Origin: a phage
Sequence record: NC_135729.1
Reading direction: 5' to 3' (one strand)
DNA length: 64,000 nt
In this document: positions 1 through 64,000 of the stretch, piece after piece
Position numbering within the stretch: position 1 is the stretch's first letter
Layout: each line of letters opens with the position of its first letter
Program-made: the position numbers and the translations under genes
The notes under the pieces: model-generated
Seen by the model: only the letters and a program-made list of their open reading frames with translations
Told to the model about the DNA's origin: nothing
The model's database searches: none

Positions 1-1
1 A

Positions 2-157
2 GATATCTGGATTGATGATTCTCCGGCATGTATTCCGGCTAAGAATCAATTAGAGTTTGCAATGAAGGAGATTAAGTATAAGTCTGAAGCAAAGCGTAAT
101 GGATGGCCTTTTATTATTGAAGATTACCCAGATCCTGAACCGGAGAAAGAGCCATGA
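2..157 (+). CDS. C-terminal fragment of a protein whose start lies outside the window
   Basis: Open frame from the window edge to TGA at 155-157; the stop overlaps the next ATG (ATGA), suggesting translational coupling. Confidence 0.3.
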   Translation, partial: DIWIDDSPACIPAKNQLEFAMKEIKYKSEAKRNGWPFIIEDYPDPEPEKEP

Positions 158-324
158 GGCTAAGATATCATTACCTGATGTGGAAGTTATATCATGGTGC
201 TGCTAAAGCTTACCGCACCGTGTTTGGTAATGACAATAACTGCATTATGTTACACCTTACCGCCATTGAACATCACAATGAGTGGATTCGTGCAATCGTA
301 ATAGGTGACAAAGATTTTAAGTAA
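154..324 (+). CDS. small hypothetical protein (56 aa)
   Basis: ATG at 154 overlapping the upstream stop; uninterrupted frame to TAA at 322-324; not in the supplied ORF track (below its size cut-off). Confidence 0.3.
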   Translation: MRLRYHYLMWKLYHGAAKAYRTVFGNDNNCIMLHLTAIEHHNEWIRAIVIGDKDFK

Positions 325-354
325 AGTATTGCTTTCTAGATGGAGACTGATTAA

Positions 355-735
355 ATGTGCAAGTGTAAATCCTATAATTGGAAAGTGAAAGGTGCCAAGC
401 ATCAAAATGTTATCGTTGATGTGCCTAAAAAGCTCCGTGACGGCAAAAAACGTGTGTGCCTTGATAAGTGCATGGCTAAGCCTATCATGAGTCTATGGGC
501 GGCAGGATTGAAAACGCTAAACTGCTGCTGTGGTCATAACAAAGATGTTCCAAGCATCATTATCCCAGAAGATGCAGATCCTAAAGCTTATGCCAAAATA
601 CTGACCCGCTATCCCAGCACCTTCCTGATCGGAAAATGGTGTCACGATGAACTTCAATGGTGGATAGCCTATGGTAGTATAGGCACTACTTTTGGCTTCC
701 CAGCTTTGTCAGAGCGCTATGTCAAAGTGTCATAA
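355..735 (+). CDS. Cys-rich hypothetical protein (126 aa)
   Basis: ORF with a GGAGA Shine-Dalgarno-like motif upstream; multiple Cys clusters (CKCK, CLDKC, CCCGH) suggest a metal-binding fold; no recognisable family. Confidence 0.5.
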   Translation: MCKCKSYNWKVKGAKHQNVIVDVPKKLRDGKKRVCLDKCMAKPIMSLWAAGLKTLNCCCGHNKDVPSIIIPEDADPKAYAKILTRYPSTFLIGKWCHDELQWWIAYGSIGTTFGFPALSERYVKVS

Positions 736-899
736 TAGAATTTAAGGCCTCAAACGAGGCCTGTGCCTTCATAAATTGCCCTACCCTGTGTGATTACCCT
801 CCTGAACAAAATACCTCCCCAGAATCGCTTAAAATTAAACTTGACACCAACACCAGATCTATGTATGATTATCTCACCAACCGAACAGAGGAGATCGTC

Positions 900-1307
900 A
901 TGGATAATCTTGCGGATGTAAATGTCGAAATTGTTAAACTAAAGTTCTTAGGCTTTCGAGACCCTTATTCTTTAACAGCTATACTAATGGACACTCACTT
1001 CACACCAGGTAAAGAGTACACTGCCTTCCGTTATATTTGCGGAGATCACGAATCAGCTTATAGTGTGAATACAAACCTCGGTGAGGGATATTTCATCAGA
1101 GATATCACAGATCACTTGTGGGGTATGTGGGAGTTGGTGGAGGAAGAGAATAAATCCCTTCCTAAAGAGATTTGGGTGCACACCTTCCACACAGGTAAGT
1201 TTGGAGGTACGGAACATAAATCTATCCACTATGATGAAGAAAGTGCCATTAAACAACAAGCTGTGCTTGGTGGATCTGTAGAAAAATTTGTTAAATGCGA
1301 GGACTGA
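900..1307 (+). CDS. hypothetical protein
   Basis: ORF 861..1307 in the track; the internal ATG at 900 is preceded by GAGGAG with 6-nt spacing, so the start was moved there. Confidence 0.45.
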   Translation: MDNLADVNVEIVKLKFLGFRDPYSLTAILMDTHFTPGKEYTAFRYICGDHESAYSVNTNLGEGYFIRDITDHLWGMWELVEEENKSLPKEIWVHTFHTGKFGGTEHKSIHYDEESAIKQQAVLGGSVEKFVKCED

Positions 1308-1310
1308 GAA

Positions 1311-1511
1311 ATGGCTGATTTTTGCAAAGATTGTTCTGAAGAGTTGTTTGGTCGTGACTGCGGAGATCTGAAAGGACTGATCACAGAGGACCAGTGGAAG
1401 GAAGGTTATGCGGCCCCTGTTATCTGTGAAGGCTGTGGTTACACCTATGTCGATCATGAAGGTAAGCGTGTCCAGCCGTCTGAAGATGGGTCGTGTTGGG
1501 AATATTACTAA
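1311..1511 (+). CDS. small zinc-ribbon-like protein (66 aa)
   Basis: Two CxxC pairs (CKDC, CEGC) typical of a zinc ribbon; GAGG upstream of the ATG. Confidence 0.5.
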   Translation: MADFCKDCSEELFGRDCGDLKGLITEDQWKEGYAAPVICEGCGYTYVDHEGKRVQPSEDGSCWEYY

Positions 1512-1520
1512 TTATAAAAA

Positions 1521-1548
1521 GAAAGGGGCCGTCTGGCCCCTTTTTATT
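1521..1548. terminator. bidirectional intrinsic terminator between convergent genes
   Basis: Perfect hairpin GGGGCC-gtct-GGCCCC flanked by an A-run on one side and a T-run on the other; sits between the plus gene ending at 1511 and the minus gene ending at 1558. Confidence 0.65.
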
Positions 1549-1557
1549 TGCCTCCTG

Positions 1558-4500
1558 TTAACTAGGGAAGTTTGTATAAGCTTCGAGATGGTATTGCTGG
1601 TTACCAGGTAGCATAACACCTATGCTTGCAACACCTAATGTTCTACCACCAGGGTTCCACTGAAACTTAAATCCAATCCAACCCGAGCTTCTGGCTGCAT
1701 CAATGTTGTCACTGTACCCAAAAGTGGCTAGACCATCAACACCTGCTCCGAAAAGCAGTTGTATCTGGTTCCTTGGTAGGCCAATAATTTCAGGTATGTA
1801 AGCACCAAAAAATGTAGGGTTGGTGGTTGTGGTCGGATTGTTCATGACCGGACCGGTAAAGACCCTCATATTGGACGTTCCTGCAGGTCTAGGGTAAGCC
1901 CCGTCAAGAGGATTTCCTTCCCAAATAAACCACTGAGGTGCCATCTGTCTGACAGTAAACGATGTTGAAGACGTTTTGCGGCCTGCATCATCTCTAACTA
2001 CAAACTTTATGGTGACATTCCCAGTAGCTTTAAATGTTACCAGCCCCGTGGTGGCATCCACTGTTGCAATGTTGGTATTACTACTTTCCCAAGTCTTTCT
2101 AATCCCTGATACGTTGGAAGGGGTGATAGAAGGTTCCTGCATCTGCAGTTTACCGCCCACAATCCCTATGCCGTTGCCCGGATTATACAGCACACCGACC
2201 TCGTCTATAATGTTCCCTGCTTTGAGACTATACTTCCTTGAGAAGTTGTAAGTTCCGTTATAAGTGTGTGTCCCTGAGAATGTGACATCTGCCTTCCCGT
2301 AAGAGATGCAAACCAAAGCATACTTCCTGTCAGGCAACGTTTCTCCAGTCTCTGGGTGAGTTTTACCCACCTGGAACACGCTCGGGTCGGTAGAGTCGTG
2401 ACTATCGCTAATGGAGCTTGTACCGCCCATCAACTGTGACAAACAATTCCTTACCCATGTCCAGTTATTATCACTGGAGAAGTCCACAGTCAAATCAAAC
2501 ACAACCCACTCATTCGGCTTCCACACAGGTGTTGCAATGGACTTGCCTACACCGCCTCCTTGGAGTGTTGCCGACTGTTCGGTGATCAGTGCCGCATAGG
2601 CCAGAGTTCCTAAACTCAGAGTCTGGCTTGCTGTCCTCACTACCTTAGAATCAGCATCTGTGAAGTTGTTGATGATTTGGAATGTGCCATAAGTGTTTTT
2701 ACAGGTAATTCTGGCGTTCAGTGTGTCAATCTTCCTCACATCTGCCATAGCAGTGTTAGACACAGAGAAGTCAGAAGCTTTAGCTGAGTTTGCCGCAACA
2801 GCAGGATCAACGTTAAGAGTTGCGTTGAACTGACAGGCAGGGGTAACCAGCAGCTTGTTATCACCTATTTGCCTCCATGAAACACTTTGAACAGGAAGAT
2901 TCCATTTAATACCTGAGAAAACCTTAGCAACCCTTGGCCCCAAAGCTCCAGTCCTGTTGTCTTTACAGCACATAGACATGGTGATCGTTGACGGAGTGGC
3001 CTGACCAAATAATTGCTGTGCTTTTGCAGAGGACATAGTGTAGAAATTGTCCTTAACAAACTCATCAGCAGCTAAAGATCCATCAGGTCTCCACCACTGA
3101 ACCTGATACCCTGTTTTATCCCAACCACCGACCTGCTTCAAGTCCTCCCAAGAGATTTCCAGATCCCCCGTGGTCGGGTTGATTGCAGCAGTTCCTGGTG
3201 TACCGGATGACCACAATGGGATATCAAACCACGCAGGTTTAACAGATTGCACTGCATTAGGACCTATTGCAGCAGCAAGTTGTTGACCCATCAGCACGCG
3301 AGCATCTTTCACCAGACCCCATTCTATCATAGACCCAGAGTAACCTTCTTTCTTGTAGGCCGAAGATCCGTTCAAATGGATAAGTCTGCTGCAGTCGAAA
3401 CCATACGCCCCGCCACCGTTAGGATCTGCAAAGTTAGTTATGATTCTATCCCTTATATTTTTCCATGCCCTGCCTCCAATCTCATAGTCATGGTCATAAC
3501 ATCTCTGCAGCGTTGTCCAGCAAATGATTGCCATTCTTCTGCCACCAGTAAACCCGAAAGCGCCGTCATTCAACTCTTTCCACAGATAGCAGTTAGTTGC
3601 CCACATAGCTCTGTGGATATTGAACCAGTTTATAGACTTAGCAGAATTGTCCCACTGAGTTCCCGGTAATTCAGGCCACACCGCATTCACCAGCATATCC
3701 TCTGTGCCAGCATCGACCAGGAAGCCTCTTACCTTCCTACCCATCCCTTCTCTGTCTTTAGCAATCCAATTGCCAAACAGCCTCAGTTTTGGACCATAAA
3801 CAACATCTTCAGGGTGCTCAAAAGAAACATACTTCAAGTATACCGTAGGATCACCGTAGGTGCCATCACAAACACTTTTATGCATGTTCTCACCCAGGTC
3901 TAGACGAAGTCCTGTCACCACTTTAGATGTGTCGGTGAATTTGTCTGTTAAGTCAAATTCATACCACCACCACCCGCCACCTAGCATAAATTTCTTGCAT
4001 CGCACAGCGTCTGTGTCAGATATTCTCTTATCCCCTGCAAAAGGTGAATCAGCAAACTGATAGTGCAGAGCAGTCTCAAATAGGTGGGTGGAAGTTCCGT
4101 TCTCTGCAAGAACTTGCTTACCTATCAGATCGCACTTAATGATCATCACAACACGCTTGTATCCGTTTGTTACCGGAACTTGCATAGATATGGATGTTCC
4201 ATCCATGTTCGATCTTAGATCACTCATGATGATATAGGGGTCGACAGCGTTACCTAAAGTTTCAGGCCCTGGAATTATCTTGTATTTCTTGACCTGGCCC
4301 ATAAATCTGTCACTGGCGTAAGTTGCAGCCTCAAAACAAGAGCCACCACCAGGTAATTCTCCAGGTCCCCAGAAAAATGCCCCATAGCAGTTATAGAACC
4401 ACTTATTAGGGTCGTATTTGTTCTTGAAGGTCTGGACCTCGTTGGCCTGTTTTGTCAAGAAAACCTGCGTATCTGTAAAGATTGCAGGATTTACCCTTGC

Positions 4501-7185
4501 CTGACGCGGAGGGTAACCTGTAGTTTGGTTAAACCACAAATTACAAGAGTAATCCCTCATATAGTCATAATCAGAGTATTTGTTTACATCTTCGTTCCAA
4601 CACATGTTTAGGTTGGTACCGCCCATGCATACAATATATTCTGCGACATACTTATCACTTCTGGCAGGAATACCTATGAACCATCTGTTAACAGGCTCAT
4701 CCCAAGCTGTGCGCTCATCTTTAACGCAGATAGCAATCCAATCATGTGTTCCTGTTTTCTTGCACACATCTCGCTTCATACCATAGTAGAACTCTTTAGT
4801 ATTTGGCTCAGGTGCATTTATCAGGTAACTCCATGCCTGATTTGCATAAGTCCCATTGGTGCGCGGATCATGATCAAAGGCATACATGATGATCCTTTCC
4901 CCACCAAGATGTTCGCCAAGAGTAACTTTGACATTCACATCGCCGTAACCGTTGCGAACAACATCCATATTGTCAATAGAGATGCCTCTAGGAGTGTAGG
5001 CAATTTTCAGTGAGTTATCCTCACTAGTGCCACCAAGAGTGATCCCTATGTTGTTTGTTGTCCCGTCGGCATATCTTACTGTAGCTTCCCAGCGTATTCC
5101 GAAATATCCTACATCATGGCTGACAATTTTCAGTGTACGAGCGCCAGGGTGAGGTTTTCCAGGATCAGGCCAAGGATCTGGATGTTCGTGGACAGTCAAC
5201 GACGTTCCGTTTTGCTCGTTAACCTGCAACATTTTACCACCTCTGCCGTTAGGGTTGAACTCCCATACGGCCTGTGTCTGCACCAAGTTGTTGTAGGTAT
5301 TTCGTCTCTGATCATAAATCTCTTGGGTAACATCATAAGTGACTGATCCAGCATCCATTCTGTGGAGTCGGACCATATACGATGTATCCCCTTCTACTGC
5401 AGGCTGAGTCCCATTCAGTCCGAAGTATACAGTATCGTTAACATGGAACTGTTTGTTTCTACCGACAGTATGCCACTTGCCGTTGGACGGATACGCAGGA
5501 ACTATAGTGTTCCAGTTCAAAGTCCTTGTCGTATAGGTTCTTCCAGTGCCATGCTTGTCATGGTAGGTGATCTTGATAGAATACAAACCACGTCTGTTGA
5601 TGTTACGGTTATACTGGGTGACCACAACTTCGTTAGCACCACCATGGTTCCAGTTAGTGGAGAACTGATAGTTTGCATCTGTAACAACAGTGCCTGCAGC
5701 ATTTACCAACTCAATCTTGTCAATAATGAACGTAGCACCCTCCGGCTGAGGTTTCAATTTCATCTTGACAGTATCTCCGATGTAAATGTTGCTAACATTG
5801 CTCACACCATTGACATCAAAGATGTCTTCGATACCCCAGCTATCTACCGGGACATTTTTATACCAATTCTCCGGAATCTCTGTGAACCCTTGGCTGTTAA
5901 GTCTGCCGCCAAAGAGGTTATTAGATCCTGAAAAACTTCCCCTTGGGATGCCTGACCACCAAAGTTTACCATTAACAACAGTAAAGGTCCCTAAGAAACC
6001 TTCTCTATGGATGCCTTGGAAATAAACACTCTCTGTCCAGCTAACTGGCAGGCGTTGCTCAACATATTTAGCTGTAGCAAGAGCTTGATAGTGGATAAAA
6101 TCGGACCTAGGACTATTGTTTGCAGATTGTGCACCAATATCATTACACAAGTTGCGAGAGAATCCACGATACTGCTTGGTGCCATTATTGAAGAAAATGC
6201 CACTTGTGCCGTACCCACGAGCCATTATTACCTCATGGGTGTAGGTGATATTCAGTTCCCGCCATGTATCATCTCCCCAAATGTTTTGACCATAAAATAC
6301 GTTAACAAGCTGCTGGTCATCGGGTCTATGCATCCTCTGTGTGGCAATTATTGCCCCGTTAGGACCGCACATAAACCCTTTCCACTCCTCATCTGCAGGA
6401 ATGCCCCTCAAATCGTTACGAGTAATCTGCACAGGAGGCCAAACAAGGTCGTTTCTACTGTTATTTCTCAGAAAGTCGTATCCAGCAATCCAGAAACCTC
6501 TAGGACCACCGAAAATAACAGAGTTGTCATGCACCTCGCAGTTGATGCTTGGGTTTTTCCAAGGACCTGTTTCAGGATTTTCCGATGTCTCACCAATCTT
6601 TACAGGGGTTGCATGCTGATTTTTGTCAACATGAAGAGAGCCGTAAGTATTATTGCCAGAGCCGTACAGGTGAAGCATACCATCAGCCTCTGGTGCAGCA
6701 ATTACCCACACTGTATTGTTTACGCCACCCATTACTTCAACAAGTCTCTCAGGATGGGTGTCCAAATGCAACCCTGTTACGATCTGTTCCGGCAAAGGTG
6801 TCCACTCTCTGACACAAACATCGTTTCCACCTGCTGCCTCCGATCCGATAAGACCAGCTGTGCAACCAATATAGAAAAATTTATTATCGAATGTGCGGAT
6901 TACAAATGCACGGTCAGCTCTCCAAACATGGTCTACGTTCCAAGCTGCCTCATTAGGATAGTTTATTGTATCAAGATCTCCAGTCCGACACTCTCCGAAC
7001 CTATTATAGCCAGTAATATTAAGCTGACCATCATCAAAAAGTATAGCTAAGCTATTTACATAGGATACTGTGTTGCTTGTACCATCACTGTTGTCTATTG
7101 GGTATGACAGAACAGCAAGTTCCTTAATTCCACCCCTCTTATCGAGGAAATGACGACCAAGTTTTAGCAAAGGGATTGGAAGCAT
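1558..7185 (-). CDS. very large tail fiber / tailspike protein (1875 aa)
   Basis: Longest ORF in the window, last gene of the late operon; Gly/Asn/Thr/Ser-rich beta-type composition; Big_2-like Ig segment (ATGNVTIKFVVRDDAGRKTSSTSFTV). Confidence 0.75.
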   Translation of the reverse strand: MLPIPLLKLGRHFLDKRGGIKELAVLSYPIDNSDGTSNTVSYVNSLAILFDDGQLNITGYNRFGECRTGDLDTINYPNEAAWNVDHVWRADRAFVIRTFDNKFFYIGCTAGLIGSEAAGGNDVCVREWTPLPEQIVTGLHLDTHPERLVEVMGGVNNTVWVIAAPEADGMLHLYGSGNNTYGSLHVDKNQHATPVKIGETSENPETGPWKNPSINCEVHDNSVIFGGPRGFWIAGYDFLRNNSRNDLVWPPVQITRNDLRGIPADEEWKGFMCGPNGAIIATQRMHRPDDQQLVNVFYGQNIWGDDTWRELNITYTHEVIMARGYGTSGIFFNNGTKQYRGFSRNLCNDIGAQSANNSPRSDFIHYQALATAKYVEQRLPVSWTESVYFQGIHREGFLGTFTVVNGKLWWSGIPRGSFSGSNNLFGGRLNSQGFTEIPENWYKNVPVDSWGIEDIFDVNGVSNVSNIYIGDTVKMKLKPQPEGATFIIDKIELVNAAGTVVTDANYQFSTNWNHGGANEVVVTQYNRNINRRGLYSIKITYHDKHGTGRTYTTRTLNWNTIVPAYPSNGKWHTVGRNKQFHVNDTVYFGLNGTQPAVEGDTSYMVRLHRMDAGSVTYDVTQEIYDQRRNTYNNLVQTQAVWEFNPNGRGGKMLQVNEQNGTSLTVHEHPDPWPDPGKPHPGARTLKIVSHDVGYFGIRWEATVRYADGTTNNIGITLGGTSEDNSLKIAYTPRGISIDNMDVVRNGYGDVNVKVTLGEHLGGERIIMYAFDHDPRTNGTYANQAWSYLINAPEPNTKEFYYGMKRDVCKKTGTHDWIAICVKDERTAWDEPVNRWFIGIPARSDKYVAEYIVCMGGTNLNMCWNEDVNKYSDYDYMRDYSCNLWFNQTTGYPPRQARVNPAIFTDTQVFLTKQANEVQTFKNKYDPNKWFYNCYGAFFWGPGELPGGGSCFEAATYASDRFMGQVKKYKIIPGPETLGNAVDPYIIMSDLRSNMDGTSISMQVPVTNGYKRVVMIIKCDLIGKQVLAENGTSTHLFETALHYQFADSPFAGDKRISDTDAVRCKKFMLGGGWWWYEFDLTDKFTDTSKVVTGLRLDLGENMHKSVCDGTYGDPTVYLKYVSFEHPEDVVYGPKLRLFGNWIAKDREGMGRKVRGFLVDAGTEDMLVNAVWPELPGTQWDNSAKSINWFNIHRAMWATNCYLWKELNDGAFGFTGGRRMAIICWTTLQRCYDHDYEIGGRAWKNIRDRIITNFADPNGGGAYGFDCSRLIHLNGSSAYKKEGYSGSMIEWGLVKDARVLMGQQLAAAIGPNAVQSVKPAWFDIPLWSSGTPGTAAINPTTGDLEISWEDLKQVGGWDKTGYQVQWWRPDGSLAADEFVKDNFYTMSSAKAQQLFGQATPSTITMSMCCKDNRTGALGPRVAKVFSGIKWNLPVQSVSWRQIGDNKLLVTPACQFNATLNVDPAVAANSAKASDFSVSNTAMADVRKIDTLNARITCKNTYGTFQIINNFTDADSKVVRTASQTLSLGTLAYAALITEQSATLQGGGVGKSIATPVWKPNEWVVFDLTVDFSSDNNWTWVRNCLSQLMGGTSSISDSHDSTDPSVFQVGKTHPETGETLPDRKYALVCISYGKADVTFSGTHTYNGTYNFSRKYSLKAGNIIDEVGVLYNPGNGIGIVGGKLQMQEPSITPSNVSGIRKTWESSNTNIATVDATTGLVTFKATGNVTIKFVVRDDAGRKTSSTSFTVRQMAPQWFIWEGNPLDGAYPRPAGTSNMRVFTGPVMNNPTTTTNPTFFGAYIPEIIGLPRNQIQLLFGAGVDGLATFGYSDNIDAARSSGWIGFKFQWNPGGRTLGVASIGVMLPGNQQYHLEAYTNFPS

Positions 7186-7235
7186 TGTGTTCTCCAGATA
7201 AGAAAACCGCCCCGTCAGGAGCGGTTAGATATATA

Positions 7236-8981
7236 TTAACGTTGTGCAATTACTACGTCTACGATATCACCAACACCACAATATGTTAATTGCAGCAAGG
7301 TAACACTATTAGCCTTGTTATTAATAACAGGCGTTGCCGACAGGATAGCATACTTATCGTGCAAAGTCACGTTGTGACCTACAGCATCCTGAATGACATA
7401 GATAACCGCAGTGAATGGATAAGGTTTATCTTCCGCTGATGTACCAGGCCATTGTCCTATTGTAAAATCCCCTTTCGCGTGGACAACATACATACTGGCC
7501 TGCCCGTTAGGTGTCCATGTCCCACTGGACGCGTCAACCTCCTCTAAATCAAAATCTACCTTTCCTGCGTGGAAAGTAGGGGCAGTAATGGTTTTACCCG
7601 CCTCAATTTCTTGAGAGGTGGTTATCTTGCCACTGGAGTTAATGCCATTACAAACAAAGTTGACATTAGAGAAGTCTGGCAGCCACCCAGTCACTGTGCC
7701 GGATATTTCAAGGTTGTGAAGGTAGGTGGTGCCCGTCCCTGCTGCGTTTAAACTAACATCTCCATTTACCTGCAAGTTTCTGGTAACGTTGCAGTTTTCA
7801 GAGTTTGCAGTTGTTGCAGTTAAAGTAGTGGTTGTCAGCTCGGTAATTACACCTTTGTTGGCTGTAAGCCCTTCCCCTTCAAAAGTTGCACGCTCATTGA
7901 CTCTTAGGGTATTCAGAGCTATGTTTTGGATAGAGGCTGTACCTCGAATAACTACAGATCCGCCAACTTCTAAATCACCATTTATTAATGCGTCCCCCGT
8001 GCTTTCAATATAGCTAGGGTAAATCATGGTGCCATCGACAGAGTAGGTTATCCCTGTAACAGTGCCTGTCACCTCAAGGTTCTTAACCCTGGTGGTTCCA
8101 TCTACCTGCAATGTCGGTTCTGTTGCTGCCTTCATGGCATTACCACGAATGTACACGTAGTCAAAAAAGTTATTACCTAGACCATCAAAATGCACATCGT
8201 TATTATTAGCCACTGGTTTCCCAGAAGTTATAGTGTCAGCTATAACCCTGTGGGTGGACACTTCATGAGGTTGCAGCTCTGTGCTTCTCCAGTCTGCATG
8301 CTTAGGATCACTCCACGCAAAAGTAAGTGTAGAAGTATTTGCCGTGAGGATTAGGTTCCTGAAGCGTGCAGTAGAATCTGCTCCATTAACAGGCCCATGT
8401 AAGGTGAGTGTGCCACCAACTATAGTGTTAGCAAGTTCTGTAAGACCTTTTACCACCAAAGACCCTACAGTAACTTTCATTCCCTCCATGGCTTCAAATA
8501 TGCTATCCACATAGTCAACAACAAACTCTGTGTTTGCTATAGACTCGGATTTGTCGTCCATTGGAGGCGTAGGTACTCGCGGGTCACCTTCGAACCTCGG
8601 ACTGTTAAGTTTTGCGTAGTATTTTGCCATTACTGCAGAATCGGTATATAATCTCCAGTTTGGAGATTGTGAAGGATCTGCTGGCATTCTAACCGGGTTA
8701 GATTTTGATGCTGCGGGAGCGTACCACCACTGAGGGCCTGTGTCCCCTTTAAACTCGTACAGCTGGTTAAAAACTGTTGTGGATGCACCATACGCCCAAG
8801 GGATTGGTGGCGTTTTAAAATAAAGGGTGTCAAGCATGGCTTTTCGTACCGTAGGGATGGTGGTCCCATCCTCTACGACAACTTCATCCACAGCGTTACC
8901 GTTGACAATCAGGTGCAAACGTTCAGAATCAACAATTACTTGATCTACCGCCTGCTCAAAGCTTGTCATGTCTTGCGCCAT
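7236..8981 (-). CDS. tail fiber protein (581 aa)
   Basis: Thr/Gly/Asn/Val-rich repetitive beta-strand composition typical of fibers; inside the fiber gene block. Confidence 0.6.
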   Translation of the reverse strand: MAQDMTSFEQAVDQVIVDSERLHLIVNGNAVDEVVVEDGTTIPTVRKAMLDTLYFKTPPIPWAYGASTTVFNQLYEFKGDTGPQWWYAPAASKSNPVRMPADPSQSPNWRLYTDSAVMAKYYAKLNSPRFEGDPRVPTPPMDDKSESIANTEFVVDYVDSIFEAMEGMKVTVGSLVVKGLTELANTIVGGTLTLHGPVNGADSTARFRNLILTANTSTLTFAWSDPKHADWRSTELQPHEVSTHRVIADTITSGKPVANNNDVHFDGLGNNFFDYVYIRGNAMKAATEPTLQVDGTTRVKNLEVTGTVTGITYSVDGTMIYPSYIESTGDALINGDLEVGGSVVIRGTASIQNIALNTLRVNERATFEGEGLTANKGVITELTTTTLTATTANSENCNVTRNLQVNGDVSLNAAGTGTTYLHNLEISGTVTGWLPDFSNVNFVCNGINSSGKITTSQEIEAGKTITAPTFHAGKVDFDLEEVDASSGTWTPNGQASMYVVHAKGDFTIGQWPGTSAEDKPYPFTAVIYVIQDAVGHNVTLHDKYAILSATPVINNKANSVTLLQLTYCGVGDIVDVVIAQR

Positions 8982-8990
8982 GATTTCTCC

Positions 8991-9257
8991 TTAAGCTTTT
9001 TGCTCTTCGTTTTTAACGTGGTCAGGGTGCTGGCAACCCCACCGGAGCGAGATGAATTTGCTAATAAGCTGGGGGCAAGCTACTGAAGGCGCGTATATCC
9101 ACGCATACCATTCAGGAAGCGTATCATTATACCCCATATGAATAAACACCCCAGTCATCACCGCCATGCCTATGTTCGACCATAGCTTAGATTGGGACAC
9201 TTTCGTAGGGTCATCAGATGCCGCAACCAGTCCCCATAAAAACTGAGTTAGTTTCAT
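8991..9257 (-). CDS. small membrane protein with two hydrophobic segments (possible holin, speculative)
   Basis: 88 aa with two hydrophobic stretches (WSNIGMAVMTGVFIHMGY, WYAWIYAPSVA) and a charged C-terminus; sits between fiber genes. Confidence 0.3.
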   Translation of the reverse strand: MKLTQFLWGLVAASDDPTKVSQSKLWSNIGMAVMTGVFIHMGYNDTLPEWYAWIYAPSVACPQLISKFISLRWGCQHPDHVKNEEQKA

Positions 9258-9268
9258 TTACCCTCTTT

Positions 9269-10315
9269 TTAAGCATAAGATATAGTGATCCATTGACCAT
9301 TTACAAGTTTTTGGATAGCACCTGTCCAGTAATCACCTTGATAAGGGTGTTTATAAGCGTAGTTACCAGAGCACATCACATGTCCAGGGTAGACTCTTGA
9401 CTCTCTATAGGTGGTTTTGAAACGGTTTGCTATCCTTACATCATCAACCCCTCTGCTGGGCATAGGGATAGTAAGGTTACCACTAACGTCTGCGCTGTTA
9501 CCATTTACCCTGCGGACAACGTTTCTTCCACCAACTGTTGCATATTGTCCCCTGACGGTTTCATCGTTACAATCAACTCTTCCACCTATTTGGGCGCTTC
9601 CACAGGATTGTTGTCCATTAACAGTGGCTCTTGGTATCGTGACCGCATTGGCATTTGCAGAGGAACTTTTTGCATCGTTGCATTCAAGATTTCCTTGGAT
9701 AGCCAGTCTTGCACGGTTGGCAGTTATAGCATTGAGCTTCATAGCCGAAAACACAGGATGCCCACCAGAAGGTTGAAATCTCCAACGGAACCCGTCTATT
9801 TGGTGAGAAGGATCATCAAGGTCTGTGCCGTCAGCACCACCGATGTTGTCCATAATCCAGAAGTCCATCGTCGTCTTGTCTGGAGTTATGGTGGTATATA
9901 TTGCCGCATTGTCTGTTGACGCAGATGCAAACTCGATTCTTTGAAGGCCTAAAGTTTGAGTCTGAGTCATTATGTCTCCAGACTTGTCAACATACAGATC
10001 GTCCATTTCTTCAGGCGAGTATACATTGAGAACTTGACGTGCAGCAGCTTTGTCTGGAACGTCTGCTAGATTATTAGTGACCCTTAAGAATCTATTATCC
10101 CATCCTGGGACAACATCTTCTGTTAAATGCTTTAACCACGCAGAAAGCATGTGAAGTTCAAAGTTAACAACTTCACATGCCACTCTTTGTGTCATATCCC
10201 AACCTTTCAATCTCTCTTCTTTTTTTGGTTGAGACTTATTCAACTCTCCCGTATTTTCAAGCACAACATCCTGATTGGCCCAAATATCAAGAGGGATAAC
10301 TGGTTTAGTCATCAC
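9269..10315 (-). CDS. tail fiber protein, paralog A (348 aa)
   Basis: Shares an N-terminal region and a near-identical C-terminal peptide (LQKLVNGQWITISYA versus LQKLVNGQWITVNYA) with the ORF at 11327..12367. Confidence 0.65.
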   Translation of the reverse strand: MMTKPVIPLDIWANQDVVLENTGELNKSQPKKEERLKGWDMTQRVACEVVNFELHMLSAWLKHLTEDVVPGWDNRFLRVTNNLADVPDKAAARQVLNVYSPEEMDDLYVDKSGDIMTQTQTLGLQRIEFASASTDNAAIYTTITPDKTTMDFWIMDNIGGADGTDLDDPSHQIDGFRWRFQPSGGHPVFSAMKLNAITANRARLAIQGNLECNDAKSSSANANAVTIPRATVNGQQSCGSAQIGGRVDCNDETVRGQYATVGGRNVVRRVNGNSADVSGNLTIPMPSRGVDDVRIANRFKTTYRESRVYPGHVMCSGNYAYKHPYQGDYWTGAIQKLVNGQWITISYA

Positions 10316-10401
10316 GTTCTCCTGAGAAAATTCCTTAGGACTATTTTAACACTTTAGGGAACAAAATGCAAGAACGGAGTCCTTTCCGTTCTGACCTTTG
10401 T

Positions 10402-10716
10402 TTACCTTTTACTATGCTCTACGAGCATGTGCAAAATCTTTTGTACATCGGCTCTGATGCCGGAGACATCTGTCCTGACATCCTGCTTAAGGTCGTTAAT
10501 ATCGGCCTCTAGCTTGCTTAACCGGGTCTCTATAACGGAATCAAGTTTATCTTTTGTAACCATACTGTTTTTCACTAAGATGAGGTCTTTCTCCAGCTCA
10601 TCCAACCTCTTGGAAATGCCTTTCCATTTGGTGTGCCACTGGTTGAAAGCCCATACACAGATCGGGACAACGGTACCCATGCAGATACCGTACAATGCCG
10701 CCAAATCCAACTCCAC
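10402..10716 (-). CDS. membrane-anchored coiled-coil protein (104 aa)
   Basis: N-terminal hydrophobic helix (LAALYGICMGTVVPICVWAF) followed by a heptad-like charged coiled coil; function unknown. Confidence 0.4.
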   Translation of the reverse strand: MELDLAALYGICMGTVVPICVWAFNQWHTKWKGISKRLDELEKDLILVKNSMVTKDKLDSVIETRLSKLEADINDLKQDVRTDVSGIRADVQKILHMLVEHSKR

Positions 10717-10727
10717 AACACCTCCTC

Positions 10728-11312
10728 TTAGAGGGTAGGTCGCTCCGGGAAGAAAATGTCAGGGGCTTTAGATGTATCTATTTCAAGAAGTTTTACCCTG
10801 TACATTTTCAAATCTCTGATGTTACGTTTCTGGTCATCAGTAAGATCATATTCAAGGTCAATCATGTCTTGATAGGCACCAATTCTAGCAGTAGCCCAAG
10901 CAAGTTCTGTCTCTATGACACCCTCTGCCTGTTGAACAAAGAATTCATTGTCTGTGACAAATTCATCACCAACTAAACGCAAAGCGTCGTGGTGAAGCAT
11001 AATGTTTTCTGGTACCTCTTCTTTTTTGGCGATAACCACACGAAGACCTGGAGCAGGCCATAAGGCATCAGGTTCTTCTGTAGATGTCTTAAGAATTCCC
11101 TTCTCGTCAACAAGTAGGAAGATACACCCTGGATTTTCTTGTCGTAATGTTCGTGACTGCACATACCAATCACCATCATCATTACGTAAAAAATACCCAG
11201 TGTATGCGGTGTAATCCTCAACCTCTTGAGGGGTCAGCTCCTTGGTTTCCTTGTTGGAGTGGTATTCGCCAGATCCCGGTTGGTAAAGTTTAAACTCTTG
11301 AAGTATTTTCAT
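10728..11312 (-). CDS. tail fiber assembly chaperone (Tfa-like)
   Basis: Immediately downstream of fiber paralog B in the transcript; acidic about-190-aa protein ending ...APDIFFPERP, as in lambda-type Tfa chaperones. Confidence 0.5.
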   Translation of the reverse strand: MKILQEFKLYQPGSGEYHSNKETKELTPQEVEDYTAYTGYFLRNDDGDWYVQSRTLRQENPGCIFLLVDEKGILKTSTEEPDALWPAPGLRVVIAKKEEVPENIMLHHDALRLVGDEFVTDNEFFVQQAEGVIETELAWATARIGAYQDMIDLEYDLTDDQKRNIRDLKMYRVKLLEIDTSKAPDIFFPERPTL

Positions 11313-11326
11313 GCTAGTCCTCCGAT

Positions 11327-12367
11327 CTATGCATAATTAACAGTGATCCATTGACCGTTTACAAGTTTTTGTAAAGGTCCTGCCCAGTAGGTTGAACCAC
11401 GCATCTCTTTTTTGTCACCGAAATGCCAGCCTGTGACAACGTAGCCGTTGCGAATTGGAGATTCGGAAACGCCGTCAACAAGTCTTGCACCGATTCTGAT
11501 GTCTTGCACACCTGTCTGCGGGATAGTGATTGTTACATCACCGTTACCGTTAGCCGTCACTCCATTCACAGAGCGCACCACATTTCTGTTACCGACAACA
11601 CAGTGCTGACTTCTTACAACCATACTGTCACAACTTGCACCTCCATTAACATACACTGACCCAGTCGTCAACTGACTAGCCACATTACAGTTGGTGAATG
11701 TTGCTGTATTGCTGATAGTAAGGTTATTGCACCTCATGTTATCGACAACTTCAACATTGCCTACCACTTTCAACAGCGCACGATTAGCCGTGATCGCGTT
11801 AAGGTACATCAAAGTGAACTCTGGATTAATATCCGGCTGAGTTGGCTGGAATCTCCAACGAAACGCATCTACTGTAGATGTACCACCATCATCAAACGAC
11901 CCTGTATTATCACTTAACCCAAAGTCGAGAGTTGTCTTATCTGGGCCAATAGTTGTCTCTATCCAAGCCTTATCTGTCTCGGCAGCTTTAAAGTTGATAC
12001 GTTGCAACCCCAAGGGGCCTGTCATTGTATCACCTGTAACTTTTACATACCTGGCGTCTGCCTCTTCCTTAGTGATAATCCCAAGGTTTCTACGGGCAAC
12101 AGGGATGTTCAAAAGATCGCTCAAGTTATTATCACGTACCAGATAACGGCCTTCTTGAGCGGGGATCTGCTCGTCAGCAATGTATTTTGCCCAAGTTCCG
12201 AGCATATTGAAAATATAGTTAAGTTCTTCACATGAGGGCTTTTGACCAAGATCCCAACCTTTTCTCCACAAATCATCAATCGGGCGTAGCCTGTTCTGTC
12301 TGTGGGTGTTAGGCAGAACCTGATCCTCCTCTGCCCAAATCTCTAATGGAAAACTAGGTTTTGACAT
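11327..12367 (-). CDS. tail fiber protein, paralog B (346 aa)
   Basis: Paralog of 9269..10315 with conserved termini and a divergent central region; followed by the Tfa-like gene. Confidence 0.65.
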   Translation of the reverse strand: MSKPSFPLEIWAEEDQVLPNTHRQNRLRPIDDLWRKGWDLGQKPSCEELNYIFNMLGTWAKYIADEQIPAQEGRYLVRDNNLSDLLNIPVARRNLGIITKEEADARYVKVTGDTMTGPLGLQRINFKAAETDKAWIETTIGPDKTTLDFGLSDNTGSFDDGGTSTVDAFRWRFQPTQPDINPEFTLMYLNAITANRALLKVVGNVEVVDNMRCNNLTISNTATFTNCNVASQLTTGSVYVNGGASCDSMVVRSQHCVVGNRNVVRSVNGVTANGNGDVTITIPQTGVQDIRIGARLVDGVSESPIRNGYVVTGWHFGDKKEMRGSTYWAGPLQKLVNGQWITVNYA

Positions 12368-12379
12368 TTTATCTCCTGA

Positions 12380-14452
12380 TTATGAGAAGTCTGGCGGGAC
12401 AACATCCTCTACATACCCTTTCAGAGCAACCTGCCCCATATGAAGCACGGTAGAATCTCTAGCGGTAACAGTGATGCTGTCAGACATTACTTGCGGGTAT
12501 GCCCACACATACTGTTTTACCTCAGGGTATCTATACTCTATAGTTGCCATGTTTCCGCAAATACATCTCCATAAAAATTCTTGGTAATTCCTGGTTGGGT
12601 CGTAGCCATATACCGGAGCAAGCTCTTTACTAGGAACGAACCCTGCAAGGTATTGTATTTCAGACGGTTGCCAACCTAACTTAACGATAGGTATGTTTAC
12701 AGACTCTTTTGCCTTTTCAATACCTCCCTGCATCACCCAATCGTAGCACTCGGTGCAGAAGAAATCAAGAGCACCTGCTTCCTTTTTATATTGGTCAGCA
12801 AGGTTCAGCTTTTGCGTAAGCTCGGTTTCCATGATGGTTGGGAAAAACAGCAAAGCTGTCATCTGAGCTGATGCAGCGTGTGCCTTTATTGCCTTTGAAA
12901 TAGCCGCAATACGAGCGCCAAGCTTACCACGACAAAATGCTACATACTTGTCGTAAACACCGCCAGTTTTAGGATCGTCAATAGTCCCAATATCTAATGC
13001 ATACTCACCTGTCTCATCATAAAACGCCTGCTTTGTAGGGTAATCATAAATACAAGGTCTACGAGTATCGGTATTGTACCACCACCACGGTTCACCAACC
13101 TGCATAATCACTGGCAGGTTGTTTCTCATAGCGGCTGATGCAAAATTCTTAAATACTGCAGTAAGGAAATTCATACCCTCTTCAATGGTTGGAGACAGGA
13201 GGTAGCTACAGGGTGTATACCCTGTTTTAGCGTAGTTATCGTTCCAGTCTCTTTGGGTCCATTCCAACGGGCAGGCATCGCTGAAAAGCTCAAAACTTAC
13301 AGATTGCATAACGTCGAAGTTATGTCGTTTGGCATTGTACATAAAATCATCATGCCATTTATAAGCTGCAGCGTTTAGCGCCCCTGTTCTGTTTATAGAC
13401 CATTGGGTTCCTGACCATGTGTAGTCATAATAATGACTCATACCAACATAATGGTTTATGGTTCCGGTATAGCCCAGACGCTTGATATTGTTCAACACCC
13501 TTAAAGGAGATACGTTCCACATATCGTCATATGCGGTGCAGATCCCAACGTCGTGCTCTTTAACCTGAATATTGTTAAGTTGCATCATTTTCCAGCCTGT
13601 GTCTGGCTGAAGCAGATCTAGGCGCAACTCACACTCTACATTTTCCGTTCTCGGGTCTGTGCTATTACTTACCCAGTCTTTAGGCATGAGTGGTATTAAA
13701 ATCCTTCTCACCTGCCGAGGATCAACACCCATCATGTTGTTGTTCTGGTCCATCCCGACGCAGTCCTCAAAATCAATATGAATTTCTGCAACATTCTTAT
13801 CCTCTGAGATGCTGACAGCATATTGAGCTAAAGGAACATAGATGATTGTGCCATCAACAAGGTCTACAGTCATAATCATCTTTTCAGGAGTGGAGAAGTT
13901 GCTGGCGTTGGTTATTGACATTCTGAACCAGAGCTTGGTGTTTCTCATCTCATAGTGATCATCAAACCCAATGCCGAAATGGTCATACTTGTCAACTGTT
14001 TCCCAAATACACCCAGCCATACCTCCATATGTTCTTGACACTAAACGGTTAATACAACAGTTGTTATCTGCAACAATACAGGTACTTTCAGTCTGCTGAG
14101 TAGTTGTAACCCAATACCTTGGGTGAAACATTCTCTCCTCAACAGTATCCCAAGATATCCTGTCAAGATTCTCATCTGAAACTATTGTACATTTCGCCCT
14201 TTGTGTTCCAATCATTACCCCTTGGGATTTTGATGAAAACTCCATAAAGAAGCTTCTTGGCAACCTGTTGGGTAATTTGTCAACAATTTCCACGGGGATC
14301 TCAATACTTGTTGCCCCAACTGGGATAGTTATATCGCCCTCAACATGATTATAATCCCTACCAGGAACGGCAGTATCCTGAACTGTTCGGTAATGAAACT
14401 GTGCAGCCATTGTAGAGTAATCACGGTAAGGTTTAAAAACAGCTGTTGCCAT
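12380..14452 (-). CDS. tailspike-like protein with N-terminal Calx-beta-like segment (690 aa)
   Basis: N-terminal VPGRDYNHVEGDITIPVGATSIEIPVEIVD resembles a Calx-beta motif; large Trp/Tyr-rich C-terminal domain consistent with a glycan-binding or hydrolysing spike. Confidence 0.5.
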   Translation of the reverse strand: MATAVFKPYRDYSTMAAQFHYRTVQDTAVPGRDYNHVEGDITIPVGATSIEIPVEIVDKLPNRLPRSFFMEFSSKSQGVMIGTQRAKCTIVSDENLDRISWDTVEERMFHPRYWVTTTQQTESTCIVADNNCCINRLVSRTYGGMAGCIWETVDKYDHFGIGFDDHYEMRNTKLWFRMSITNASNFSTPEKMIMTVDLVDGTIIYVPLAQYAVSISEDKNVAEIHIDFEDCVGMDQNNNMMGVDPRQVRRILIPLMPKDWVSNSTDPRTENVECELRLDLLQPDTGWKMMQLNNIQVKEHDVGICTAYDDMWNVSPLRVLNNIKRLGYTGTINHYVGMSHYYDYTWSGTQWSINRTGALNAAAYKWHDDFMYNAKRHNFDVMQSVSFELFSDACPLEWTQRDWNDNYAKTGYTPCSYLLSPTIEEGMNFLTAVFKNFASAAMRNNLPVIMQVGEPWWWYNTDTRRPCIYDYPTKQAFYDETGEYALDIGTIDDPKTGGVYDKYVAFCRGKLGARIAAISKAIKAHAASAQMTALLFFPTIMETELTQKLNLADQYKKEAGALDFFCTECYDWVMQGGIEKAKESVNIPIVKLGWQPSEIQYLAGFVPSKELAPVYGYDPTRNYQEFLWRCICGNMATIEYRYPEVKQYVWAYPQVMSDSITVTARDSTVLHMGQVALKGYVEDVVPPDFS

Positions 14453-15138
14453 TAACCCTCCTGTCTAGTTGCGTTTACTGTAATACTTTCACAATAAATG
14501 GTTGTGGTGTCCCAATCAGGTCTTACGTCAGGAACATATAGCAAAGTAGCCAGCCCACCAACTCCGAATTGGATTTCTTCCCACACTGATCCGAAGCCAA
14601 GAGCTGTAGAGTCCCCTTCAAAACCAAAAGCTTGCCCTTGCGATTCTGTAAGACGCAAATGACAAGGTAATGGTAGCATATCTAAGATCTGATCGATAGA
14701 CTGCAATATGTCAAAGCAAGTTTTTCTAATATTTATGTCAAACCTGAAGTTGTCTCCTTTCCACGTATCGAAATTGTCTCTTCCGAACAATTGTCGCAAG
14801 GTGGAGATGACATCTTCTCGAGTCCCGCCCCTTGATGCTGCAGCCTGCTGAATAATTAGTGTGGCACGAAAATCAGCATCTGAAAGTCCATTCCTAAGAA
14901 TACCAAGCTGATTACCAACTTCGTCAAGGTATCTTCCGCTGGCATTGTTAAGCAATCTTCCTTCAGCCAAACCTACCAGCATCTTATCAACATCCTCCAA
15001 CCTTTTAAGGTACACGGTTAAGAATGTGACTAAATTAACCTTCTCAGCCAGAAAATCTCCAGGCAGGTAGTCAAGACCTCCCTGAACAAAATCTGGCAGA
15101 GTGTGGATGTGGTTAACATCCGACTTAATCTCTGCCAT
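14452..15138 (-). CDS. baseplate protein (228 aa)
   Basis: Start overlaps the stop of the preceding gene (translational coupling); assigned by position next to the J-like baseplate gene. Confidence 0.4.
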   Translation of the reverse strand: MAEIKSDVNHIHTLPDFVQGGLDYLPGDFLAEKVNLVTFLTVYLKRLEDVDKMLVGLAEGRLLNNASGRYLDEVGNQLGILRNGLSDADFRATLIIQQAAASRGGTREDVISTLRQLFGRDNFDTWKGDNFRFDINIRKTCFDILQSIDQILDMLPLPCHLRLTESQGQAFGFEGDSTALGFGSVWEEIQFGVGGLATLLYVPDVRPDWDTTTIYCESITVNATRQEG

Positions 15139-15149
15139 ATCTCGCCGCC

Positions 15150-16640
15150 TTAAATAGTTTGTTGGAAAGTTATATTACTTTCGTCGAGGTCAAACACCTC
15201 GGTCATGTTCGCAACAATATCGTTTGTAGTGTAAGCTTCATCAGAAGCTCCTACTGGTTTAACTTGAATTACCAGTCTATTAAATCTGCCTATTGACACA
15301 GCAGCAGATGCAGCACCGACCAATTGGATATTGTACAACGTATCTGCAACATCCAGTCCGTTAACAACCTGTAAAAGAGCCTCTACAATGGCATCTTTTT
15401 CGGTTGTGGAAAGCGCAGCACCGGAATAGGTAATTCTTACATCTAGGCGGTAGGTATTCGCCTTGGAGTAATAAATTCTTTCAGTTTGACCGTCAGATGT
15501 AGTGACATCGTAGAAAATATTACCATAAGTCCTGTTCGTACAGGCTATAGTTTGGTAAAGTGCTTGGCAAATGTCCTCCGTTGCACCACCAAACACAACC
15601 ACTTGGAACTTGTAAGGAGGTATACCTTTAGCATCAGTTTTATCAGTGTTGTTGGAGAACACTCTCACTTTCTCAACACCTTTCACCTCGCTTACAGCGC
15701 TAAGGATTGCAGGACGGGTAGCCTTCGATGTTAACTGTTTTGTGCTGGAAGCTCTTAAGCGATACTCGGAATCTTTCTCAACATCCCTGCCCTCGTTGAA
15801 TCTTTCTCGGTTGGTAAGCTTGATAAATCCGCTGGGAGTAGGTGACATTGTTGTCACGGTCTCTGCCTCTCTTGACAGCTCACCAGCCTCGTTAGCTATA
15901 ACATCTAGGGTGATAGTTCTTTCCCCTACAATCGGGGATACTCTGAAATCTACCCTACTATTAAGTCCAACTTGATCAAGATTCGAATTGTACCCTATCC
16001 ACAACGTTCCTGTCAACATATCGATCTGAATCAAATCGTCGTTCAACAGGGTTGTATTATCGACAATGAACTGCTTAATCTCTCCGTAAAAGCTTGGCAG
16101 ATCAGAAGAGTCCAGAGACTTATCTGTTAAAACCAGACTTTTTGTTTTGATACTTCCATCTGTCTGGTTGGTGATTTGAAAGTTGTATTTACCAATCCTT
16201 AGGTCTGGAGCATTTATTCTGTGGGCAATAAGATTCCCTGCCACCTGCACATCATTGCTAAGAACAAAGTTGCCACTATCCAGCGTATAAGTTTTGGAAT
16301 CATAAATCATATTGTACGGCACAGTTGTGTTGATTGTCAACTGGCAGGTACCTGATGATTTAGAACGGCCTCTTCGGTAAATACCCTGTCTTCCAAGAAG
16401 CTCATCCAGGTAAATACCTTCTGCCCCATACAGCGTCTGTGATGCGTATACAGATGCTGCCATAAGAATAAGTTGATACTCTCGCTCGTTGAAGATAGTG
16501 GTCAGCTTATCTGCAACGGAGTTACTCTGTACGTTGAAGTTTTCGCCAAAAGCACGGATCAGGCTTTGCTTAGTTTCAACGATTAGGTCATTTAGGGTTG
16601 GTATAACGAAACCAGCCTCTGTCAATCCATACTTAGCCAC
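15150..16640 (-). CDS. baseplate wedge protein (J-like, 496 aa)
   Basis: Size and position match baseplate J-family wedge proteins of contractile-tail phages; no diagnostic motif confirmed. Confidence 0.45.
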   Translation of the reverse strand: MAKYGLTEAGFVIPTLNDLIVETKQSLIRAFGENFNVQSNSVADKLTTIFNEREYQLILMAASVYASQTLYGAEGIYLDELLGRQGIYRRGRSKSSGTCQLTINTTVPYNMIYDSKTYTLDSGNFVLSNDVQVAGNLIAHRINAPDLRIGKYNFQITNQTDGSIKTKSLVLTDKSLDSSDLPSFYGEIKQFIVDNTTLLNDDLIQIDMLTGTLWIGYNSNLDQVGLNSRVDFRVSPIVGERTITLDVIANEAGELSREAETVTTMSPTPSGFIKLTNRERFNEGRDVEKDSEYRLRASSTKQLTSKATRPAILSAVSEVKGVEKVRVFSNNTDKTDAKGIPPYKFQVVVFGGATEDICQALYQTIACTNRTYGNIFYDVTTSDGQTERIYYSKANTYRLDVRITYSGAALSTTEKDAIVEALLQVVNGLDVADTLYNIQLVGAASAAVSIGRFNRLVIQVKPVGASDEAYTTNDIVANMTEVFDLDESNITFQQTI

Positions 16641-16707
16641 GTCACTCCTCCGGTATGAAAATCTCTACAAGGTATTTTACCAAATTTTGTAACAATAGTC
16701 AATCTGA

Positions 16708-16737
16708 GCATAAAAATAAACCCCGCCGAAGCGGGGC
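16708..16737 (-). terminator. intrinsic terminator after the 1279-aa fiber gene
   Basis: Minus-strand hairpin CCCCGC-ttcg-GCGGGG followed by TTTATTTTTAT. Confidence 0.6.
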
Positions 16738-16745
16738 TTTAAAGG

Positions 16746-19700
16746 TTAGTCGTGAGACTCGTTCCAAGGTCCCTGGAAGCTTGAGTTAGAACGACTAACG
16801 ATCACAGTGGGACAGGAGATTGTGACACCTGTCACGTTCGACGTTGACCACGGTGTGTAAATCTCGATAACAATGTCTATAGTTTGTTCACCCAGACCTG
16901 TTATCCCTACCGCACACATACCGTTGTTGTCGTTAAAATACTTCTTGCCAGCAAGGATCTGATGACCAGCTATCCATGCATTCAGTTGGGAGCCGGCAAG
17001 AGTACCATTCAGTTTAAAGAAGAATGTTACGTTCTTACCCTGACCTGAAACGTTATCTACGTATCTCCACCTCCAACGGCAAACCCTTTGCCGGGAGTTA
17101 TATACTGGAGCACAATCTCCGTAAGTCCTGTGTGCAACAATTGCACCTTCGAACTGGTTAGCGCGGATAACAGAAGCTTCTACACGACCACGGAAGGTAC
17201 CTCCGGTTGCATCTATGGTGCCTCTAAAGCTGCCATTATTGGCATAAACATCTCCACGGAAGGTACCACTAGTGGCGTTAACTGCCCCTGTGAAGTTACC
17301 AGAACTGGCGTTGATGTTGCCTTTCACCCACACATCCATAAATTGGGCGTGCCCGTTCTTATTAATATACCAACCGTATTTATGGTACCCGTTGCCATCG
17401 TAGTTGTTTGACGAAATTTCTTGTGCGATCTTGGCAGAGGAGATCGTGCCATTCTCTATAAAAGCGTCTTTCAAGAACGCTTGGTTGTTCTTGATTGCGA
17501 AAGCAAGGGTTGCTGTTCCATTTCCTGGGTTGTATACCGCAAAATTGTTTGCACTAACCATGAAGTAGGATTGAACTTGGCCCCCAGACCCTTCCATCCC
17601 CAGCTGGATACCTGCAACATATTTATTCCCTGCGGAGTCTACCTGTATTTTTGTGCCCCATTGAGCATTTACTTTACCCTCTAAGTCGGTTACAGCCTTA
17701 GATGTTGTAGCTACTGCAGCCCTGATCTCAGACACATCCCCAACATCATCAATGATCTCCTGCTTAGCAACAGCAAGTTCTTGACGAATAGCTGACGCTG
17801 TGCCGTTGATAAGGTCCACAGCGGCTTTGTTGGTATCGGAAATTGTAGCATCCAGCGCTGTTTTTGTGGAGGTCAGTTTTCCATCCAAAGCATCAATCGC
17901 TTGCTTGTTGGTAGAAATCTCCCCACGTGCAGAAGTTATCTGCTCTGACAGTGCAGATGTTTTCTGATTCAGCAGGTCAGTGGTGGCCTTGTTGGTATTG
18001 GCAATCAAGGTGTTGAGGTCAGTTTTTGCGGTAGTTATCTTTCCGTCAAGGGTGGTATAGTTTTTAGATACCGTCGCGTTTGTCTGACTAATCTTTTGAT
18101 CCAGAGTTTCAGATGTCCTGTTCAAAAGATCCACAGTGGCTTGGTTGGTGCTCAAGATGCTTGCGTCAAGTTCTGTTCTCTGAGTATTGATCTTACCATC
18201 TAGAGTTTTATCTCCGGCTAAATACCCGCTCTCAACTCCCTCTATCTGCTCTACCAGTTCACCTTTGGCGGCAACCAATTTCTCATCTAAAGCCTCTGTC
18301 TTTTTGTTCAGAAGATCAGTAGTTGCTTTATTGGTTGTCTCAATCAGAGATGCCAATCTTCCACTTTCAGTGTTCAGATCGTTGGTGAACTTGTTCTGTG
18401 CAGCAACAAGTTTCCTATCCAGCGCTGTGATATTGCCATTGACATCCTCAAACTTCTGAGTTGTCTCTGTAACTACCGCACCTATTCTGTCTCCAAGTTG
18501 CTGGAATGCCTCATCTACCCTACCATCCATGTATTTATTAAGCTCTGTGACACGATTTTCAACCTCTTCAATAGAGGAATCCAAAGTGCTCATCAACTCT
18601 TTATAAGTTTCTGTCTTTTTGAATTCAGCATCTATCTGAGGCATCAAATCCTCGATAGAGGTGTAGCAGCGTGCAGCGCATTCTACAAACTGAGAGCTAC
18701 CAAAAGCGTTTGTGGTTCGAATATACCAATAATAAACCTTATCGTTCTGCAGGCCTTCAGATGTCCAAGTTGAACCAACACCCATACGGGTGGCTTTTGA
18801 AGTAACGGTTGCATCACTGGTATCTGGCAATCTTGTCATCCCAGATGTCCAAAAGTCATATTGGGTGCTTACACTGGCCAAGTCTCTGCTGTGCGGGATC
18901 AGGGTAATAGCAAAGTATCCCTGTTTAACTTCTACAGAAACCGGAGCCTCAGGTGCCTGAATGTTAAACTCACAGTATGCTTCTGGAGATACACCACCTT
19001 TATAAGATGTTGCAACAACAGTGGCTGTGTAGGAACCTTTAGTCAGACCTTCAACACGGACAAACTGCTCAACTGTCTGCGCTGTCCAGACAATCTCTCC
19101 GTTTTTCCTGACCTGCACAATGTTTTGAGCATAAGTCCCAACGTTGTCCCAAGCCAAAACACCGTGAGTTACTTCTCCAGCTTGGAGAACGGAATATCTG
19201 AAGTTTTGCGGTTGAGCTACACCAGATGGAGATATCGGAATATCTACATCGCCAGAATCCGGAAGTTGCCCTGTGGCATCATTCCACTCTTTAGCATCTT
19301 GACGAAGTTTTACCTTGACACCACCCTTTTTGGTAAACTCCCATTCAAGAACTCTCATTTCTTGGCCCACTATACCAATACTTGGGAGGTCCATTGTAAC
19401 GTAACGACCAGGTTTAAATTTGAAACCTCGCATATTGCAGGTGACTTCAATAATCCTGCCAGCTCTGGCACGTCTTAGGAAGATTGCAGAAACACGTTGA
19501 GCTTGATAAGGACTGGTAACAAAGCGATAGTCTATATCGATTATCTTTCTTTCTCCATCCTTCTCTATCCACTCTGGGACAAACACTGATGGAAAATCTG
19601 TTTCAGAATACCCTTTGGTCGGACTAGTGAATCTGCCAGTTATTGTGTTGGATCTTTTGTCAAATGAGGCTTCCGGATAGATCTTGACCTCACCACAGAC

Positions 19701-20585
19701 ACAATCCTCACTCAGTGTCATTGTTGCCGGGCCATAGTATGCACCAACCAACAAACCATACTTACCAGCTACATAACTAAGATCTGCACCGCAAGCTTTC
19801 AGCATTTCTGCCATAATACTTGCTGGGGCCTCATCCATGTCAAACTCACCGTTAATGGTGTAACGGCGCTCACTGGTTCCGTCTGCGTTTTTTACCGCCT
19901 CGTCGCATATGTTGGCAGCCTCCTTGAAGGACTCCCAGTTGATGGTTTCGTCAGGACATTTAAGGTACGTTCTTAAATAGTCTAGGATCACCAAGGCAGC
20001 GTTATTGGTGTACACCTCTTTACTGATACGAGGATCATAGCATTTTTTACCAATCTTGACGAGTGTAACGTTTGGCAACCCAAAAGGAAACTTGTTAGGG
20101 TCAAACCTGAAGCTGGCACGTAGCCAACTGATCCCTCTACCTATCATGTCAGGTGACCATGATGGGCAGTGTGTACCCATGAAAGGATCAGATGTTTTTC
20201 TGTCGTTATGTAGCTCCCACGATACCAGATCTCCATACGAGGAAATAGGATTACCGTCGATAAGTATATCTTCTATACCTTCCAGAGGGTGATTGGCAAG
20301 AACAATAGCACAATGGAGGGTTCTGTCGCTATCCTGCTCCAAAAACGCAAGCAATCCAGATGTGCGTGTCTTCCCATACACTACAGAGCAAGGTGCAGCA
20401 GAAGATCTGAGAAGATTTTGTCTATCTTGCTGACTTCTGTAAGATTTGTTGCCCTCAAAAATCTTATCCAAAGTTCTGGTGGTCACAGTGTTCAGGCTGT
20501 CAGCCAGAGCTGCCTTGGATGCGTTCCAGTCATAACTTGAAGATCTTGCAGAAGCAACGATGTTATCAATCATTGCAATTGGCAT
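16746..20585 (-). CDS. central tail fiber / host-specificity-like protein with coiled-coil repeat array (1279 aa)
   Basis: Large N-terminal domain, a central array of about-42-aa repeats (TDLLNKKTEALDEKL, TVDLLNRTSETLDQKI, TTDLLNQKTSALSEQI...), and a C-terminal GxFRG-type fiber repeat region. Confidence 0.65.
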   Translation of the reverse strand: MPIAMIDNIVASARSSSYDWNASKAALADSLNTVTTRTLDKIFEGNKSYRSQQDRQNLLRSSAAPCSVVYGKTRTSGLLAFLEQDSDRTLHCAIVLANHPLEGIEDILIDGNPISSYGDLVSWELHNDRKTSDPFMGTHCPSWSPDMIGRGISWLRASFRFDPNKFPFGLPNVTLVKIGKKCYDPRISKEVYTNNAALVILDYLRTYLKCPDETINWESFKEAANICDEAVKNADGTSERRYTINGEFDMDEAPASIMAEMLKACGADLSYVAGKYGLLVGAYYGPATMTLSEDCVCGEVKIYPEASFDKRSNTITGRFTSPTKGYSETDFPSVFVPEWIEKDGERKIIDIDYRFVTSPYQAQRVSAIFLRRARAGRIIEVTCNMRGFKFKPGRYVTMDLPSIGIVGQEMRVLEWEFTKKGGVKVKLRQDAKEWNDATGQLPDSGDVDIPISPSGVAQPQNFRYSVLQAGEVTHGVLAWDNVGTYAQNIVQVRKNGEIVWTAQTVEQFVRVEGLTKGSYTATVVATSYKGGVSPEAYCEFNIQAPEAPVSVEVKQGYFAITLIPHSRDLASVSTQYDFWTSGMTRLPDTSDATVTSKATRMGVGSTWTSEGLQNDKVYYWYIRTTNAFGSSQFVECAARCYTSIEDLMPQIDAEFKKTETYKELMSTLDSSIEEVENRVTELNKYMDGRVDEAFQQLGDRIGAVVTETTQKFEDVNGNITALDRKLVAAQNKFTNDLNTESGRLASLIETTNKATTDLLNKKTEALDEKLVAAKGELVEQIEGVESGYLAGDKTLDGKINTQRTELDASILSTNQATVDLLNRTSETLDQKISQTNATVSKNYTTLDGKITTAKTDLNTLIANTNKATTDLLNQKTSALSEQITSARGEISTNKQAIDALDGKLTSTKTALDATISDTNKAAVDLINGTASAIRQELAVAKQEIIDDVGDVSEIRAAVATTSKAVTDLEGKVNAQWGTKIQVDSAGNKYVAGIQLGMEGSGGQVQSYFMVSANNFAVYNPGNGTATLAFAIKNNQAFLKDAFIENGTISSAKIAQEISSNNYDGNGYHKYGWYINKNGHAQFMDVWVKGNINASSGNFTGAVNATSGTFRGDVYANNGSFRGTIDATGGTFRGRVEASVIRANQFEGAIVAHRTYGDCAPVYNSRQRVCRWRWRYVDNVSGQGKNVTFFFKLNGTLAGSQLNAWIAGHQILAGKKYFNDNNGMCAVGITGLGEQTIDIVIEIYTPWSTSNVTGVTISCPTVIVSRSNSSFQGPWNESHD
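17690..18430. repeat. in-frame tandem repeats of about 126 bp inside the 1279-aa fiber gene
   Basis: Recurrent DNA motifs (gttcagcaggtcagtggtggccttgttggtattggc; ttcaaaagatccacagtggcttggttggtgctcaag; gttcagaagatcagtagttgctttattggttgtctc) encoding the coiled-coil repeats. Confidence 0.5.
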
Positions 20586-21022
20586 TAATACCTCCAGACA
20601 TCAACAACGATAGAATCTTTCATGTCGAACATAAAGACCCCTTTATCACCTTTCGCCCAAATCTGGTTGTTCCAGAACACACCAGCGGTGAGCCCGTTCA
20701 GACCTTCGAAAATAACAATATCGCCACGCTGAACCTGTTTAGGAGTATCCAGTCGAGTCATAAAGAGATCAAAAATAGTAGGCAGGTGTGTAGTTTTGAA
20801 ACGAAGCATGCACCATCTTTTGCTTTCCAACTCTGTTTTATACGTTCCTTCGAAGTTGGAAAGAAAATCTGTTCCGTATTGGGCATCAACACACTTAGCC
20901 GCAAAGGTGCAACAATCGTGGAATCCCCATTCAAAAGGTATGGTGGCCTCTTCGTCAAACACTTTCCACAATCTTTCTTGCCAATCCACTAAACGAGGGT
21001 GTGTGCTCATTAAACCTCCCAA
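20585..21022 (-). CDS. tail-associated protein, possibly NlpC/P60-like peptidase fold (145 aa)
   Basis: GFHDC and GDIVIF motifs loosely resemble the Cys-containing core of NlpC/P60 or CHAP hydrolases; weak. Confidence 0.3.
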   Translation of the reverse strand: MGGLMSTHPRLVDWQERLWKVFDEEATIPFEWGFHDCCTFAAKCVDAQYGTDFLSNFEGTYKTELESKRWCMLRFKTTHLPTIFDLFMTRLDTPKQVQRGDIVIFEGLNGLTAGVFWNNQIWAKGDKGVFMFDMKDSIVVDVWRY

Positions 21023-21576
21023 ATGATCGGGCGGCTCGCCACCTGATCCACATATTTAAAAAATCTGTCATTATCGTTTCTTGAGCTGTGGCTTTCCTCC
21101 GTGTACCGATAAGGAAAACCTCTTAACCAACTGTTGAAGATGGAAGAGATGGATATTGACAAAGCACTATTCTCACCTGTCTGAATAGCCATATCTGTTA
21201 TAAGGCCGTCAAACAAGCCATTAGTTGTGACAGGTAGACCATTCTCCATAGCGGTAATGTACAACGTGGCACGACAACCAGAATACTCCGTCTTCAGCAG
21301 ATCACCCACATACTTAGGATCAAACCCGTTCAATGTTGCTACCACAGATCCGAAGTTGGTGGCATCTTTCTCAGACACAGCAGTTAATGTTGCTGATCCC
21401 CCTATCCCTATAAAATGTTGCCCCTCAATTACTACAACACCAGTGCCTGAGCACACCCTGACAGTTCCTGTCGGTAGCTCCAGCTTTGCAGCAATTAAGA
21501 TCTCAACACCATCAAGCTCCAGCTTTTCAAGAAATAAATTATCTAATGGCGCTCTGATCATCTTAGAAATCCTCAA
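21010..21576 (-). CDS. tail tip / baseplate protein (188 aa)
   Basis: ORF with overlapping junctions to both neighbours; position-based. Confidence 0.4.
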   Translation of the reverse strand: MRISKMIRAPLDNLFLEKLELDGVEILIAAKLELPTGTVRVCSGTGVVVIEGQHFIGIGGSATLTAVSEKDATNFGSVVATLNGFDPKYVGDLLKTEYSGCRATLYITAMENGLPVTTNGLFDGLITDMAIQTGENSALSISISSIFNSWLRGFPYRYTEESHSSRNDNDRFFKYVDQVASRPIIWEV

Positions 21577-22153
21577 AGAAGTTGATAACTATATTATCAC
21601 CTTTTTGCATAGCATCGACTTTTTGCTTAATTTTATAAATATCTCTGATATGAAACCTACCCTTCGGGGATTGAGTTATTATCTTCATAGTGTCCCCTGC
21701 GGCAATAGGTTTTCTAAGTCTTGGAGATATGCTTATAACAGCAGACCCAACACCATCGCTACGCACTGGAGCTGTTACCACTTTCAATTCATCATTGACA
21801 GATATTTTATCCCCAGCTCTGGCTATGTCTCTGTTTGGCTCCCACCCAACCGTCTTCAAAAAATCGTCGTTACCAGTAGGCCCAAGGGCGATTGGCTCAT
21901 TAGCTGTAACTGAGTGACCGTAAGTTTTAATAAGAAAGATGTTTCCATCTTTATACACCTGATCAACAAAGCTCTTAAGCTCTAGCAACTGTGACTCGCT
22001 GATATTGGAAACCGTCAAAGTGCCTTTCCAGTTAGGTGTGGCATAGGTTACTTTTTGCGTTTTACCTGTAAACGGACTTTTAAACGTAACAATATCTGCC
22101 AGCAGCTCCAATCTAATATCTGGAAGGTATCTAGGCCTTTCCCATAAAAACAT
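21563..22153 (-). CDS. tail tip / baseplate protein (196 aa)
   Basis: First gene after the terminator that follows the 1271-aa tailspike; position-based. Confidence 0.4.
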   Translation of the reverse strand: MFLWERPRYLPDIRLELLADIVTFKSPFTGKTQKVTYATPNWKGTLTVSNISESQLLELKSFVDQVYKDGNIFLIKTYGHSVTANEPIALGPTGNDDFLKTVGWEPNRDIARAGDKISVNDELKVVTAPVRSDGVGSAVISISPRLRKPIAAGDTMKIITQSPKGRFHIRDIYKIKQKVDAMQKGDNIVINFFEDF

Positions 22154-22211
22154 TGTGCCTCCAGGTTAAACAATCATGATAGTTATTTTACCAGATTTTG
22201 AGTTAATACGC

Positions 22212-22246
22212 AATACAAACAAAAAGCCCCCGCCGAAGCGAGGGCA
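22212..22246 (-). terminator. intrinsic terminator after the 1271-aa tailspike gene
   Basis: Minus-strand GC-rich hairpin (GCCCTCGC-ttcg-GCGGGGGC) followed by TTTTTGTTTG. Confidence 0.55.
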
Positions 22247-22252
22247 AAACAG

Positions 22253-25200
22253 TTACTTCAGTTTCTCTTGCAACCCAGTAACAACCTCTGTCAATTTTTT
22301 AACCTGCTCCTCAAGGGCGGTTATTTTATCGTCCTGTTCCCTGCAAACCTGGACAAGCAAGCCTGTTACGGCTGCGTAATCCACGCTGTAGAATCTTTCC
22401 TCTGTTATCAAAGGAGTTCCATCTTGATCAGGGTTTGGGATTTCCTTTCTTTGCACGAAAGAGCTAACTGCTTCCGGCAGCGCTTCAAGCACTTCTTGTG
22501 CTATAACACCTGCATAAGGCATACCGTTCTCTTTAAGAGTGTAAGTATAACCCTTCATCTTCCGGATAGCTTCTAACGCATCAGGAATAACAGCTATGTT
22601 ATCTTTCAGATCTCTGTCAGAACTCTGATTGACAGATGTGCAATTCACAGCGCCGTTTACAGAAAGATATCTTGATTTATCTGGCAAGGTACCGCAATGC
22701 CATACCCAATTTGATTGAGACTCGTCAAGAACCTTAAACTCTAACACGTTTGGACGATCTCCTGTGCTGCCGTTACCCCAATAATACATATGGGCGGCAT
22801 TAGCAGGCATGTTGCCACCGTTATTAGTAACATGACTTCCAGAAATATATACCTTTAACTCTGGGGTTGGTATTTCCCCTTCCGGGGTTGTTCCTCCATA
22901 CCTGAAGCTAACACCATTACCACCTGTTTGGGTCCACGGGCCCCAAGTGAAGACCTGTTTCACCATATTCCCATAACGTGTAAATCTATCGCCATGGTAG
23001 GTAATATATTCTTGAACACACCCATTACCGTTATTGGCGTTATTTTGCAACACAATAAGTGTTCCGGCCTCATTTACGGGATAATGACGATCATATGTTG
23101 CATCATTATTTGCAGGCTGATGGTAAATACCTTCCCACAATCCGTGATAGGTGTTAAGGTCTGAAGAACCAAGACCTTGACCCCTGTGTTGCATAGCCTT
23201 ATTCCAGGGATGGTGATTACCACCTTCTATAGACCTGGTGTATAAGTTACTTTGTCTGCCAGCAATCTGGAAAGCGTAGTTTCCCGAGAATCCTACAGAT
23301 AACCCGCCTACAACCATGGTATCTTGTGGGCCGTTAACATTACCAGCTATTATTTTTGACGGGTTGTTAGGCCCGAACTGGTTGTTCCAGTCTGCACCTG
23401 TGTGGCATACAAAACCACCTGGTGCTGAGAAAGTACCATCTTTGTTGAAGTTGTAGAATCTATGAGCTGTGCCTACAACATCACGAACAATAACTTGACC
23501 AGCCTCTGGAGTAGATCTGAACTCTGCTTGACCTTTAAGGCCAGCACCATTACCGCATTTAGAGGTAAACGTGCCGTTAGTTAGATCCTCTGTTCCATCT
23601 GATGCACACTGGAATCCTGCGTTAGAGAATAGCGCCTTTCTAGGACCACTGTAGCACAAATAGTCAAAACCGTCAGCCCATAGCTCTACTTTAGGCATGT
23701 TCATTTTGCTCATTATCGCATAGCGTTCAGCAGTGCCTATATAGTGCCACTGTGTGCCGCCGCCAGTGTAGAACCCTGAAGTGCCTTTGAAGTCAACAAT
23801 AGGTCTGGTATTGGTATTGTTATCTCCAAGAACAGCTAGATTCAAGTCTGCTGATTGAAGAGGTGCAACGAACTTAACCCCATCCTGATTGTTTGTTACA
23901 GAGCCGACTTGATAATCTTGCTCTCTGGTAAACACTTCGACAACATTTCTACTTGCGTATATGCTGACAGGGAAAGCACGAGCCTCTGCATAGAAAGCAA
24001 CATACTCTTGTTTACCCCTTGTTGGAGCAACCATCCCAAGAAGTGCTTTTTCATTCTTCTGGTAGAAATTTACTACCCCGTAGAAAGAGTCTCCCCTGTC
24101 CGTCCAGCCGCCAGTTCTATAGTGACACTGCAGGGTGGCACAGTTCATAGGGTCATTTCCAGATGAAAACCTGGTGACTATAGTAATATCAGTGCCAGTT
24201 GCTGGAGCATAGTACGGATCTGTTCTAACGATGATTGGGTAGTATTTCCCATCTTCCATCCCTGCGGTTCTTGGCAGTGTTAAGAAGTCTTTTACACCTG
24301 CCGCTATAGGAACTTTGAACAGATTCTGAGCATCTGCTAAAGTTGTAGCTCCAGTGCCACCTGCGGCTTGAGGTAAAGGTTCCCACTTGGCCTTCCGGTT
24401 GTTATAAACACCCCACTCCAAAGTGCCGTTACCGGATTCGTCCATCCCACCATCCCAGATAACCATCTTGGCGGCTTTCTTGGACCCCCAGAAGCCTCTT
24501 TCTGCTCCTGAACTACGGATCCACTCTCCAAGTCCCCAGTTTGTCAGCTGACCAGTAAGATCCCCAACCTGCATATATTTAGGGCAGTCTAATACTCCGT
24601 CTTCGCGGAAACCTAAATATCTGTGAGTTTCAGATCCTTTTGCACCTTTGTGCAGGTGGATTGTCAACCAAGCTTTATTGTCGTTTCTTACCTCAGAGTA
24701 GATCCTATAACCATGCTCAAGGACACCGTCAGCGTTGTATTTGTCCCCGTTAACAATACCTGATGCTGACTTAACATCAGCAGAACTTTGAGACAGGTAA
24801 AGGTGCCCGAAGGTAGGGGAATTTCTAGACCCGAGACCGATGTGCGATCTAAAGGTATCATCGTTACGAGGTCTGACCATCGGCTGCCATGCAGTCCACT
24901 GGTTTGTGTTGGCTTGATAGGTTCTCAAATACCAAACATCTACGTTAGAGAATGGATAGTATTCCTGACGACAACCTGTACCGCCGTTAGCATTGTTCTG
25001 CCAAACAATCAAGTGACCAGCACCAGAACCTGCAGGGTAACCATTTTCCTCAGTTGCATAAGCAGTCATCGGCTGGTAGTATACACCATCCTGATTACCA
25101 GTCAAGTTATTGATATTGAAATTTGGCTCAAGGGCTGCACGTTGCTTATAGAAAGCCCCGATATTGATACGGACTCCAGCGGCATCTCTGGCCCCTGTAC

Positions 25201-26068
25201 CGCCTTGCTCTATAGCAAGAGGTTGCCACGAGGCTGTTTGTTGGTTCCACATACCCCAACGGCCTGTTGCATCAAGCTGCAAGTACCCTGCCGTGTTTAA
25301 ATCATCTCCAGCACGGATAACTGTTCTTGTTGGGTTGTTTGCCTCCAGGCGTTTAAATTCATCACGAAGTGCTATTCTTTTTGTTGTCGCTACACCGTTG
25401 GTTACTGAGATGGTATACATAGCTCCGGAGGTAGCTCCACGGAAAATACCATCAACAGTTGTAGTATCACGACGAGATACCACACCGTTCAGAAATTTTT
25501 CACCAGCTGCTACAGAGGGATAGTTGGTGGTTCTTCCCTCTTCAATAACTGCAGGGCCAACAAAGTTATCAAGGTGGATAACATCACTTACAGTGTGCAC
25601 TGTACCAAAATCTACACGCTGTGCAAGGGCTTTAGCATCGTTAGCTGTCTGAACAGTAACATCCATTACATCCTGGACAGACTGCCCTTCGGCTGTCATG
25701 ATCATAGATGCGCCAATGGTAGATTCCAACTCCTCCCTTAAGGACGGGTCAGTATATACCATCCATGCAGCGTCAGTAATCCCACCATCAGCGTACGGTG
25801 AAGATAGTGCAGGAACAGTGTGTGGAAATTCGCCTTTCCAACGCAGGTAGAGGTCTTCCTCTTCGAAGTAGGCAAAATCCATTGGGCCGTTTAACTTACC
25901 ACCTTCCTTAAAGGAGATTACATGAGAAACAGTCCCATCCACATGGACAACATCGCCAATTTTTACACGACGGGTCAGGTCTGGTTGTTGAACAACCAGG
26001 TAATCATCCTCTGTCACTGCGGTAGTGGCAGGAAGAGATTCAATTCTGACAACTTTAATATCAGCCAT
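22253..26068 (-). CDS. tailspike protein (1271 aa)
   Basis: N-terminal anchor segment (DDYLVVQQPDLTRRVKIGDVV) shared with the 222-aa protein at 28703..29371; long Gly/Asn/Thr/Trp-rich body typical of a beta-helical spike. Confidence 0.7.
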   Translation of the reverse strand: MADIKVVRIESLPATTAVTEDDYLVVQQPDLTRRVKIGDVVHVDGTVSHVISFKEGGKLNGPMDFAYFEEEDLYLRWKGEFPHTVPALSSPYADGGITDAAWMVYTDPSLREELESTIGASMIMTAEGQSVQDVMDVTVQTANDAKALAQRVDFGTVHTVSDVIHLDNFVGPAVIEEGRTTNYPSVAAGEKFLNGVVSRRDTTTVDGIFRGATSGAMYTISVTNGVATTKRIALRDEFKRLEANNPTRTVIRAGDDLNTAGYLQLDATGRWGMWNQQTASWQPLAIEQGGTGARDAAGVRINIGAFYKQRAALEPNFNINNLTGNQDGVYYQPMTAYATEENGYPAGSGAGHLIVWQNNANGGTGCRQEYYPFSNVDVWYLRTYQANTNQWTAWQPMVRPRNDDTFRSHIGLGSRNSPTFGHLYLSQSSADVKSASGIVNGDKYNADGVLEHGYRIYSEVRNDNKAWLTIHLHKGAKGSETHRYLGFREDGVLDCPKYMQVGDLTGQLTNWGLGEWIRSSGAERGFWGSKKAAKMVIWDGGMDESGNGTLEWGVYNNRKAKWEPLPQAAGGTGATTLADAQNLFKVPIAAGVKDFLTLPRTAGMEDGKYYPIIVRTDPYYAPATGTDITIVTRFSSGNDPMNCATLQCHYRTGGWTDRGDSFYGVVNFYQKNEKALLGMVAPTRGKQEYVAFYAEARAFPVSIYASRNVVEVFTREQDYQVGSVTNNQDGVKFVAPLQSADLNLAVLGDNNTNTRPIVDFKGTSGFYTGGGTQWHYIGTAERYAIMSKMNMPKVELWADGFDYLCYSGPRKALFSNAGFQCASDGTEDLTNGTFTSKCGNGAGLKGQAEFRSTPEAGQVIVRDVVGTAHRFYNFNKDGTFSAPGGFVCHTGADWNNQFGPNNPSKIIAGNVNGPQDTMVVGGLSVGFSGNYAFQIAGRQSNLYTRSIEGGNHHPWNKAMQHRGQGLGSSDLNTYHGLWEGIYHQPANNDATYDRHYPVNEAGTLIVLQNNANNGNGCVQEYITYHGDRFTRYGNMVKQVFTWGPWTQTGGNGVSFRYGGTTPEGEIPTPELKVYISGSHVTNNGGNMPANAAHMYYWGNGSTGDRPNVLEFKVLDESQSNWVWHCGTLPDKSRYLSVNGAVNCTSVNQSSDRDLKDNIAVIPDALEAIRKMKGYTYTLKENGMPYAGVIAQEVLEALPEAVSSFVQRKEIPNPDQDGTPLITEERFYSVDYAAVTGLLVQVCREQDDKITALEEQVKKLTEVVTGLQEKLK

Positions 26069-26103
26069 TCTTTCTCCTGAAAGGGGGCAAACAGCCCCCT
26101 ATG

Positions 26104-28701
26104 TTAAAGGTACAATCCACGGTATTGAGCATAAAGGCCCAGACCGCGAAGGATTTCGCCAGAGTGATAGCCCACCGGATCAGAAACTGCCCAGCAGCCG
26201 TTTAAAACATTATCCCCATTGATGAAGTGGTGCTTTTGCAGTAGCTTCACGCAGGCTTCTACAACAATATCTATTTGAGGTATTGTCTCTGAATACCCGC
26301 ACAGACCTAGCCAGCAGCAACCTGCAAGCCATTCACCTACCACCCACATCCTGTCTCCTCTGTCCTGATAAGAATATCCCCCAGAGGTGTTAAAGTCTGT
26401 AGGTAGATTTCCTGAATGAGATGACTGGAATCTGTTGAGGAACCATGCCCATTTCTGGCAGAACAGGAATAATCTTTCATCAACAGGTTCTTTATGTTTC
26501 TTGAGCTCATAGATTGTGCGGCACGCAGCAACAAAAGATCTTGACTGGAGCTTAGAGTTATCTACCATCTCCCACCAACCAGTCAGCCCTTCATTACCTC
26601 TCTGCCATACATAACGCGAGGCAACTGGACCCTCTGTCTTAAATGTATTATTATACCAGACTTGAGCGTCATACAGAAAGCCTATTGTATTTGACAATCT
26701 ATGGCGATCTATGTTTTCTGCACCCATGCAGTAGACTGCTGGGTATTGCATGCCTGGGTAGGGCCAATTTGGCCTTTCCTCTAAGAGATAGTTTTCCTTA
26801 TCTATCACCTTTCCGGCAGGGAACACACCTGGTGTGTGCCTGTATGCACCTTGCTTGTAGTTTCTGACATAGCAATCACCAACCTTAGCGGTTGATTCTG
26901 TCTTGCTTGCCATCCATACGCTAAACCAGATTAGATAAGCATCCCTATCTGCAATATAGAATTGCGGCAGTGTGTTGACGCAATATAGATCAAACAAGCC
27001 ATTACCTATCTGCCTGTCGCTTAGGCTGAAATCTACAGAGGTGAGTCCCTTAGGATTAGCAAAGAAAGGTTTAATCTCTTCTTCAGTGTGATGAGGTTGT
27101 GTCGGATCTAGTTTGAAATCTCCTAGAGTAAGAGTTTCTGTTACCCATTGTCCATTAGTGGCATATAGATCAGCATACCATAACCACCTGTCTTTGTCAA
27201 GAAATTTGACCCTTACCATCTCATCATCTGATCGATAAGTTACTGAGTTTAAAGAAATCTCTCTTCCAAAATTGAAAGTTACTTTGCCTCTTGCTATATT
27301 ACAACGGGTGAAGTTGTCAGAGTGGTTGTAAATGTCAGTATCGTACTGCATGCTAACACTGGCACCACCGCTCACGGCAATGTTTTCCTCTTTAGGTAAG
27401 AGGTACGGATTACCGTCTTTACCAACTACCTCTACGAAATCAGTAACCTTGGCAACTATTTCTGTTACCTCTGCCCCTCCAAAAGGAACCCCTATCCTGT
27501 ACTGTTTTTTGTTATTGTTGCCATCATTAAGGATGAAATGTGGCTGGAACAGAACCCCCTCTCCTCCGAAATTCATAACAATTTCAGCATCTCTGCCTAT
27601 TTTGTATGTAGTCCCTTTTTGGATTATTTCGCAAGGCTGGCGTGCGTTCATTCTAAAATTGATATACCCGTCACTGTCCCTGCTCATGACAGGAACTGTT
27701 CCTGCAACAAGACAAGTACCATCTGTAAACGGTGCCTTAATCAACGTGGTCTTTCTAAACAGTTTGTCGTATGCGTTTATATCACTGAAATTAAGCAACT
27801 TGTTGTAAGACTGTTCAAACGCGGTGTAATACTTTTCCTCACCTGTCAAGGTGTAGAGTTGATAACAAGCGTCACACCACATTTCTTCCCCGTCCAACTC
27901 TGGGGCCTGATTATCTGCAACCACGTTTATAGGATTTACAATTACAGGGGATCCAGCAGGTATCACCGATCCACCCTGCTCTTGAGGTAATCTTACACAA
28001 TAGGTCACCTTGTGGCTTCCTGTAACACCCTTATCTTGTAATTGGATTGTGCCGAACTCTATAGACGTATGCCCACTGTCGGCTATGCTTCCGTTAGCCC
28101 AATAGCGGTTACCATCCCATGCTATGTACCACTCAACCCACCAACTTAATCCGGATGTTGTCCAATCTGGGTTAGCATCTGTGCCACCGTAAACATCAGA
28201 GTCTACAGTGTTTCTTCCTAACACACCGTTATACGCTTGGAATGCCTTGTCCAGGTATTCCCCCCATGTCGGAGATCCAGCTGGGATTTTTCCTCTACCG
28301 TTGGTAAAAGACACCACCACATCTTTAAACCCACCGTGTGATGGAACCCCATCTGTGGATAGAGGGTAGTGGGACAATCTTTGCATTTTACTTTCTACGG
28401 CATATGCACCCAGAAGATGACTATTGTAAGATTCCCAAGCATCTTTTGCCCTATCCAGATAGAAATCGCTTTTCGATGCCCTGTATGCTTCAATGTATCC
28501 CAGAATCAACACAGCTTGGGACTCATGCATTGCCCAATCGTTATTTATCTTATTACCTGCCCACCCTGCAGCTATAAGACCATCAGGGTTTACTAGCTTA
28601 TTTTGTGTAGGTGTGTTGGTAATACCTGTGTTGTTATCGAGGCACTTCCTGTGCCCCTCAATCATCTGAAATACGTTATCAATGTTGTGTTGAATACGCA
28701 T
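26104..28701 (-). CDS. tailspike / putative polysaccharide depolymerase (865 aa)
   Basis: Large Trp/Tyr-rich protein with a glycoside-hydrolase-like composition, embedded among spike genes; enzymatic class not determinable by eye. Confidence 0.5.
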   Translation of the reverse strand: MRIQHNIDNVFQMIEGHRKCLDNNTGITNTPTQNKLVNPDGLIAAGWAGNKINNDWAMHESQAVLILGYIEAYRASKSDFYLDRAKDAWESYNSHLLGAYAVESKMQRLSHYPLSTDGVPSHGGFKDVVVSFTNGRGKIPAGSPTWGEYLDKAFQAYNGVLGRNTVDSDVYGGTDANPDWTTSGLSWWVEWYIAWDGNRYWANGSIADSGHTSIEFGTIQLQDKGVTGSHKVTYCVRLPQEQGGSVIPAGSPVIVNPINVVADNQAPELDGEEMWCDACYQLYTLTGEEKYYTAFEQSYNKLLNFSDINAYDKLFRKTTLIKAPFTDGTCLVAGTVPVMSRDSDGYINFRMNARQPCEIIQKGTTYKIGRDAEIVMNFGGEGVLFQPHFILNDGNNNKKQYRIGVPFGGAEVTEIVAKVTDFVEVVGKDGNPYLLPKEENIAVSGGASVSMQYDTDIYNHSDNFTRCNIARGKVTFNFGREISLNSVTYRSDDEMVRVKFLDKDRWLWYADLYATNGQWVTETLTLGDFKLDPTQPHHTEEEIKPFFANPKGLTSVDFSLSDRQIGNGLFDLYCVNTLPQFYIADRDAYLIWFSVWMASKTESTAKVGDCYVRNYKQGAYRHTPGVFPAGKVIDKENYLLEERPNWPYPGMQYPAVYCMGAENIDRHRLSNTIGFLYDAQVWYNNTFKTEGPVASRYVWQRGNEGLTGWWEMVDNSKLQSRSFVAACRTIYELKKHKEPVDERLFLFCQKWAWFLNRFQSSHSGNLPTDFNTSGGYSYQDRGDRMWVVGEWLAGCCWLGLCGYSETIPQIDIVVEACVKLLQKHHFINGDNVLNGCWAVSDPVGYHSGEILRGLGLYAQYRGLYL

Positions 28702-28702
28702 C

Positions 28703-29371
28703 TTAGATAGCTCCTGCGATAATCAGTGCCCCGTACCAAGTTAACCCGTTGTCGTAGGTTTCCAACTTGAAAATGTCTGTTGCACCAGCTGTAAATGTTA
28801 GGATAGGATCTCTTCCGTAGGACCATTTAACATTACCAGGCCAATAGACTTTGTTGCCGCCAGAGGTCTGAGTAATGCATACAGTTATAGTTCTCGCCAC
28901 CCCTTCAAGACCTTCTGTTTGATTTTCAAAAGAGATTGTGGTATTTGAAGTTAGTCGAACCTTAAAGGTATCCGCAACTTCAAGATCCATATCAAGCTGA
29001 CCACCGATAGATCCGTAATCAACTATTCTGCCAGAAGAAGTTGCAGCAAGCTCACCAAAAACAGACCAGGCATTTGCAGACACACCTCCAGCACCCTCTA
29101 CAGTGGAGTCTGGGAGGATTATTTTAGGATAATCCCCGTTCCACGTGTAGTAGCGCTTAGTTTCTGGGTCATAAGCAAAGTCCTTCTTGCTCTTAAGATA
29201 ACCACCCTCTGTGAAATAGACTATCTTGGTAATGCTAAGATCGTTGACAACATCGTCAATCTTAGCCTTTCTTGTCCCATCAGTCTGGTTGACAACCAAG
29301 AAGTCATCACTCAGGACTGTTTCTGCATCTTCAAGATCTGGAATTGGTATTGTAGGATAAGCTACAGCCAT
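28703..29371 (-). CDS. fiber adaptor protein with tailspike N-terminal anchor domain (222 aa)
   Basis: N-terminal DDFLVVNQTDGTRKAKIDDVV...FTEGGYLKSKKDFAY parallels the N-terminus of the 1271-aa spike. Confidence 0.45.
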   Translation of the reverse strand: MAVAYPTIPIPDLEDAETVLSDDFLVVNQTDGTRKAKIDDVVNDLSITKIVYFTEGGYLKSKKDFAYDPETKRYYTWNGDYPKIILPDSTVEGAGGVSANAWSVFGELAATSSGRIVDYGSIGGQLDMDLEVADTFKVRLTSNTTISFENQTEGLEGVARTITVCITQTSGGNKVYWPGNVKWSYGRDPILTFTAGATDIFKLETYDNGLTWYGALIIAGAI

Positions 29372-29380
29372 GATTTCTCC

Positions 29381-30097
29381 TTAGTTAACATCAATAGCAC
29401 GACCAGACTGGTTGGCAATAGCCTCATCATTGGAGGTAGCAATAACACCAGAGTATTCGCGCTCATCTGGAGCAAGCGTCCAGGTATTGCGGTTAATGGT
29501 TTGTTCTGCCTCAGTCATCAGCAGATCTTTATCCTGAGTCAACAGAGAGCCTACAGGGATCGGGTTTTCCATCTCAGGACCAGCATACTGGTTCCACCAT
29601 GTGGCATCTCCGGTTCTAGGTAATCTGAAGTTGATCAGATAGTACAGTTTATTAGCCCACTTAATCCAACCCTCATCATCACAGAGAGAGGTTGTCCCAG
29701 AATCAGGCTGTGGGTAGGTGAACTGATCAAGACCTACGAAAGCCAGCCTTACAATCTCGTTCTCTTTGGTAACAACCTCAAAGAACGCTTGGTATGTTCT
29801 CGATCTTCGATCCATGGTAGACTGGAAGTTTATGATGTTTAACACATCCGGCTCTTGTCTTGCCACTTCCATGATCTTGTTATCAAGAACAGTCTTCATG
29901 ACCTTCTTACTGAGAAAGTCCATATAAGGGAAGCCAAACAACTCGTCGAAGTACCAGCTCCCCTTCCACGTATTAAACCTCATCCACAAGCGCTGGCGCA
30001 GACTTACTTGGTTTGAATCTATCAACTCAAGACCTTTGTCTATCGCCAAATCGCCTGTCTGCGGGTCCATCAATATATCACTATAAAGCGTAGCCAT
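29381..30097 (-). CDS. baseplate protein (238 aa)
   Basis: ORF next to the spike gene; position-based. Confidence 0.4.
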   Translation of the reverse strand: MATLYSDILMDPQTGDLAIDKGLELIDSNQVSLRQRLWMRFNTWKGSWYFDELFGFPYMDFLSKKVMKTVLDNKIMEVARQEPDVLNIINFQSTMDRRSRTYQAFFEVVTKENEIVRLAFVGLDQFTYPQPDSGTTSLCDDEGWIKWANKLYYLINFRLPRTGDATWWNQYAGPEMENPIPVGSLLTQDKDLLMTEAEQTINRNTWTLAPDEREYSGVIATSNDEAIANQSGRAIDVN

Positions 30098-30109
30098 GAA
30101 AGCCCTCTA

Positions 30110-30787
30110 TTAGTGCGGTCCACTTGTCTCGCCATCAGGGCAAGAGTGGGTATGACCTTTATATTCTGCATAGAATGAATCCAAATCCACGCCAGCAGCA
30201 GTTATAATTCTACCAGATGGGTCTATTGTAGCACCATTCATTCTGATATTCCCATCCACAGCAGCTCGCAAATTGGCAGCCCCGTTAGTGAAAGAAAACT
30301 CCCCGCTGCTGTCGCACCGTAATGTCCCACCAGGTGTTTGAAGCTCAAAATCGCCAGAAGGTGTCAGTTTAAAATAAACCCTATCATTCCATAACTCTAC
30401 GTTATCAGGATCGATCTGTAAAGCGTTTGAGTCTGAATGGACAGAGGTGATTGCCCACCCTGGAAACAGGCCGTGAGTTTGTTGATCGTCGTTATTGTTT
30501 TCATTTCTCTCTGAAAACTGTAATCCTACAACATCTCCGGCCTTAATAGGAAGTGTTAACCTTGCCTTTCCGCTGTTTGCAGACATCACCTGAATTGGAA
30601 CGTCATAGATAAGAGGGTATCTCTCCACATCTCCGTCATCAAACGTAGTTTCAGCTATTGGCTGCACGGCTGCAGAAGGTATACTGTAGTCAACACTGAC
30701 AACTCTGGCCCTGATACTGGTGTGGTAGTCCCTCATTATTTTTTCTATAAAGGATCTTACAGCAGCATCTTTCCTATTTATTGCCAT
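30110..30787 (-). CDS. baseplate central spike protein (gpV-like, 225 aa)
   Basis: C-terminal GHTHSCPDGETSGPH contains the His-x-His apex motif seen in P2 gpV / T4 gp5-type spikes; N-terminal OB-fold-like region. Confidence 0.5.
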   Translation of the reverse strand: MAINRKDAAVRSFIEKIMRDYHTSIRARVVSVDYSIPSAAVQPIAETTFDDGDVERYPLIYDVPIQVMSANSGKARLTLPIKAGDVVGLQFSERNENNNDDQQTHGLFPGWAITSVHSDSNALQIDPDNVELWNDRVYFKLTPSGDFELQTPGGTLRCDSSGEFSFTNGAANLRAAVDGNIRMNGATIDPSGRIITAAGVDLDSFYAEYKGHTHSCPDGETSGPH

Positions 30788-31791
30788 TATACCTCCTCAG
30801 TTTTGTCAACAACTCCACCCACTGTTTCCCCAAGGCCAAGCTCTGTAGTGTAATCACCTCCTTCTATGGTGCCCTTATGATGCACCGTGATCACCTTATA
30901 GAATCCTGTATATTGCTTGCTTTTAAGATAAATAGTGGACTCTGGGAGGATAGCTCCGTTAAGGCATGTGGTTACAGTAAGGCCAACATCCTCTCTCGGG
31001 TTTTTCTTTTTCTTTTTAGATGTCGAACCACCTTTGGCAGCAGCTTTAGCTTTTCGTTTTTTAGCAGGTTCTGGGTTTTTAGGGGTAGGAGATCCGTGCA
31101 TCCCAGACTCTGCACTTATTTCAAACACAGAGTCTTTGAACCTTTTTCCAACCTTGGTCCAATACAAAGCCCCATCCTGAACGCTAAATGTTGAGTTGGT
31201 CAGCCTTGCAAACCTGCGGAGGTTCTCTGCAGTGTTTCCAGAGAAAGCCATAGAGTATTGCAAAGTCTGGTTTCCAAAACCAACAACCCTACCTTTTGGC
31301 AAGTTCATATCCTTCAGCAGGTCATTAAGCACAGAGTTCAGAGGTGTGCCTTTCTGATAAGATCTTGTGCTTTGGCACTTAATGATATTCTCAGTGCCAT
31401 CTCCAAAGATGAACTTAGTTTTTCTGGTCGGACCTTCCCATCTGTCTTCAACAAACTCCACAGTTCCGGAGAATATCAACTGGTTCTCATTATCATAGCC
31501 AGCTTCAAACATAACTGCAAGGGCATCAGCCTGATGCATATCCAGATAGTTAACTGTATCGTCAGACAGGTTGTAAACTGTCACATAACCTTTGTTTGGC
31601 TCTTTGGTATTGTCCTTTTGTATATCAAACTCTATATTGGCAGCACCAGTGTCCGAGCTAACTTCATAAACTCCGGAATCACTCTCCCCTTTCTTTTCAA
31701 CAGATTTTGGGATATTGGTTTTTGATTTACCGCCATGTTCTACAGGACGACCAAACAATAATCGCCATGTTCTACGTCTGTACTCTGCCAT
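30787..31791 (-). CDS. baseplate hub-like protein with Lys-rich linker (334 aa)
   Basis: Overlapping start/stop with neighbours; internal poly-Lys/Ala segment (KKRKAKAAAKGGSTSKKKKK); position-based. Confidence 0.4.
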   Translation of the reverse strand: MAEYRRRTWRLLFGRPVEHGGKSKTNIPKSVEKKGESDSGVYEVSSDTGAANIEFDIQKDNTKEPNKGYVTVYNLSDDTVNYLDMHQADALAVMFEAGYDNENQLIFSGTVEFVEDRWEGPTRKTKFIFGDGTENIIKCQSTRSYQKGTPLNSVLNDLLKDMNLPKGRVVGFGNQTLQYSMAFSGNTAENLRRFARLTNSTFSVQDGALYWTKVGKRFKDSVFEISAESGMHGSPTPKNPEPAKKRKAKAAAKGGSTSKKKKKNPREDVGLTVTTCLNGAILPESTIYLKSKQYTGFYKVITVHHKGTIEGGDYTTELGLGETVGGVVDKTEEV

Positions 31792-32171
31792 TATTCTAAC
31801 CCTTGCTGTTCCTTGTAAAGATCAACCGGGGTGCCGTATACAAGTTGTAGCTCAGATCTCGCCCCAAGGTTATATCTTCCAACCCTGCCCCAATATTGAT
31901 CGTCTTTAAACGACAGCGCCATCAGTCTACCTTTCGGTAAATCATCTCGGTAATGCAGTCCGTCTAAAATATCTTGACAAGCTGTTACTTTTCTGGTTAC
32001 TAAAGGGCTGTCACCTACTGGACCAAGAGATAACCACCAGGACTCATCCCTCTCATTCCATTGCATACGCATTTCATACGTTTCATTGTCTAAAACAACA
32101 CGCATGGTTTGGTCAGGAAAGCCGTCAATGTCCCACACAAAGGTGATTATGCACCAATCTTTAAGCTCCAT
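31791..32171 (-). CDS. tail protein (126 aa)
   Basis: ORF between the tape-measure-proximal gene and the baseplate hub; position-based. Confidence 0.4.
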   Translation of the reverse strand: MELKDWCIITFVWDIDGFPDQTMRVVLDNETYEMRMQWNERDESWWLSLGPVGDSPLVTRKVTACQDILDGLHYRDDLPKGRLMALSFKDDQYWGRVGRYNLGARSELQLVYGTPVDLYKEQQGLE

Positions 32172-32183
32172 TATACGCTCCCC

Positions 32184-33095
32184 TTATTTCCCGTTAACTT
32201 TGTTGTAGTTTCCCTGCTCAGATGGGACTATGGTAGAAGGTCTTCCATATTCCTGATAATACCAATCCGCAGCCGATTGGGTAACACCGTTTTCATCTGT
32301 CCACATCATAGATTTGTATGGCTGCCACTCCTCTGCAGCGTTTGTGGATGCAGTGTCCGCGAATGCTCCTGTGTCCCTCTTGTTACCTACGTTACTACCA
32401 TTCTTACAGTCGTTGACAGCGCCTTTTTGTTGGGTCTTGCCTACTTTCTTAGGATTGCTGTATACAGTTGCATTAACAACCTTATTCAAGTAGAATGTGC
32501 GGAACTCTGTAAGTTCTACATCAAACACCATTGCAGCGCCTTCACCAACAGACTTGTTGGCAGAAAGACTGGTTATGATGTAGTTCTCAAGAAGTCTCTC
32601 CTCGGTAACCAAAGAAACCAACTGTCGCTTATTGATAATCTCAGTCAAAGCCTCCAATGCAGCGCCTGGTCGCATAGATGCTGCAGGGTTTTTAGAGTCA
32701 GTATTCCTATCAATGTAGTTTTGCTCATAGATTATGTGTGGGGATGTATTTACCCTACCAGTAAAAGAAAATACACCATCTTTAATTACGGCGTGGTCTG
32801 ACAGGGTAGATTTATCTTCCACCGCAAACCCAGTCTTATCAACAGAATGTTTGAAAGAGTAATTCTCAACCTGATCGAAGATAATGGCAAGATCGTTAGT
32901 AAAGTTTTTACCCTTCATCTCCGTATTGCGACCGCCATAGTTAAGACCGCTGACAAACATAGTGTACTTTACATCGCTTTCAGTTTGCTGCTCTGCCTTT
33001 TCAGCCTTTGGAGATTTAACCTCTTGAGGCTTGTACAGGTCTTTTTCATCAACTATATTGCTTGGCATAACCTCTCCAGGACACTCCGATACCAT
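32184..33095 (-). CDS. tail protein (303 aa)
   Basis: First gene after the tape measure gene; position-based. Confidence 0.4.
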   Translation of the reverse strand: MVSECPGEVMPSNIVDEKDLYKPQEVKSPKAEKAEQQTESDVKYTMFVSGLNYGGRNTEMKGKNFTNDLAIIFDQVENYSFKHSVDKTGFAVEDKSTLSDHAVIKDGVFSFTGRVNTSPHIIYEQNYIDRNTDSKNPAASMRPGAALEALTEIINKRQLVSLVTEERLLENYIITSLSANKSVGEGAAMVFDVELTEFRTFYLNKVVNATVYSNPKKVGKTQQKGAVNDCKNGSNVGNKRDTGAFADTASTNAAEEWQPYKSMMWTDENGVTQSAADWYYQEYGRPSTIVPSEQGNYNKVNGK

Positions 33096-33133
33096 CTAGA
33101 TATTGTATCATAAAATAGCCGTTTTTACAACAC

Positions 33134-33163
33134 CGATAAAATAAAGGGGGCCGGAGCCCCCCC
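33134..33163 (-). terminator. intrinsic terminator after the tape measure gene
   Basis: Minus-strand hairpin GGGGGGGCTCCGGCCCCC followed by TTTTATTTTAT. Confidence 0.55.
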
Positions 33164-33174
33164 TGCACAGTTTA

Positions 33175-35511
33175 TTACCAAAGGTCGGTAGACATGAAGT
33201 TGATATCTTTATTGTTCTCCCACTCAAGTTTTGCATCAAATATTTTGTTAAACTCACCCTCATCTATTGAAATCGTGATTTTCCCATCACTGATCTCTAA
33301 AGGTAGCATTTCCATAGTTCTTAATTGAGAAGCAAAACCAGGGCCACCCGGCAACGGAAGAGTCCCGCCAGGTAAGGTGTCCAAAGGATTAACAAACCCG
33401 TTACCTCCCGATATGATATCTTTGCGAATCATATCGCTGATAGTATCTAGCTGCTGATTTCTTTCACTTAGTGGGTTGTAACGGTCATTAAATAATTCCC
33501 CGGCGCTTAGTATTGTACCGATAATGCCCAGCTTGCCGAGCCGACCAACTTTGCCACCAGGTGTCTTGAGGCCACCCCCACCTTTTCCTGCCGGAGCTCC
33601 ACCACCAGATCCTTCTGTAGTAGCGGCACCCGCTGCTCCAGCTGCACCCCTTAGAGAGTTAAGGAATTTAAAGGTTTTTACAAGCATGGATGCCATGACA
33701 AAACCTTTTGTTAGGGCGTTGACTACCAGCATGATGGCAGCAGCAAACCCTGCCCATTTAGCATAGCTAAAGGTGTCATGAAGCTCTTCAGAATATTCCT
33801 TCGTCTTAGCTGTTATGAATCCCCATTTAATCCCCCATTCAAGGAAAAACATGCGGATCTTGACTATAGTGTTGTTTAGTTCACCAACTACCCAGTTAAG
33901 GCCTCTCACAAACCCGCTAACAAAATCACCAGAGGCATCCCACACAAATTGCAGAGTCTCACCAGTGCGGATTAGTGTATAATAGAACTCTGTTAGTTCG
34001 TCAGACCAACGGGTGAACAGTTTCTGACGAGTCAGTTCGATGAAGGTTTTCAGTCTGTTTTCTGCCAGCACGTTAGACTTCTGCATTCTTTCATAACCAG
34101 CTGCAGATGCCTCGTTCATGTACTTAGCCACATACTTCATGATCTTGGCTGTTTTAACCTCACCTTTCTTCATCATGTCCATGAACTGATCCATGGAGAG
34201 TTCAGAAAGACCAAAAGCCTCTTTGGTGGCCTTGATAAAAGGTTCGTATGCACCAGGCAATGCTTCAGCAAGTTGTTGCTTCAGTTCTTCGGACATTACT
34301 TGTCCCTTGCCAAGCATCTGTTGGATAGCCATAATACCGCGCTGGTATTTTACCTCATCGGCACCATAAGCAGCAGCATACTGTGAGTATGCAGAAAACA
34401 GCTCATGCACTTCCTGATTTGTCATCTGGTTTTTGGCGTTTACCGACATCTGGGCGTAACCTTGAAGACCAGATTTGAGATCAAAACCAAGACGCATAGC
34501 CTCTTGCTGGACAAACGCAACCTCACTGTTGGCTTTGTTTGGATCTCCAGTAACAGCAGTAAGAGCAGCACTTGCCCCCTCCATCATATGACCGGATCTG
34601 TTAACCGCAGCAAATCCAGAAAAAGCCGTATACGCAGCTGTTGCATTAATAACAGATCTACGTAAGTCTCTCATGGCATCGCCTAGTGTAAGCGTTTGGC
34701 TGGTGGCGCTTTTAAACCCAGACTGCAGCGCTGACAGGTGGGCGTTAAAGGTTGACTTCTTCATCTCCCCGCGAGCAAACCTGGACTCTAACTCTGAGTA
34801 TCCTGGCAAGCTTCCACGGAATCCGGCCCCATACTTGGCAGAAAGTCTTATCGCGGAGTTGTAGAGGTGGGTTCTCCTTGCCTCACGATCCGACATAAGC
34901 CTATTATCCATACCAGCTTTACTGTCTCTTCTTAGCTGTCTATGATAACGATTCATAGCGGCTGTCTGAGCTTTTACAAGGTTAGGGTCGGAAGCCACAC
35001 CCCCCATATTAGGGTTACCGGGGATATATTTGAAAGATTTGGCATTAGCCAAAACTCTTGCCTTAGGTGCCTTATAACCACCGTAAGACACTGGTGCAGA
35101 TTTGGCAGCCTTTTTGGCCTCTTTAGCTTGCTGCTGGTAGAACTTACGCATCCTAGCCATTTCTGGATTTTTAGCGGTAAGATTACCTACAGCTTGTTTA
35201 CGTCTCGCATTCTCCCTACGTTCTATTGCAGCCCTTACTGCAGCCTCTTTCTTGGCCTGTGCTACGCTCTCTCTGTGCAGTTTAGCATTTGCCTGAGATT
35301 GCTGTCTGGCAACCCTCTGCATTGTCTGCTGGGTTTTAACAGCTACCGCCTGCCATCTACTCATGGGGTTGGCTGAGTTAAAATCCTCGCCCAGTTTCCT
35401 GAACTCCCTCCCAATACTGCGAATTTTCTCGACAGCTTTTTTGTAGGAGGAGTTCTCTATCTCAAAGCCAATCTTGTTGACTGTTGTGGCAACTATTTTG
35501 TTTGTAGCCAT
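33175..35511 (-). CDS. tail tape measure protein (778 aa)
   Basis: Directly downstream of the frameshifted chaperone pair; Ala/Gln/Lys-rich helical N-terminus, hydrophobic segment, Gly-rich tract (GAAGAAGAATTEGSGGGAPAGKGGGG). Confidence 0.7.
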   Translation of the reverse strand: MATNKIVATTVNKIGFEIENSSYKKAVEKIRSIGREFRKLGEDFNSANPMSRWQAVAVKTQQTMQRVARQQSQANAKLHRESVAQAKKEAAVRAAIERRENARRKQAVGNLTAKNPEMARMRKFYQQQAKEAKKAAKSAPVSYGGYKAPKARVLANAKSFKYIPGNPNMGGVASDPNLVKAQTAAMNRYHRQLRRDSKAGMDNRLMSDREARRTHLYNSAIRLSAKYGAGFRGSLPGYSELESRFARGEMKKSTFNAHLSALQSGFKSATSQTLTLGDAMRDLRRSVINATAAYTAFSGFAAVNRSGHMMEGASAALTAVTGDPNKANSEVAFVQQEAMRLGFDLKSGLQGYAQMSVNAKNQMTNQEVHELFSAYSQYAAAYGADEVKYQRGIMAIQQMLGKGQVMSEELKQQLAEALPGAYEPFIKATKEAFGLSELSMDQFMDMMKKGEVKTAKIMKYVAKYMNEASAAGYERMQKSNVLAENRLKTFIELTRQKLFTRWSDELTEFYYTLIRTGETLQFVWDASGDFVSGFVRGLNWVVGELNNTIVKIRMFFLEWGIKWGFITAKTKEYSEELHDTFSYAKWAGFAAAIMLVVNALTKGFVMASMLVKTFKFLNSLRGAAGAAGAATTEGSGGGAPAGKGGGGLKTPGGKVGRLGKLGIIGTILSAGELFNDRYNPLSERNQQLDTISDMIRKDIISGGNGFVNPLDTLPGGTLPLPGGPGFASQLRTMEMLPLEISDGKITISIDEGEFNKIFDAKLEWENNKDINFMSTDLW

Positions 35512-35565
35512 GGTTTCCTCATAATAAAAAGGGCCAGATCCCAGAAAAGGAATCCGGCCCTTAGA

Positions 35566-35931
35566 TTATCCTCTCCTGCGCTTAGCTTTCGCAGCAGCTG
35601 CGGCAGCCTTCTGCTCCCGCTCCATTTCCCTGTTTTGGACGGTATCTAGGAATTCTTCGATATCAAGATACTCACAGAGCTTCAGGAAATACGCCATATC
35701 TGCAAGATTTAGCGATTCAAAATTTTCCCCTTTGAAATTCTTGAGCACCCTACACCAAAGAAAGTCGAACCAGTTGAGTGAACTGTTCTTGGCTGCCCAC
35801 TCACTGGCCCTCACAACAACCTTGCTTATTCCTGCTCTTCCGGAGTCTGATCCAGGTTGTTCACCTGCTGAATCATACCCATCTGCTGTAACATCTCCAG
35901 AAGGCTTCCTAAACCGTCTTGTGTGAAAAAA
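35566..35931 (-). CDS. -1 frameshift extension of the tail assembly chaperone (GT-like fusion)
   Basis: The -1 frame is open from the slippery heptamer at 35925..35931 through ORF 35566..35814, with no stop across the junction. Confidence 0.5.
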   Translation of the reverse strand, partial: FFHTRRFRKPSGDVTADGYDSAGEQPGSDSGRAGISKVVVRASEWAAKNSSLNWFDFLWCRVLKNFKGENFESLNLADMAYFLKLCEYLDIEEFLDTVQNREMEREQKAAAAAAKAKRRRG

Positions 35932-36299
35932 CAGCCGTAGTTAACCTCCAGAACCTTACCTGCCAGCTTAATCATCTCCAGCAGATGCCCTGCAAACACA
36001 ACATCTGGGTTAAGCTTATCCACACCATCTACGGTAATATCTTCGAACAAGATTTTAAATAACTCTTCAATAGAGCTATCATCAAGTTCTTGGAACAGGT
36101 AAGCCAGAGCAGTAGGAAGGACCTCTGCCATATTCTGACCACCAGAGATAATAGATCCACCGATAGCACCTAGCGGGACAGCCACAATCTTACCGATTTT
36201 AGGCATGTTTTTCATTGCTTTCATCGGTCCCCAGTGGGTGATCACAAAGTTGTGCCCTGCTAAATCAATCTCTGTTGTAGGTCTAAAGTTTATAGCCAT
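35826..36299 (-). CDS. tail assembly chaperone (G-like, 157 aa)
   Basis: Between tail tube and tape measure genes; acidic C-terminus; contains the slippery site for the downstream -1 frame. Confidence 0.55.
   Translation of the reverse strand: MAINFRPTTEIDLAGHNFVITHWGPMKAMKNMPKIGKIVAVPLGAIGGSIISGGQNMAEVLPTALAYLFQELDDSSIEELFKILFEDITVDGVDKLNPDVVFAGHLLEMIKLAGKVLEVNYGCFFTQDGLGSLLEMLQQMGMIQQVNNLDQTPEEQE
35925..35931 (-). other. programmed -1 ribosomal frameshift slippery heptamer T_TTT_TTC
   Basis: Minus-strand sense ggc-tgt-ttt-ttc-aca (plus-strand gaaaaaa); fits X_XXY_YYZ in the zero frame near the 3' end of the chaperone gene. Confidence 0.5.
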
Positions 36300-36409
36300 T
36301 TTATAGCATCCTTATTAGTCATGTTGTGCACCATATTTGTGTATTTTACCATGATTATGGTGCATTGTCAATTTAACCTTTCAAGCAATTCAAGAACGTG
36401 TGTCAAAAC

Positions 36410-36443
36410 CATAAAAGCAAAAAGCCCCACCCGAAGGTGAGGC
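36410..36443 (-). terminator. intrinsic terminator after the tail tube gene
   Basis: Minus-strand hairpin GCCTCACC-ttcg-GGTGGGGC followed by TTTTTGCTTTT. Confidence 0.6.
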
Positions 36444-36461
36444 TTATGCTAAAGTGTGCCC

Positions 36462-36935
36462 TTAGATAATACCTGCAAGACCTGCGAGGCCAGTAAGAGC
36501 ACCAGTGATGTTATCACGGTTGAGCCATGCATCCAGAATACCGATATCCCAGTCCAGCTGACCTACTTCGGTTCCGTAAGTCAGGTCAGGCTGTTTCTGG
36601 ATCCAACCAATTGTGAAAATACCAGGACCCTGGCTACCTTCCAGCAGAACTGGGAAGAATACCAGACCAGTAATCGATGCCTGTTTCTGCCAGTCAGAAA
36701 GGTAAGCGTTCCATACAGAAGTGTTCTGCAAAGATACAGTCATAACACCAGATTGGTTACGAGACAGGGCCGCAGACATTTCGCCATCCACACCAACGTG
36801 AGGGTAGATGTTGTCTTCGTTTCTTGAAACAACGATCTTGGTGTCAGCAGCGAAGCCAGTGACACGCTGCTGCATCAGGTACAGTTTGACCTTTTTAGGG
36901 TCATACGCATAAGGAGTTAAAATTTGAGTTTCCAT
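36462..36935 (-). CDS. tail tube protein (157 aa)
   Basis: Small protein immediately after the sheath gene and before the chaperones; canonical contractile-tail order. Confidence 0.6.
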   Translation of the reverse strand: METQILTPYAYDPKKVKLYLMQQRVTGFAADTKIVVSRNEDNIYPHVGVDGEMSAALSRNQSGVMTVSLQNTSVWNAYLSDWQKQASITGLVFFPVLLEGSQGPGIFTIGWIQKQPDLTYGTEVGQLDWDIGILDAWLNRDNITGALTGLAGLAGII

Positions 36936-36945
36936 CTAGTCTTCC

Positions 36946-38322
36946 TTATTCAGTCATTGCAACAGCATTGGTGGATTTAGAACCAACTTTGTCCAGAAGA
37001 ACGTTGATCCGGATACGAACGAAGTGCAGGGCGTTGTTATACACCAGTTCTACTTTCACACCTTCCAGAACACGAGCAGCCAACTGATTGGTTGGGATTT
37101 CTGCACGTTTAGGAACTGTGATGATCGGGTCGTAGAATACATTATTGTCTTCGTCGAAACCTGTCAGGATCGCACCATTCTTAATGCCAGTGTTGATTGG
37201 GTTGTTCATCAGGACAGACTTGATAACCGGAAGATCATCATCAGACATCTTCATGCTTAAACCCATGTTGGAGCGACGATGCATGTACCCAAACATAGAT
37301 TCTTCAGATCTGAACTTGATCCAGTGTGCAAAACGAATAGCGTCTGCATACTGACCTGAAGCACACTTACCTTCCCAGAAAGCGCCAACACCGTTAATCA
37401 TTCTGTAGAAGTTAACGTGGTTTTCCCAAATAGCCATACGCTGAGTTAAAGTCAGAGACGGTGCAATCACACCTGGCATCTGTTTTAAGTGCAAGCTGTC
37501 GCCGTAAGACGGATCGTTGGATGCCATAGCACCTATGATACCACCCTCCGGGAAGTCCTTATCTGCACGAGGATCGTACATGCCGACACTGTCATATTGT
37601 GCAGCTTTCAGTTTGGTGGCGATGTTATTATCTTTACCAGTCACATCTTCTGCAGTAGAGTAGACATGCAGCTTGTAGTTAGCCTGAGCCCACTTAGCAC
37701 ATGCTTCAATGTCGGTGTGGTCTTCATGGCACAGGAAGTACCAATTGTCACGCTCAGCATTGATCTTATCAACTACTGTAGAAGGTTTTTCAGCATTGGC
37801 GATATTTTTGATTGTATAGTTACCAGTATGGTAACCAACAGTACAGTCACCAGTGATGGTGATAACACCATCAGCAGCCTCTACAGTGATATCGTCCAAG
37901 TTATCATCTGCTTCGATTTTAGTCTTCATTGACTCTGCAATCTGAGTTGCAGCTGTTCCACCAGAGATAGGGACTATCAAAGAGGTATTGTAGCTACCTT
38001 TTGCAATAGTCATTACGACATCGGTATCAGCTGCGGCAGCAATACCTTTAAAATCTACAGTGGTCTTTTCTTTGGCCTGTCTGCCGATCATAACGTATTG
38101 TGGAGGGAATACACCACCAAAAGCTTTTGCTGCAAACTCATACGCTGCAGAGCCTTGTGCGAAACCATCTTCCACCATCTGATCCAGCTCTGCATATACG
38201 CGAGCTCGCTCAGTAAAGTTGTTGTGGATAGCGATGAACAGGGGAGTTTCGAAACCTACAGTGTCAATAGGCTGGGTTCCGAGGTTAACTGTAACATCTA
38301 CCACTTTATCTAAATATGGCAT
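36946..38322 (-). CDS. tail sheath protein (458 aa)
   Basis: About-50-kDa protein directly upstream of the tube gene, in the standard sheath-tube-chaperone-tape measure order. Confidence 0.6.
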   Translation of the reverse strand: MPYLDKVVDVTVNLGTQPIDTVGFETPLFIAIHNNFTERARVYAELDQMVEDGFAQGSAAYEFAAKAFGGVFPPQYVMIGRQAKEKTTVDFKGIAAAADTDVVMTIAKGSYNTSLIVPISGGTAATQIAESMKTKIEADDNLDDITVEAADGVITITGDCTVGYHTGNYTIKNIANAEKPSTVVDKINAERDNWYFLCHEDHTDIEACAKWAQANYKLHVYSTAEDVTGKDNNIATKLKAAQYDSVGMYDPRADKDFPEGGIIGAMASNDPSYGDSLHLKQMPGVIAPSLTLTQRMAIWENHVNFYRMINGVGAFWEGKCASGQYADAIRFAHWIKFRSEESMFGYMHRRSNMGLSMKMSDDDLPVIKSVLMNNPINTGIKNGAILTGFDEDNNVFYDPIITVPKRAEIPTNQLAARVLEGVKVELVYNNALHFVRIRINVLLDKVGSKSTNAVAMTE

Positions 38323-38394
38323 TTGTTTCCTCTTAATATCTGTGCACGGATATCAAACACGCAGTGTAATCATTACACTACACAATTATAACGA

Positions 38395-38946
38395 TTACTG
38401 ACCACTGTCTGTAACCGCTTTACCAGAATTGGGTGAAGGGAAGTGTGTGGTTATTTCAGCCTTAATTCCCTGAAGATCCTCAAAAGCCCCAATGTCTGTT
38501 TCAACAAACCTTACGTTAAATGTCAGCATCACAGTGGCTCTATTTTCATACGTCTGTTTATTCAACGGCACTCTTTGAGGTGAGATTGTTGAATTGTTAG
38601 AGTAGGCAAAGCACGATCCCATAGGGAAATACTTGTCATAAAACATTGGAAGATTTATTGCTTGCAATACTCTGCTAAGTGCAGCATGTGCCCTGCCACG
38701 ATAAGCTGTTAACAGATAGGTAACAGTGTAACTGTGTGTTACGTAAGCATTACCCTCCGCATCTTGAAACTCATTATCTTCCCAAGTGGTGGGATTGATC
38801 GCCAAGGTTTGTAAAAGCACAAACTCACCTTCCGGCTTCGGTATGGTAGAGCTTTCTGCCAGAACTACAGTTCTTCCTGTGGCAACCTTGACAAGCTTAG
38901 CAATGGTTGTTTCAAGATCAGAAAAAACTTTTTCGAAAGCTTCCAT
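38395..38946 (-). CDS. tail completion / terminator-like protein (183 aa)
   Basis: Position between neck genes and sheath; no motif. Confidence 0.3.
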   Translation of the reverse strand: MEAFEKVFSDLETTIAKLVKVATGRTVVLAESSTIPKPEGEFVLLQTLAINPTTWEDNEFQDAEGNAYVTHSYTVTYLLTAYRGRAHAALSRVLQAINLPMFYDKYFPMGSCFAYSNNSTISPQRVPLNKQTYENRATVMLTFNVRFVETDIGAFEDLQGIKAEITTHFPSPNSGKAVTDSGQ

Positions 38947-39371
38947 CAGTCTTCTCCTTCAGGCTCTTCTACCACAAAAAATCTATATCTTCCACCACCA
39001 GACGTGACATATGCATCGCATTTTAAAACGGTAAACCATTTCAAGTCACCACGGATGTCAGGCAGCTGAATTTGATCAGCCATTGCATATGTTCCTTCAT
39101 CTGGACTATACAACTTGGTTGAGGAGTAAACTGTAAAAGCCTCGTACTGTCTGTCACCTTCTGGATTTATTTGAGAGGAGTAATCTTTAGCTGCCCTTCC
39201 TGTCAACGGCTGCACAACACACTCTAAGACATCAAACTCTTCATACTCAAGTTCTAACCCCTCGTTAGCAAAAGGACCACCAACTGTTTTGTTATACACT
39301 CTGTGGCGACCTTTGAATGTTTTACGGGGTATTAGCCTGTTCTTTCCTATCAGCTTATAACCTGCTGCCAC
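38946..39371 (-). CDS. neck / head-tail joining protein (141 aa)
   Basis: Position-based; start overlaps the neighbouring stop. Confidence 0.3.
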   Translation of the reverse strand: MAAGYKLIGKNRLIPRKTFKGRHRVYNKTVGGPFANEGLELEYEEFDVLECVVQPLTGRAAKDYSSQINPEGDRQYEAFTVYSSTKLYSPDEGTYAMADQIQLPDIRGDLKWFTVLKCDAYVTSGGGRYRFFVVEEPEGED

Positions 39372-39380
39372 TCAACCCCC

Positions 39381-39857
39381 TTATTTTTGCTGTCCAATTT
39401 TAAAGGTTGCAGATTCCAGCAGCACATCGTAATGCCGCATAGCCTCGTTGAAGCCCTTCTCTTGTGCCCACTGCTCACTAACAGTAGGGTTACTAAACTG
39501 ACCAGCCTCAATAACAAACTGGATAGCTTTGGCCCCTGTGTCCCCCATCTGCTTAAGAATAGCCTCTGCACTTGATCCTCTAGCCATAGCTCTCAACAAT
39601 TTTTCTGTCAAGGTCTGTAGTTGAGTGCTGTGAAATGCAAAAGCTGTCTCCATGAAATTGCGAACAGGCAGCCCGTTCCAACCGAAGTTGTGAATGGCTG
39701 CCAATGTTGCCATATTTAAGCCTGACGGGTGAGGTTCGTCATAAAAGCCGTAGGTTATTGTTTTACTTTCAAGTCTCACAAGTTCTTTGTAGAAGCGATC
39801 TAAACGCTTTAGGTTGAACTTTGTTTGACATTTAACCTTTAGCATTATATCCCTCAC
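39381..39857 (-). CDS. head-tail joining protein (158 aa)
   Basis: Position-based. Confidence 0.3.
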   Translation of the reverse strand: MRDIMLKVKCQTKFNLKRLDRFYKELVRLESKTITYGFYDEPHPSGLNMATLAAIHNFGWNGLPVRNFMETAFAFHSTQLQTLTEKLLRAMARGSSAEAILKQMGDTGAKAIQFVIEAGQFSNPTVSEQWAQEKGFNEAMRHYDVLLESATFKIGQQK

Positions 39858-39898
39858 TAATGTATTTTACCACAAAGATACATCAAAAGCAACAATTT

Positions 39899-40576
39899 TT
39901 AAAAACTGCGTTTGCGTCTTGGGTGGCGAGGAGGTTGGTTATTTAGACCACTGATAGGTGTAATCCCCTGGACATCGAACGGTCCGTTGCTGTTTTCATT
40001 AAATTTAACCCGAATTCCTTCATCTACACGAACACCACCAATGATAATCATTCTGCTGTAAGCATCTAGCTCAGAATCTACATAGTCTGGGTGTGCCAGC
40101 AGCCAATCAAGGAAATCTTTCCATTGGGCGTAGGAAGATCCACCACGAATCTCTATGGTCTCATCACCTATTTTTTCCAGACGGGAAGTTATACTTGCAT
40201 TACCGCTGGACACTTCCTGCATCATTAGCCACCGCACAAGCTGCACAAGCACATTGTACTTAAGCAGAGGTAGCTTATCAGGGTCTGCCGGATAATTTAG
40301 TTTCAACTTCTCCATGTCAAGGAATGTTTTAATTACCTCATCAGGGAGAGTTTCCTCATCAACATTGCCGAGCAACAACCTCATAATATTAATAAGAGGT
40401 TGGTCTGGATCAGGTTCCGGAAGTACAGGATCTTCTTTTGGTGGTTCTTCTGGGGTATCGACTACACCATCATGGTTAGGCGGTGACGGGATAATCTCTT
40501 CATCTTCATACCATGCCATTTGAAAATACCTCGTAAAAATAAAGCCCCATTCCTGATTTGGAAGGGGCCTTAACAA
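39899..40576 (-). CDS. virion protein with acidic Pro-rich N-terminal segment (225 aa)
   Basis: Low-complexity PEEPPKEDPVLPEPDPDQP segment; downstream of the capsid gene. Confidence 0.35.
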   Translation of the reverse strand: MLRPLPNQEWGFIFTRYFQMAWYEDEEIIPSPPNHDGVVDTPEEPPKEDPVLPEPDPDQPLINIMRLLLGNVDEETLPDEVIKTFLDMEKLKLNYPADPDKLPLLKYNVLVQLVRWLMMQEVSSGNASITSRLEKIGDETIEIRGGSSYAQWKDFLDWLLAHPDYVDSELDAYSRMIIIGGVRVDEGIRVKFNENSNGPFDVQGITPISGLNNQPPRHPRRKRSF

Positions 40577-40578
40577 AA

Positions 40579-41424
40579 TTATGCCAGTGCAGCCTCAAAA
40601 TCTTTCATCATATTTTGGAAAGTTTTTGCCTTACTTAAGGTAACACCGTGCTCTTTGGCGAAGGTTTGGAGTGCATCTTTTGAACCACTTTTGTCATCTT
40701 CGTTGTTAAGAGCTGCGGCCTGCTGCAGTATGGCATCAATATCACTGCGAGAAGATCTTGATTCTTGTGCCTGTTCAGGATCCTGCTCAGTGCCTCCCGG
40801 TGCAGCCGGATCTGGGGATTCTTCACCGTCACCACCAGGTTCAGTAGGACCTACAGGCGGCTCCGGTTCTGGTTCAGGCGGTGGAGCTATCGTAGAAACC
40901 AGTCCAAGATTTACAACCTGAGAACGTTTCTTAGGCCACTCAATGGTGAAAGTTTGGGTATCTTCTTCATAAACAATGTTGCATTGCTCATCGTTTATGG
41001 TCACTTTTTTAGGCATCCCTACAGGGTCCCATAGATGCCCCTCTGCCACGGAAACTTGGAAAGCAGCATCTACCTCTTTAAACACTGACGGGGTGAGGGT
41101 GATATTGACATCCCCGCTTTGCAGTGTTAAAGTGCTTTCATCAAGGTTCTCTGTGAAGAACAGAAGAATAACACCCATACGGATAGTTGAAATACCAGTA
41201 TCAATTGGCAGGCCTGTATGTTTTGCAATCTTCTCAAAGAAGTCTACAATCGTTCTACATGGATAGTGAACACTGCCAATAACGAATTCTGTTGGTGGCA
41301 GCAGGGCTGATAAACCAACATTGATTTCTGGGTTATATTGTGCTAAAAATTGATAAAAACTTAACTGATTGTTGAAAACTCTTAATAGCGGATCATACTC
41401 AACTGGATATACGGCTCTCTTCAC
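40579..41424 (-). CDS. virion protein with Pro/Glu-rich linker (281 aa)
   Basis: Linker PPPEPEPEPPVGPTEPGGDGEESPDPAAPGG; first gene after the capsid-gene terminator. Confidence 0.35.
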   Translation of the reverse strand: MKRAVYPVEYDPLLRVFNNQLSFYQFLAQYNPEINVGLSALLPPTEFVIGSVHYPCRTIVDFFEKIAKHTGLPIDTGISTIRMGVILLFFTENLDESTLTLQSGDVNITLTPSVFKEVDAAFQVSVAEGHLWDPVGMPKKVTINDEQCNIVYEEDTQTFTIEWPKKRSQVVNLGLVSTIAPPPEPEPEPPVGPTEPGGDGEESPDPAAPGGTEQDPEQAQESRSSRSDIDAILQQAAALNNEDDKSGSKDALQTFAKEHGVTLSKAKTFQNMMKDFEAALA

Positions 41425-41443
41425 GGGACACTCCTGTTAAACC

Positions 41444-41480
41444 CTAATAAATAAAAAGGGGAGGGGAGAACCCCCTCCCC
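41444..41480 (-). terminator. strong intrinsic terminator after the major capsid gene
   Basis: Minus-strand hairpin GGGGAGGGGG-ttct-CCCCTCCCC followed by TTTTTATTTATT. Confidence 0.7.
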
Positions 41481-41504
41481 ATATGGGATGAATCACCTTA
41501 GTGA

Positions 41505-42512
41505 TTATTCACCTTTCAGAGTTGCTTTAACAACCAGCTCTGGACGGGTGTTAACTGCCAGCATGGAAGTTTCAGATTCAATCTTCTCTTCACGCAGGTA
41601 TGCAGAGTGTTTATACCACATATACAGTTCCTGTGCTGGGGTATTTGCTTCGTTAACATCATCTGCCGGAGCAAAGTGCAGCTGGAACATCTGATCAATA
41701 CCCATCGGCAGAATGCGAGCTTCTTTCTTAGGAATATTGCCAGAGATATCTTCGATAAAGGTGATACCTTTATGTTCGAACACACGATAAACGCTGTCCT
41801 GACCGCCAGCACCCAGACGACGACGCAGAGGTTCCTGAGCAGAGCCGTAGTAGGTGTATGCCAGTTCTACCAGCGGGTGGTGAGTGATTGCACTGAAGAA
41901 CTCAGGAGAGCACAGAGCCACGATACGGTAGCCAGCAGCGTTGTCACCAGCTTGCAGGGCGATATGCAGACGAGCGTCTTCCAGAACTTCCATCGGGTCC
42001 TGATCTGCTTTCGCTGGATCAATTTCTACAGATTTCTGGGACACACCCCACAGAGTGTAGTAATCATACTGACAGGTGGTGTCACCTGGTGCATAGGATT
42101 TACCCAGAATAGCCTGGAACAGCGCTTTCTCACGCAGTGCTTCATGAGAAACACGGATACGGCGAACAACGCGGGTTACTACGTCCTGAACAGTTTTCGG
42201 AGCATCAGGGGTGAAGTAACGACGGAAGTTCTGAACATCTGCTGCGGTGATGCCTTTGTCCAGAGGGAAGAACGGGATGTTCAGGTTTTTAACCTGAGCA
42301 CGTTCACTACCAACGTAATTACGCTCACCACCACGACGGCGTGCCGGAATGTCGGTTACAACTTCATCAACACGCTCGATCTGAGCAATCGTTGAGGTGC
42401 CGAGACGGGTTTCGAACAGATCCATACCAGTAATCAGTCGGAATTGGCGCGGAACAAGGTCCAGAGTAGCACCTAAATCAACAATGCCAAATTCATCTTT
42501 ACGAGTAATCAT
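41505..42512 (-). CDS. major capsid protein (335 aa)
   Basis: Follows scaffold and a small head protein and is followed by the strongest terminator in the module; size typical for a capsid protein made with a separate scaffold. Confidence 0.6.
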   Translation of the reverse strand: MITRKDEFGIVDLGATLDLVPRQFRLITGMDLFETRLGTSTIAQIERVDEVVTDIPARRRGGERNYVGSERAQVKNLNIPFFPLDKGITAADVQNFRRYFTPDAPKTVQDVVTRVVRRIRVSHEALREKALFQAILGKSYAPGDTTCQYDYYTLWGVSQKSVEIDPAKADQDPMEVLEDARLHIALQAGDNAAGYRIVALCSPEFFSAITHHPLVELAYTYYGSAQEPLRRRLGAGGQDSVYRVFEHKGITFIEDISGNIPKKEARILPMGIDQMFQLHFAPADDVNEANTPAQELYMWYKHSAYLREEKIESETSMLAVNTRPELVVKATLKGE

Positions 42513-42560
42513 TTATTTCTCCAAAGTAAAACTTAAATATTTTCCCGAACAATTTAGGGC

Positions 42561-42950
42561 TTACTCTTCACCAAGAGTCTGGACCTGAACCTTGTTACCC
42601 AGAGCCTCAAGCTTGTCTAACACAGCCTGTTCTGCTTTAGCACCACCAGTTGCCAGCAATTTATCCTTGGCAAAAGTAACACCACGCACAGCAACAACCA
42701 GTTTATATTTCTTTGTGCCAAGAGGTTCAGCGATATGTACTTTACCAGCAGCGTCCGGAATTAAAGCACGATCCACCAGAACGCCATAGGCGTCTGAACC
42801 GTCCTGATTGGCAATGCTACCATCTTTGGTCACAACCGTGCCAGCATGATGGTGCTCTGTCAGTGTAATTTCCATCTCTTTAAAATTGTAGCCAGCATCG
42901 CTAGAATCAACTTTGCCGAGCACGATATCAGAATATTGAGCGGTAATCAT
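42561..42950 (-). CDS. head decoration / auxiliary capsid protein (129 aa)
   Basis: Small protein between scaffold and capsid genes; position-based. Confidence 0.35.
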   Translation of the reverse strand: MITAQYSDIVLGKVDSSDAGYNFKEMEITLTEHHHAGTVVTKDGSIANQDGSDAYGVLVDRALIPDAAGKVHIAEPLGTKKYKLVVAVRGVTFAKDKLLATGGAKAEQAVLDKLEALGNKVQVQTLGEE

Positions 42951-42970
42951 TTATTTCCCCCGTTAATGTC

Positions 42971-43948
42971 TTATTTGTTAGATTCTGCACGTGCACGAGC
43001 AAGTGCTTTTGCAACGTTTTCAGCAAGAATTTCTTCTGCGGATTTTGCAATATCATCCACAACAGGTTCGCCATCATTACCATGTTCAGTGGTGGCAAAC
43101 TCTTCTTTAGTTTTATGCACCTCTGCTTCCAGCTCTTCAATTTTTGCTTGAGCTTTCTCCAGCATAGCTACGATAGGTTCGTTAGCTTTTTCCAGCATGA
43201 AGTCAACCAGTGTTGCGTGATCTTCTTCACCAACAAAGCTTAAAGCTTGAGCCTTAGTCAGCATTTTAGCTTTTTCAACTTCAACCTGGGCCTTGATGAT
43301 TTCTTCAGCTTTACTCTGGGTTGCTTTCAGCTCTTCTACTTGCTTCAGCAGATCCAGATACTCTTTAGTTTTGGTTACGTCCACCGGATTCTCCTCGGTA
43401 TTTGCGGATTTTGCAACATCATCCACCTCGGTAGTTTTATCCACCTCAGCAGGTTCCTGTACCGCCTTGATCAGGTTCCCTTCTTTATCGAAGAGATCAG
43501 CGGTTACTTGTTCAAAAATCTGTTGTGTTTTTAACAGACTGTACTGATCTACCACACTAAGCTGCTTGCCTTCTTTTGCAGCCTTATGAATGGTCACGTT
43601 ATCACAACGCTCTTCCAGCCATGCAATACAAGACTCTGCGTCAGCTTGCGCCCATTCCCAATCAGGATGCTCTTTAGCCCAAGCCTCCTCTTCAATCTCA
43701 AAACCAAGCATGTGTGCAAGTGCTTTAGCATCATCATACCACATATCGAAGAAACGACGCAGGTATTCTTCAAAACTAAGCTCCACAGTAACTTGGCGAA
43801 GTGCCTTAACAATATCGTCTGTTAACTGCTCAGGCTTAAGATCACTCTTCATCAAAAGAGATACAGGTCTGTTGTTAGCGCTATAGCCTTGCGCCTTGTG
43901 GCACAGGGCAATCCCCTTCTCTTTAATAGTAATCGTTTTTTCAGACAT
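42971..43948 (-). CDS. capsid scaffolding protein (325 aa)
   Basis: Highly acidic, Ala/Glu/Lys-rich predicted coiled coil; located between protease and capsid genes. Confidence 0.55.
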   Translation of the reverse strand: MSEKTITIKEKGIALCHKAQGYSANNRPVSLLMKSDLKPEQLTDDIVKALRQVTVELSFEEYLRRFFDMWYDDAKALAHMLGFEIEEEAWAKEHPDWEWAQADAESCIAWLEERCDNVTIHKAAKEGKQLSVVDQYSLLKTQQIFEQVTADLFDKEGNLIKAVQEPAEVDKTTEVDDVAKSANTEENPVDVTKTKEYLDLLKQVEELKATQSKAEEIIKAQVEVEKAKMLTKAQALSFVGEEDHATLVDFMLEKANEPIVAMLEKAQAKIEELEAEVHKTKEEFATTEHGNDGEPVVDDIAKSAEEILAENVAKALARARAESNK

Positions 43949-44370
43949 TATTCATTGCCCTCTTCTACAACACTGATCCCGAAGTTTACGTTGGTAATTT
44001 CACCAGTTTCTTCATCAACATTACCTGTTGCCTGAATGCTTAGGCCACCAACAATGCCAGCCTTCTTAGCTTCCCATAGTTCAGGATTATTGTATTTAAC
44101 TTTAGCAACCCAAGAGCCAGCCTTGATGACCTGCTCAGTGCCAATTACTACAACATCAAACTCTTCTTGAATCCACGTCTTTTCAATGGTGAAAGCATCT
44201 GTAGAGGTCAAGTGGAAAAGGTTCTCAGAAACTAGGCCTGCGGCGTATGCTGCGTCCCAGTTATCTTTGGCCTTTTTGATGGTGTCTTTACTCATCCACT
44301 CACCGTGAGCATCTTTAGTGTCAGGTTCGTAGATGATTTCGTAGGAAATCATTTCTTCCTGTGGCATCTT
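43948..44370 (-). CDS. prohead protease (XkdF/U9-like)
   Basis: Track ORF is 43948..44523, but that start overlaps the portal gene by 88 nt; the internal ATG at 44370 is preceded by GGGGA and keeps the YEPDTKDAHGEWMSKDTIKKAKDNW region. Confidence 0.4.
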   Translation of the reverse strand, partial: KMPQEEMISYEIIYEPDTKDAHGEWMSKDTIKKAKDNWDAAYAAGLVSENLFHLTSTDAFTIEKTWIQEEFDVVVIGTEQVIKAGSWVAKVKYNNPELWEAKKAGIVGGLSIQATGNVDEETGEITNVNFGISVVEEGNE

Positions 44371-44434
44371 ATTCCCCATGTGGATTATTTTATCACGCCA
44401 AAGGAGGTTTTGCAACCCCCTGTGTTGATAATTT

Positions 44435-45991
44435 TTAATTTTCCATGTTGGATATGGAATTATCTCTGGTTGATGACATCTTAGAAGTGCCGTTGCCAGT
44501 GGATCCTGCAGCCATTCCATCACCAGCCCTACTGATGTCCTGGCCCAAGAGCTTCATCAGCTCTTCCTGATCCATGTCCTCGTCAAATCTTTCATCAAAC
44601 CCGCCTACTTCAAGAATCTTATTAATTACTGCAGGAGTTTTTGGCAAGTAACCTACAGCACCGATCCTCTGGACAAACTTGGAGAAGCTCTCCATGTCCA
44701 CCTCTTCAATCAGACCAGGTTTCAGTTTAGGCATATCATCATCTTCAAGGATGATACCATTCAATGCCAGAAGCTGTGGAATAAGATCTTTATTGAAGGC
44801 CTCAGTGATAATATCTATATCACGCTGAACAAAATGACCATGGATAGACTGTTTTGACTCAGACAGAGAGAAGGATCCAACGTTATCGTTACCGAGGTTA
44901 ATAAAGCCAGCACCGAAACGGTCAAGAATCGCCTTCTTACGGGCATCAATCAAATCTTTAGTGGAATACTGCTTACCCATACCGTCAACCCCCTTCAGGG
45001 TCATGGAGTAAAGCTCTTTACCAGACTTATCTCTGTCAGACGGAAGTATAAAGAAACTTTGCTCACCACTATGGGCGTTTGCTGCGTCAAGCATAAGGTC
45101 TGCAACCATTCTCCCTTCCATTGAATTCGGGTCAATGCTGGCCTTGTTCAAAATATTGGAAGGAATTTTCAGCTCAAGCACACCACCAAGGTCTTTGGAA
45201 CAGCCAACAACCTCAAGGTTTTCAATCAGAACTTTCTCACGGAAAGATCTGTAGCAACCTATCATCGGTGACACACCTGCAGGGTTAGATTCTGTTCCTG
45301 ACAGGGTCATGAGCATAAGCTTTTTAGCAGGGATGAAAATTTCAGGCTCATTAAAGCCTTTTGAAGGCATTGCAGCAAGAGGTCCAGCCCAGCGTGCATT
45401 CTGAGTGTTTAGAAATGCATTAGGTGACTGATAAATACCTGTCAGTGTTCTACTATTCTTGTCAAAAACAAACGGCTCTGATCTGGACAAACTAGCCTGA
45501 GGTCGGAATGCAATTTTATCAATAAGAAGCATCCCGGCATATTTACCTTCTCTCTCTCTGCGGTATACTTTCTCAAACAGTGAAAAACCATACTCGTTAA
45601 AGGTAGCTGCGCTTCTTGCAATATCTCGAAGAGTTTGTTGGTTTGCCAAATTACGCAAAGAATACTCTATAAGCTCGGCAGCTTTCTTAGAGTCTTCACT
45701 TTTAACATTATAAAGGATCTTAAAATCATTAAATGCTTTCGTGATGAAAACATATTTTGTATCTAAGGCAGTAGCAACTGTGGAATCACATTTCATAGTC
45801 TCCACTGTAGCAATCAGCTGAGGCCAACGCAATTCCTCAACCATCATAGATTGCGACTCTGCCATAATTTGGGAAAGTGCGCCAGAACCGATCTCACTCA
45901 TACGAACATTATGAGTTGGTGCGCCTGCGTTCCCAGATTTATTCACAGTTTTGGCTGTGGCGTTGTGTTTCCTGCGGTTCTTTTTGGACAC
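44435..45991 (-). CDS. portal protein (518 aa)
   Basis: About-58-kDa protein between the terminase large subunit and the protease/scaffold genes; position-based. Confidence 0.6.
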   Translation of the reverse strand: MSKKNRRKHNATAKTVNKSGNAGAPTHNVRMSEIGSGALSQIMAESQSMMVEELRWPQLIATVETMKCDSTVATALDTKYVFITKAFNDFKILYNVKSEDSKKAAELIEYSLRNLANQQTLRDIARSAATFNEYGFSLFEKVYRREREGKYAGMLLIDKIAFRPQASLSRSEPFVFDKNSRTLTGIYQSPNAFLNTQNARWAGPLAAMPSKGFNEPEIFIPAKKLMLMTLSGTESNPAGVSPMIGCYRSFREKVLIENLEVVGCSKDLGGVLELKIPSNILNKASIDPNSMEGRMVADLMLDAANAHSGEQSFFILPSDRDKSGKELYSMTLKGVDGMGKQYSTKDLIDARKKAILDRFGAGFINLGNDNVGSFSLSESKQSIHGHFVQRDIDIITEAFNKDLIPQLLALNGIILEDDDMPKLKPGLIEEVDMESFSKFVQRIGAVGYLPKTPAVINKILEVGGFDERFDEDMDQEELMKLLGQDISRAGDGMAAGSTGNGTSKMSSTRDNSISNMEN

Positions 45992-46093
45992 AAGCTTTAC
46001 CCCTCAAAACAGTATAACAAAATAGCCCTCGTGTTAGAGGGCTAGTATCTCCGATTACTCTATTCTACCACATCTAATTAAGATTGGCAACAC

Positions 46094-47641
46094 TTAGATA
46101 AAACGCTTGAACATAGAAGGTGATGAGATTGATGGAATCACACAAGGAAGTGCTACCTCCTCTTTCTCCAGGAAATTAATCGCAGAAGCTACACAGTCGG
46201 CCCAGTCGTCTTTCCTGTTAAATGTTGATCTTTCCCCGTTGAATTTTTCAAGTTCAGTCAGAAATGCTTCCAGAGTATCAGGATGGAAACTGGATTTTAC
46301 AATCCTAACCATTCCTTGTTGGGCAAGATTGGCAAAAGGTGAGAACCTTGTCAGTTTAGATTTGTTGGAAGGCATTGGGTCTTCTTCAACCCTAAACCCT
46401 TCGGCGAGCAAGGATCTGGAGGATGTTAAGAACTCACTCTTACCTGCCTGACCGGGGTCCACAGAGAATACGATTATACAATCATCACCATCAAACTGCG
46501 CCTGTTTCCTGATGATCACATCTCGTTCACCAGCCTTTTTACAGAACTTGCCTTCCAGACCTGTGGAATACCTCCCGTCATCCACGTTCTCAGGACAATA
46601 ATCACCGGACAGGTAATAAAAGCCGTCGCTATCTTTACTTACCTTAACACTGGCGGTAAAGTCAGGAAATTTATTACCGGAAGTTCTCTCGGTTCCTGCC
46701 TTATCCCATGCCCTGCAAGATACTGATCCAAGGGGTACTCTATCGGCATCACGAAGGAAAGATCTTTGAAAATAGTTTGCACCCTCAGGCTTTGCAAACC
46801 AGTTGCCATGAAGAAGCTGGGCTTTTTCAAGCTCGGGCAGACCTTCAAGAAAAGCAAGGTATTCTGGGTTGTCTCTCAAGCAGACAGGATTATCGAAGAT
46901 TGTTGCGCCTATAAACGAGAATGACAACGGTCTTGGCTTGATCTCCACACCCAGTCCGTTAACCGTGGTGTATTTCTCTATCAACTCTTCTTTAGAGTCT
47001 CCCCAGATAAATTCACCGTCGCGTCGGATAAAATATCTTTTCTTACCGCATTTCTCCGGATCTGGATACCCTTCATCGTCCAACCACCATCTAACCAGTT
47101 TGGCAAGCATGTGTTCTGAATCTGGGTTACAGCTGATAACCATTCTTGATGGATACTTTGACTGAGATCGCAGACGAGACATCAGATAGTCTATCTGCTC
47201 CCATTCGAACTGCGTTCCCTCATCGAAGCAAACCATGGTGTACTCAAGCCCTTGATGGTTAAGCTTATCTTGTACATACTCCATGTGGCAGTATTTTACA
47301 ACAGCTCCCTTTTTGCTCCTATCCCACTTGCCAGTGTTCGGATCAAACCGTGGAAAAATGAACTTATGATCCTTCTCTCTGAACTTTGGCTTAATGTTTT
47401 CAGGCAGATCACTATAAATAGCTACTGCTTTAGGCCATAGTCCACCCTCACCTTCCAACTGTGGGGTTGTTCTTCGGAACATAACCACAGAGCTGTGGGG
47501 GTCATCAATAATTTTAAGTGGCATCAACTGCAAGAGGAACGACTTGCCAGACCCTGCGGCACCGCCGATTACCAAAATATCTGCATCGTTTTCTAGGATC
47601 ATCTTCTGCTTTTCAGAACACGGTCCGTAAATCTTAGACAT
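46094..47641 (-). CDS. terminase large subunit (515 aa)
   Basis: N-terminal Walker A (VIGGAAGSGKS) and Walker B-like (MVCFDEGTQ) ATPase motifs, followed by an Asp-rich nuclease-like C-terminal half. Confidence 0.8.
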   Translation of the reverse strand: MSKIYGPCSEKQKMILENDADILVIGGAAGSGKSFLLQLMPLKIIDDPHSSVVMFRRTTPQLEGEGGLWPKAVAIYSDLPENIKPKFREKDHKFIFPRFDPNTGKWDRSKKGAVVKYCHMEYVQDKLNHQGLEYTMVCFDEGTQFEWEQIDYLMSRLRSQSKYPSRMVISCNPDSEHMLAKLVRWWLDDEGYPDPEKCGKKRYFIRRDGEFIWGDSKEELIEKYTTVNGLGVEIKPRPLSFSFIGATIFDNPVCLRDNPEYLAFLEGLPELEKAQLLHGNWFAKPEGANYFQRSFLRDADRVPLGSVSCRAWDKAGTERTSGNKFPDFTASVKVSKDSDGFYYLSGDYCPENVDDGRYSTGLEGKFCKKAGERDVIIRKQAQFDGDDCIIVFSVDPGQAGKSEFLTSSRSLLAEGFRVEEDPMPSNKSKLTRFSPFANLAQQGMVRIVKSSFHPDTLEAFLTELEKFNGERSTFNRKDDWADCVASAINFLEKEEVALPCVIPSISSPSMFKRFI

Positions 47642-47928
47642 TAACCTCTCTCCTTTGGAAACAGTGTTCTAATATAGTCTTGCAAAATGATCAATTTAGC
47701 TCTATCATTGCTACAAGACAGATTATTATCCCTCATAATGCCAGAGTTCACTGCATCTGGCGCACCTTTCTTCAAAGGCATAGCTTTAGCAGGTGGTTTC
47801 ATGGCACCTTCTGGGGGTTTAACAATCAACCTTCCTACATCTGGAGGGTCAATCTTGTATTCTTTCTCAACACTGGTTGCACACCCACATAATAACAAGC
47901 ACGCAATAAACAGTGTGGCAACTCTCAT
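47641..47928 (-). CDS. o-spanin (outer-membrane lipoprotein, Rz1-like)
   Basis: Signal peptide with lipobox-like LLLCGC, then a Pro-rich segment (KPPEGAMKPPAKAMP); 4-nt overlap with the upstream i-spanin gene. Confidence 0.55.
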   Translation of the reverse strand: MRVATLFIACLLLCGCATSVEKEYKIDPPDVGRLIVKPPEGAMKPPAKAMPLKKGAPDAVNSGIMRDNNLSCSNDRAKLIILQDYIRTLFPKERG

Positions 47929-48323
47929 CGATCCTCCTGATTGATACTCTCATTATAAATATCTATAAGCTGATCAGGAAGTGTTGACTTCTTACCTTCA
48001 GGTGATTGGAGGTAGATAATCTGCTTTTCTCTACCTGCCCTCTCAGCTATATTTAATTTATCCTGCAAATCAGAAAGAGATTTTTCAAGGTTTTTAACCT
48101 CCTCTGCGTGGCCCATTTTAATTTTGTCGGCCTGCTTTTGTTGCTGATCAAGGATCCGTTCCCACTTTAACTCTGTTGCTGACACACCCTCTTGGTAGGC
48201 ATCATTAAGCTTAGAGTTAAACCAATACACGGCCCCAAGATAAGCTGCACCTATAGCCGCTGCAAAAACTAAACCTTTTATGATCCCTCTATACCTACTC
48301 AGCCATGTTAAACCTGAAATCAT
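47925..48323 (-). CDS. i-spanin (inner-membrane, Rz-like)
   Basis: N-terminal transmembrane helix (GLVFAAAIGAAYLGAVYWF) followed by a charged coiled coil; paired with the o-spanin. Confidence 0.55.
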   Translation of the reverse strand: MISGLTWLSRYRGIIKGLVFAAAIGAAYLGAVYWFNSKLNDAYQEGVSATELKWERILDQQQKQADKIKMGHAEEVKNLEKSLSDLQDKLNIAERAGREKQIIYLQSPEGKKSTLPDQLIDIYNESINQEDR

Positions 48324-48338
48324 TTTAAGGCTCCAGAA

Positions 48339-48376
48339 ACGAAAAAACCCCGCAGCTATACAGCTAACGGGGCGGG
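48339..48376 (-). terminator. intrinsic terminator upstream of the spanin genes
   Basis: Minus-strand GC hairpin (CCCGCCCCG...CGGGG) followed by TTTTTTCG. Confidence 0.5.
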
Positions 48377-48428
48377 TTAAAATTGAGTAACCTAAATAGA
48401 TCGAAACTAACTAAAAGGAGACTAATAC

Positions 48429-48698
48429 TTATCGAGGCACTCGGTGGATGATTCTAACAGTAACTGCATTTTCATTCATCAAGTATGCATCTACATCTCT
48501 GTAAATATAAAACTTCTGCTCACTATCAACAACACAAGCTACCGCCCCTTCAGAGTTGTCTTCAAAAAAGACCACCACTGCATCGCAGCTGAGTTCATGA
48601 TATGACTCTCGAAGATTTACAGCCAGAGGATTGAAATCGTCACGAAAATCTACGGTATGGGTTGGATTTACACGCTCTACAATTTTAAGTGTATACAT
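48429..48698 (-). CDS. hypothetical protein (89 aa)
   Basis: Track ORF start (48788) would overlap tRNA-Pro; the internal ATG at 48698 (MYTLKIVERV...) with AAAGGAACC upstream is the likely start. Confidence 0.4.
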   Translation of the reverse strand: MYTLKIVERVNPTHTVDFRDDFNPLAVNLRESYHELSCDAVVVFFEDNSEGAVACVVDSEQKFYIYRDVDAYLMNENAVTVRIIHRVPR

Positions 48699-48744
48699 TT
48701 TAAAGGTTCCTTTTGTTTGTATATGTTTAAAGTATAACTGAAAG

Positions 48745-48821
48745 TGGTCTCCACGGAGTGATTCGAACACTCGACCTCCTGATCCCAAATCAGGCGCTCT
48801 ACCAAGCTGAGCTACGCGGAG
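48745..48821 (-). tRNA. tRNA-Pro (anticodon UGG)
   Basis: Manual fold: acceptor CTCCGCG/CGTGGAG, U8, D-loop AGCTTGGTA, anticodon stem CCTGA/TCAGG with loop TTTGGGA, T-arm GAGTG-TTCGAAT-CACTC, CCA encoded. Confidence 0.8.
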
Positions 48822-48832
48822 TATCTACTATT

Positions 48833-48907
48833 TGGTGGCCCTGGGTGGAATTGAACCACCGTCTGGCGATTATGAGTCGCTTGCTTGAACCTTCCAGCTA
48901 CAGGGCC
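48833..48907 (-). tRNA. tRNA-Met (anticodon CAU; elongator or lysidine-Ile2 not distinguishable)
   Basis: Manual fold: acceptor GGCCCTG/CAGGGCC, anticodon loop CTCATAA, T-arm GGTGG-TTCAATT-CCACC, CCA encoded. Confidence 0.7.
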
Positions 48908-48908
48908 A

Positions 48909-48984
48909 TGGTGCTGATGGCAGGACTTGAACCCGCAACCTATTGATTACAAATCAATTGCACTACCAATTGTGCTACATCAGC
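48909..48984 (-). tRNA. tRNA-Thr (anticodon UGU)
   Basis: Manual fold: acceptor GCTGATG/CATCAGC, D-arm GCAC-AATTGGTA-GTGC, anticodon stem ATTGA/TCAAT with loop TTTGTAA, T-arm GCGGG-TTCAAGT-CCTGC, CCA encoded; 1 nt from tRNA-Met. Confidence 0.8.
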
Positions 48985-48989
48985 AAAAA

Positions 48990-49088
48990 GGTGCTAGGCG
49001 GTGGAATCGAACCACCTATGTATTCAACGACTACCTCGTCTATTTTCAGGATTAAAAATCCTCGCCCTTGCCAAAGGGCTTACCTAGC
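48990..49088 (-). ncRNA. atypical 99-nt tRNA-like element (anticodon uncertain)
   Basis: Good acceptor stem (GCTAGGT/GCCTAGC), D-arm (GCCC-TTTGGCAA-GGGC) and canonical T-arm (GGTGG-TTCGATT-CCACC), but a 4-bp anticodon-type hairpin (AGGA-TTTTTAA-TCCT) and about 31 nt before the T-arm; 3' end ACC. Confidence 0.4.
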
Positions 49089-49186
49089 TCAATATGTTGA
49101 CCATGTTGCTAGTCGGCGATGACGACTGTAACATTTGATAATCCGGTTCTGCTTCCGGCTTTCGCTTAATTGCAAGGTCAACAATG

Positions 49187-49277
49187 TGGCGGAGAGTAAT
49201 GGAATCGAACCATCATCGAGTCATCCTCAACGGGACGGTTTTCAAGACCGCTTGAGCACCATTGCTCCCTACCCTCC
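49187..49277 (-). tRNA. tRNA-Ser (anticodon UGA), type II
   Basis: Manual fold: acceptor GGAGGGT/ACTCTCC, anticodon stem GCGGT/ACCGT with loop CTTGAAA, long variable arm, T-loop TTCGATT, CCA encoded. Confidence 0.75.
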
Positions 49278-49391
49278 TTTATAAATTATACTGATAATGA
49301 CACTGATTTTCGAGCAGTTAGTGACTAGTATAAACGACGATAAATATCAATGCCATTATCTGTATTATTTATGCATCTAAAAAATATAAAT

Positions 49392-49478
49392 TTGGTGGGG
49401 AGTGGTGGAGTCGAACCACCCGAGTCGCAATGACAATAGATTTACAGTCTACACCGCTACCTCTACGGGATAACTCCC
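49392..49478 (-). tRNA. tRNA-Tyr (anticodon GUA), type II
   Basis: Manual fold: acceptor GGGGAGT/ACTCCCC, anticodon stem with loop CTGTAAA, long variable arm, T-arm GGTGG-TTCGACT-CCACC, CCA encoded. Confidence 0.75.
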
Positions 49479-49482
49479 CAAT

Positions 49483-49557
49483 TTGGCACCCCGTACTGGA
49501 CTCGAACCAGTGTCAACGGCTTAGAAGGCCGCTGCTTTATCCACTAAGCTAACAGGG
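49483..49557 (-). tRNA. tRNA-Arg (anticodon UCU)
   Basis: Manual fold: acceptor GCCCTGT/ACGGGGT (two G-U pairs), D-arm GCTT-AGTGGATA-AAGC, anticodon stem GCGGC/GCCGT with loop CTTCTAA, T-loop TTCGAGT, CCA encoded. Confidence 0.75.
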
Positions 49558-49654
49558 CACTGGGTGGCTTTCTTTTACACCTTAGCCGCCAGAAAAGGTG
49601 GGAGACCATGTTTACAATATTACACTGTTAAGCAAAGTTTGTCAAGAAAATATT

Positions 49655-49993
49655 TTAGCTATTGCTAACAGGCTGTATTTCTGTAGTAAATGGCATAAAA
49701 GGTGCTGGTTTTTCAGCCTCTTCCACTACCACCTCTTCCTCTTCACCAAACATCTCATCATATTCTTCCTGCATTCGGTCTGCCTTATCAAGAACATACT
49801 CTGCAATGCTTTGACGAATATTTTGTTTGGTTTTCGGGTCCAACATCAGCTCTCTTAAAACTTTGTGAGCTTCTGGAACCATCGCTATAAAAGATTCCTT
49901 CATATCAAGGATGTTCTTCTCTAGCTGAATGGCGTTGGACTCCTCTTTCAGAGGTCTGCCTCTACGGCGACGCTTTTTAGTTGTATCCGCCAT
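49655..49993 (-). CDS. small basic/acidic protein, possibly DNA-binding (112 aa)
   Basis: Start moved to the ATG at 49993 (GGAGGAAAC upstream); N-terminal basic patch KKRRRRGRP, acidic C-terminus. Confidence 0.45.
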   Translation of the reverse strand: MADTTKKRRRRGRPLKEESNAIQLEKNILDMKESFIAMVPEAHKVLRELMLDPKTKQNIRQSIAEYVLDKADRMQEEYDEMFGEEEEVVVEEAEKPAPFMPFTTEIQPVSNS

Positions 49994-50005
49994 GTTTCCT
50001 CCATT

Positions 50006-50050
50006 ATCACGTGATAGGTGGATTTTATCACAGCAAATACTGATTGTCAA
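50006..50050 (-). promoter_or_regulatory. near-consensus sigma70-type promoter with a palindromic operator at the start site
   Basis: Minus-strand -35 TTGACA (plus 50045..50050), 17-bp spacer, extended -10 TGaTAAAAT (plus 50022..50027), then 10-bp palindrome ATCACGTGAT (50006..50015) and a GGAGG ribosome-binding site. Confidence 0.55.
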
Positions 50051-50327
50051 GTTCGCCGCAGGGTGGTGTTCCCTGCGACTTGTCCAGCGTCCTGGACCAG
50101 CAAGTTTTCCAGCTATACCCATTACCGCGCTCAGGCTCGACCTTATTACAGGTTGGCTGGGGTCACATCGTCATGTGCTGGCTGCCCCTACCATTTTAAG
50201 TGTGGTGCACTATCAAGCCCTCTAAGGGGAACTCAGTCTTCTCCGAACCCTGTTTCAAAGCATCCGGAGATAAAGCCATCAAATTCATCTTTAAATTGGA
50301 TATTCATCATGATACACGAAAACAACC

Positions 50328-50570
50328 TCATTGTAAAGCGCAAATAAATAAAACATACTTAATTTGTTTGTTATCAGGCTCAGGGTAGAAGTAGAAGATC
50401 TTGCTATCACCGATCTGAACACCACCATCCCAACAGCATAGCCCATAACCTGTATTCATACAAGCTAGGTCGTTGGCAAAATCTATTGCATCATCCAGTG
50501 CACGAAATTCACCTTCATCTTCTAAATAATCCTCATTCATGGAACGAAAAACGAGCTTAACCTTAAACAT
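50328..50570 (-). CDS. hypothetical protein (80 aa)
   Basis: ORF with acidic N-terminal half; no motif. Confidence 0.35.
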   Translation of the reverse strand: MFKVKLVFRSMNEDYLEDEGEFRALDDAIDFANDLACMNTGYGLCCWDGGVQIGDSKIFYFYPEPDNKQIKYVLFICALQ

Positions 50571-50646
50571 AGCATTACCTGTAGACCTCGTAAGTTAAAA
50601 TTGCATCACATCATATTGCAGATCTTATCAGGTAACACTATTTTTG

Positions 50647-50856
50647 TCAACAGATTCCGGCCTTATCCTTCCTGTCTGCGTATTCTTTAATCGCAACCTC
50701 ATCTGCATTAGTGACCAGGTATTCAAAGTAACTCTCAAGCTCCTCGTCAATGTCAGGAGACCAGCTCTTTTTCCTGTCAGTGTGAATTGCAGACTTGTTG
50801 AACTTATTACAGTTCTTTGCTACCGGGTTGTTCATTAAGCGCTCCTCAGCGTTCAT
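50647..50856 (-). CDS. hypothetical protein (69 aa)
   Basis: ORF overlapping the upstream gene by 11 nt; no motif. Confidence 0.35.
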   Translation of the reverse strand: MNAEERLMNNPVAKNCNKFNKSAIHTDRKKSWSPDIDEELESYFEYLVTNADEVAIKEYADRKDKAGIC

Positions 50857-51424
50857 AGTAAATTTTATTTAACATTACCTCATCCTTTGCAGAAAGGATA
50901 TCTAGATATGCATCACCGAATCTACCTGCAACAACCTCTGCATGATACATCACTTCGTTAATATCGTCAAGAGTGATAACTGGATGACCGTATCTCTCTG
51001 AGTATTGTCTCAGAGTGCGATGTAGGGAGTCATCATCATAGGCAGACTTTTTAATATCGCAAACACGACGAATAGCCTTGATGTCGAAAAACCCTGTACG
51101 ATACCAACCAAGAAAAAGGTTTCGTGCAGTGTCAACATCTACATCAATACCATTAAGAACCTTATCTACAAGATAGCTGTCATCCTTTGGACCAGCTTCC
51201 TTAGTGCGAATGTAGTTGCCATCTTTTCCAGGTGACATCTCCTTCTCATCACCAACCTGCATGCCATCATTTGGCGGTGTTAGCCACTTATCCGGATGCT
51301 TACGATCACGAGCGTTAGAATGATTACGCTGGAAACCAGGCTTCCACTTGAAAGTTTTCTCCATCTGTTCTTCATTCTGATAACGTTTTGCAATCTTTTC
51401 ACGGTCATCTTTGCGTGAACCCAT
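50846..51424 (-). CDS. hypothetical protein (192 aa)
   Basis: Charged protein; first gene downstream (leftward) of the non-coding hub; no motif. Confidence 0.4.
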   Translation of the reverse strand: MGSRKDDREKIAKRYQNEEQMEKTFKWKPGFQRNHSNARDRKHPDKWLTPPNDGMQVGDEKEMSPGKDGNYIRTKEAGPKDDSYLVDKVLNGIDVDVDTARNLFLGWYRTGFFDIKAIRRVCDIKKSAYDDDSLHRTLRQYSERYGHPVITLDDINEVMYHAEVVAGRFGDAYLDILSAKDEVMLNKIYYER

Positions 51425-51818
51425 AGCTGCCTCCTCTTCAAGTTATAGAAAAACTCACTGTATCACTTTGTAACGAGCTTTTCTATCAAACTGGTGCGAT
51501 TGCATTACCTGGTATAGTTCATATAGCTGTGGAGCGATTTAGGGGCCTTCTTGTCAGTTTCCACACATAAACTTCATCCAAGCTCGCGCGGGAGACTCTC
51601 AACCGACTCCTTACGGCGCTGGCAAGCTTTCGTCGGTGGTCCACATCAGTGCTCGGCCTTTGGCCTGCGCTATCGCTTCGCTCCCACACATGTTAACAGA
51701 CCTGCATGTATGCACTTCTGTTATTGTGTGCACCAAGGAGGCCCGGCATCTCGCCCCTCGTAGGCGAGTGCCAATGAAGGGCCGACACTACCTATAGTAA
51801 GTAATAATTTTAAAACAT

Positions 51819-51885
51819 GGTACTTAGGATCTAGTATATTCTACATAAGTTAAGTATATGTACTTAGTACCATAAGTACTAGATC
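51819..51885. repeat. nested inverted and direct repeats in an AT-rich segment
   Basis: GGTACTTAG-GATCTAGTA ... GTACTTAGTACC ... TACTAGATC, followed by AT-rich direct repeats (TATTTAGT / TATTTTAGT). Confidence 0.45.
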
Positions 51886-51928
51886 TTTTATTTTTTATTA
51901 TTTAGTTATTTTAGTTATATTCTTTATG

Positions 51929-52009
51929 TGTCCGTATCACGGACAGTTAGTGTCCGTATTACGGGCAGATGTGTCCGCGTGACGGACAGTAGTGTCCGTA
52001 TCACGGGCA
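51929..52009. repeat. array of four 17-bp palindromes, TGTCCGTAT(C/T)ACGGACA-type, at 21-22-bp spacing (operator- or iteron-like)
   Basis: Copies at 51929, 51951, 51972 and 51993: TGTCCGTATCACGGACA, TGTCCGTATTACGGGCA, TGTCCGCGTGACGGACA, TGTCCGTATCACGGGCA. Confidence 0.6.
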
Positions 52010-52084
52010 GTTACTGACCTCTGTTCCAGAGCGAACATAAAACATACGAATCCTTATAGTACAGATATTTAAGTTTTTACTGGT

Positions 52085-52435
52085 CTAACCAGTTGTTGAC
52101 ATTCGAATAACCTCTTCTGGTGGCAAAACTTTGGAAAATGTACATCTTTTACCTCTCCCTTGTGTGGATATTTCAACCACTCCTGCACATTCTAAAGTTT
52201 TAACGCACGCTGCTGCTTTTGTTTTCTTTATCCCAACATCTGCTGCAATTTTCCTTGTGCTTGGTGTGAAGCGTGAATTTCCTCCAAGCTTATACCAGTT
52301 GTGCAGGTAGCAGTATACGATCTTGTCATATAAGTCAAGAACAACAGCCTCCCCAGTTGTGTCATTCAAAACTTTTGACATAGACAGTATTTCAAGGGGG
52401 ACTTTAAGATATAGCAGCTTATCCCCATCTTTCAT
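52085..52435 (-). CDS. helix-turn-helix DNA-binding regulator (116 aa)
   Basis: Probable HTH segment STRKIAADVGIKKTKAAACVKTLECAGVV; gene ends about 75 bp from the palindrome array. Confidence 0.45.
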   Translation of the reverse strand: MKDGDKLLYLKVPLEILSMSKVLNDTTGEAVVLDLYDKIVYCYLHNWYKLGGNSRFTPSTRKIAADVGIKKTKAAACVKTLECAGVVEISTQGRGKRCTFSKVLPPEEVIRMSTTG

Positions 52436-52482
52436 ATCTCCTGATTCTCCTTGTGTGGCAATTTTCTTTAAAATAGCAGGGA

Positions 52483-53037
52483 TTACTCCCCGCTGTCAAT
52501 AGCAAGACTCATTGCAATACGGTATGCCTCTTCTAATGGTAAGAGTCTCCCCCACACATCCCAACCGACATCAAACTGCCTGCCAAACAACTGCTGTGTG
52601 GTTCCGTGAGCATGACCGAACAGTTGGACTGATCCGTGAGGCTTTCTGTTCCACTTTGCAAACTGGTAATGGCTCATACAGATCAAATTCTTGTTGTGGC
52701 GAAGCTCGTAATAATCTACAACCTCATGACCGAACTCTTTCATAATTCTGACAGTCGTCCTTGTGTCATGGTTACCACGAACAAGAATAATATGTCCGTT
52801 CAACATATTTAGAACATCTGGGAGCAATTTGTTGATATTCTTATCATTAGTGCACGCAATATCTCCCAAGTGAAACACAGTGTCTGCAGGTGACACAACA
52901 GAGTTCCACTCGGCGATGATTCCCGCATTCATACTGTCAAGATTGTGATCATACTGAGATCTGTGTTTTTGACATGAATCAAACTCCATGACCCGCTGGT
53001 GGAGAAAGTGTGTGTCGCTTGTTACAAAGTATTTCAT
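52483..53037 (-). CDS. calcineurin-like metallophosphoesterase (candidate polynucleotide 2',3'/3'-phosphatase)
   Basis: Start moved to the ATG at 53037 (MKYFVTSDTHF...; GAGGA upstream); motifs SDTHF, GDIACTND, GNHD, GHAHG match the metallophosphoesterase signature. Confidence 0.6.
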   Translation of the reverse strand: MKYFVTSDTHFLHQRVMEFDSCQKHRSQYDHNLDSMNAGIIAEWNSVVSPADTVFHLGDIACTNDKNINKLLPDVLNMLNGHIILVRGNHDTRTTVRIMKEFGHEVVDYYELRHNKNLICMSHYQFAKWNRKPHGSVQLFGHAHGTTQQLFGRQFDVGWDVWGRLLPLEEAYRIAMSLAIDSGE

Positions 53038-53044
53038 ACATTCC

Positions 53045-53455
53045 TCATTTAAGTTTAATGCAGTTTTTAAGCTGGCGTTCCATACGATCCACAACCTTGT
53101 CTGGAACATCATGAATGCTTTTATTACCGTGGCGGTTTTCAACCACGATCACGGTATAACTATACCCGTGACTGATTGCCATGTCAACATATTCCTGCAC
53201 ATGTTTTTCTTTTGTAAACGTATTACTTACCACGATACGGTCGTATCCCGTACGCATCATATCTTCTACGTTATCTTTGCACCATTTTGCTGCGAGTGTT
53301 ACTTTACTTGCATCCCAGTTGTAATTGCCGTCATCGTCATACCAGAACATGTCGTTCTCAAAATGTGGATACAGACCTTCTAAAGATAGCGCATTTGCCA
53401 GTGTTGATTTGCCAGACCCTGGCAGACCACGCACGATATATAGCATTTTAGACAT
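53045..53455 (-). CDS. P-loop polynucleotide-kinase-like protein (T4 Pnk kinase-domain-like)
   Basis: Start moved to the ATG at 53455 (GGAGG 7 nt upstream); Walker A GLPGSGKST and downstream VVSNT resemble the T4 Pnk kinase domain. Confidence 0.55.
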   Translation of the reverse strand: MSKMLYIVRGLPGSGKSTLANALSLEGLYPHFENDMFWYDDDGNYNWDASKVTLAAKWCKDNVEDMMRTGYDRIVVSNTFTKEKHVQEYVDMAISHGYSYTVIVVENRHGNKSIHDVPDKVVDRMERQLKNCIKLK

Positions 53456-53483
53456 AGCAACCCTCCGTTTTAATTTTAATGAT

Positions 53484-53512
53484 AGTATACCTAACTGTTT
53501 TGTTAATTTCAA
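53484..53512 (-). promoter_or_regulatory. sigma70-type promoter for the leftward kinase / phosphatase / regulator operon
   Basis: Minus-strand -35 TTGAAA (plus 53507..53512), 17-bp spacer, -10 TATACT (plus 53484..53489), then GGAGG and the ATG at 53455. Confidence 0.45.
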
Positions 53513-53515
53513 GTG

Positions 53516-53545
53516 TTGACACTAGGTTATTTGTGTGGCATGATA
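53516..53545 (+). promoter_or_regulatory. sigma70-type promoter for the rightward RNA ligase / Sir2 operon (divergent from the previous one)
   Basis: Consensus -35 TTGACA at 53516..53521 with a weaker -10 (CATGAT/ATGATA) 17-18 bp downstream; -35 elements of the two promoters lie back to back. Confidence 0.4.
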
Positions 53546-53573
53546 GACTGACAAAATGACAAATGAGGAACGT

Positions 53574-54491
53574 ATGATGAAGTATTTTAATGCAGATGAC
53601 CTAGTAGACAAAGGTCTTGTAACCAGTCGGTATTATCCAGATCTTGGATTAAAGATCTATAAATATGCCAGAAAAGTATTCTACAACAATCTGTGGCATT
53701 TGTCTCCGCGTTTACTGGAGTGCCGAGGTATTGTTGTTGGCAATGAGGGGAATGTTGTGGCATGGCCTTTCACAAAAGTATTCAACTTAGGAGAAAACTC
53801 CACCAACCTACCGGACAGTAAACTTGTTACTGCGGTAGAGAAAAAGAACGGATTCCTCGGTGTGGTATCATCTCATAAAGGTGAACTATTGTTCTCAACA
53901 ACCGGGTCTCTTGATTCTCCATATTGTAACCTTGCAAAGGAAACCATCCAAGAGCAATGTGGTAATTTAGATCTTATCAAGAAGGTTATGGGCAATGAAA
54001 ACATGACATTCATGTTTGAAATTTGTCACCCTTCAGATCCGCATATTGTTCAGGAAGATCATGGCGCATATTTGATAGGTTGCAGATATAATGATTCTGG
54101 AATAATGCTACCAGAAGCAGCTTTAGATGGGATTGCCAAATACCTTGGTGCAAAACGTCCTCACACTGTGCGTGAAATTCCGTTCAGCTATGCAAAAGAA
54201 TTAGCTGCAGAAACAAGAGGTGAAGGGTATATGATTCGTAAGCCTTACTACCCTTATGATCTGCAGCTGAAGATCAAGTCTCCATACTATCTGGCACGGA
54301 AGGCCGTAATGAGGGGTAAAGCTTGGAAGATTTGGGATGATGATATCTTTAAACGTGTTGACGAAGAGTTTTACGGCATGGTAAACTTCATTCGTAGCAA
54401 TTACACAGAGGATGTGTGGAACTGCCTCCTGGAGCAGGAACGCCGTGAGATACTTGATTACTATTTCCACAACGAGAACTATATGCAATGA
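53574..54491 (+). CDS. RNA ligase, Rnl2-like nucleotidyltransferase
   Basis: Motif I-like EKKNGF (T4 Rnl2 EKIHGTN), motif IV EGYMIRKP (T4 Rnl2 EGYVLKP), motif V LKIK; start placed at the ATG preceded by GAGGAA (track ORF starts at 53556). Confidence 0.6.
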   Translation: MMKYFNADDLVDKGLVTSRYYPDLGLKIYKYARKVFYNNLWHLSPRLLECRGIVVGNEGNVVAWPFTKVFNLGENSTNLPDSKLVTAVEKKNGFLGVVSSHKGELLFSTTGSLDSPYCNLAKETIQEQCGNLDLIKKVMGNENMTFMFEICHPSDPHIVQEDHGAYLIGCRYNDSGIMLPEAALDGIAKYLGAKRPHTVREIPFSYAKELAAETRGEGYMIRKPYYPYDLQLKIKSPYYLARKAVMRGKAWKIWDDDIFKRVDEEFYGMVNFIRSNYTEDVWNCLLEQERREILDYYFHNENYMQ

Positions 54492-54838
54492 AGAAGTTGA
54501 TTGTGTGGCTAGATGACTTAAGAGATCCGTCAAATTACGGGCTCCCAGACGCTGTTTGGCTGAAGAATTCCTCCGAGTTTATGGATTTTATTAACGATAA
54601 GGGAAAGCTCTACAGACGCGTTTCTGAGTGGCATATGGACAACGACCTAGGAGAAGTATTCGAAGGATACGATTGCCTATCCATGTTGGAGGAAAAATTT
54701 GTATTCGGTAAGCCTCCCGTGGTTGACAACGTGAAGATTTTCGTACATACTTCTAATCCATCAGCGGCTCGTAAATTCATGCTTGCAGCTGACTCGTTTA
54801 AAAAGTTTGGAATAGAGATTAAACAAAACATCTACTGA
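54488..54838 (+). CDS. hypothetical protein (116 aa), coupled to the ligase gene
   Basis: ATGA start/stop overlap with the upstream gene; conserved-looking acidic motifs (WLDDLRDP, SEWHMDNDLG) but no recognisable family. Confidence 0.45.
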   Translation: MKKLIVWLDDLRDPSNYGLPDAVWLKNSSEFMDFINDKGKLYRRVSEWHMDNDLGEVFEGYDCLSMLEEKFVFGKPPVVDNVKIFVHTSNPSAARKFMLAADSFKKFGIEIKQNIY

Positions 54839-54846
54839 GGGCACTT

Positions 54847-55608
54847 ATGCGACGACTGATTATTATCTCCGGTGCTGGTTTGAGCGCTGAATCTGGTATT
54901 CCCACTTTCCGATCTGGTAGTACTGCAATGTGGGAGAATTTCAGCATAGATGAGGTGTGCAACATCCACACCTTCGCCAAGAACTACTATAAGGTGCATG
55001 ACTTTTACAATGCACGTCGTGTAGCTCTGGGCAGTGTTGATCCTAACCTTGCACATCTCCGGATCGCTGAGTGGTATTCCCGCTGGTCTGGTCGTGTGAT
55101 CAACCTGACCACCAATGTAGATGATTTGCTGGAGCGTGCTGGTGTAAAACATGAAGATATTTTACATGTCCACGGGTATTTGCCTGAAATCACCTATGAA
55201 GATACTGAAGGTAATGATGTAATTAAAAATATAGGGTACACGGAGGTAGATACAGGCAAGTATACCTGGGTTAAGCCCAATGTAGTGTTCTTCGGTGAGG
55301 TTGCTCCTAAGTATACAGACATGTATGACCTGTTGACATCTCTTACCAGCAATGATATGGTGATCCTGGTAGGTTGTTCTAACACAGTTATTAATTTTAA
55401 CTGGGAATTGTTTCCTGCTACTTGTAAAGGCACAAAACTGCTGATTGTAAACAAGTATGATTCGCAGAGTGCAGATGGAAGTGGCATTTCACGTAGCGAC
55501 CTTTATCAATATGAGGATCGCGGGATCCCTGTATGGTTTAACGGTGCTGTTGACGCTTTCTCTGATAAAGCATTTATTGAAACTGTAGAAAACTTTATGG
55601 AACTGTAA
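54847..55608 (+). CDS. Sir2-family (sirtuin-like) NAD-dependent protein lacking the zinc-ribbon module
   Basis: Sirtuin signature SGAGLSAESGIPTFR, NAD-pocket TTNVDDLLERAG, catalytic HG in LHVHG, VVFFGE and LVGCSNTV motifs; no CxxC...CxxC after the HG. Confidence 0.8.
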   Translation: MRRLIIISGAGLSAESGIPTFRSGSTAMWENFSIDEVCNIHTFAKNYYKVHDFYNARRVALGSVDPNLAHLRIAEWYSRWSGRVINLTTNVDDLLERAGVKHEDILHVHGYLPEITYEDTEGNDVIKNIGYTEVDTGKYTWVKPNVVFFGEVAPKYTDMYDLLTSLTSNDMVILVGCSNTVINFNWELFPATCKGTKLLIVNKYDSQSADGSGISRSDLYQYEDRGIPVWFNGAVDAFSDKAFIETVENFMEL

Positions 55609-55622
55609 GAGGTGACCTTTTA

Positions 55623-56336
55623 ATGCTAAATACTAAACTGATCGACAACCTGGAAAAACTGTCTCAGCCAGAAAACTACCTTTGGTCTGCCAGTTGGGTG
55701 GAAAATTGGAACCGTGTAGCAGCTAAAGTGAAAAAATCATACACACCATTCGAACTCCAGCTCAGTTTTATTGAAGAAGAGTTTAATGAGGTTCTTGAAG
55801 AGTTGGAGAAAGGTGATGGTGGAGATCACCTGCTAAAAGAGGCCTGTGATCTGCACGTTGTTACAAGTTATGCCGCTTATCTTGTCAACGATAACTACGA
55901 AAAGTGGACAAGTCTGTTTGATAATTCGCGAGATATTAAGTTTAAGATTGGGGAGTTCTATGATACACTGATCGCTGCTAAAAACACACCAAAGCAAAAA
56001 GCGTCTGCTTACCGACTAGCGGAGTTATCAACAGCTTTGCTGTTCCAGCTTAGCGGGGATGTGTGTGGGATGATGCGGAAGGTTCTCAAATCTAATGACA
56101 GTAAGTTTGCGCGGATCAACCATCTACGGCATTCACACGGTGCTAGTGCAGATATGCCTGCTGAACAACTCATAGAGTTGGAGATTAAAGATCTTGAGCG
56201 ACGCTTTGATGGTCGCTACGAAGGTTTTGTTGCTAAGGAAGAGTTCTACAACGGTAATAAAGTTATCATATTCCTTGACAGTAAAGGTAAGATCATGAAG
56301 CCTTCGAGCTTCAAGGATGTAACAGAGTATATTTGA
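55623..56336 (+). CDS. MazG-like nucleoside triphosphate pyrophosphohydrolase domain protein (237 aa)
   Basis: N-terminal EEEFNEVLEELEKGDGGDHLLKEACDLHVV resembles the MazG/HisE EExxE...D core; C-terminal half unassigned. Confidence 0.5.
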   Translation: MLNTKLIDNLEKLSQPENYLWSASWVENWNRVAAKVKKSYTPFELQLSFIEEEFNEVLEELEKGDGGDHLLKEACDLHVVTSYAAYLVNDNYEKWTSLFDNSRDIKFKIGEFYDTLIAAKNTPKQKASAYRLAELSTALLFQLSGDVCGMMRKVLKSNDSKFARINHLRHSHGASADMPAEQLIELEIKDLERRFDGRYEGFVAKEEFYNGNKVIIFLDSKGKIMKPSSFKDVTEYI

Positions 56337-56342
56337 CAACAT

Positions 56343-56368
56343 AGCCGGGTAATCCCGGCTTTACTTAT
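56343..56368 (+). terminator. possible intrinsic terminator after the MazG-like gene
   Basis: Hairpin AGCCGGG-taat-CCCGGCT followed by a T-rich stretch. Confidence 0.4.
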
Positions 56369-56398
56369 TATGGAAAGTATGCAGCGAGGTAGTTAGTT

Positions 56399-56707
56399 AT
56401 GTACAAGCATTCCAGAGATCTTGAAAAAGATGCTGTGTTTGGCGACCAGATGAAGGAGCTGATCAAACTTATAGGTAGAATGGAAGATAAGTTTGACACT
56501 AAAATCTACATCGATAGCAAGATCTTCAACCACAAAATATGGACAAATGTGTGTGTTGGGCTACATGGTGATAAAGATATTGTAAATTTGGTTGTAATAA
56601 AGTTCATAGTGTGGCAGAATAAGACTATACGTTATTCCGATCCACACTTACTTGTTTATCCTATAAAAGACCTACTACAGAAGGAGGACTGCAATGCCGT
56701 TATTTAA
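56399..56707 (+). CDS. hypothetical protein (102 aa)
   Basis: ORF with no motif. Confidence 0.35.
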   Translation: MYKHSRDLEKDAVFGDQMKELIKLIGRMEDKFDTKIYIDSKIFNHKIWTNVCVGLHGDKDIVNLVVIKFIVWQNKTIRYSDPHLLVYPIKDLLQKEDCNAVI

Positions 56708-56963
56708 TCTTGCTAAACCTGTAGAAGCCCACCAGTTTGACGGAAGCTCTTCATCAGTATCTGATCTGCAACGGTGGATTGATACAGGTGTGTTTACATC
56801 GTCACCTGTTCGGACCAGAGATCTTCGTCGCATGTGTGAGCTTGTCGAGCCTTTTGGTAACCTTGTCTTGTACCAGGGAGATTGGCTAGTTGACTTTATG
56901 GGAGACTGGTTGGTAATGAGTAAAGAAGAGATGTTTAAAATTTTTAAGGAAGAGGCCGAGTAA
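56694..56963 (+). CDS. hypothetical protein (89 aa)
   Basis: ORF overlapping both neighbours at its ends; no motif. Confidence 0.35.
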   Translation: MPLFNLAKPVEAHQFDGSSSSVSDLQRWIDTGVFTSSPVRTRDLRRMCELVEPFGNLVLYQGDWLVDFMGDWLVMSKEEMFKIFKEEAE

Positions 56964-58246
56964 TGCATCAAATCAAAACAACACTGTACGCACTGAACAA
57001 AGATGGCAGCTACCAACAGTGGAAAGTATTCACTGATGGCGAAAAGGTTATCGTAGAGTTTGGCAAGCTTGACGGTAAATTGCAGTACAAAGAGACGGTA
57101 TGCACACCTAAGAACGTAGGTCGTGCCAATGAGACTACAGCTGAGCAACAGGCCGAGCTTGAGGCTATCAGCAAGTGGGAAAAACAAGTCCGTCTGGGGT
57201 ATGTTGAAAACATGGAAGATTGCGAGCAGGGTGTTGATCTTTTACCCATGCTGGTGCATGACTACCTGAAGCGTGGCAAGGCACTTAAACTACCTTGCTG
57301 GATCTTGCGTAAGTTAGATGGCCTTCGTCTGCTTGTTGTTTTCCAAAATGGTGAGCCTAAATTTATTTCCCGTGGTAATAAGTCCTACCCTATTCAAGGA
57401 AAGCTTTTAGAGCAACTTCGTTCTTTCCATTCTACCACTGGGATTAAACAACTTGATGGGGAACTATACATTCATGGTCTTCCTTTGCAGAAAATAGTGT
57501 CTCTTGCTAAACGGTGGCGCACACAGGAAGAGATTCAGGCCGAGATCGATAAAGACTATGAGGCAGATAAAAAACGCCGTCATGCCGCAATTAAGTCCGG
57601 CTTATCAACATATAAAAACTTCAACAAGGTAGATATTCCTGTCGATGTTGAGCCTGTTCGTGATGATTTGCGTTACGGTGGGTACTGTAGCTACGATCTG
57701 GAGTATCACATTTTTGATATTCCTAGCGACAAGGTGTGGTGGGATCCCGAAACAGAGTCTGGACGCTGCAAGGATCTTATGGATGCAGAGGATACCGTTA
57801 CCACTCTGATGCTTGACCATATCAAGGTTGTTGACGCAGAGCTTGCGTACACAGTTGATCATTGCGAAGAATCTGTTGGTATATTCATGTCCGAAGGATA
57901 TGAAGGTACCATTATGCGTAACTTCTGTGGTAAATATGAGTACGGTCAGAGAACATCTGAAGCATTGAAATGGAAAAAGTTCAACGACGCAGAGGTGAAA
58001 GTTATTGACGTTGAGAAAGATAAGAATGATGAAGGTGTTCTTATCTGTGTTGACAAGGAAGGTATTGTTGTTAAAATGAAGATGAAAGGTACGCACGAGG
58101 AGCGTAGCTATGACAGAATGCAGGAAATGATCGGCAAGTTTGTCACCTTCAAATATCAAGCAAGGACAGAAGACAACAACTACCAATTCCCTGTCGGTAT
58201 CTGCGTCCGAAATGTTAACCCAGACACTTGGGAGGTGCTGGAATAA
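56963..58246 (+). CDS. ATP-dependent DNA ligase
   Basis: Motif I KLDG (active-site Lys), motif IV EGTIMR, motif V LKWKKF. Confidence 0.8.
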   Translation: MHQIKTTLYALNKDGSYQQWKVFTDGEKVIVEFGKLDGKLQYKETVCTPKNVGRANETTAEQQAELEAISKWEKQVRLGYVENMEDCEQGVDLLPMLVHDYLKRGKALKLPCWILRKLDGLRLLVVFQNGEPKFISRGNKSYPIQGKLLEQLRSFHSTTGIKQLDGELYIHGLPLQKIVSLAKRWRTQEEIQAEIDKDYEADKKRRHAAIKSGLSTYKNFNKVDIPVDVEPVRDDLRYGGYCSYDLEYHIFDIPSDKVWWDPETESGRCKDLMDAEDTVTTLMLDHIKVVDAELAYTVDHCEESVGIFMSEGYEGTIMRNFCGKYEYGQRTSEALKWKKFNDAEVKVIDVEKDKNDEGVLICVDKEGIVVKMKMKGTHEERSYDRMQEMIGKFVTFKYQARTEDNNYQFPVGICVRNVNPDTWEVLE

Positions 58247-58388
58247 TTTAGGTATGTTTAGTAGCCAATTGAATAAGTGTTTTCAATTTGCACCTACATA
58301 TGCCCTGATGTATGAACTGTGCAACCTAGCCACACCACACAGTGGTGCTGATCGGGGCTCGTTATGAGTGAACTGGAGAGTATGAAAA

Positions 58389-58859
58389 ATGAAACTTGAT
58401 AAAAATGTTCAACGAAAGGCTTTCTTGGATATGATCGCATATTCGGAAGGCACAGATAATGGTAGACAACCTACCAAGGATCGGGGATACGATGTCATAG
58501 TCGGAGGCAAGCTGTTCAGCGATTACAGCAAGCATCCCGGTGTTTACGTTAAGCTAAATGCTAAACTTACCTCCTCCGCTGCTGGGCGTTACCAGGTTTT
58601 GGAGAAGTTTGCTAAACACTACATGGAACAGTTAGGATTGCCAGATTTTGGCCCTGCCAGTCAGGACAAGATTGCGTTGCAACTGATCCGTGAGTGCAAG
58701 GCTCTCGCCGACATTGACGAAGGGCGTATCCACGAGGCTATCCATAAATGCCGTTCCCGCTGGGCTTCGTTGCCTGGTGCTGGATATGGTCAGCATGAAC
58801 AGAAGATTGAGAAGTTGATCGAGGTGTTTAAAAAGGCAGGCGGTGTTGTCCTTGATTGA
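58389..58859 (+). CDS. endolysin, lambda R-type lytic transglycosylase
   Basis: Near-colinear with the lambda R sequence as recalled: QRKAFLDMIAYSEGTDNGRQPTKDRGYDVIVGG ... AGRYQ ... ASLPGAGYGQHEQK. Confidence 0.85.
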   Translation: MKLDKNVQRKAFLDMIAYSEGTDNGRQPTKDRGYDVIVGGKLFSDYSKHPGVYVKLNAKLTSSAAGRYQVLEKFAKHYMEQLGLPDFGPASQDKIALQLIRECKALADIDEGRIHEAIHKCRSRWASLPGAGYGQHEQKIEKLIEVFKKAGGVVLD

Positions 58860-58862
58860 TCA

Positions 58863-58891
58863 TTGACATAACCACACGGACGTGGTATTGT
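58863..58891 (+). promoter_or_regulatory. sigma70-type promoter upstream of the small-protein / HNH genes
   Basis: -35 TTGACA (58863..58868), 17-bp spacer, extended -10 TGgTATTGT (58886..58891). Confidence 0.45.
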
Positions 58892-58922
58892 TACCTCATA
58901 AAATGTTTAGGAGGGTTTAACC

Positions 58923-59129
58923 ATGAAAGACTTTCTGTTGGCAATTTTGTTCATGGCAGCATGTCTGGCCTGTGGTGTCGTGTTTGCAGGTGAAACAGCG
59001 TATCTTGTCGATGTATATCGGGACAATGGTAAACGTATTTGCCTTTATGAGACAAGTCAAGGTGAGCTCTACGAGCTTGTGAAACAAGGCGAGGCTGGAT
59101 CTTGTCCTCGCACCCATTTCTTTGAGTGA
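58923..59129 (+). CDS. small secreted or membrane-anchored Cys-containing protein (68 aa)
   Basis: N-terminal hydrophobic signal-like segment FLLAILFMAACLACGVVFAG, then a charged domain with extra Cys; AGGAGGG ribosome-binding site. Confidence 0.4.
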   Translation: MKDFLLAILFMAACLACGVVFAGETAYLVDVYRDNGKRICLYETSQGELYELVKQGEAGSCPRTHFFE

Positions 59130-59138
59130 GGAGAATAC

Positions 59139-59603
59139 GTGGAAGACGGACGTTTAATGAAGTCTGAACGCAGGCTTATTGTGCAACTGATCCCAGAAAC
59201 AGCTTGGTATAATAACCTCCGAAACGCTGTGAAGAAGAGTGAGTGGGATAAGATCCGCAAGAAGTGCTATAGAGAAGCCAACTACACCTGTGAGGTGTGC
59301 GGCGGTAAAGGCAGCAAACACCCAGTGGAGTGTCATGAACTTTACACTTTCGAAGAGGGAGTGATCCGGCTTGTCGGACTGATAGCGTTGTGCCCAGATT
59401 GTCACACATCAGTGCACCCTGGGTTAGCAAATATCCGTGGAAAGTATGCTCAGGCAGTTAGTCAGTTAGCTAAGGTGAATAAGATCACCAAGGGTATGGC
59501 AGAGGCCTATTACCGAGACTGCTTTGCAGAGTGGCGTGAGCTTAGTAAAGTTCCAGAATGGAAGACTGACTTTTCGTGGATAGAGGGTTACCTTGATGGC
59601 TAA
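59139..59603 (+). CDS. HNH-like / zinc-finger nuclease-like protein (154 aa)
   Basis: CEVCGG ... HPVECHE ... CPDCH arrangement resembles an HNH His-Me finger with zinc-binding Cys pairs; not confirmed. Confidence 0.4.
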   Translation: MEDGRLMKSERRLIVQLIPETAWYNNLRNAVKKSEWDKIRKKCYREANYTCEVCGGKGSKHPVECHELYTFEEGVIRLVGLIALCPDCHTSVHPGLANIRGKYAQAVSQLAKVNKITKGMAEAYYRDCFAEWRELSKVPEWKTDFSWIEGYLDG

Positions 59604-59886
59604 GAAACCTGTAAAAGAGAAATTCGATAAGACAGCTTTTGTATTCGATACACCTCTGGACGATATCATCAGAGGTATGCAAGCCTTGTATCGGAAGGCT
59701 GAATCTGAGCAGTTGTCTGAATCAGAACTTTACTGGCTTGGTTGGTGGGAGTTAAACCTGCCTAAAGCTGAAAGTTCTTGTCTGAGAACTGTTAAAACGT
59801 GCGCCCAAGAAAACGCTGCACTTGGAATCTACCACAAAAGGAAAAGATCAACAAAAAGCTCTCCAAGAAAGACTAAAAAGTCTTGA
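59593..59886 (+). CDS. hypothetical protein (97 aa) with basic C-terminus
   Basis: ORF overlapping the upstream stop; C-terminal KRKRSTKSSPRKTKKS. Confidence 0.35.
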   Translation: MMAKKPVKEKFDKTAFVFDTPLDDIIRGMQALYRKAESEQLSESELYWLGWWELNLPKAESSCLRTVKTCAQENAALGIYHKRKRSTKSSPRKTKKS

Positions 59887-59912
59887 CAAAAGTGTTATTA
59901 ATCTGATATTAT
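59883..59912 (+). promoter_or_regulatory. sigma70-type promoter
   Basis: -35 TTGACA (59883..59888), 18-bp spacer, extended -10 TGaTATTAT (59907..59912); AGGAGAA ribosome-binding site before the ATG at 59946. Confidence 0.5.
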
Positions 59913-59945
59913 CGGTCAGATATCTATAAACTAGGAGAACTAGAT

Positions 59946-60254
59946 ATGCTTAAAATTTTTATTATTGAAGATAAAGATATTGTCCAGTTGTATGCAAACG
60001 AGAATCATAAAGGTATGATTCTGAAGAAGGCAAGCAACCTTCATGAAAACACAATTCAACCTGGCGATGTAATTAAGATCTGTGGTTATATGATACCAGA
60101 CTCCTTGATGAAAATAACCCACCACTGGGGGTCTAATCCGTTCCTTTTTGAAAAGTATTGGGATGTTGAGTCACTTATTGCAGAGAGTGATGATGCATTC
60201 CATTACAGCATCCAACCATCTTGCAGAATAACTAACAGGAGGGTCTTTGAGTAG
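59946..60254 (+). CDS. hypothetical protein (102 aa)
   Basis: ORF directly downstream of the promoter; no motif. Confidence 0.4.
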   Translation: MLKIFIIEDKDIVQLYANENHKGMILKKASNLHENTIQPGDVIKICGYMIPDSLMKITHHWGSNPFLFEKYWDVESLIAESDDAFHYSIQPSCRITNRRVFE

Positions 60255-61386
60255 AGAATATCCACTTATTGAGTCCATAGATTGTCTGGCTGATCTTCTT
60301 GAACCTGACGCTATAGTTTATTATGACTTCGATCAGGTTGCATATCAAGCTGCAGCAAGTTGTGAAAAAAGGACAATTGAGGTAACACACAAAGCCTCCG
60401 GACGTAAGAAGATGTTTAAAACACGAACAGAGTTCTGGGGGCGGCAGAAGAACACCGTTGGTGGTTGGTTAAAAGCTGAGAATACCAACCGTGAAGCTGC
60501 ATGTAAAAAGGCTGGCAAGGAGTTTATTCCGTGGACACGAGAAGATTTCGATGTCTTGGATATCCAAACCCCAGATCCTGTAGAGAACTGCTTGCACACA
60601 ATTAAGTGTAAAGCTAATGCAGTCCTTAATTATCTCGGTATTCCGGAAGATCGGTGCGTTGGGGTGCTGGGAGGCACAGGTAACTTCAGACTAGATCTCC
60701 CAATGCCGGAAAGATATAAAGCCAACCGTAACAATACTCTTCGACCACTGCTGCTTGGAGATGCAAGACAGTATCTCCAAAAGCAGTATAATGCTCAAGT
60801 GATCAACGGTATCGAGGCTGACGACTGGTTAGCTATCCAGCAATTTGAAGGTTGGAACCACTACCAAAAAACAGGTAAGTTCAACAAGTTTATTATCTCT
60901 ATTGATAAGGACCAAAGAACACTACCGGGGCTTGTGTTCGATCCCATGCGAAACGATAAGGGAGATTTTGTAAGGGAAACCCCTATGCTGATCGATAACG
61001 GTATGGGGAACATCTTCATGAAGCCTAATGGAGAGGTTGGTGGTTACGGAATGCTGTTCTTCGGATACCAAATGCTGTGTGGTGACTCTGCCGACAATAT
61101 TAAGCCGTATCAAGGACTTATCGGTAAGGGTAAGTTCGGGGATGCCTCAGCATTCTACCTACTGTCTCAGTGCAGCACTCCAAAGGAGATGTGGGTGGCT
61201 ATTATTGATCAGTACAAGAAGTGGTTCCCGAAAGGTGTTGTTAAGTATACTGACTTCAACGGTATTGATCGTAGAATTTCCGTAGGTCAGTGGATGAGTA
61301 TAATTTTTGACTGTTTGTATATGAAGCGAACATTCAATGATCAAACAAAACTTGTTAACGTTCTTAGAAATGTTGGAGCAATTTGA
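60247..61386 (+). CDS. 5'-3' exonuclease / flap endonuclease (FEN family)
   Basis: GIEADDWLA matches the conserved (G)xEADD metal-binding motif of FEN / T5 D15 / pol I 5'-nuclease domains. Confidence 0.6.
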   Translation: MSREYPLIESIDCLADLLEPDAIVYYDFDQVAYQAAASCEKRTIEVTHKASGRKKMFKTRTEFWGRQKNTVGGWLKAENTNREAACKKAGKEFIPWTREDFDVLDIQTPDPVENCLHTIKCKANAVLNYLGIPEDRCVGVLGGTGNFRLDLPMPERYKANRNNTLRPLLLGDARQYLQKQYNAQVINGIEADDWLAIQQFEGWNHYQKTGKFNKFIISIDKDQRTLPGLVFDPMRNDKGDFVRETPMLIDNGMGNIFMKPNGEVGGYGMLFFGYQMLCGDSADNIKPYQGLIGKGKFGDASAFYLLSQCSTPKEMWVAIIDQYKKWFPKGVVKYTDFNGIDRRISVGQWMSIIFDCLYMKRTFNDQTKLVNVLRNVGAI

Positions 61387-61718
61387 TGACTAAAAATTCT
61401 GTAGATAATGCAATTATGGAAGCTGTTTTTGAGGATGATCATACAACAGGGACCATTAAAACAAAAAATACATTTATTGTTGCCACAGGTATGTGGCGGT
61501 TGTATGAAGATGACACTATTTCATACATCCTGTACACAGATGATTACGCAGATGACCGTGTATGGTCTGCTGTTTTAAAAGAGGATTGTGAGTTGATTGA
61601 GGGCGAGCGGTTATGCATGTTCACCAGTGTGGAAACAGATGTTAAGCTTTGCTCTCTCGTCTTGTTCAAAGATAAGGCTTATGCTCCTGATGAAGGAGAG
61701 GAGGATGAGGAAGCATGA
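61383..61718 (+). CDS. hypothetical acidic protein (111 aa)
   Basis: Overlapping start/stop with both neighbours; acidic tail EGEEDEEA. Confidence 0.35.
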   Translation: MMTKNSVDNAIMEAVFEDDHTTGTIKTKNTFIVATGMWRLYEDDTISYILYTDDYADDRVWSAVLKEDCELIEGERLCMFTSVETDVKLCSLVLFKDKAYAPDEGEEDEEA

Positions 61719-62344
61719 GAGAGCGTCTATTATCCATAGACCAGTCGTTGACACACACAGCTTGCGTTGTATGGGACGATGGAAAGCCTGTTCATAAGGT
61801 TGTGTTACGAACTCAAAGCTCATCTGCAAAAGAGAAGAAACCAGGGACGGTTTCTTTTGCAACAGCTGCTGAGCGTATTGACTGGATCTGCAAACAGGTC
61901 AGATATTATATCCACACGCATCACGTTGACACCGTGGTTATGGAAGGGCTTTCCTTTGGATCACGCGGGGATGCCACACGTGAACTGGCTGGGTTGTTTT
62001 ACGGTCTTGAAATTATGCTTTGGGATGCCTTAGCTGATTGTGAAAATGACGGCCTGTTTAAGGTCCACACAGTGACACCAACAACTGCCAAAAAGTTTGC
62101 TCGTAGTCATCTTCCTGAAGAACTTGCTTTTGAGGAGAAGAAAAAGCTTGACAAAAAGACAGGTAAAGAGCATACTGTGAAGAAACCTGTTACAATGGAT
62201 AAAAAGTTGATGGTTAAGGCCTGCGAAGTATCTGAACCTGGGTTCCTAGACGGGATCAATTTGGTACAAGGTAAGGCCGATCTCGCAGATGCTTATTGGA
62301 TAGGCAGGGCTCATCTGGAGGGATTATCGCAAAGCGTAAAATAA
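61715..62344 (+). CDS. RuvC-like Holliday junction resolvase
   Basis: Catalytic-residue spacing fits the RuvC fold: D in LSIDQS, E in VMEGLSFG, D in ADAYWIG. Confidence 0.5.
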   Translation: MRERLLSIDQSLTHTACVVWDDGKPVHKVVLRTQSSSAKEKKPGTVSFATAAERIDWICKQVRYYIHTHHVDTVVMEGLSFGSRGDATRELAGLFYGLEIMLWDALADCENDGLFKVHTVTPTTAKKFARSHLPEELAFEEKKKLDKKTGKEHTVKKPVTMDKKLMVKACEVSEPGFLDGINLVQGKADLADAYWIGRAHLEGLSQSVK

Positions 62345-62901
62345 GAAAGAAAGCTGTCAAAGCCCCAGTTCATAACGGGTGGTTAAAAGATTCTAAGGAC
62401 ATAGCCAACTTTCGAAAAGAATTGTCAGAGGAGCAGGATGGTCTTGATCCGATCTTGTGCGAGCCACTTCGTAAGCCTTGTTTAGATCATGATCATCTGA
62501 CTGGTCGTTGCAGGGGTGTTTTGTCTCAATGCACTAATACCTTTGAGGGGTATGTGCTTAAATACTGGATGAAATACTGTAACGAGTATACAGATTGCAG
62601 TTTATCAGAGGCGTTGCGCCGGATGGCTGACTATTTGGAGAAAGACTACAGCGACTTCCCGCTCCACAAAAACTACAGAGATGATATGACAAAGTTCTTG
62701 AGGAGATGCTCTAAAGCTACGATTATTGCACGAGCAGAATCAGATCTCAATCTTGTCATTGATCCGGAGTGCACCAAGCATGAGGCTATTGAGTTCTACA
62801 TGCAAGAGTTTATAAAGAAAACTGAGGAGAGAGATTTCTATGGGGATGAAAAAGGTATTCAATCCTTGCGACTCAGTCCTGATCAGGATGAAATACCGTA
62901 A
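62296..62901 (+). CDS. endonuclease VII-like (T4 gp49-type) junction-resolving nuclease
   Basis: CEPLRKPCLDHDHLTGRCRGVLSQCTNTFEG matches the endo VII zinc/His-Me signature; start uncertain (49-nt overlap with upstream gene). Confidence 0.6.
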   Translation: MDRQGSSGGIIAKRKIRKKAVKAPVHNGWLKDSKDIANFRKELSEEQDGLDPILCEPLRKPCLDHDHLTGRCRGVLSQCTNTFEGYVLKYWMKYCNEYTDCSLSEALRRMADYLEKDYSDFPLHKNYRDDMTKFLRRCSKATIIARAESDLNLVIDPECTKHEAIEFYMQEFIKKTEERDFYGDEKGIQSLRLSPDQDEIP

Positions 62902-63061
62902 CTGGAAAGGTGTTGTTGCAGATCGCTGCGTTACTGAGCCTAATTTATGGTTTGGCTCTACAGAGTATCATAAAGAAGAGCAGTGGTTGATGCGTGCCTT
63001 CGATGTAGACAAGGGCGAATATCGTGACTTCGCTTTAAAAGACATTCTTCAGTTTTACTAA
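62840..63061 (+). CDS. small hypothetical protein (start uncertain; ATG at 62888 also possible)
   Basis: ORF overlapping the end of the endo VII-like gene; no motif. Confidence 0.3.
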   Translation: MGMKKVFNPCDSVLIRMKYRNWKGVVADRCVTEPNLWFGSTEYHKEEQWLMRAFDVDKGEYRDFALKDILQFY

Positions 63062-63073
63062 GGAATCTTAACG

Positions 63074-64000
63074 ATGATGACAAAGTTAACTCTTGAGCAA
63101 ATTTTAACACTAAAGCAACAAGGATACACTAATAGACAAATTGCTCGTGAATTTTTAGGCCGTGAGTCACGTGAGAGCTGGATCCGACTACAGCTTAAAC
63201 GTGCACAAGAGAATATGTCAGAGATTGTAGGAGAAGCAACGGAGCGCTTCCTTGAAGAGCACAAAGGTGCTAAAGTTTGGGTGTATGATACAGAGACATC
63301 CCCAACAAACGGCTGGTTCTTTGGGCACTATAAGACCAACATTCAAACCTGCGGTATTGAAATTATGCCCTACATGCTAACTTTCGCAGGTAAGTGGTTA
63401 GACAGTCCTAGTGTGGTTGACTGCGCTCTTCCTGATTACAAAATGTGGGATGAGGATATTCACAATGATCTCGAATTGATTCAGGATTTGTGGTATTATC
63501 TGGATAAATGTGATGTCGCAGTAGCCCACAATTCAGGTTTTGACTGTGGGTGGGCCAACCAACGATTTGCATTTCACGGATTGCCTCCAACAAGCCCCTA
63601 CAAAGAGGTTGACACCCTTAAAATGATCAAGAAGGCATTCCGTTTGAATGCAAACACTTTGGAGTATGCATGCAAATACTTCCAACTTGCCCGACAGAAA
63701 CTGATTGACCACACATTTGAAATGTGGATCAAGTGTGTTCACGGTGATCTTGAGGCGTTTAAACAGATGCGGGAGTACAATGTTGGCGATATCCTATCTC
63801 TGGAAGGCCTGTATTTGCTGGCTCGCCCGTTTGCTAAGCAGCACCCCAACATGTCATTGTACTACCAGGATGAGGAGCCAAAAGTTCGTTGCCCACGCTG
63901 TGGTGGAGAACACCTTCACGAGGAAGAAGCTTTGGCGTATACTCAACTGAGTGCATTTAAAACATACCGCTGCGAAGGTTGTGGATCTGTTGTTCGTGAC
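63074..64000 (+). CDS. HTH-containing DEDD-type 3'-5' exonuclease domain protein (partial, runs off the window)
   Basis: Not in the track because no stop within the window; N-terminal HTH-like LTLEQILTLKQQGYTNRQIAREF, Exo I VWVYDTET, Exo II VAHNSGFDCGW, then CPRCGG ... CEGCGS. Confidence 0.5.
   Translation, partial: MMTKLTLEQILTLKQQGYTNRQIAREFLGRESRESWIRLQLKRAQENMSEIVGEATERFLEEHKGAKVWVYDTETSPTNGWFFGHYKTNIQTCGIEIMPYMLTFAGKWLDSPSVVDCALPDYKMWDEDIHNDLELIQDLWYYLDKCDVAVAHNSGFDCGWANQRFAFHGLPPTSPYKEVDTLKMIKKAFRLNANTLEYACKYFQLARQKLIDHTFEMWIKCVHGDLEAFKQMREYNVGDILSLEGLYLLARPFAKQHPNMSLYYQDEEPKVRCPRCGGEHLHEEEALAYTQLSAFKTYRCEGCGSVVRD

What the first reader, a model, noticed from the sequence alone, without database searches (positions are those of the whole stretch)
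1558..29371. Unusually large multi-fiber / multi-tailspike arsenal sharing an N-terminal anchor domain
At least eight fiber or spike genes (1875, 1279, 1271, 865, 690, 581, 348 and 346 aa) occupy about 27 kb. The 1271-aa spike and the 222-aa protein share an N-terminal anchor-like segment, suggesting a branched adaptor-and-spike assembly of the kind used by phages with several depolymerases. Several spikes look like enzymatic domains, implying a broad or capsule-dependent host range.
Basis: partly seen in the sequence, partly recalled or inferred. Interest (0 to 1): 0.5.

Follow-up and report, generated by a model that had tools for sequence, protein, structure and literature searches.

The report
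rV5-type phage multi-fibre host-recognition locus
This is the well-known, very large tail-fibre and baseplate gene cluster of an rV5-like E. coli phage, almost identical to published phages; the shared "anchor" is real but occurs in only two proteins, so the finding is essentially ordinary with two modest new details.

Summary
The window is a Vequintavirus (rV5-like myovirus), about 97-98% identical in DNA to published phages such as AlexBoehm, MaxBurger and rV5. This multi-fibre apparatus is already described for rV5/phi92-type phages as a "nanosized Swiss army knife".

The shared N-terminus of the 1271-aa and 222-aa proteins is real (38% identity over 99 residues). It has two parts: an N-peptide of about 45 aa and a Pfam Tail_spike_N domain. 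No other ORF in the 64 kb carries either part.

In GAP31 the same anchor carries a colanidase. In phi92 the N-peptide alone sits on the endosialidase. Each time a small N-peptide protein and a p865 homologue lie beside it. That supports "conserved anchor, exchangeable head".

No CBA120-type gp10-like branching domain was found. Enzyme-like folds were found in only two proteins: p865, an (alpha/alpha)6 glycosidase-like barrel, and p690, an N4 gp64-like TIM barrel. The other large proteins look like fibres.

Side finding: p196-p188-p145-p1279 is a complete siphovirus-type tail-tip cassette. Published transposon data show it is needed on a clinical isolate but not on K-12.

The parts
28703..29371 (-). 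p222: small protein made of an N-peptide (aa 1-45), a Tail_spike_N domain (aa 46-105) and a C-terminal all-beta domain (aa 109-222). It is the orthologue of rV5 gp43, Bas54_0025, GAP31 g221 and, for the N-peptide and C-domain only, phi92 gp140.
   Evidence: called essential on K-12 in the Bas54 transposon data; the AF2 model was unusable (pLDDT 47)
29057..29371 (-). Shared N-terminal anchor module, copy in p222 (aa 1-105)
   Evidence: blastp 38% identity with p1271, E 1e-16; PF18668; HMMs find only two copies in the window
26104..28701 (-). p865: virion protein with a split (alpha/alpha)6 barrel of glycoside-hydrolase type plus beta-rich insertions. It is the orthologue of phi92 gp141 (35%) and GAP31 g222 (34%), and always lies between the two anchor-bearing genes.
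22253..26068 (-). p1271: long fibre made of the anchor module (aa 1-105), a shaft related to the siphovirus Seurat lateral fibre (aa 169-679), and a C-terminal Peptidase_S74 intramolecular chaperone (aa 1150-1201). One of the allelically variable genes.
   Evidence: a fibre of this class with a C-terminal S74 domain was reported fitted into the Bas54 cryo-EM map (PMC12143355); that it is the Bas54 orthologue of p1271 is my inference
25754..26068 (-). Shared N-terminal anchor module, copy in p1271 (aa 1-105)
21563..22153 (-). p196: homologue of siphovirus distal tail protein (Dit); first gene of the Seurat-like tail-tip cassette
   Evidence: phrog_1302 'distal tail protein', E 2e-50; 32% identity to Seurat gp16; outside Vequintavirus, every match in the sampled listing is a siphovirus-sized genome
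21010..21576 (-). p188: second cassette gene, 40% identical to Seurat gp17
20585..21022 (-). p145: third cassette gene, DUF6950, 45% identical to Seurat gp18
16746..20585 (-). p1279: complete J/pb3-type hub-plus-fibre protein with hub region, Ig/FN3 domains, coiled coil and Phage_Tail_Tip. It is 54% identical to Seurat gp19.
   Evidence: the N-terminal profile hits T5 pb3 at E 3.5e-27 and lambda J at 1e-14; the rV5 orthologue gp37 was found in virions (PMC3606486)
15150..16640 (-). p496: baseplate wedge subunit (Baseplate_J), the orthologue of phi92 gp145 on which fibres I and III dock
   Evidence: PMC13450770
14452..15138 (-). p228: second wedge subunit (phi92 gp146-like), present in two conformers per wedge in phi92
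   Evidence: PMC13450770
12380..14452 (-). p690: Calx-beta domain, NCTSP_N domain and a TIM barrel, the homologue of N4 gp64 and phi92 gp142. It is the proposed receptor-binding protein for the NGR surface glycan.
   Evidence: PF23845 E 4e-80; 9lc0_M Gp64 E 2e-24; 42% identity to gp142; literature
11327..12367 (-). p346: short tail fibre 1 (Mu gpS-like, phi92 gp147-like)
   Evidence: PMC8594841
10728..11312 (-). p194: tail fibre assembly chaperone (Caudo_TAP)
9269..10315 (-). p348 (347 aa from the ATG at 10312): short tail fibre 2, a 43% paralogue of p346
7236..8981 (-). p581: baseplate-proximal fibre. Its N-terminal helical bundle and beta-helix are homologous to the phiTE long tail fibre, which docks on the wedge and sheath initiator. 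Its N-terminus resembles that of the phi92 gp150 colanidase and its C-terminal head that of phi92 gp151.
   Evidence: 9cuy_g E 9e-77; RBPseg class TC8
1558..7185 (-). p1875: giant variable fibre-like protein. The N-terminal ~200 aa are conserved across related genera and one Big_2/intimin-like Ig domain is detected (aa 1682-1733).
   Evidence: non-essential on K-12 and depleted on a clinical isolate
29381..30097 (-). p238: sheath-initiator-like baseplate protein (phi92 gp139-like). In phiTE its C-terminal helix joins the N-terminal bundle of the p581-type fibre.

Best explanation
The region is the baseplate-periphery and receptor-binding locus of an rV5-like (Vequintavirus) myovirus. It encodes a multivalent adsorption apparatus built from separate modules, each with its own way of attaching to the virion. 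Module 1 is a core set needed on all hosts tested: two Mu-like short tail fibres with their chaperone (terminal receptor in the LPS core, from the literature); p581, a fibre that by homology to the solved phiTE fibre plugs its N-terminal helical bundle into the wedge and sheath initiator; and p690, an N4-gp64-like TIM-barrel protein taken in the literature to bind the NGR glycan. Module 2 is the triad p222-p865-p1271. p222 and p1271 carry the same two-part N-terminal module (N-peptide plus Tail_spike_N), and p865 has a glycosidase-like (alpha/alpha)6 barrel. I infer that the shared module docks both proteins on equivalent sites of one baseplate-attached assembly, and that the part behind the anchor is exchangeable between phages: a long fibre here, a colanidase in GAP31, an endosialidase in phi92. 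Module 3 is a four-gene siphovirus-type tail-tip cassette (Dit-like, two small proteins, and a J/pb3-like hub-plus-fibre) that acts as an alternative, host-specific adsorption device. Module 4 is p1875, a giant variable fibre with a conserved N-terminal anchor. Shown here or in cited work: homologies, synteny, folds, presence in virions, and gene-by-gene fitness on two hosts. Inferred: who binds whom, and all enzymatic activities.
Against: No physical interaction was tested or modelled here. The p222 model failed, so the fold of the anchor and of its C-domain is unknown. Shared transposon phenotypes could partly reflect polar effects within one operon rather than one assembly. The two resampling sheets in the stored supplement are identical, so only one clinical isolate is really documented. 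The paper's text calls the p865 and p1271 orthologues dispensable on K-12, while its tables call them 'intermediate'. p865 shares only 9-13% identity with glycosidases, and its catalytic residues were not checked. A cryo-EM study of Bas54 located only three fibres, so the positions of p865, p222, p1279 and p1875 on the virion remain unknown.
Confidence: 0.75

Rival explanations
1. One reading: a CBA120/G7C-type tree of tailspike depolymerases, in which a scaffold spike with T4-gp10-like domains carries the other spikes by their N-termini.
For: The Tail_spike_N domain of p222 and p1271 is the same family as in CBA120 TSP1, TSP3 and TSP4. CBA120 TSP1 and TSP3 also have similar N-termini, visible in their first 60 residues. 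From my own knowledge of Plattner et al. 2019, these dock on paralogous sites, which would be a close analogy. Relatives put true depolymerases on this anchor.
Against: The matched domain is an internal domain of the CBA120 spikes (TSP1 aa 98-159, TSP4 aa 423-484), not their N-terminal ends. phmmer with the first 330-340 residues of TSP2 and TSP4 (where, from my own knowledge, the gp10-like branching domains lie) finds nothing in any window ORF (best E 0.29). No family named for T4 gp9/gp10 appears among the Pfam hits of the 19 locus proteins scanned. Only 2 of 9 proteins share the anchor. p581-type and short fibres dock directly on the wedge in phiTE and phi92. p1271 is a fibre, and no beta-helix depolymerase was identified in this window.
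Confidence: 0.12
2. The shared N-terminus is only a common trimerisation or neck domain inherited by duplication. It has no shared docking role, and p222, p865 and p1271 are independent components.
For: Tail_spike_N is a widespread domain lying well inside many tailspikes of unrelated phages. phi92 gp140 lacks it, and phi92 gp151 has it without the N-peptide.
Against: The first 45 residues, upstream of the Pfam domain, are also conserved. They recur at the extreme N-terminus of exactly two proteins per genome in three genera, always flanking a p865 homologue, while the distal parts are swapped. The three genes share one fitness phenotype.
Confidence: 0.1
3. Some of the large proteins are not tail receptor-binding proteins at all. 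p1875 could be an Ig-like head or neck decoration, and the J-like cassette an inactive relic of recombination with a siphovirus.
For: The Ig region of p1875 matches a PHROG filed under 'head and packaging'. Its orthologue and the cassette orthologues are non-essential (p188 'intermediate') on K-12. Neither was located in the Bas54 cryo-EM.
Against: All four cassette genes become essential, and the p1875 orthologue becomes important (log2FC -2.2), on a clinical isolate. rV5 gp37 (the p1279 orthologue) was detected in virions. The cassette is intact and 99-100% conserved across the genus. The N-terminal 200 aa of p1875 recur in 'tail proteins' of related genera.
Confidence: 0.03

Closest known systems
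Tail-fibre and baseplate locus of rV5 and the BASEL Vequintavirus phages (AlexBoehm/Bas56, MaxBurger/Bas54); rV5 gp27-gp49
   Same: Same genes in the same order. Proteins are 98-100% identical, except the two variable fibres: p1875 at 92-98% and p1271 at 94-98%.
   Different: Nothing of substance; this is one more isolate-level variant.
phi92 'nanosized Swiss army knife' multivalent adsorption apparatus (Schwarzer et al. 2012, as cited in the papers read; cryo-EM in PMC13450770)
   Same: Homologous hub, spike, sheath initiator, wedge, short fibre with chaperone, gp141 (p865), gp142 (p690) and gp140 (the p222 N-peptide and C-domain). Several fibre sets sit on one baseplate.
   Different: phi92 puts an endosialidase (gp143) on the N-peptide and a colanidase (gp150) on the p581-type N-terminus. 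In the 49 kb of phi92 examined it has no match to the J-like cassette or to p1875, and only one short fibre.
CBA120 TSP1-4 and G7C gp63.1/gp66 branched tailspike complexes
   Same: Tail_spike_N domain; the idea that several receptor-binding proteins are mounted through conserved N-terminal modules.
   Different: No gp10-like branching domains detected. Most components are fibres, and several dock directly on the wedge.
Siphovirus tail-tip complex (lambda M-L-K-I-J, T5 pb9/pb3, Seurat gp16-19)
   Same: p196-p188-p145-p1279 is collinear with Seurat gp16-19 and 32-54% identical to them. p1279 keeps the hub region of pb3 and J.
   Different: Here the cassette sits in a contractile-tail phage that has its own hub and spike. 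It is not next to the tape-measure gene and is dispensable on K-12.
Phage N4 non-contractile sheath subunit gp64 (PDB 9lc0, 9yf4)
   Same: Homologous TIM-barrel domain (E 2e-24). Both phage groups depend on the NGR glycan.
   Different: p690 has extra N-terminal domains (a weak Calx-beta match and NCTSP_N) and belongs to a myovirus baseplate, not a podovirus sheath.

Membership tests
Vequintavirus (rV5-like) receptor-binding locus | Near-identical sequence and gene order with rV5, Bas54 and Bas56 from the tape measure gene to the last large fibre gene | tested here: met
   97-98% DNA identity over 23.5 kb; every protein at 92-100%; same order
Vequintavirus (rV5-like) receptor-binding locus | Two paralogous Mu-like short tail fibres plus a chaperone, and several large lateral fibre genes, three of them allelically variable | tested here: met
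   p346 and p348 are 43% paralogues, with Caudo_TAP p194. Against the three close relatives compared, only p1875 and p1271 fall below 98%; BASEL reports three variable genes
CBA120/G7C-type branched tailspike complex | Tail_spike_N (PF18668) domain in the spikes | tested here: met
   p1271 aa 46-103 and p222 aa 51-105; an HMM built from them hits TSP1, TSP3 and TSP4 at about 1e-15
CBA120/G7C-type branched tailspike complex | T4-gp10-like branching domains in a scaffold spike that receive the other spikes | tested here: not met
   No such family among the Pfam hits. phmmer of the N-terminal 330-340 aa of TSP2 and TSP4 against all window ORFs gives a best E of 0.29. This is a sequence-level test only; a fold-level test was not possible.
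CBA120/G7C-type branched tailspike complex | Each branch ends in a beta-helix depolymerase | tested here: inconclusive
   p1271 ends in a fibre with an S74 chaperone and p865 is an (alpha/alpha)6 barrel. The beta-helices of p581 (RBPseg) were not modelled here.
Siphovirus tail-tip module (Dit plus J/pb3-type hub-fibre) | Dit homologue followed by small tip proteins and a J-like protein, collinear with a siphovirus | tested here: met
   phrog_1302; 32, 40, 45 and 54% identity to Seurat gp16-19 in the same order
Siphovirus tail-tip module (Dit plus J/pb3-type hub-fibre) | Hub-forming N-terminal region of J/pb3 present | tested here: met
   Profile of p1279 aa 1-480 hits T5 pb3 aa 266-763 at E 3.5e-27 and lambda J aa 177-481 at 1e-14
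Siphovirus tail-tip module (Dit plus J/pb3-type hub-fibre) | Encoded directly after the tape measure gene and assembled at the end of the tail tube | tested here: not met
   The cassette lies between p1271 and the wedge gene, about 10 kb from the tape measure gene. Its position on the virion cannot be tested with these tools.
(alpha/alpha)6 glycoside hydrolases (GH105, GH88, GH8, GH76) | (alpha/alpha)6 barrel fold | tested here: met
(alpha/alpha)6 glycoside hydrolases (GH105, GH88, GH8, GH76) | Sequence membership in a GH family and conserved catalytic acids | tested here: inconclusive
N4 gp64-like NGR-binding proteins | NCTSP N-terminal domain and TIM barrel | tested here: met
   PF23845 at E 4e-80 and PF23844 at 1e-12; 9lc0_M at E 2e-24
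N4 gp64-like NGR-binding proteins | Binding or deacetylation of the NGR glycan | not testable with these tools
   Only genetic dependence of related phages on wecB/nfrB and a predicted deacetylase fold, both from the literature

The most novel reading that the evidence does not exclude
rV5-type myoviruses carry a complete, intact siphovirus tail-tip module (Dit-like p196, p188, p145, and the J/pb3-like hub-plus-fibre p1279). It was probably captured from a Seurat-like (Queuovirinae) siphovirus and inserted between the anchored fibre gene and the wedge gene. It works as a self-contained alternative adsorption organelle on a contractile-tail baseplate: dispensable on K-12 but required on a uropathogenic isolate. 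Alongside it, the conserved triad 'small N-peptide protein / p865-like protein / N-peptide RBP with exchangeable head' would name the unassigned arm of phi92 fibre I (gp140/gp141) and its rV5 equivalent. I found neither point stated in the papers I read.
Probability: 0.45. Interest if true: 0.5.

Novelty: already known. Interest (0 to 1): 0.3.

Why it matters
The finding as written restates a published hallmark of rV5/phi92-like phages, so it adds little. Which gene makes which fibre is still openly unresolved for this therapeutically relevant, broad-host-range group (BASEL 2021; RBPseg 2025; phi92 cryo-EM 2026). Two sequence-level results here give concrete, testable assignments. The first is a conserved anchor triad with exchangeable heads across three genera. 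The second is a siphovirus-type tip cassette that behaves as one unit in published transposon data. Both could guide host-range engineering by swapping heads behind aa ~105-135 of the anchored protein, and could help interpret unassigned cryo-EM density.

Tried and rejected
- **p222 structure.** The AF2 model from 4 close sequences had pLDDT 46.6, with the N-terminal 114 residues below 50, and was not used. The BASEL label 'sialidase domain protein' therefore could not be tested. A roughly 110-aa all-beta C-domain is in any case too small for a sialidase propeller (my inference).
- **Small cassette proteins.** Single-sequence PDB searches of p196, p188 and p145 found nothing. Pfam at E up to 10 and NCBIfam added nothing. 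Their equivalence to lambda M, L and K is therefore not shown; only the homology to Seurat gp16-18 is.
- **p865 sequence searches.** Its PDB sequence search found nothing.
- **Homologue depth.** The word-indexed searches returned few hits for p865 (6) and p222 (4), which limited model quality.
- **Per-site transposon counts.** I read those for the p865 and p1271 orthologues hoping to see an insertion-free N-terminal anchor. After competition on K-12 both genes are almost empty along their whole length, so no sub-gene pattern can be read.
- **Second clinical isolate.** The two resampling sheets, labelled CFE303 and CFE311, hold identical numbers in the stored copy, so I treat them as one experiment.
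- **Rejected ideas.** A recent foreign origin for the cassette: its GC content matches the rest of the locus. A fibre array generated by tandem duplication: there are only two paralogue relations in the locus.
Full report
**What the window is.** DNA of window 1500-25000 matches 132 phage records. In 100 of them at least 80% of the query is covered. The best matches reach 97.4-97.7% identity over the full 23.5 kb: the annotated Escherichia phages AlexBoehm (Bas56), vb_EcoM_bov10K2, MaxBurger (Bas54) and rV5, plus unannotated records named 'Campylobacter phage'. The neighbouring 24 kb behaves the same way. This is a Vequintavirus (rV5-like) myovirus. Protein by protein, the locus is 98-100% identical to AlexBoehm, MaxBurger and an rV5 variant. 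The exceptions are the two known variable genes, p1875 (92-98%) and p1271 (94-98%).

**Check of the observation.** The nine named genes fill about 81% of 1558-29371. An all-against-all BLASTP of the 21 proteins of the locus finds only two paralogue relations. One is the two short tail fibres (p346 and p348, 43% over their full length). The other is p1271 aa 7-105 versus p222 aa 8-105 (38%, E 1e-16). Pfam places the second half of this segment in PF18668 Tail_spike_N, the N-terminal domain of CBA120 TSP1 and G7C gp66. Solved tailspikes, including CBA120 TSP3 and TSP4 and G7C gp63.1, match the same stretch. HMMs of the first 45 residues and of the Tail_spike_N part find only these two proteins among all 427 six-frame ORFs of the window. 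The title 'arsenal sharing an N-terminal anchor' is thus overstated: two proteins share it.

**What each large protein is.**
- **p581.** It matches the solved long tail fibre of phage phiTE (9cuy_g, E 9e-77, aa 8-325). In that structure the N-terminal helical bundle docks on a wedge protein and takes up a helix from the sheath initiator (PMC11972413).
- **p690.** It carries the Pfam 'non-contractile tail sheath protein' N-terminal domain and TIM barrel (E 4e-80). It matches N4 Gp64 (E 2e-24), the minor sheath subunit of N4 (PMC13434306). The literature treats this protein type (phi92 gp142) as the binder of the NGR glycan, with a predicted deacetylase domain.
- **p346 and p348.** These are Mu-like short tail fibres with a Caudo_TAP chaperone, p194.
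- **p1271.** It ends in a Peptidase_S74 intramolecular chaperone. Its shaft (aa 169-679) resembles the lateral fibre gp21 of siphovirus Seurat.
- **p1279.** It is J-like.
- **p1875.** It has one detectable Ig-like (Big_2, intimin-type) domain. Its N-terminal ~200 aa recur at 30-40% identity in 'tail proteins' of phAPEC8-like, GAP31/SSE121-like and phi92-like phages. That is the usual pattern of a conserved anchor with a variable distal part.

Enzyme-like folds are therefore supported for p865 and p690 only. Activity is untested, and the remaining large proteins look like fibres. For p581 that rests on homology and on RBPseg; it was not modelled here. For p1875 most of the sequence remains uncharacterised.

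**The anchor, examined in relatives.** The shared segment has two parts with separate histories.
- In phi92, gp140 has the N-peptide (35% to p1271 aa 1-37) and the C-terminal domain of p222 (42%), but lacks Tail_spike_N. gp151 has Tail_spike_N without the N-peptide.
- In GAP31, a different genus of the subfamily, the gene order is g221 (p222 orthologue, 44%), g222 (p865 orthologue, 34%), g223, and then the wedge gene.
- The first 133 residues of g223 are the same anchor (34% to p1271, 40% to p222). Its residues 113-708 are 37% identical to the phi92 colanidase gp150 (E 2e-109).
- An N-peptide HMM also hits the N-terminus of the phi92 endosialidase gp143 (E 7.6e-7 among 924 ORFs). A p865 homologue, gp141 (35%), lies between gp140 and gp143.

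Three genera thus keep a triad: a small N-peptide protein, a p865-like protein, and an N-peptide receptor-binding protein. The head behind the anchor differs each time: a long fibre, a colanidase, or an endosialidase. It also fits the phi92 cryo-EM, where the endosialidase is placed at the tip of an L-shaped fibre I whose arm is unassigned, and fibre II branches from its base (PMC13450770).

**Independent functional evidence from the literature.** The HIDEN-SEQ preprint (10.1101/2025.11.20.689424) mutagenised Bas54, whose gene numbers I mapped to the window. The table below combines its reference-library calls with mean insertion counts after competition on K-12 and on a clinical isolate.

| Window protein | Bas54 gene | Reference call on K-12 | Mean count, K-12 to isolate | log2FC |
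|---|---|---|---|---|
| p222 | 0025 | essential | 0 to 17.8 | +4.2 |
| p865 | 0026 | intermediate | 3.1 to 52.1 | +3.7 |
| p1271 | 0027 | intermediate | 0.2 to 16.6 | +3.9 |
| p196 | 0028 | non-essential | 84.9 to 0 | -6.4 |
| p188 | 0029 | intermediate | 53.1 to 0.6 | -5.1 |
| p145 | 0030 | non-essential | 38.2 to 0 | -5.3 |
| p1279 | 0031 | non-essential | 86.0 to 0 | -6.4 |
| p1875 | 0041 | non-essential | 30.9 to 5.8 | -2.2 |

The orthologues of p581, p690, both short fibres and their small neighbours are essential, and those I read in the resampling table are near zero on both hosts. The triad and the cassette therefore behave as two reciprocal functional units. The authors say only that different fibre sets are conditionally essential. 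The grouping into units is my reading of their tables. Polar effects cannot be excluded. The two sheets for the two clinical isolates are identical in the stored copy.

**The siphovirus-type cassette.** PHROGs calls p196 a distal tail protein (E 2e-50). Among the matches listed, high identity is confined to Vequintavirus-sized genomes, and the weaker matches listed are all siphovirus-sized genomes of about 40-80 kb. None is from a Cronobacter or Pectobacterium phage. In phage Seurat, genes 16-19 follow the tape measure gene and have matching sizes. p196, p188, p145 and p1279 are 32, 40, 45 and 54% identical to them, in the same order. A profile of p1279 aa 1-480 hits the hub regions of T5 pb3 (E 3.5e-27) and lambda J (E 1e-14). 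p1279 is therefore a complete hub-plus-fibre protein, in a phage that already has a myovirus hub (p334) and spike (p225). phi92 and GAP31 lack the cassette in the regions examined. In GAP31 the wedge gene follows the anchored RBP directly, so the cassette looks like an insertion specific to the genus. rV5 gp37 (the p1279 orthologue) was found in virions and gave an HHpred match to PDB 3CDD, a Shewanella prophage MuSO2 tail protein (PMC3606486). Its place on the particle is unknown: cryo-EM of Bas54 located only three fibres near the baseplate, the classes that match the short fibre, p581 and (by my inference) p1271 (PMC12143355).

The Tail_spike_N HMM hits CBA120 TSP1 (aa 98-159), TSP3 (aa 97-158) and TSP4 (aa 423-484). 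These are internal positions of those spikes, not their N-terminal ends. The first 330-340 residues of TSP2 and TSP4 are where, from my own knowledge of Plattner et al. 2019, the gp10-like branching domains lie. They find nothing in any window ORF (best E 0.29). The N-peptide is absent from the CBA120 spikes. No family named for T4 gp9/gp10 appears among the Pfam hits. The locus therefore works in a broadly similar spirit, with conserved N-terminal modules and exchangeable heads. It fails the one defining feature of the CBA120/G7C family that could be tested, at sequence level.

[quoted passage not shown] It cites the 'nanosized Swiss army knife' comparison and the broad host range. [quoted passage not shown] RBPseg counts nine annotated fibre proteins in Bas49 and Bas54. 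The finding as written is therefore already known, and the sequence is a near-copy of published genomes. I did not find two points in the papers I read. One is the explicit triad with swapped heads across rV5-type, GAP31 and phi92 phages. The other is the recognition of genes 16746-22153 as a whole siphovirus tip cassette. The library does not hold Schwarzer et al. 2012, so prior description there cannot be excluded.

**Verdict.** Novelty: already known. Interest is low to moderate (0.3), carried by the two side results rather than by the finding itself.

Noticed in passing
window 16746-22153 (- strand): p196-p188-p145-p1279 is collinear with the tail-tip genes 16-19 of siphovirus Seurat and 32-54% identical to them. 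p1279 keeps a pb3/J-type hub region. The cassette is absent from the phi92 and GAP31 loci examined, and published transposon data show it is required on a clinical isolate but not on K-12.
   Followed up: yes
window 22253-26068, aa 169-679 of p1271: The shaft of p1271 is 32-34% identical to the lateral tail fibre gp21 of siphovirus Seurat. This fibre therefore looks like a chimera of an rV5-type anchor, a siphovirus-type shaft and an S74 chaperone end.
   Followed up: partly
window 7236-8981 (p581) versus L004 (phi92): p581 is mosaic relative to phi92. Its N-terminus (aa 6-112) is 44% identical to the N-terminus of colanidase gp150. Its C-terminal head (aa 486-581) is 48% identical to the C-terminus of fibre gp151. 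The same enzymatic head (colanidase) is mounted on the p581-type N-terminus in phi92 and on the p1271-type anchor in GAP31.
   Followed up: partly
window 29381-30097 (p238, sheath-initiator-like): Its Bas54 orthologue (bas54_0024) has no insertions on K-12 but a mean of 92 on the clinical isolate (log2FC +6.5). It moves with the p222-p865-p1271 block. This is unexpected for a sheath initiator. It may reflect insertions at the 3' end or polarity on the next genes; I did not look at site positions.
   Followed up: no
phage collection hits to window 1500-54000: Eighteen records named 'Campylobacter phage' with host Campylobacter jejuni (MG0656xx, unannotated) are 97-99% identical to this E. coli rV5-like genome. 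The naming looks doubtful, perhaps from coliphages co-isolated in those preparations.
   Followed up: no
supplementary file 9 of 10.1101/2025.11.20.689424: The sheets labelled 'K-12 vs CFE303' and 'K-12 vs CFE311' hold identical numbers in the stored copy, and the console line names sample 311. One of the two comparisons is probably missing.
   Followed up: partly
window 9269-10315, 20585-21022, 21010-21576: The mechanical ORF starts (GTG or TTG) are a few codons upstream of the ATG starts annotated in relatives: 347 versus 348 aa, 141 versus 145 aa, and 183 versus 188 aa.
   Followed up: no
window about 52000-54000: GC skew changes sign from negative to positive near 54 kb. The simplest reading (not checked) is a switch of coding strand at the end of the structural gene block.
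   Followed up: no
window 8991-9257 (p88) and 10402-10716 (p104): Two small genes sit among the fibre genes. p88 is membrane-protein-like (phrog_1322, phi92 gp144-like) and p104 has no known function. Their Bas54 orthologues are called essential, and both are conserved in GAP31. Their role in fibre assembly is unknown.
   Followed up: no

What the first reader, a model, noticed from the sequence alone, without database searches (positions are those of the whole stretch)
9269..12367. Tandem paralogous tail fiber genes with conserved termini and divergent cores
The fibers at 9269..10315 and 11327..12367 share an N-terminal region and a near-identical C-terminal peptide (about 30 nt of near-identical DNA, GTGATCCATTGACC(A/G)TTTACAAGTTTTT) but differ in the central receptor-facing part. 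Only paralog B is followed by a Tfa-like chaperone; paralog A is followed by an 88-aa membrane-type protein, and a 104-aa membrane/coiled-coil protein lies between the modules. This looks like a duplicated host-range cassette.
Basis: seen in the sequence. Interest (0 to 1): 0.5.

Follow-up and report, generated by a model that had tools for sequence, protein, structure and literature searches.

The report
Two paralogous rV5-type short tail fibres
The window comes from an rV5-like E. coli phage, and the two genes are its already-described pair of paralogous short tail fibres (rV5 gp30 and gp33) with one shared assembly chaperone, so the finding is real but ordinary and known.

Summary
The window is a Vequintavirus (rV5-like myovirus), 99% identical to sequenced isolates. 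The two ORFs are rV5 gp33 (B, 11327-12367) and gp30 (A, 9269-10312), both on the minus strand. They are 43% identical over their full length. Kropinski 2013 and the BASEL paper (Maffei 2021) already describe them as paralogous short tail fibres with one Tfa chaperone.

The ~30-nt near-identical 3' stretch is real. "Conserved termini, divergent core" is not: identity is 43% in both body and tip, and the receptor end is the C-terminal Mu-S-like tip, not the centre.

New here:
- B is the ortholog of the single fibre found in related genera.
- A is an old duplicate sitting where relatives carry a 157-aa membrane-protein gene.
- The 104-aa and 88-aa genes are ancestral neighbours, not partners specific to A.
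- A has its own putative late promoter and evolves faster than B.
- The shared C-terminal peptide is a family-wide terminal motif.
- The 3' ends show concerted evolution. Synonymous changes are shared by both copies in a divergent species, and the whole tip is homogenised in an uncultured sister lineage.
- 115 isolates show no cassette swapping.

Verdict: already known, low interest.

The parts
11327..12367 (-). Paralog B, 346 aa, equivalent to rV5 gp33. It is the ancestral short tail fibre, orthologous to the single fibre of Avunavirus, Seunavirus-like, Phapecoctavirus and phi92-like phages.
   Evidence: 98.6-100% identical to the listed Vequintavirus genes, annotated 'short tail fiber protein' in BASEL records. 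48.6% identical to the Av-05 fibre, against 38% for A. Same syntenic slot after the gp34-like gene. The B clade plus single-copy fibres has bootstrap 89.
10728..11312 (-). Tail fibre assembly chaperone, 194 aa, equivalent to rV5 gp32, of the lambda Tfa / Mu U type. It is the only one detectable in these genomes.
   Evidence: PF02413 Caudo_TAP E=9e-12, 45.7 bits against a 22.1 cut-off. phrog_136 E=2e-36. One place per genome in the tblastn search.
10402..10716 (-). 104-aa protein with an N-terminal transmembrane segment and a coiled coil (rV5 gp31). It is an ancestral neighbour of the fibre-Tfa pair; its function is unknown.
   Evidence: phrog_5345. Hydrophobic window at residues 1-25. Homologs follow Tfa in all single-copy relatives.
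10371..10392 (-). Stem-loop resembling an intrinsic terminator, directly after the 104-aa gene.
   Evidence: Terminator-like hit. RNA fold of the 90-nt gap gives -22.7 kcal/mol, z=-2.4.
10342..10371 (-). Promoter-like element TTGCAT-N17-TAAAATA upstream of A. It corresponds to Kropinski's putative late promoter P030.
   Evidence: Unique in the window. Both hexamers and the 17-nt spacing are conserved in L007 and L009 although the surrounding sequence differs. Listed as P030 in rV5 Table S4.
9269..10312 (-). Paralog A, 347 aa, equivalent to rV5 gp30. It is the derived, faster-evolving duplicate.
   Evidence: 95-100% identical in 115 isolates. It occupies the slot of a 157-aa gene with four transmembrane segments in relatives. 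A orthologs are 78% and 49% identical in L007 and L009, where B is 87% and 73%.
8991..9257 (-). 88-aa small hydrophobic protein (rV5 gp29). It is an ancestral neighbour, not specific to A.
   Evidence: phrog_1322. 51-56% identical homologs lie before the ~584-aa fibre gene in single-copy relatives.
9285..9313 (-). 3' near-identical motif, copy in A. It encodes QKLVNGQWIT.
11343..11371 (-). 3' near-identical motif, copy in B. It encodes QKLVNGQWIT.
9272..9466 (-). Mu-S-like C-terminal tip domain of A (aa 283-347). Its loops are derived: it has lost the TGW..G(N/D)KKE(L/M)RG signature.
   Evidence: Alignment. No closer relative outside Vequintavirus, best 45%. Tip is 92% identical and dN is 0.055 between the window and L007, the most constrained part of A.
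11330..11527 (-). Mu-S-like C-terminal tip domain of B (aa 281-346). It has the family-typical signature.
   Evidence: phmmer match of residues 286-343 to Mu S 440-501. Profile hit. 54-59% identical to the tips of Phapecoctavirus and of ~53-kb Salmonella myoviruses.
12038..12367 (-). N-terminal baseplate-docking region of B (aa 1-110). It carries the family-typical RPIDDLW.KGWD motif.
   Evidence: Matches residues 1-111 of the phiTE short tail fibre, PDB 9cuy, E=1.4e-19. In phiTE, residues 3-92 bind the wedge.
9983..10312 (-). N-terminal region of A (aa 1-110), with an altered docking motif (QPKKEERLKGWD).
   Evidence: A departs at 14 family-conserved positions within residues 9-62 where B does not. 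The change is shared by all A-clade proteins.

Best explanation
Identity (shown). The locus is the short-tail-fibre locus of a Vequintavirus. B (gp33) is the ancestral fibre. It has an N-terminal baseplate-docking domain of the Vequintavirinae/phiTE type, a beta-rich shaft, and a C-terminal tip homologous to phage Mu fibre protein S. The gene after it is a Mu-U/lambda-Tfa-type chaperone (gp32).

History (shown). A (gp30) is an old tandem duplicate. It arose before Vequintavirus split from an uncultured sister lineage. It sits where related genera carry a 157-aa membrane-protein gene.

Transcription (predicted from sequence). A starts its own unit: a stem-loop, then the putative late promoter P030, then gp30, gp29 and gp28.

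Assembly (inferred). The single Tfa folds both fibres from their C-terminal ends. The shared terminal motif (P/A)(L/I)QKLVNGQWIT is a structural element conserved from Mu to phiTE. Both copies must keep it to stay compatible with that one chaperone.

Concerted evolution (shown at sequence level; mechanism inferred). Episodic gene conversion between the two 3' ends keeps the motif near-identical in DNA.

Function (inferred). A and B assemble as separate homotrimers on the baseplate and bind the LPS core as terminal receptors. A has altered tip loops and an altered docking motif. It probably recognises a different core structure and may dock at a different site.
For: Identity:
- The region is 99% identical to rV5-type genomes, and BASEL records annotate two short tail fibres plus a chaperone.
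- The literature describes the paralog pair.

Homology:
- The family profile matches Mu S (5yvq, 9ki1) at E=3e-12 and the phiTE short tail fibre (9cuy) at E=4e-34.
- The AF2 model of A matches 5yvq_A by Foldseek at E=2.4e-8.
- Tfa matches PF02413.

Orthology and synteny.

Rates: A diverges faster than B. Both tips have the lowest dN in the window-L007 comparison, 0.055 and 0.053, against 0.22 and 0.12 in the shafts.

Concerted evolution:
- Only 36% of codons match at identical residues overall, but 8 of 9 match in the terminal motif.
- Orthologs in other genera use other codons there.
- In L007, three synonymous changes (CTT>CTG, GTA>GTC, CAA>CAG) are present in both copies. Synonymous sites between the window and L007, and between A and B, are otherwise saturated (pS about 0.8).
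- In L009 the tips of A and B are 82% identical in protein (84% nt identity over codons 316-345), against 45% protein identity for the bodies. The tip tree groups L009_A with L009_B.

One Tfa gene per genome. The promoter is conserved in three lineages and was predicted for rV5. Cryo-EM of the close relative Bas54 shows a Mu-like short-tail-fibre density on the baseplate.
Against: - Virion incorporation of both paralogs is not verified. The rV5 main text says gp30, gp32 and gp33 were detected by MS, but the supplementary MS table as held lists 19 loci. I could not find 30, 32 or 33 in parts 1, 3 and 4, and peptide searches found nothing.
- Cryo-EM at 7-9.5 Å shows one kind of short-tail-fibre density and cannot tell A from B.
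- The codon-clustering test on the window alone is weak (permutation p=0.08).
- The motif differs at 2-4 positions in L012 and L017 and at about 8 in the sister lineage. Any conversion is therefore episodic.
- That one Tfa serves both fibres rests only on the absence of a second detectable Tfa.
- Different receptor specificities are inferred from sequence only. BASEL found that all Vequintavirinae need the same waaC/waaG-dependent core.
- The monomer AF2 models are of moderate quality (pLDDT 70-74). The B model gave no fold match.
Confidence: 0.62

Rival explanations
1. Functional redundancy or dosage. Both paralogs bind the same LPS-core receptor (the heptose-linked glucose of the outer core). 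The duplicate only adds copies or robustness, as BASEL implies.
For: All tested Vequintavirinae fail on waaC and waaG mutants, and neither paralog shows allelic variation. Both keep all 10 family-conserved tip columns. In the sister lineage the two tips are nearly the same, so two identical tips are evidently viable.
Against: In the window lineage the tips are only 43% identical. Each is nevertheless conserved at 91-92% across a species pair whose synonymous sites are saturated. That pattern fits two distinct, separately constrained surfaces. A has lost the TGW..GNKKELRG signature shared by B, Av-05, PVP-SE1-like phages, Phapecoctavirus and Mu.
Confidence: 0.25
2. One reading: a duplicated, swappable host-range cassette. 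Conserved ends would act as recombination anchors for exchanging a variable receptor-binding core between phages.
For: Conserved 3' DNA motif. The family is modular at larger scale: N-terminal, shaft and tip segments have different relatives. Tip exchange between the paralogs occurred in one lineage.
Against: No allelic variants in 115 isolates. There is no conserved 5' DNA anchor; nucleotide identity over codons 1-15 is 0.67 and drops to 0.38 after that. The variable part is not central. The flanking small genes are ancestral. No inverted repeats were found and both genes lie on the same strand; no neighbouring gene is annotated as an invertase.
Confidence: 0.08
3. A and B co-assemble into mixed (hetero)trimers nucleated at the shared C-terminal strand, giving one fibre type with composite tips.
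For: The terminal motif is identical and there is one chaperone. Only one kind of short-tail-fibre density was seen by cryo-EM.
Against: A and B differ by several indels in the shaft (2, 4, 2 and 6 residues and more), which would break the register of a trimeric beta-structure. They have separate promoters. Their N-terminal docking motifs differ.
Confidence: 0.05

Closest known systems
rV5 gp30 / gp33 with gp32 (Kropinski et al. [quoted passage not shown] 2021, PMC8594841, S5D Fig)
   Same: These are the same genes: 95-100% protein identity, same order, same sizes (347, 104, 194 and 346 aa), and the same reported 42-43% identity between the paralogs.
   Different: Nothing material. This analysis adds the polarity of the duplication, the displaced 157-aa gene, and evidence of concerted evolution at the 3' ends.
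Phage Mu tail fibre S with chaperone U (PDB 5YVQ; North et al. 2019), and its alternative S/S' tips switched by G-segment inversion
   Same: Homologous shaft and C-terminal tip, including the terminal motif (Mu: PVQKNINGTWYNV). A Tfa-type chaperone gene lies directly downstream. LPS core glucose is the receptor. Each genome carries two alternative tips.
   Different: Mu expresses one tip at a time by DNA inversion, and each tip has its own chaperone (U or U'). Here two complete genes lie in direct orientation, each with its own N-terminus. Both appear to be late-expressed, and there is one chaperone and no invertase. The N-terminal docking domain is of the Vequintavirinae/phiTE type, not the Mu type.
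phi92 fibre III (gp147) and the single short tail fibres of Phapecoctavirus, Avunavirus and PVP-SE1-like phages
   Same: Orthologs of B in the same locus (wedge, baseplate protein, fibre, Tfa, small transmembrane coiled-coil protein). phi92 gp147 was fitted as six downward-pointing trimers on the wedge protein gp145 and is proposed to mediate stable adsorption and trigger contraction.
   Different: These phages have one copy only, and the slot of A holds other small genes.
T4 gp12 short tail fibre
   Same: Functional analogue: a baseplate-bound trimer binding the LPS core as terminal receptor. Kropinski reported HHpred similarity.
   Different: No match was detected here by phmmer or profile search. 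T4 gp12 uses a different chaperone (gp57A) and is folded under the baseplate.

Membership tests
Vequintavirus short tail fibre pair (rV5 gp30/gp33) | Near-identity to the annotated genes and the same gene order gp34-gp33-gp32-gp31-gp30-gp29-gp28 | tested here: met
   99% nucleotide identity over 3.6 kb to rV5_ev146, Mangalyan and CarlMeissner. The annotations and sizes match.
Mu S-type tail fibre | C-terminal tip and shaft homologous to Mu gpS | tested here: met
   Family profile against 5yvq_A/9ki1: E=3e-12 over profile positions 76-356. B alone: residues 286-343 against Mu S 440-501. Foldseek of the A model against 5yvq_A: E=2.4e-8, probability 1.0.
Mu S-type tail fibre | Cognate Tfa/U-type chaperone gene immediately downstream | tested here: met
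   Met for B: the 194-aa PF02413 protein lies 14 nt downstream. Not met for A: its downstream gene is an 88-aa hydrophobic protein with no Tfa similarity.
Mu S-type tail fibre | Homotrimer that binds LPS core sugars | not testable with these tools
   Only monomer models were possible. Receptor genetics exist for the relative LL12 and the BASEL phages, but not per paralog.
Caudo_TAP (lambda Tfa / Mu U) chaperones | Pfam PF02413 above the gathering threshold, with a conserved C-terminal helical half and a variable N-terminal half | tested here: met
   45.7 bits against a 22.1 cut-off, matching residues 121-192. The N-terminal part diverges faster than the C-terminal part in every comparison.
T4 gp12-type short tail fibre | Sequence or fold similarity to gp12 (PDB 1PDI/1H6W) | tested here: inconclusive
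   No gp12 chain appears among the PDB hits of A, B or the family profile at E<=1. Kropinski reported HHpred probabilities of 97-98%. HHpred could not be run here.
Switchable or swappable host-range cassettes (Mu G / P1 C segments, T-even gp37-38 mosaics) | Inverted repeats with an invertase, or allelic replacement of the variable part among close relatives | tested here: not met
   Only direct repeats were found and both genes lie on the same strand. No neighbouring gene is annotated as an invertase. A is 95-100% identical in 115 isolates and B is 98.6-100% in the rows listed.

The most novel reading that the evidence does not exclude
One Tfa chaperone services two diverged fibres. Recurrent gene conversion of the fibre 3' ends is the mechanism that keeps both compatible with it: a short tract in Vequintavirus, the whole tip in the uncultured sister lineage. 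Paralog A would use its altered N-terminal motif to dock at a baseplate site different from B's. It would read a different LPS core type, giving the phage two terminal-receptor specificities at once.
Probability: 0.3. Interest if true: 0.45.

Novelty: already known. Interest (0 to 1): 0.22.

Why it matters
Vequintaviruses are among the most commonly isolated broad-host-range coliphages and are candidates for therapy. Which protein reads the terminal LPS receptor, and whether the phage carries two such readers, bears on predicting host range and engineering it. The paralog pair has been published since 2013, so the finding adds nothing categorical. The open questions remain experimental. Where does the second fibre sit on the baseplate? 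Does it recognise a different core type? Does one chaperone fold both? The concerted-evolution signal found here is a small, testable addition.

Tried and rejected
- Pfam gave no family for A or B. Rfam found nothing in 8000-13000.
- Foldseek with the monomer model of B gave only noise, as expected for one chain of a trimeric fibre.
- The Tfa protein has no sequence match in the PDB.
- I looked for duplication scars by aligning the 89-nt spacer upstream of A with the region upstream of B. Only the ribosome-binding site matched, no better than shuffles.
- The 157-aa gene of relatives is not a remnant of A; BLASTP finds no similarity.
- Codon clustering in the window alone was not significant (p=0.08). 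The conversion argument rests on the cross-lineage comparison instead.
- I searched for a donor of the unusual tip of A outside Vequintavirus. None exceeds 45% identity.
- I tried to verify the published MS detection of gp30, gp32 and gp33 and could not find them in the held supplement.
- Other clades of the family (L021, L022, L023) were checked for independent duplications. All are single-copy.
- Pfam searches for the 104-aa, 88-aa and 157-aa proteins gave only sub-threshold coiled-coil noise.
Full report
**What the window is.** A 3.6-kb query around the finding matches 116 phage records. Of these, 113 cover at least 80% of the query at 90-99% identity, and nearly all are Escherichia Vequintavirus (rV5-like) genomes. 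In the BASEL isolate CarlMeissner the genes are annotated as follows, in transcription order on the minus strand:
- lateral tail fibre (690 aa)
- short tail fibre (346 aa)
- tail fibre chaperone (194 aa)
- hypothetical protein (104 aa)
- short tail fibre (347 aa)
- hypothetical protein (88 aa)
- lateral tail fibre (581 aa)
- intimin-domain fibre (about 1,875 aa)

In rV5 numbering these are gp34 down to gp27.

**Checking the observation.**
- The two ORFs exist as stated.
- For A, the ribosome-binding site AGGAG lies 6 nt before the ATG at 10312 and only 3 nt before the GTG at 10315. The annotated 347-aa product is therefore the better call.
- BLASTP gives 43% identity over the full length, E=1e-94.
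- The near-identical 3' stretch is real. The 29-mer with one degenerate position occurs exactly twice in the window, at 9285-9313 and 11343-11371, with none expected by chance.
- The picture of conserved termini around a divergent core does not hold. Identity is 43% in residues 1-280 and 43% in the last ~65 residues.
- The best-conserved blocks are internal. The most divergent stretches are about aa 205-250 and 293-330.

**What the proteins are.**
- Neither protein matches a Pfam family. Both match phrog_4465, 'tail fiber protein', end to end.
- Against PDB sequences, B matches the N-terminal 111 residues of a 554-aa 'Short tail fiber' (9cuy/9mjn) at E=1.4e-19. From its length, its match to the Ig-domain fibre family phrog_12846 and the phiTE paper, I take this chain to be the Pectobacterium phage phiTE fibre.
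- B also matches the C-terminal tip of Mu tail fibre protein S (5yvq).
- A 71-sequence family profile strengthens these matches to E=4e-34 for the phiTE fibre and 3e-12 for Mu S. The Mu alignment runs from the shaft to the last residue.
- The AF2 monomer model of A (pLDDT 69.6) finds 5yvq_A as its only significant Foldseek hit, E=2.4e-8. The B model (pLDDT 73.5) found nothing. Monomer models of trimeric fibres are poor search queries.
- In phiTE, fibre residues 3-92 form the joint that binds the baseplate wedge.
- In phi92, the single homolog gp147 is fibre III: six downward-pointing trimers on the wedge protein.
- By homology, the N-terminus docks to the baseplate and the C-terminal ~65 residues form the distal, receptor-facing tip.
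- The 194-aa protein is a Caudo_TAP chaperone above Pfam's cut-off.

**Already published.**
- Kropinski et al. 2013 reported gp30 and gp33 as similar-sized fibre proteins with 42.3% identity and suggested that two LPS chemotypes may be recognised.
- Maffei et al. 2021 state that Vequintavirinae sensu stricto encode two paralogous short tail fibres and a chaperone. They describe these as homologous to the single locus of phi92-like phages and ultimately to Mu S and U. They report no considerable allelic variation and an LPS-core terminal receptor that depends on waaC and waaG.
- RBPseg (2025) located a Mu-like short-tail-fibre density on the baseplates of the two Vequintavirinae phages it imaged, Bas49 and Bas54, at 7-9.5 Å. 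It could place only three of nine annotated fibres.

**Polarity of the duplication (new here).**
- Single-copy relatives share one arrangement. These are Av-05, a PVP-SE1-like Salmonella phage, TH18 and two metagenomic contigs.
- That arrangement is: fibre, Tfa, a 104-aa transmembrane coiled-coil protein, a 157-aa protein with four transmembrane segments (PF26221), an 87-89-aa hydrophobic protein, and a ~584-aa fibre.
- In the window, A sits exactly where the 157-aa gene sits in those relatives. The two are unrelated in sequence.
- The 104-aa and 88-aa genes are therefore ancestral neighbours, not parts of a duplicated module.
- B is closer than A to the single-copy fibres: 48.6% against 38% to Av-05. 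B groups with them in the tree (bootstrap 89), and the A-type proteins form their own clade (bootstrap 72).
- Two further lineages carry both copies. One is a divergent Vequintavirus species (L007/L008), with A at 78% and B at 87% identity to the window.
- The other is an uncultured lineage with ~117-140-kb contigs (L009, L013, L015, L020), with A at 49% and B at 73%. No isolate in the phage collection belongs to it.
- The duplication is therefore old and A evolves faster than B.
- Three other clades of the family are single-copy.

**Separate expression.**
- The only sizeable intergenic gap in the cluster is the 89 nt before A.
- It holds a stem-loop followed by TTGCAT-N17-TAAAATA.
- Both hexamers and the spacing are conserved in L007 and L009, although the surrounding sequence differs.
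- The element is unique in the window. It coincides with the putative late promoter P030 in the rV5 paper, which also lists a terminator after gene 28.
- A, gp29 and gp28 therefore probably form their own late transcription unit. This is predicted, not shown.

**The shared C-terminal peptide.**
- At the protein level this is a family motif. Mu has PVQKNINGTWYNV, the phiTE fibre has PIQKKVNGVWVTI, Av-05 has PLQYLVNGQWVTV, and Phapecoctavirus has PLQYYVNGGWVTV.
- At the DNA level it is unusual. Across all identical residues only 36% of codons are the same, but 8 of 9 degenerate codons match in this motif.
- My own binomial arithmetic gives P of about 0.0016 for that stretch. A position-agnostic permutation gives only p=0.08.
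- Orthologs in other genera use different codons there.
- The stronger evidence is comparative. In L007 both copies carry CTG, GTC and CAG where both window copies carry CTT, GTA and CAA.
- Synonymous sites are otherwise saturated between these genomes and between the paralogs, with pS about 0.8.
- In CarlMeissner the two copies are identical over 30 nt. In L012 and L017 they differ at 2 and 4 positions, and in the sister lineage at about 8.
- In the sister lineage the whole tip is homogenised instead. The tips are 82% identical in protein between A and B (84% nucleotide identity over codons 316-345), against 45% protein identity for the bodies. The tip tree places L009_A with L009_B, while the body tree places it with the window's A.
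- I read this as episodic gene conversion between the 3' ends, not as a fixed DNA element.

**What constrains the two fibres.**
- Between the window and L007, the tips are the most conserved parts of both proteins. A has 92% tip identity against 75% for the body, and B has 91% against 86%. dN is 0.055 and 0.053 in the tips against 0.22 and 0.12 in the shafts.
- Yet the two tips are only 43% identical to each other. A has replaced the TGW..G(N/D)KKE(L/M)RG signature kept by B, the single-copy fibres and Mu.
- No donor for A's tip exists outside Vequintavirus.
- This pattern fits two separately maintained binding surfaces better than plain redundancy. It is still inference from sequence.
- A also departs from 14 family-conserved positions in residues 9-62, including RPIDDLW becoming QPKKEER. 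All A-clade proteins share this change. It hints at an altered docking interface.

**One chaperone.**
- tblastn with the Tfa protein finds one place per genome in Vequintavirus records (249 places in 247 records).
- In Mu-type chaperones the variable N-terminal domain binds the fibre tip and the conserved C-terminal helices trimerise.
- The same gradient is seen here: the N-terminal part diverges faster than the C-terminal part.
- That gp32 folds both fibres is the simplest reading, but it is untested.

**Caveat on virion evidence.**
- The rV5 main text lists gp30, gp32 and gp33 among proteins detected by MS.
- The supplementary MS table as held lists 19 loci. Loci 30, 32 and 33 are absent from the parts I read, and searches for their peptides found nothing.
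- The gene table marks gp34 and gp41 as having MS evidence, but not gp30 or gp33.
- I did not read part 2 of the MS table. By count it can hold only one further locus.

**Verdict.** Its structural reading is partly wrong, and the 'swappable cassette' interpretation is not supported. The feature is a known pair of paralogous short tail fibres. The additions made here are the polarity of the duplication, the displaced membrane-protein gene, the faster evolution of A, and concerted evolution of the 3' ends. These are incremental.

Noticed in passing
L003 6949-7422 (Av-05); also L004 6997-7470, L005 7020-7493, L010 7958-8431; the equivalent slot in the window is 9269-10312: Related genera carry a conserved 157-aa gene with four transmembrane segments (Pfam PF26221, Phage_phiTE_239) between the 104-aa and 88-aa genes. 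In Vequintavirus it is replaced by paralog A. This string of small hydrophobic proteins (104, 157 and 88 aa; only the first two show clear transmembrane windows in my scan) sits inside a tail-fibre operon and has no assigned function.
   Followed up: partly
rV5 paper PMC3606486, Additional file 5, against the main text: The text says gp30, gp32 and gp33 (and others) were detected by virion MS. The supplementary DTASelect table as held lists 19 loci, and these three do not appear in the parts read. Their expected tryptic peptides are also absent.
   Followed up: partly
L009 3913-7065; L013, L015, L020 (IMG/VR and Logan contigs of 117-140 kb): This uncultured sister lineage of Vequintavirus also has two fibre genes, but their tips are nearly identical and both end in QTL. 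Its Tfa is 44% identical to the window's, and its homolog of the 88-aa protein has a 30-residue acidic, Tyr-rich tail (118 aa). The best match to its A-type fibre in the isolate collection is only 49%.
   Followed up: partly
window 48745-49558: A cluster of seven tRNA calls lies on the minus strand. One is a 99-nt tRNA-like call at 48990-49088 with an undetermined identity and a four-base anticodon call (atcc).
   Followed up: no
search results: About 20 GenBank records named 'Campylobacter phage' (MG0656xx, host C. jejuni, unannotated) match this E. coli Vequintavirus region; the seven listed in the near-DNA search are 98.7-98.9% identical. The host label looks doubtful.
   Followed up: no
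window 12380-14452: The 690-aa protein upstream of B has Calx-beta and N4-type 'non-contractile tail sheath protein' domains (PF23844, PF23845, E=4e-80). This is the component that recent papers link to recognition of the ECA/NGR glycan.
   Followed up: no
window, about 53000-55000: GC skew flips from negative to positive near 54 kb. This is consistent with a switch in transcription direction between the structural module and the next module.
   Followed up: no
L002 10248-10281 (Murica); the equivalent lies inside the 5' part of paralog A in the window: The Murica RefSeq record annotates a 'terminator' inside the coding sequence of the gp30 homolog. The stem-loop actually found here lies upstream of the gene, at 10371-10392.
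   Followed up: no

What the first reader, a model, noticed from the sequence alone, without database searches (positions are those of the whole stretch)
48990..49088. Atypical 99-nt tRNA-like element within the tRNA cluster
It has a well-paired acceptor stem, D-arm and canonical T-arm, but the anticodon-position hairpin has only a 4-bp stem (loop TTTTTAA, nominal anticodon UUU) and about 31 nt separate it from the T-arm. No standard tRNA class fits. It could be a pseudo-tRNA, a tRNA with an insertion, or a stable RNase P-processed RNA like T4 species 1 and 2.
Basis: seen in the sequence. Interest (0 to 1): 0.5.

Follow-up and report, generated by a model that had tools for sequence, protein, structure and literature searches.

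The report
Conserved five-armed tRNA look-alike in phages
This is a real, evolutionarily conserved tRNA-shaped RNA gene in the tRNA operon of rV5-like phages that almost certainly is not an ordinary decoding tRNA; its job is unknown, and databases label it four different ways or not at all.

Summary
On the minus strand (49088 to 48990) lies a 99-nt RNA with a 7-bp acceptor stem, D arm, canonical T arm, a short hairpin at the anticodon position and 31 nt before the T arm. The window is an rV5-like Vequintavirus.

I found 34 distinct versions across five Vequintavirinae genera and uncultured relatives, and none in 185,579 bacterial species genomes. Across them, 98.7% of stem positions pair, 13 of 22 pairs show compensatory changes, and the tertiary elbow pair G19:C56 switches cleanly to U19:A56. 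So it is a selected, L-shaped RNA and not a decaying pseudogene.

It is not a standard decoder. The anticodon-position arm is 1-3 nt short in every lineage. Its loop varies in length (5-8 nt) and sequence (UUU, UAU, UCC, GCC, UCA). A8:U14 replaces U8:A14. Conserved single-stranded linkers flank the extra hairpin.

It sits in a promoter-driven tRNA operon, so maturation like a tRNA is likely but inferred. Function is unresolved. My best guess is a non-decoding tRNA mimic. The window's copy carries the nominal lysine identity set (A73 + UUU), so an odd decoding tRNA-Lys cannot be excluded.

The parts
48990..49088 (-). Whole tRNA-like RNA gene (99 nt as called; RNA index 1 = 49088)
   Evidence: ARAGORN tRNA-???. 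Rfam RF00005 at 31.0 bits. Family covariance model R1 at 106.8 bits, E = 4e-25, versus 28 bits or less for ordinary tRNAs.
49082..49088 (-). Acceptor stem, 5' strand (GCUAGGU)
   Evidence: Pairs with 48993-48999. 100% paired in 34 sequences, with 5 of 7 pairs showing compensatory changes.
49080..49081 (-). Positions 8-9 (A8 A9). A8 with U14 replaces the near-universal U8:A14.
   Evidence: A8 + U14 in 34/34 family members, versus 1/173 genuine tRNAs from the same phage loci.
49064..49079 (-). D arm: stem GCCC/GGGC, loop UUUGGCAA (G18 G19)
   Evidence: Stem 100% paired, 3 of 4 pairs compensatory. G19 covaries with T-loop C56: G:C in 25 sequences, U:A in 9, no exceptions.
49048..49062 (-). Hairpin 1 at the anticodon position (AGGAU-UUUUA-AUCCU, or 4 bp + UUUUUAA with nominal anticodon UUU)
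   Evidence: Stem covaries (3 of 5 pairs). Loop length and sequence differ between lineages. The N26-43 segment is 15-17 nt where a tRNA has 18.
49041..49047 (-). Linker 1 (G-AAAAUA), single-stranded, conserved
   Evidence: GAAAA in 33/34 and UAAAA in 1/34. It was not part of either search pattern.
49026..49040 (-). Hairpin 2 (GACGA-GGUAG-UCGUU), the extra arm
   Evidence: Predicted in the MFE fold. A-U changes to G-C in Av-05/TH18. Other lineages have different hairpins here, with covarying stems around subtype-specific conserved loops.
49017..49025 (-). Linker 2 (GA-AUACAUA), single-stranded, conserved
   Evidence: AUACAUA is invariant in all 34. A scan with a 5'-half pattern that does not include it recovered only contigs that also carry it.
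49000..49016 (-). T arm (GGUGG-UUCGAUU-CCACC), canonical T loop
   Evidence: 100% paired in 34 sequences. C56 covaries with G19.
48993..48999 (-). Acceptor stem, 3' strand (GCCUAGC)
48990..48992 (-). Discriminator A73 plus CC. The next base is U, so CCA is not fully encoded.
   Evidence: Sequence. Other genera have U73 (C73 in one sequence) plus an encoded CCA. Av-05/TH18 have U or C followed by ACA.
49617..49645 (-). Sigma-70-type promoter of the tRNA operon (TTGACA-17-TAATAT). It presumably drives Arg-Tyr-Ser-element-Thr-Met-Pro (inferred).
   Evidence: Consensus scan, 10 of 12 matches. The homologous position is annotated P(tRNA) in the rV5 record.

Best explanation
This is the gene for a tRNA-shaped non-coding RNA that is a conserved family in Vequintavirinae phages.

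Shown: it folds as an L-shaped cloverleaf with five arms. These are the acceptor stem, the D arm, a short hairpin where the anticodon arm should be, an extra hairpin set between two conserved single-stranded linkers, and a canonical T arm. The D-loop/T-loop elbow is under selection. The frame is constant, while the two hairpin loops and the discriminator base differ by lineage.

Inferred: it is transcribed from the tRNA-operon promoter. It is cut out by RNase P and 3' trimming like its neighbours, lying 5 nt upstream of tRNA-Thr here and 2 nt after the CCA of the preceding tRNA in other genera. Here it would be completed by the host CCA-adding enzyme.

Inferred: at family level it does not read codons. 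Instead it engages proteins that recognise tRNA shape through its acceptor/elbow frame and presents a lineage-specific anticodon-like loop.

My most likely single mechanism is a tRNA mimic that acts as a decoy or competitor for a tRNA-binding factor. The leading candidate is a host tRNA-targeting defence nuclease. In this window the loop UUUUUAA plus A73 copies the identity set of tRNA-Lys(UUU), a frequent nuclease target.

Sub-probabilities: real selected structured RNA 0.95; not a canonical decoder at family level 0.75; decoy/competitor role specifically about 0.3.
For: Structure and selection: 98.7% of 747 cells pair, against 30-46% when partners are slid. 13 of 22 pairs have compensatory changes. 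Acceptor, D and T helices are 100% paired. The G19:C56 elbow pair switches to U19:A56 in 9 of 34 sequences with no exceptions (16-sequence set). Hairpin 2 stems covary around conserved loops.

Family and range: 34 distinct sequences from the phage database, IMG/VR and metagenomes. Model scores are 81-123 bits, versus 28 bits or less for real tRNAs. The one pattern match in 185,579 bacterial species genomes is not hit by the model.

Not a normal decoder: the N26-43 segment is 15-17 nt, not 18. Loops are UUUUA, UUAUA, CAUCCA, CUUCCA, CAGCCA, CCUCCA, YAUCAAA, AAUCAAG or GUGAUA. A33 appears in most lineages, versus 1/166 genuine tRNAs. A8:U14 appears in 34/34, versus 1/173. No closest isotype was found. 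ARAGORN. Rfam's tRNA model reaches its threshold only for the rV5 type and is silent for most others.

Operon context: promoter and tight spacing to flanking tRNAs.

Defence-conflict context: an Rnl1-family RNA ligase, a P-loop kinase and a metallophosphoesterase lie about 3 kb upstream of the tRNA operon. Phage tRNAs are documented counter-measures to anticodon nucleases that often target tRNA-Lys(UUU) (PMC10264068 and PMC11464382, listed; PMC13056530). A73 + U34U35U36 is the bacterial Lys identity set (PMC9976931 Table 1).

Precedent for non-translating tRNA look-alikes: B. cereus tRNA-Other (PMC3399842).
Against: No expression, processing, charging or binding data exist for this RNA, so everything past 'selected structure' is inference.

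The decoy idea has no direct support. The hairpin-1 loop follows phage lineage rather than host: E. coli phages 4MG and AV124 carry the Gly-like loops. The RNA-repair ligase is found in 661 phage records, most of which lack the element, so it is only context. No loop target was found in the DNA held.

The window's own copy can be drawn with a 7-nt loop, U33 and A37, and 35 of 166 genuine tRNAs tolerate one stem mismatch. So decoding by this particular copy is not excluded.

Phage V18 has lost the element by deletion, so it is dispensable at least in some settings.
Confidence: 0.45

Rival explanations
1. In the rV5 lineage it is a working but structurally odd decoding tRNA-Lys(UUU). LysRS charges it through A73 + UUU. 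The ribosome uses it like a class II tRNA with an oversized variable arm. Its unusual core (A8:U14, short anticodon stem) makes it a nuclease-resistant spare for host tRNA-Lys, as shown for phage T5 tRNA-Lys against PARIS.
For: The loop UUUUUAA with U33 and A37, together with A73, equals the bacterial Lys identity set. tRNAscan-based annotations call it tRNA-Lys, AAA. Rfam's tRNA model is just above threshold. Vequintavirus has no other tRNA-Lys. One stem mismatch is common in real tRNAs. There is precedent for defence-evading phage tRNAs (PMC11464382, PMC11555353).
Against: Orthologues in sister genera have 6-nt or A33 loops and 'anticodons' UCC, GCC, UCA and UAU, which is not how orthologous decoding tRNAs evolve. 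The closest relatives Av-05 and TH18 have UAU with U73 or C73, matching no identity set. The arm is 1-2 nt short even here. A 31-nt variable region with 7-9-nt single-stranded linkers is outside class II geometry. CCA is not encoded, although 159 of 173 genuine tRNA calls from these loci end in CCA. The LL12 annotators flagged the isotype as inconsistent.
Confidence: 0.15
2. It is a tRNA mimic aimed at an aminoacyl-tRNA synthetase or another aminoacyl-tRNA user. It is either charged and used outside the ribosome, or it binds and modulates the synthetase, as mascRNA does with GlnRS or as non-proteinogenic tRNA-Gly serves cell-wall synthesis.
For: The discriminator and the loop change together between lineages in ways that match identity sets. 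A73 + UUU gives Lys in the rV5 type. U73, G1-C72, C2-G71, C35 and C36 give five of six Gly determinants in Seuna- and Mydovirus, where the 4MG (U to G) and Ro1 (A to C) loop changes keep the CC. CCA is encoded and G1-C72 and C2-G71 are nearly invariant. Precedents are in PMC9976931 and PMC3399842.
Against: G3-C70 is never present. Loop geometry differs from a real anticodon loop, so synthetase anticodon-binding domains may not read it. Av-05/TH18 and the UCA-loop lineages match no full set. No candidate aminoacyl-transferase is annotated in the genome. Overall sequence is not closest to tRNA-Gly or tRNA-Lys.
Confidence: 0.15
3. It works only in cis, as a processing and stability module of the tRNA operon. 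It would be an RNase P/RNase E punctuation element or folding chaperone for the polycistronic precursor, released as a by-product like T4 species 1 and 2, with no function in trans.
For: It always lies inside tRNA clusters next to tRNA-Thr. The same operon has further well-folding non-tRNA spacers, with z = -3.2 and -4.3. T4 has analogous stable RNAs whose function is still unknown. It is dispensable in V18.
Against: A punctuation signal needs only the acceptor/T-arm minihelix. It does not explain the invariant linkers, the invariant A8/U14, D-arm covariation, the elbow covariation, or hairpin-2 loops that stay constant while their stems change.
Confidence: 0.15
4. It is a dead tRNA gene (pseudogene) or a chance tRNA-like fold.
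For: Gene finders give it no isotype, and many genome records ignore it.
Against: It is conserved from about 71% to 100% identity across five genera, with 118 compensatory cells and perfect maintenance of three helices and a tertiary pair. Model E-values are 1e-18 to 1e-29.
Confidence: 0.02

Closest known systems
Canonical bacterial/phage elongator tRNA (Rfam RF00005)
   Same: 7-bp acceptor stem, discriminator and (C)CA. 4-bp D stem with a GG loop. 5-bp T stem with a UUCGAUU loop. G19:C56 elbow. Located in a tRNA operon.
   Different: A8:U14 instead of U8:A14. The anticodon-position arm is 1-3 nt short, with a 5-8-nt loop that is not conserved. The variable region is 31-41 nt, containing a hairpin between conserved 7-10-nt single strands. 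No consistent anticodon or isotype.
Phage T4 species 1 and 2 stable RNAs (rnaC, rnaD)
   Same: Non-tRNA RNAs encoded inside a phage tRNA cluster. rnaC has a canonical T arm and an acceptor-like terminal stem. Function unknown (PMC9697503).
   Different: No sequence or model similarity. rnaC (139 nt) lacks a D arm and has long hairpins instead. The rnaD MFE fold is no more stable than its shuffles (z = -0.8). The present RNA is much closer to a true cloverleaf.
Bacillus cereus tRNA-Other and other pseudo-tRNAs with non-translational roles
   Same: tRNA-like gene that gene finders label 'Other'. tRNA-Other is poorly aminoacylated with Lys in vitro, is not on polysomes, and has a regulatory role (PMC3399842).
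   Different: tRNA-Other is bacterial and chromosomal, lies next to a genomic island, and has standard arm geometry with a Trp anticodon. There is no relation in sequence, and here no functional data exist.
Class II tRNAs (Leu, Ser, Tyr, Sec) and allo-tRNAs with unusual cloverleaves (PMC5389517)
   Same: An extra base-paired arm between the anticodon and T arms. Henunavirus-type copies score best on the tRNA-Sec model and are annotated as tRNA-sup(tca).
   Different: 7/5 acceptor/T configuration, not 8/5, 8/4 or 9/3. 4-bp D stem. C2-G71 is an antideterminant for SerRS, and U73 fits none of the class II identities. The extra arm is held on long single-stranded linkers. Sec-model scores of 36-38 bits are below the gathering score of 47.
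Defence-evading phage tRNAs (T5 tRNA-Lys versus PARIS; T5 tRNA-Tyr versus retron PtuAB)
   Same: Phage-encoded, in tRNA clusters. The nominal UUU/A73 Lys identity in this window matches a common nuclease target.
   Different: Those are canonical, decoding tRNAs with point differences in the anticodon stem-loop. This RNA has a non-canonical architecture, and no defence phenotype has been tested.

Membership tests
Canonical decoding tRNA | 7-bp acceptor stem closed by a discriminator and 3' CCA | tested here: met
   Acceptor stem 100% paired in 34 sequences. CCA is encoded in Seuna-, Mydo- and Henunavirus and type C. In the window only 'ACC' is encoded before a U, so CCA would need host completion.
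Canonical decoding tRNA | D arm and T arm forming the elbow (G18G19 with psi55-C56) | tested here: met
   The G19:C56 pair is G:C in 25 sequences and U:A in 9, with no mismatches.
Canonical decoding tRNA | U8:A14 core pair | tested here: not met
   A8 + U14 in 34/34. U8 + A14 in 126/173 genuine tRNAs from the same loci, and A8 + U14 in 1/173.
Canonical decoding tRNA | 17-nt anticodon arm (5 bp + 7-nt loop, U33, purine 37) with the anticodon conserved among orthologues | tested here: not met
   N26-43 is 15-17 nt instead of 18. Loops are 5-8 nt. A33 occurs in most lineages, versus 1/166 genuine tRNAs. Nominal anticodons are UUU, UAU, UCC, GCC and UCA. For the window copy alone the test is inconclusive, because a reading of 4 bp + UUUUUAA is possible.
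Canonical decoding tRNA | Variable region of 4-5 nt, or a class II arm emerging directly from the core | tested here: not met
   31 nt here and up to 41 nt elsewhere: linker GAAAAUA, a hairpin, then linker GAAUACAUA.
Canonical decoding tRNA | Recognised by standard tRNA models | tested here: inconclusive
   In the window, RF00005 scores 31.0 bits against a gathering score of 29, and ARAGORN gives '???'. Across the family, ARAGORN. There is no RF00005 hit at E <= 0.01 in six of eight diverged loci tested (Seuna-, Mydo-, Avunavirus and two metagenomic). The other two score 36-38 bits on the Sec model only, below its gathering score of 47.
Canonical decoding tRNA | Aminoacylation and use on the ribosome | not testable with these tools
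   Needs charging assays and polysome profiling.
Selenocysteine tRNA / opal suppressor | 8/5 (bacterial) acceptor/T helices, 6-bp D stem, G73, UCA anticodon in a 7-nt loop with U33 | tested here: not met
   7/5 helices, 4-bp D stem, U73 and A33. UCA occurs only in Henunavirus and type C. RF01852 scores 36-38 bits against a gathering score of 47. Hena1 nevertheless annotates it as tRNA-sup(tca).
T4 species 1/2 stable RNAs | Encoded within a phage tRNA operon, non-tRNA in size and shape | tested here: met
T4 species 1/2 stable RNAs | Homology in sequence or structure to rnaC/rnaD | tested here: not met
   Model R1 finds only tRNA-Thr and tRNA-Leu in the T4 locus (23-24.5 bits) and nothing at rnaC or rnaD. 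BLAST with the element hits no T4-like phage.
T4 species 1/2 stable RNAs | Released by RNase P and accumulates as a stable RNA | not testable with these tools
   Needs northern blots, small-RNA sequencing and in vitro RNase P assays.
tmRNA | tRNA-like domain plus a tag-peptide reading frame, with a G3:U70 alanine identity | tested here: not met
   ARAGORN reports no tmRNA. The 3:70 pair is C-G, U-A or A-U. There is no room for a tag ORF.
Decaying pseudo-tRNA | Loss of pairing and no conservation beyond close relatives | tested here: not met
   The opposite is seen.

The most novel reading that the evidence does not exclude
A modular, tRNA-shaped counter-defence RNA. It has a constant acceptor/elbow/junction frame that host tRNA machinery matures. 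On it sit exchangeable 'identity cassettes' (the hairpin-1 loop plus the discriminator) that impersonate different host tRNAs: Lys in rV5-like phages, Gly-like in Seuna- and Mydovirus, and a Sec/opal-like loop in Henunavirus. It cannot itself enter translation. It would soak up or inhibit tRNA-targeting immune nucleases, or a synthetase. This would also give a first functional model for the 50-year-old puzzle of the 'species' RNAs in phage tRNA clusters.
Probability: 0.2. Interest if true: 0.8.

Novelty: new variant of a known kind. Interest (0 to 1): 0.55.

Why it matters
Phage tRNA genes have recently been recast as weapons against bacterial tRNA-cleaving immunity. This is a conserved tRNA look-alike that keeps everything needed to be matured like a tRNA but has lost canonical decoding geometry, so it is a natural candidate for a new kind of player in that conflict.

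It also has practical value. The family is a clean, testable case, with about 190 cultured phages carrying it, including members of the BASEL collection that grow on E. coli K-12.

The finding also exposes an annotation problem. One orthologous RNA is labelled tRNA-Lys, tRNA-OTHER, tRNA-TERM or 'hypothetical protein', or is missed altogether. That distorts tRNA counts and claims about suppressor tRNAs. A dedicated covariance model would fix it.

Tried and rejected
1. ARAGORN's own fold (stem AUUUU/AAAAU, 8-nt loop, 'anticodon' AUCC). Rejected because the stem is broken in Av-05/TH18 and impossible in other genera, whereas the hairpin-1 fold covaries.

2. Descent from tRNA-Gly or another identifiable isotype. 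Comparison of the acceptor and T arms with 173 genuine phage tRNAs gave no favoured parent. The best matches were Val, Ser, Thr and Cys at 23-26 of 33 positions, and Gly was not near the top.

3. A general kissing interaction between the two hairpin loops. Seunavirus copies have UCCA facing UGGA, and 4MG has GCCA facing UGGC. But loop types combine independently across lineages, and types B, C and rV5 show no complementarity. I keep this only as a note.

4. Antisense targets of the conserved hairpin-2 loops. Only the element's own opposite strand matched exactly in 428 kb of held DNA. Whole genomes were not scanned.

5. Homology to T4 rnaC/rnaD. No model or BLAST hit.

6. Presence in bacteria or prophages. 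The single pattern match, in a Sporosarcina genome, is not hit by the model.

7. Protein-coding reading on the + strand. Only TTG- or GTG-initiated ORFs of 59 aa or fewer.

8. Specific linkage to the RNA-repair genes. The ligase is present in Seuna- and Mydovirus too, but also in hundreds of unrelated phages.

9. Literature. Seven full-text searches found no description of this RNA.

10. Wasted effort. Two annotation calls (69, 70) returned only structural genes.

Full report
**What is there.** The window is an rV5-like Vequintavirus of E. coli, 99% identical over the tRNA region to phages EdH4 and rV5. On the minus strand a sigma-70-type promoter (TTGACA-17-TAATAT, 49645-49617, annotated as P(tRNA) in the rV5 record) precedes tRNA-Arg, tRNA-Tyr, a 115-nt spacer, tRNA-Ser, a 98-nt spacer, the element, tRNA-Thr, tRNA-Met and tRNA-Pro. 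The element occupies 49088 to 48990. ARAGORN reports it as 'tRNA-???' with a 4-base anticodon. Rfam's tRNA model matches at 31.0 bits against a gathering score of 29, with a long insertion before the T arm. The minimum-energy fold (-37 kcal/mol, z = -3.8) has five helices: acceptor stem, D arm, hairpin 1, hairpin 2 and T arm. Two things need adding: the element is on the minus strand, and the '31 nt' contain a second hairpin flanked by single-stranded linkers.

**It is a conserved family.** BLAST with the element found 123 near-identical rV5-type records plus diverged copies. BLAST with a Salmonella-phage copy found 188 records in Escherichia, Klebsiella, Salmonella, Cronobacter, Erwinia, Enterobacter, Raoultella and Proteus phages, all Vequintavirinae. 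Pattern scans of IMG/VR and of metagenomes added uncultured relatives on contigs of about 140-150 kb. The same pattern in one genome from each of 185,579 bacterial species matched once, at a site the family model does not recognise.

In total there are 34 distinct sequences. A covariance model built from 16 of them scores family members at 81-123 bits and ordinary tRNAs at 28 bits or less. A scan with a pattern from the 5' half, independent of the 3' motif used first, recovered the same contigs and one chance match.

**The fold is under selection.** On the 34-sequence alignment 98.7% of cells form standard pairs, against 30-46% when the 3' partners are slid by 1-3 columns. 13 of 22 pairs carry compensatory changes. 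The acceptor, D and T helices are paired in every sequence (the independent MAFFT alignment of 16 sequences gives 99.7% and 10 of 22).

The most telling result is tertiary. Copies with D-loop UUUGGCAA have T-loop UUCGAUU, and copies with UUUGUCAA have UUAGAUU. That is G19:C56 in 25 sequences and U19:A56 in 9, with no exceptions. This is the pair that locks the tRNA elbow, so the RNA folds into an L shape. Hairpin 2 differs between lineages but is always a helix. In one subtype the stems GUC/GAC, GCC/GGC, AGCG/CGCU and UUCCU/GGGAA surround an almost constant 12-nt loop GAACUAACAGUA. In another subtype, different stems surround UUUUAGG. In the rV5/Av-05 group A-U changes to G-C. A decaying pseudogene or a chance fold is excluded.

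**It is not an ordinary decoding tRNA.** Several features point the same way.
- From N26 to position 43 a tRNA has 18 nt; this family has 15-17 in every lineage.
- The hairpin-1 loop is UUUUA or UUAUA (rV5, Av-05), a 6-nt CAUCCA, CUUCCA, CAGCCA or CCUCCA (Seuna-, Mydovirus), a 7-nt YAUCAAA or AAUCAAG (Henunavirus and uncultured type C), or GUGAUA. The nominal anticodon therefore changes among UUU, UAU, UCC, GCC and UCA.
- Position 33 is A in most lineages, whereas 155 of 166 genuine tRNAs from the same loci have U33 and one has A33.
- All 34 copies have A8 and U14, the reverse of the near-universal U8:A14. Among 173 genuine tRNAs from these loci one has that combination.
- The extra hairpin sits between GAAAA(UA) and AUACAUA linkers that are conserved throughout. 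This is unlike the directly emerging variable arm of class II tRNAs.
- No isotype stands out as a parent.

Standard tools mostly fail on the family. ARAGORN of 34. Rfam's tRNA model reports nothing at E <= 0.01 in six of the eight diverged loci tested. The Henunavirus and type C copies reach only 36-38 bits on the tRNA-Sec model, whose gathering score is 47. GenBank records consequently label the same orthologous RNA tRNA-Lys, tRNA-OTHER, tRNA-TERM/sup(tca) or 'hypothetical protein', or leave it unannotated.

**How it probably works.** This part is inferred, not shown. The RNA is a unit of the tRNA polycistron. Here it lies 5 nt upstream of tRNA-Thr, and in other genera it starts 2 nt after the CCA of the preceding tRNA. 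With an intact acceptor/T-arm/elbow it should be released by RNase P and 3' trimming. Most genera encode U73-CCA. The rV5 group has A73-CC-U and Av-05 has U/C73-ACA, so there the host CCA-adding enzyme would be needed.

The constant frame together with lineage-specific loops suggests a tRNA mimic. The frame would engage general tRNA machinery and the loops would give specificity. According to the identity tables in PMC9976931, the window's copy carries the complete bacterial lysine set (A73 + U34U35U36). The Seuna- and Mydovirus copies carry five of six glycine determinants (U73, G1-C72, C2-G71, C35, C36, but not G3-C70). C2-G71 is an antideterminant for SerRS.

tRNA-Lys(UUU) is a recurrent target of bacterial anticodon nucleases, and phage tRNAs are known counter-measures (PMC10264068, PMC11464382 and PMC11555353; PMC13056530). 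The phage also encodes an Rnl1-family RNA ligase (PF09511, 55.5 bits), a P-loop kinase and a metallophosphoesterase about 3 kb upstream of the tRNA operon. From my own knowledge, that is the enzyme set T4 uses to repair nuclease-cut tRNA-Lys.

My best single hypothesis is therefore a non-decoding tRNA decoy or competitor in that conflict. The support is circumstantial. Loop type follows phage lineage rather than host. The ligase occurs in 661 phage records, most without the element. Phage V18 has deleted the element, together with tRNA-Ser and half of tRNA-Tyr.

**Rivals.**
- An odd but functional tRNA-Lys in the rV5 lineage cannot be excluded, because this copy alone can be drawn with a 7-nt loop, U33 and A37, and one stem mismatch is common in real tRNAs. 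The behaviour of the orthologues argues against it.
- A synthetase-directed mimic, or a charged but non-ribosomal RNA, fits the joint change of discriminator and loop. It lacks any partner gene.
- A purely cis-acting processing module would not explain the conserved linkers, D arm, elbow and hairpin-2 loops.

**Comparison with known things.** The closest analogy is the pair of stable 'species 1 and 2' RNAs in the T4 tRNA cluster. rnaC also has a canonical T arm and a terminal stem, and their function was still unknown in 2022 (PMC9697503). There is no homology. B. cereus tRNA-Other is a precedent for a non-translating tRNA look-alike with a regulatory role (PMC3399842). The family is not Sec-like, allo-tRNA-like or tmRNA-like on the defining features tested.

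I found no publication describing it. Genus summaries count '5 tRNAs' for Vequintavirus (PMC6563267), which leaves it out.

**Verdict.** It is a new structural variant of a known kind (tRNA-like or pseudo-tRNA RNAs), well supported as a real and selected RNA family, with function open. Interest is moderate to good, because it is conserved, experimentally tractable and sits in an active field.

Noticed in passing
window 49089-49186 (minus strand): The 98-nt spacer between tRNA-Ser and the element folds into a closed multi-branch structure (8-bp closing stem UGUUGACC/GGUCAACA with three inner hairpins), -27.7 kcal/mol, z = -3.2. It may be another non-tRNA structured RNA in the operon.
   Followed up: partly
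window 49278-49392 (minus strand): The 115-nt AT-rich spacer between tRNA-Tyr and tRNA-Ser forms a long hairpin, z = -4.3. It contains a promoter-like site, TCGAAA-17-TATAAT, at 49313-49285.
   Followed up: no
window 49187-49277 (minus strand): The phage tRNA-Ser(UGA) is itself atypical. It has A at position 8. Its only Rfam hit shown is the tRNA-Sec model at 41.5 bits, below that model's gathering score. The rV5 record notes it was found only with ARAGORN. BASEL records omit it.
   Followed up: no
window 52483-54491: An RNA healing-and-sealing gene set: metallophosphoesterase (52483-53142, -), P-loop kinase (53045-53512, -) and T4 Rnl1-family RNA ligase (53556-54491, +). A SIR2-family protein follows at 54847-55608 (+). 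One record names the ligase's neighbour a 'cyclic-phosphate processing receiver domain' protein.
   Followed up: partly
L005 (Escherichia phage V18) about 955-1043: A deletion has fused the 5' half of tRNA-Tyr to the last 42 nt or so of the element. It removed tRNA-Ser and most of the element and left a chimera whose ends cannot pair.
   Followed up: partly
L018 (Raoultella phage Ro1) 203-595: An HNH homing-endonuclease gene is inserted between tRNA-Thr and the element. This recalls segB inside the T4 tRNA cluster.
   Followed up: no
L004 1607-1796, and the equivalent stretch of L013-L017: In Seuna- and Mydovirus a conserved spacer of about 190 nt follows the element, before tRNA-Leu. In KB57 and AV124, Rfam also reports unannotated tRNA-like hits just after tRNA-Leu (L019 947-1025 and L021 974-1052, 34.9 bits).
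   Followed up: no
phage database records MG0656xx: Eighteen records named 'Campylobacter phage' with host C. jejuni are 97-99% identical to E. coli rV5-like phages across this region. This suggests mislabelled hosts or contamination.
   Followed up: no
window 48833-48907 (minus strand): The CAU-anticodon tRNA is annotated tRNA-Met in most records but tRNA-Ile (ATA) in the BASEL record. Whether it is a lysidine-modified tRNA-Ile2 is unresolved.
   Followed up: no
L012-L017, L019 (Seunavirus-type hairpin-2 copies, including Mydovirus KB57): The hairpin-1 loop UCCA is complementary to UGGA in or next to the hairpin-2 loop. In 4MG the two read GCCA and UGGC, a possible compensatory change in a loop-loop contact. 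It is not seen in the other subtypes.
   Followed up: partly
alignment A3, columns 16 and 98: There is a second D-loop/T-loop covariation: U/U in 29 sequences and G/C in 5. It is confined to one lineage (type C), so it is a single event.
   Followed up: no
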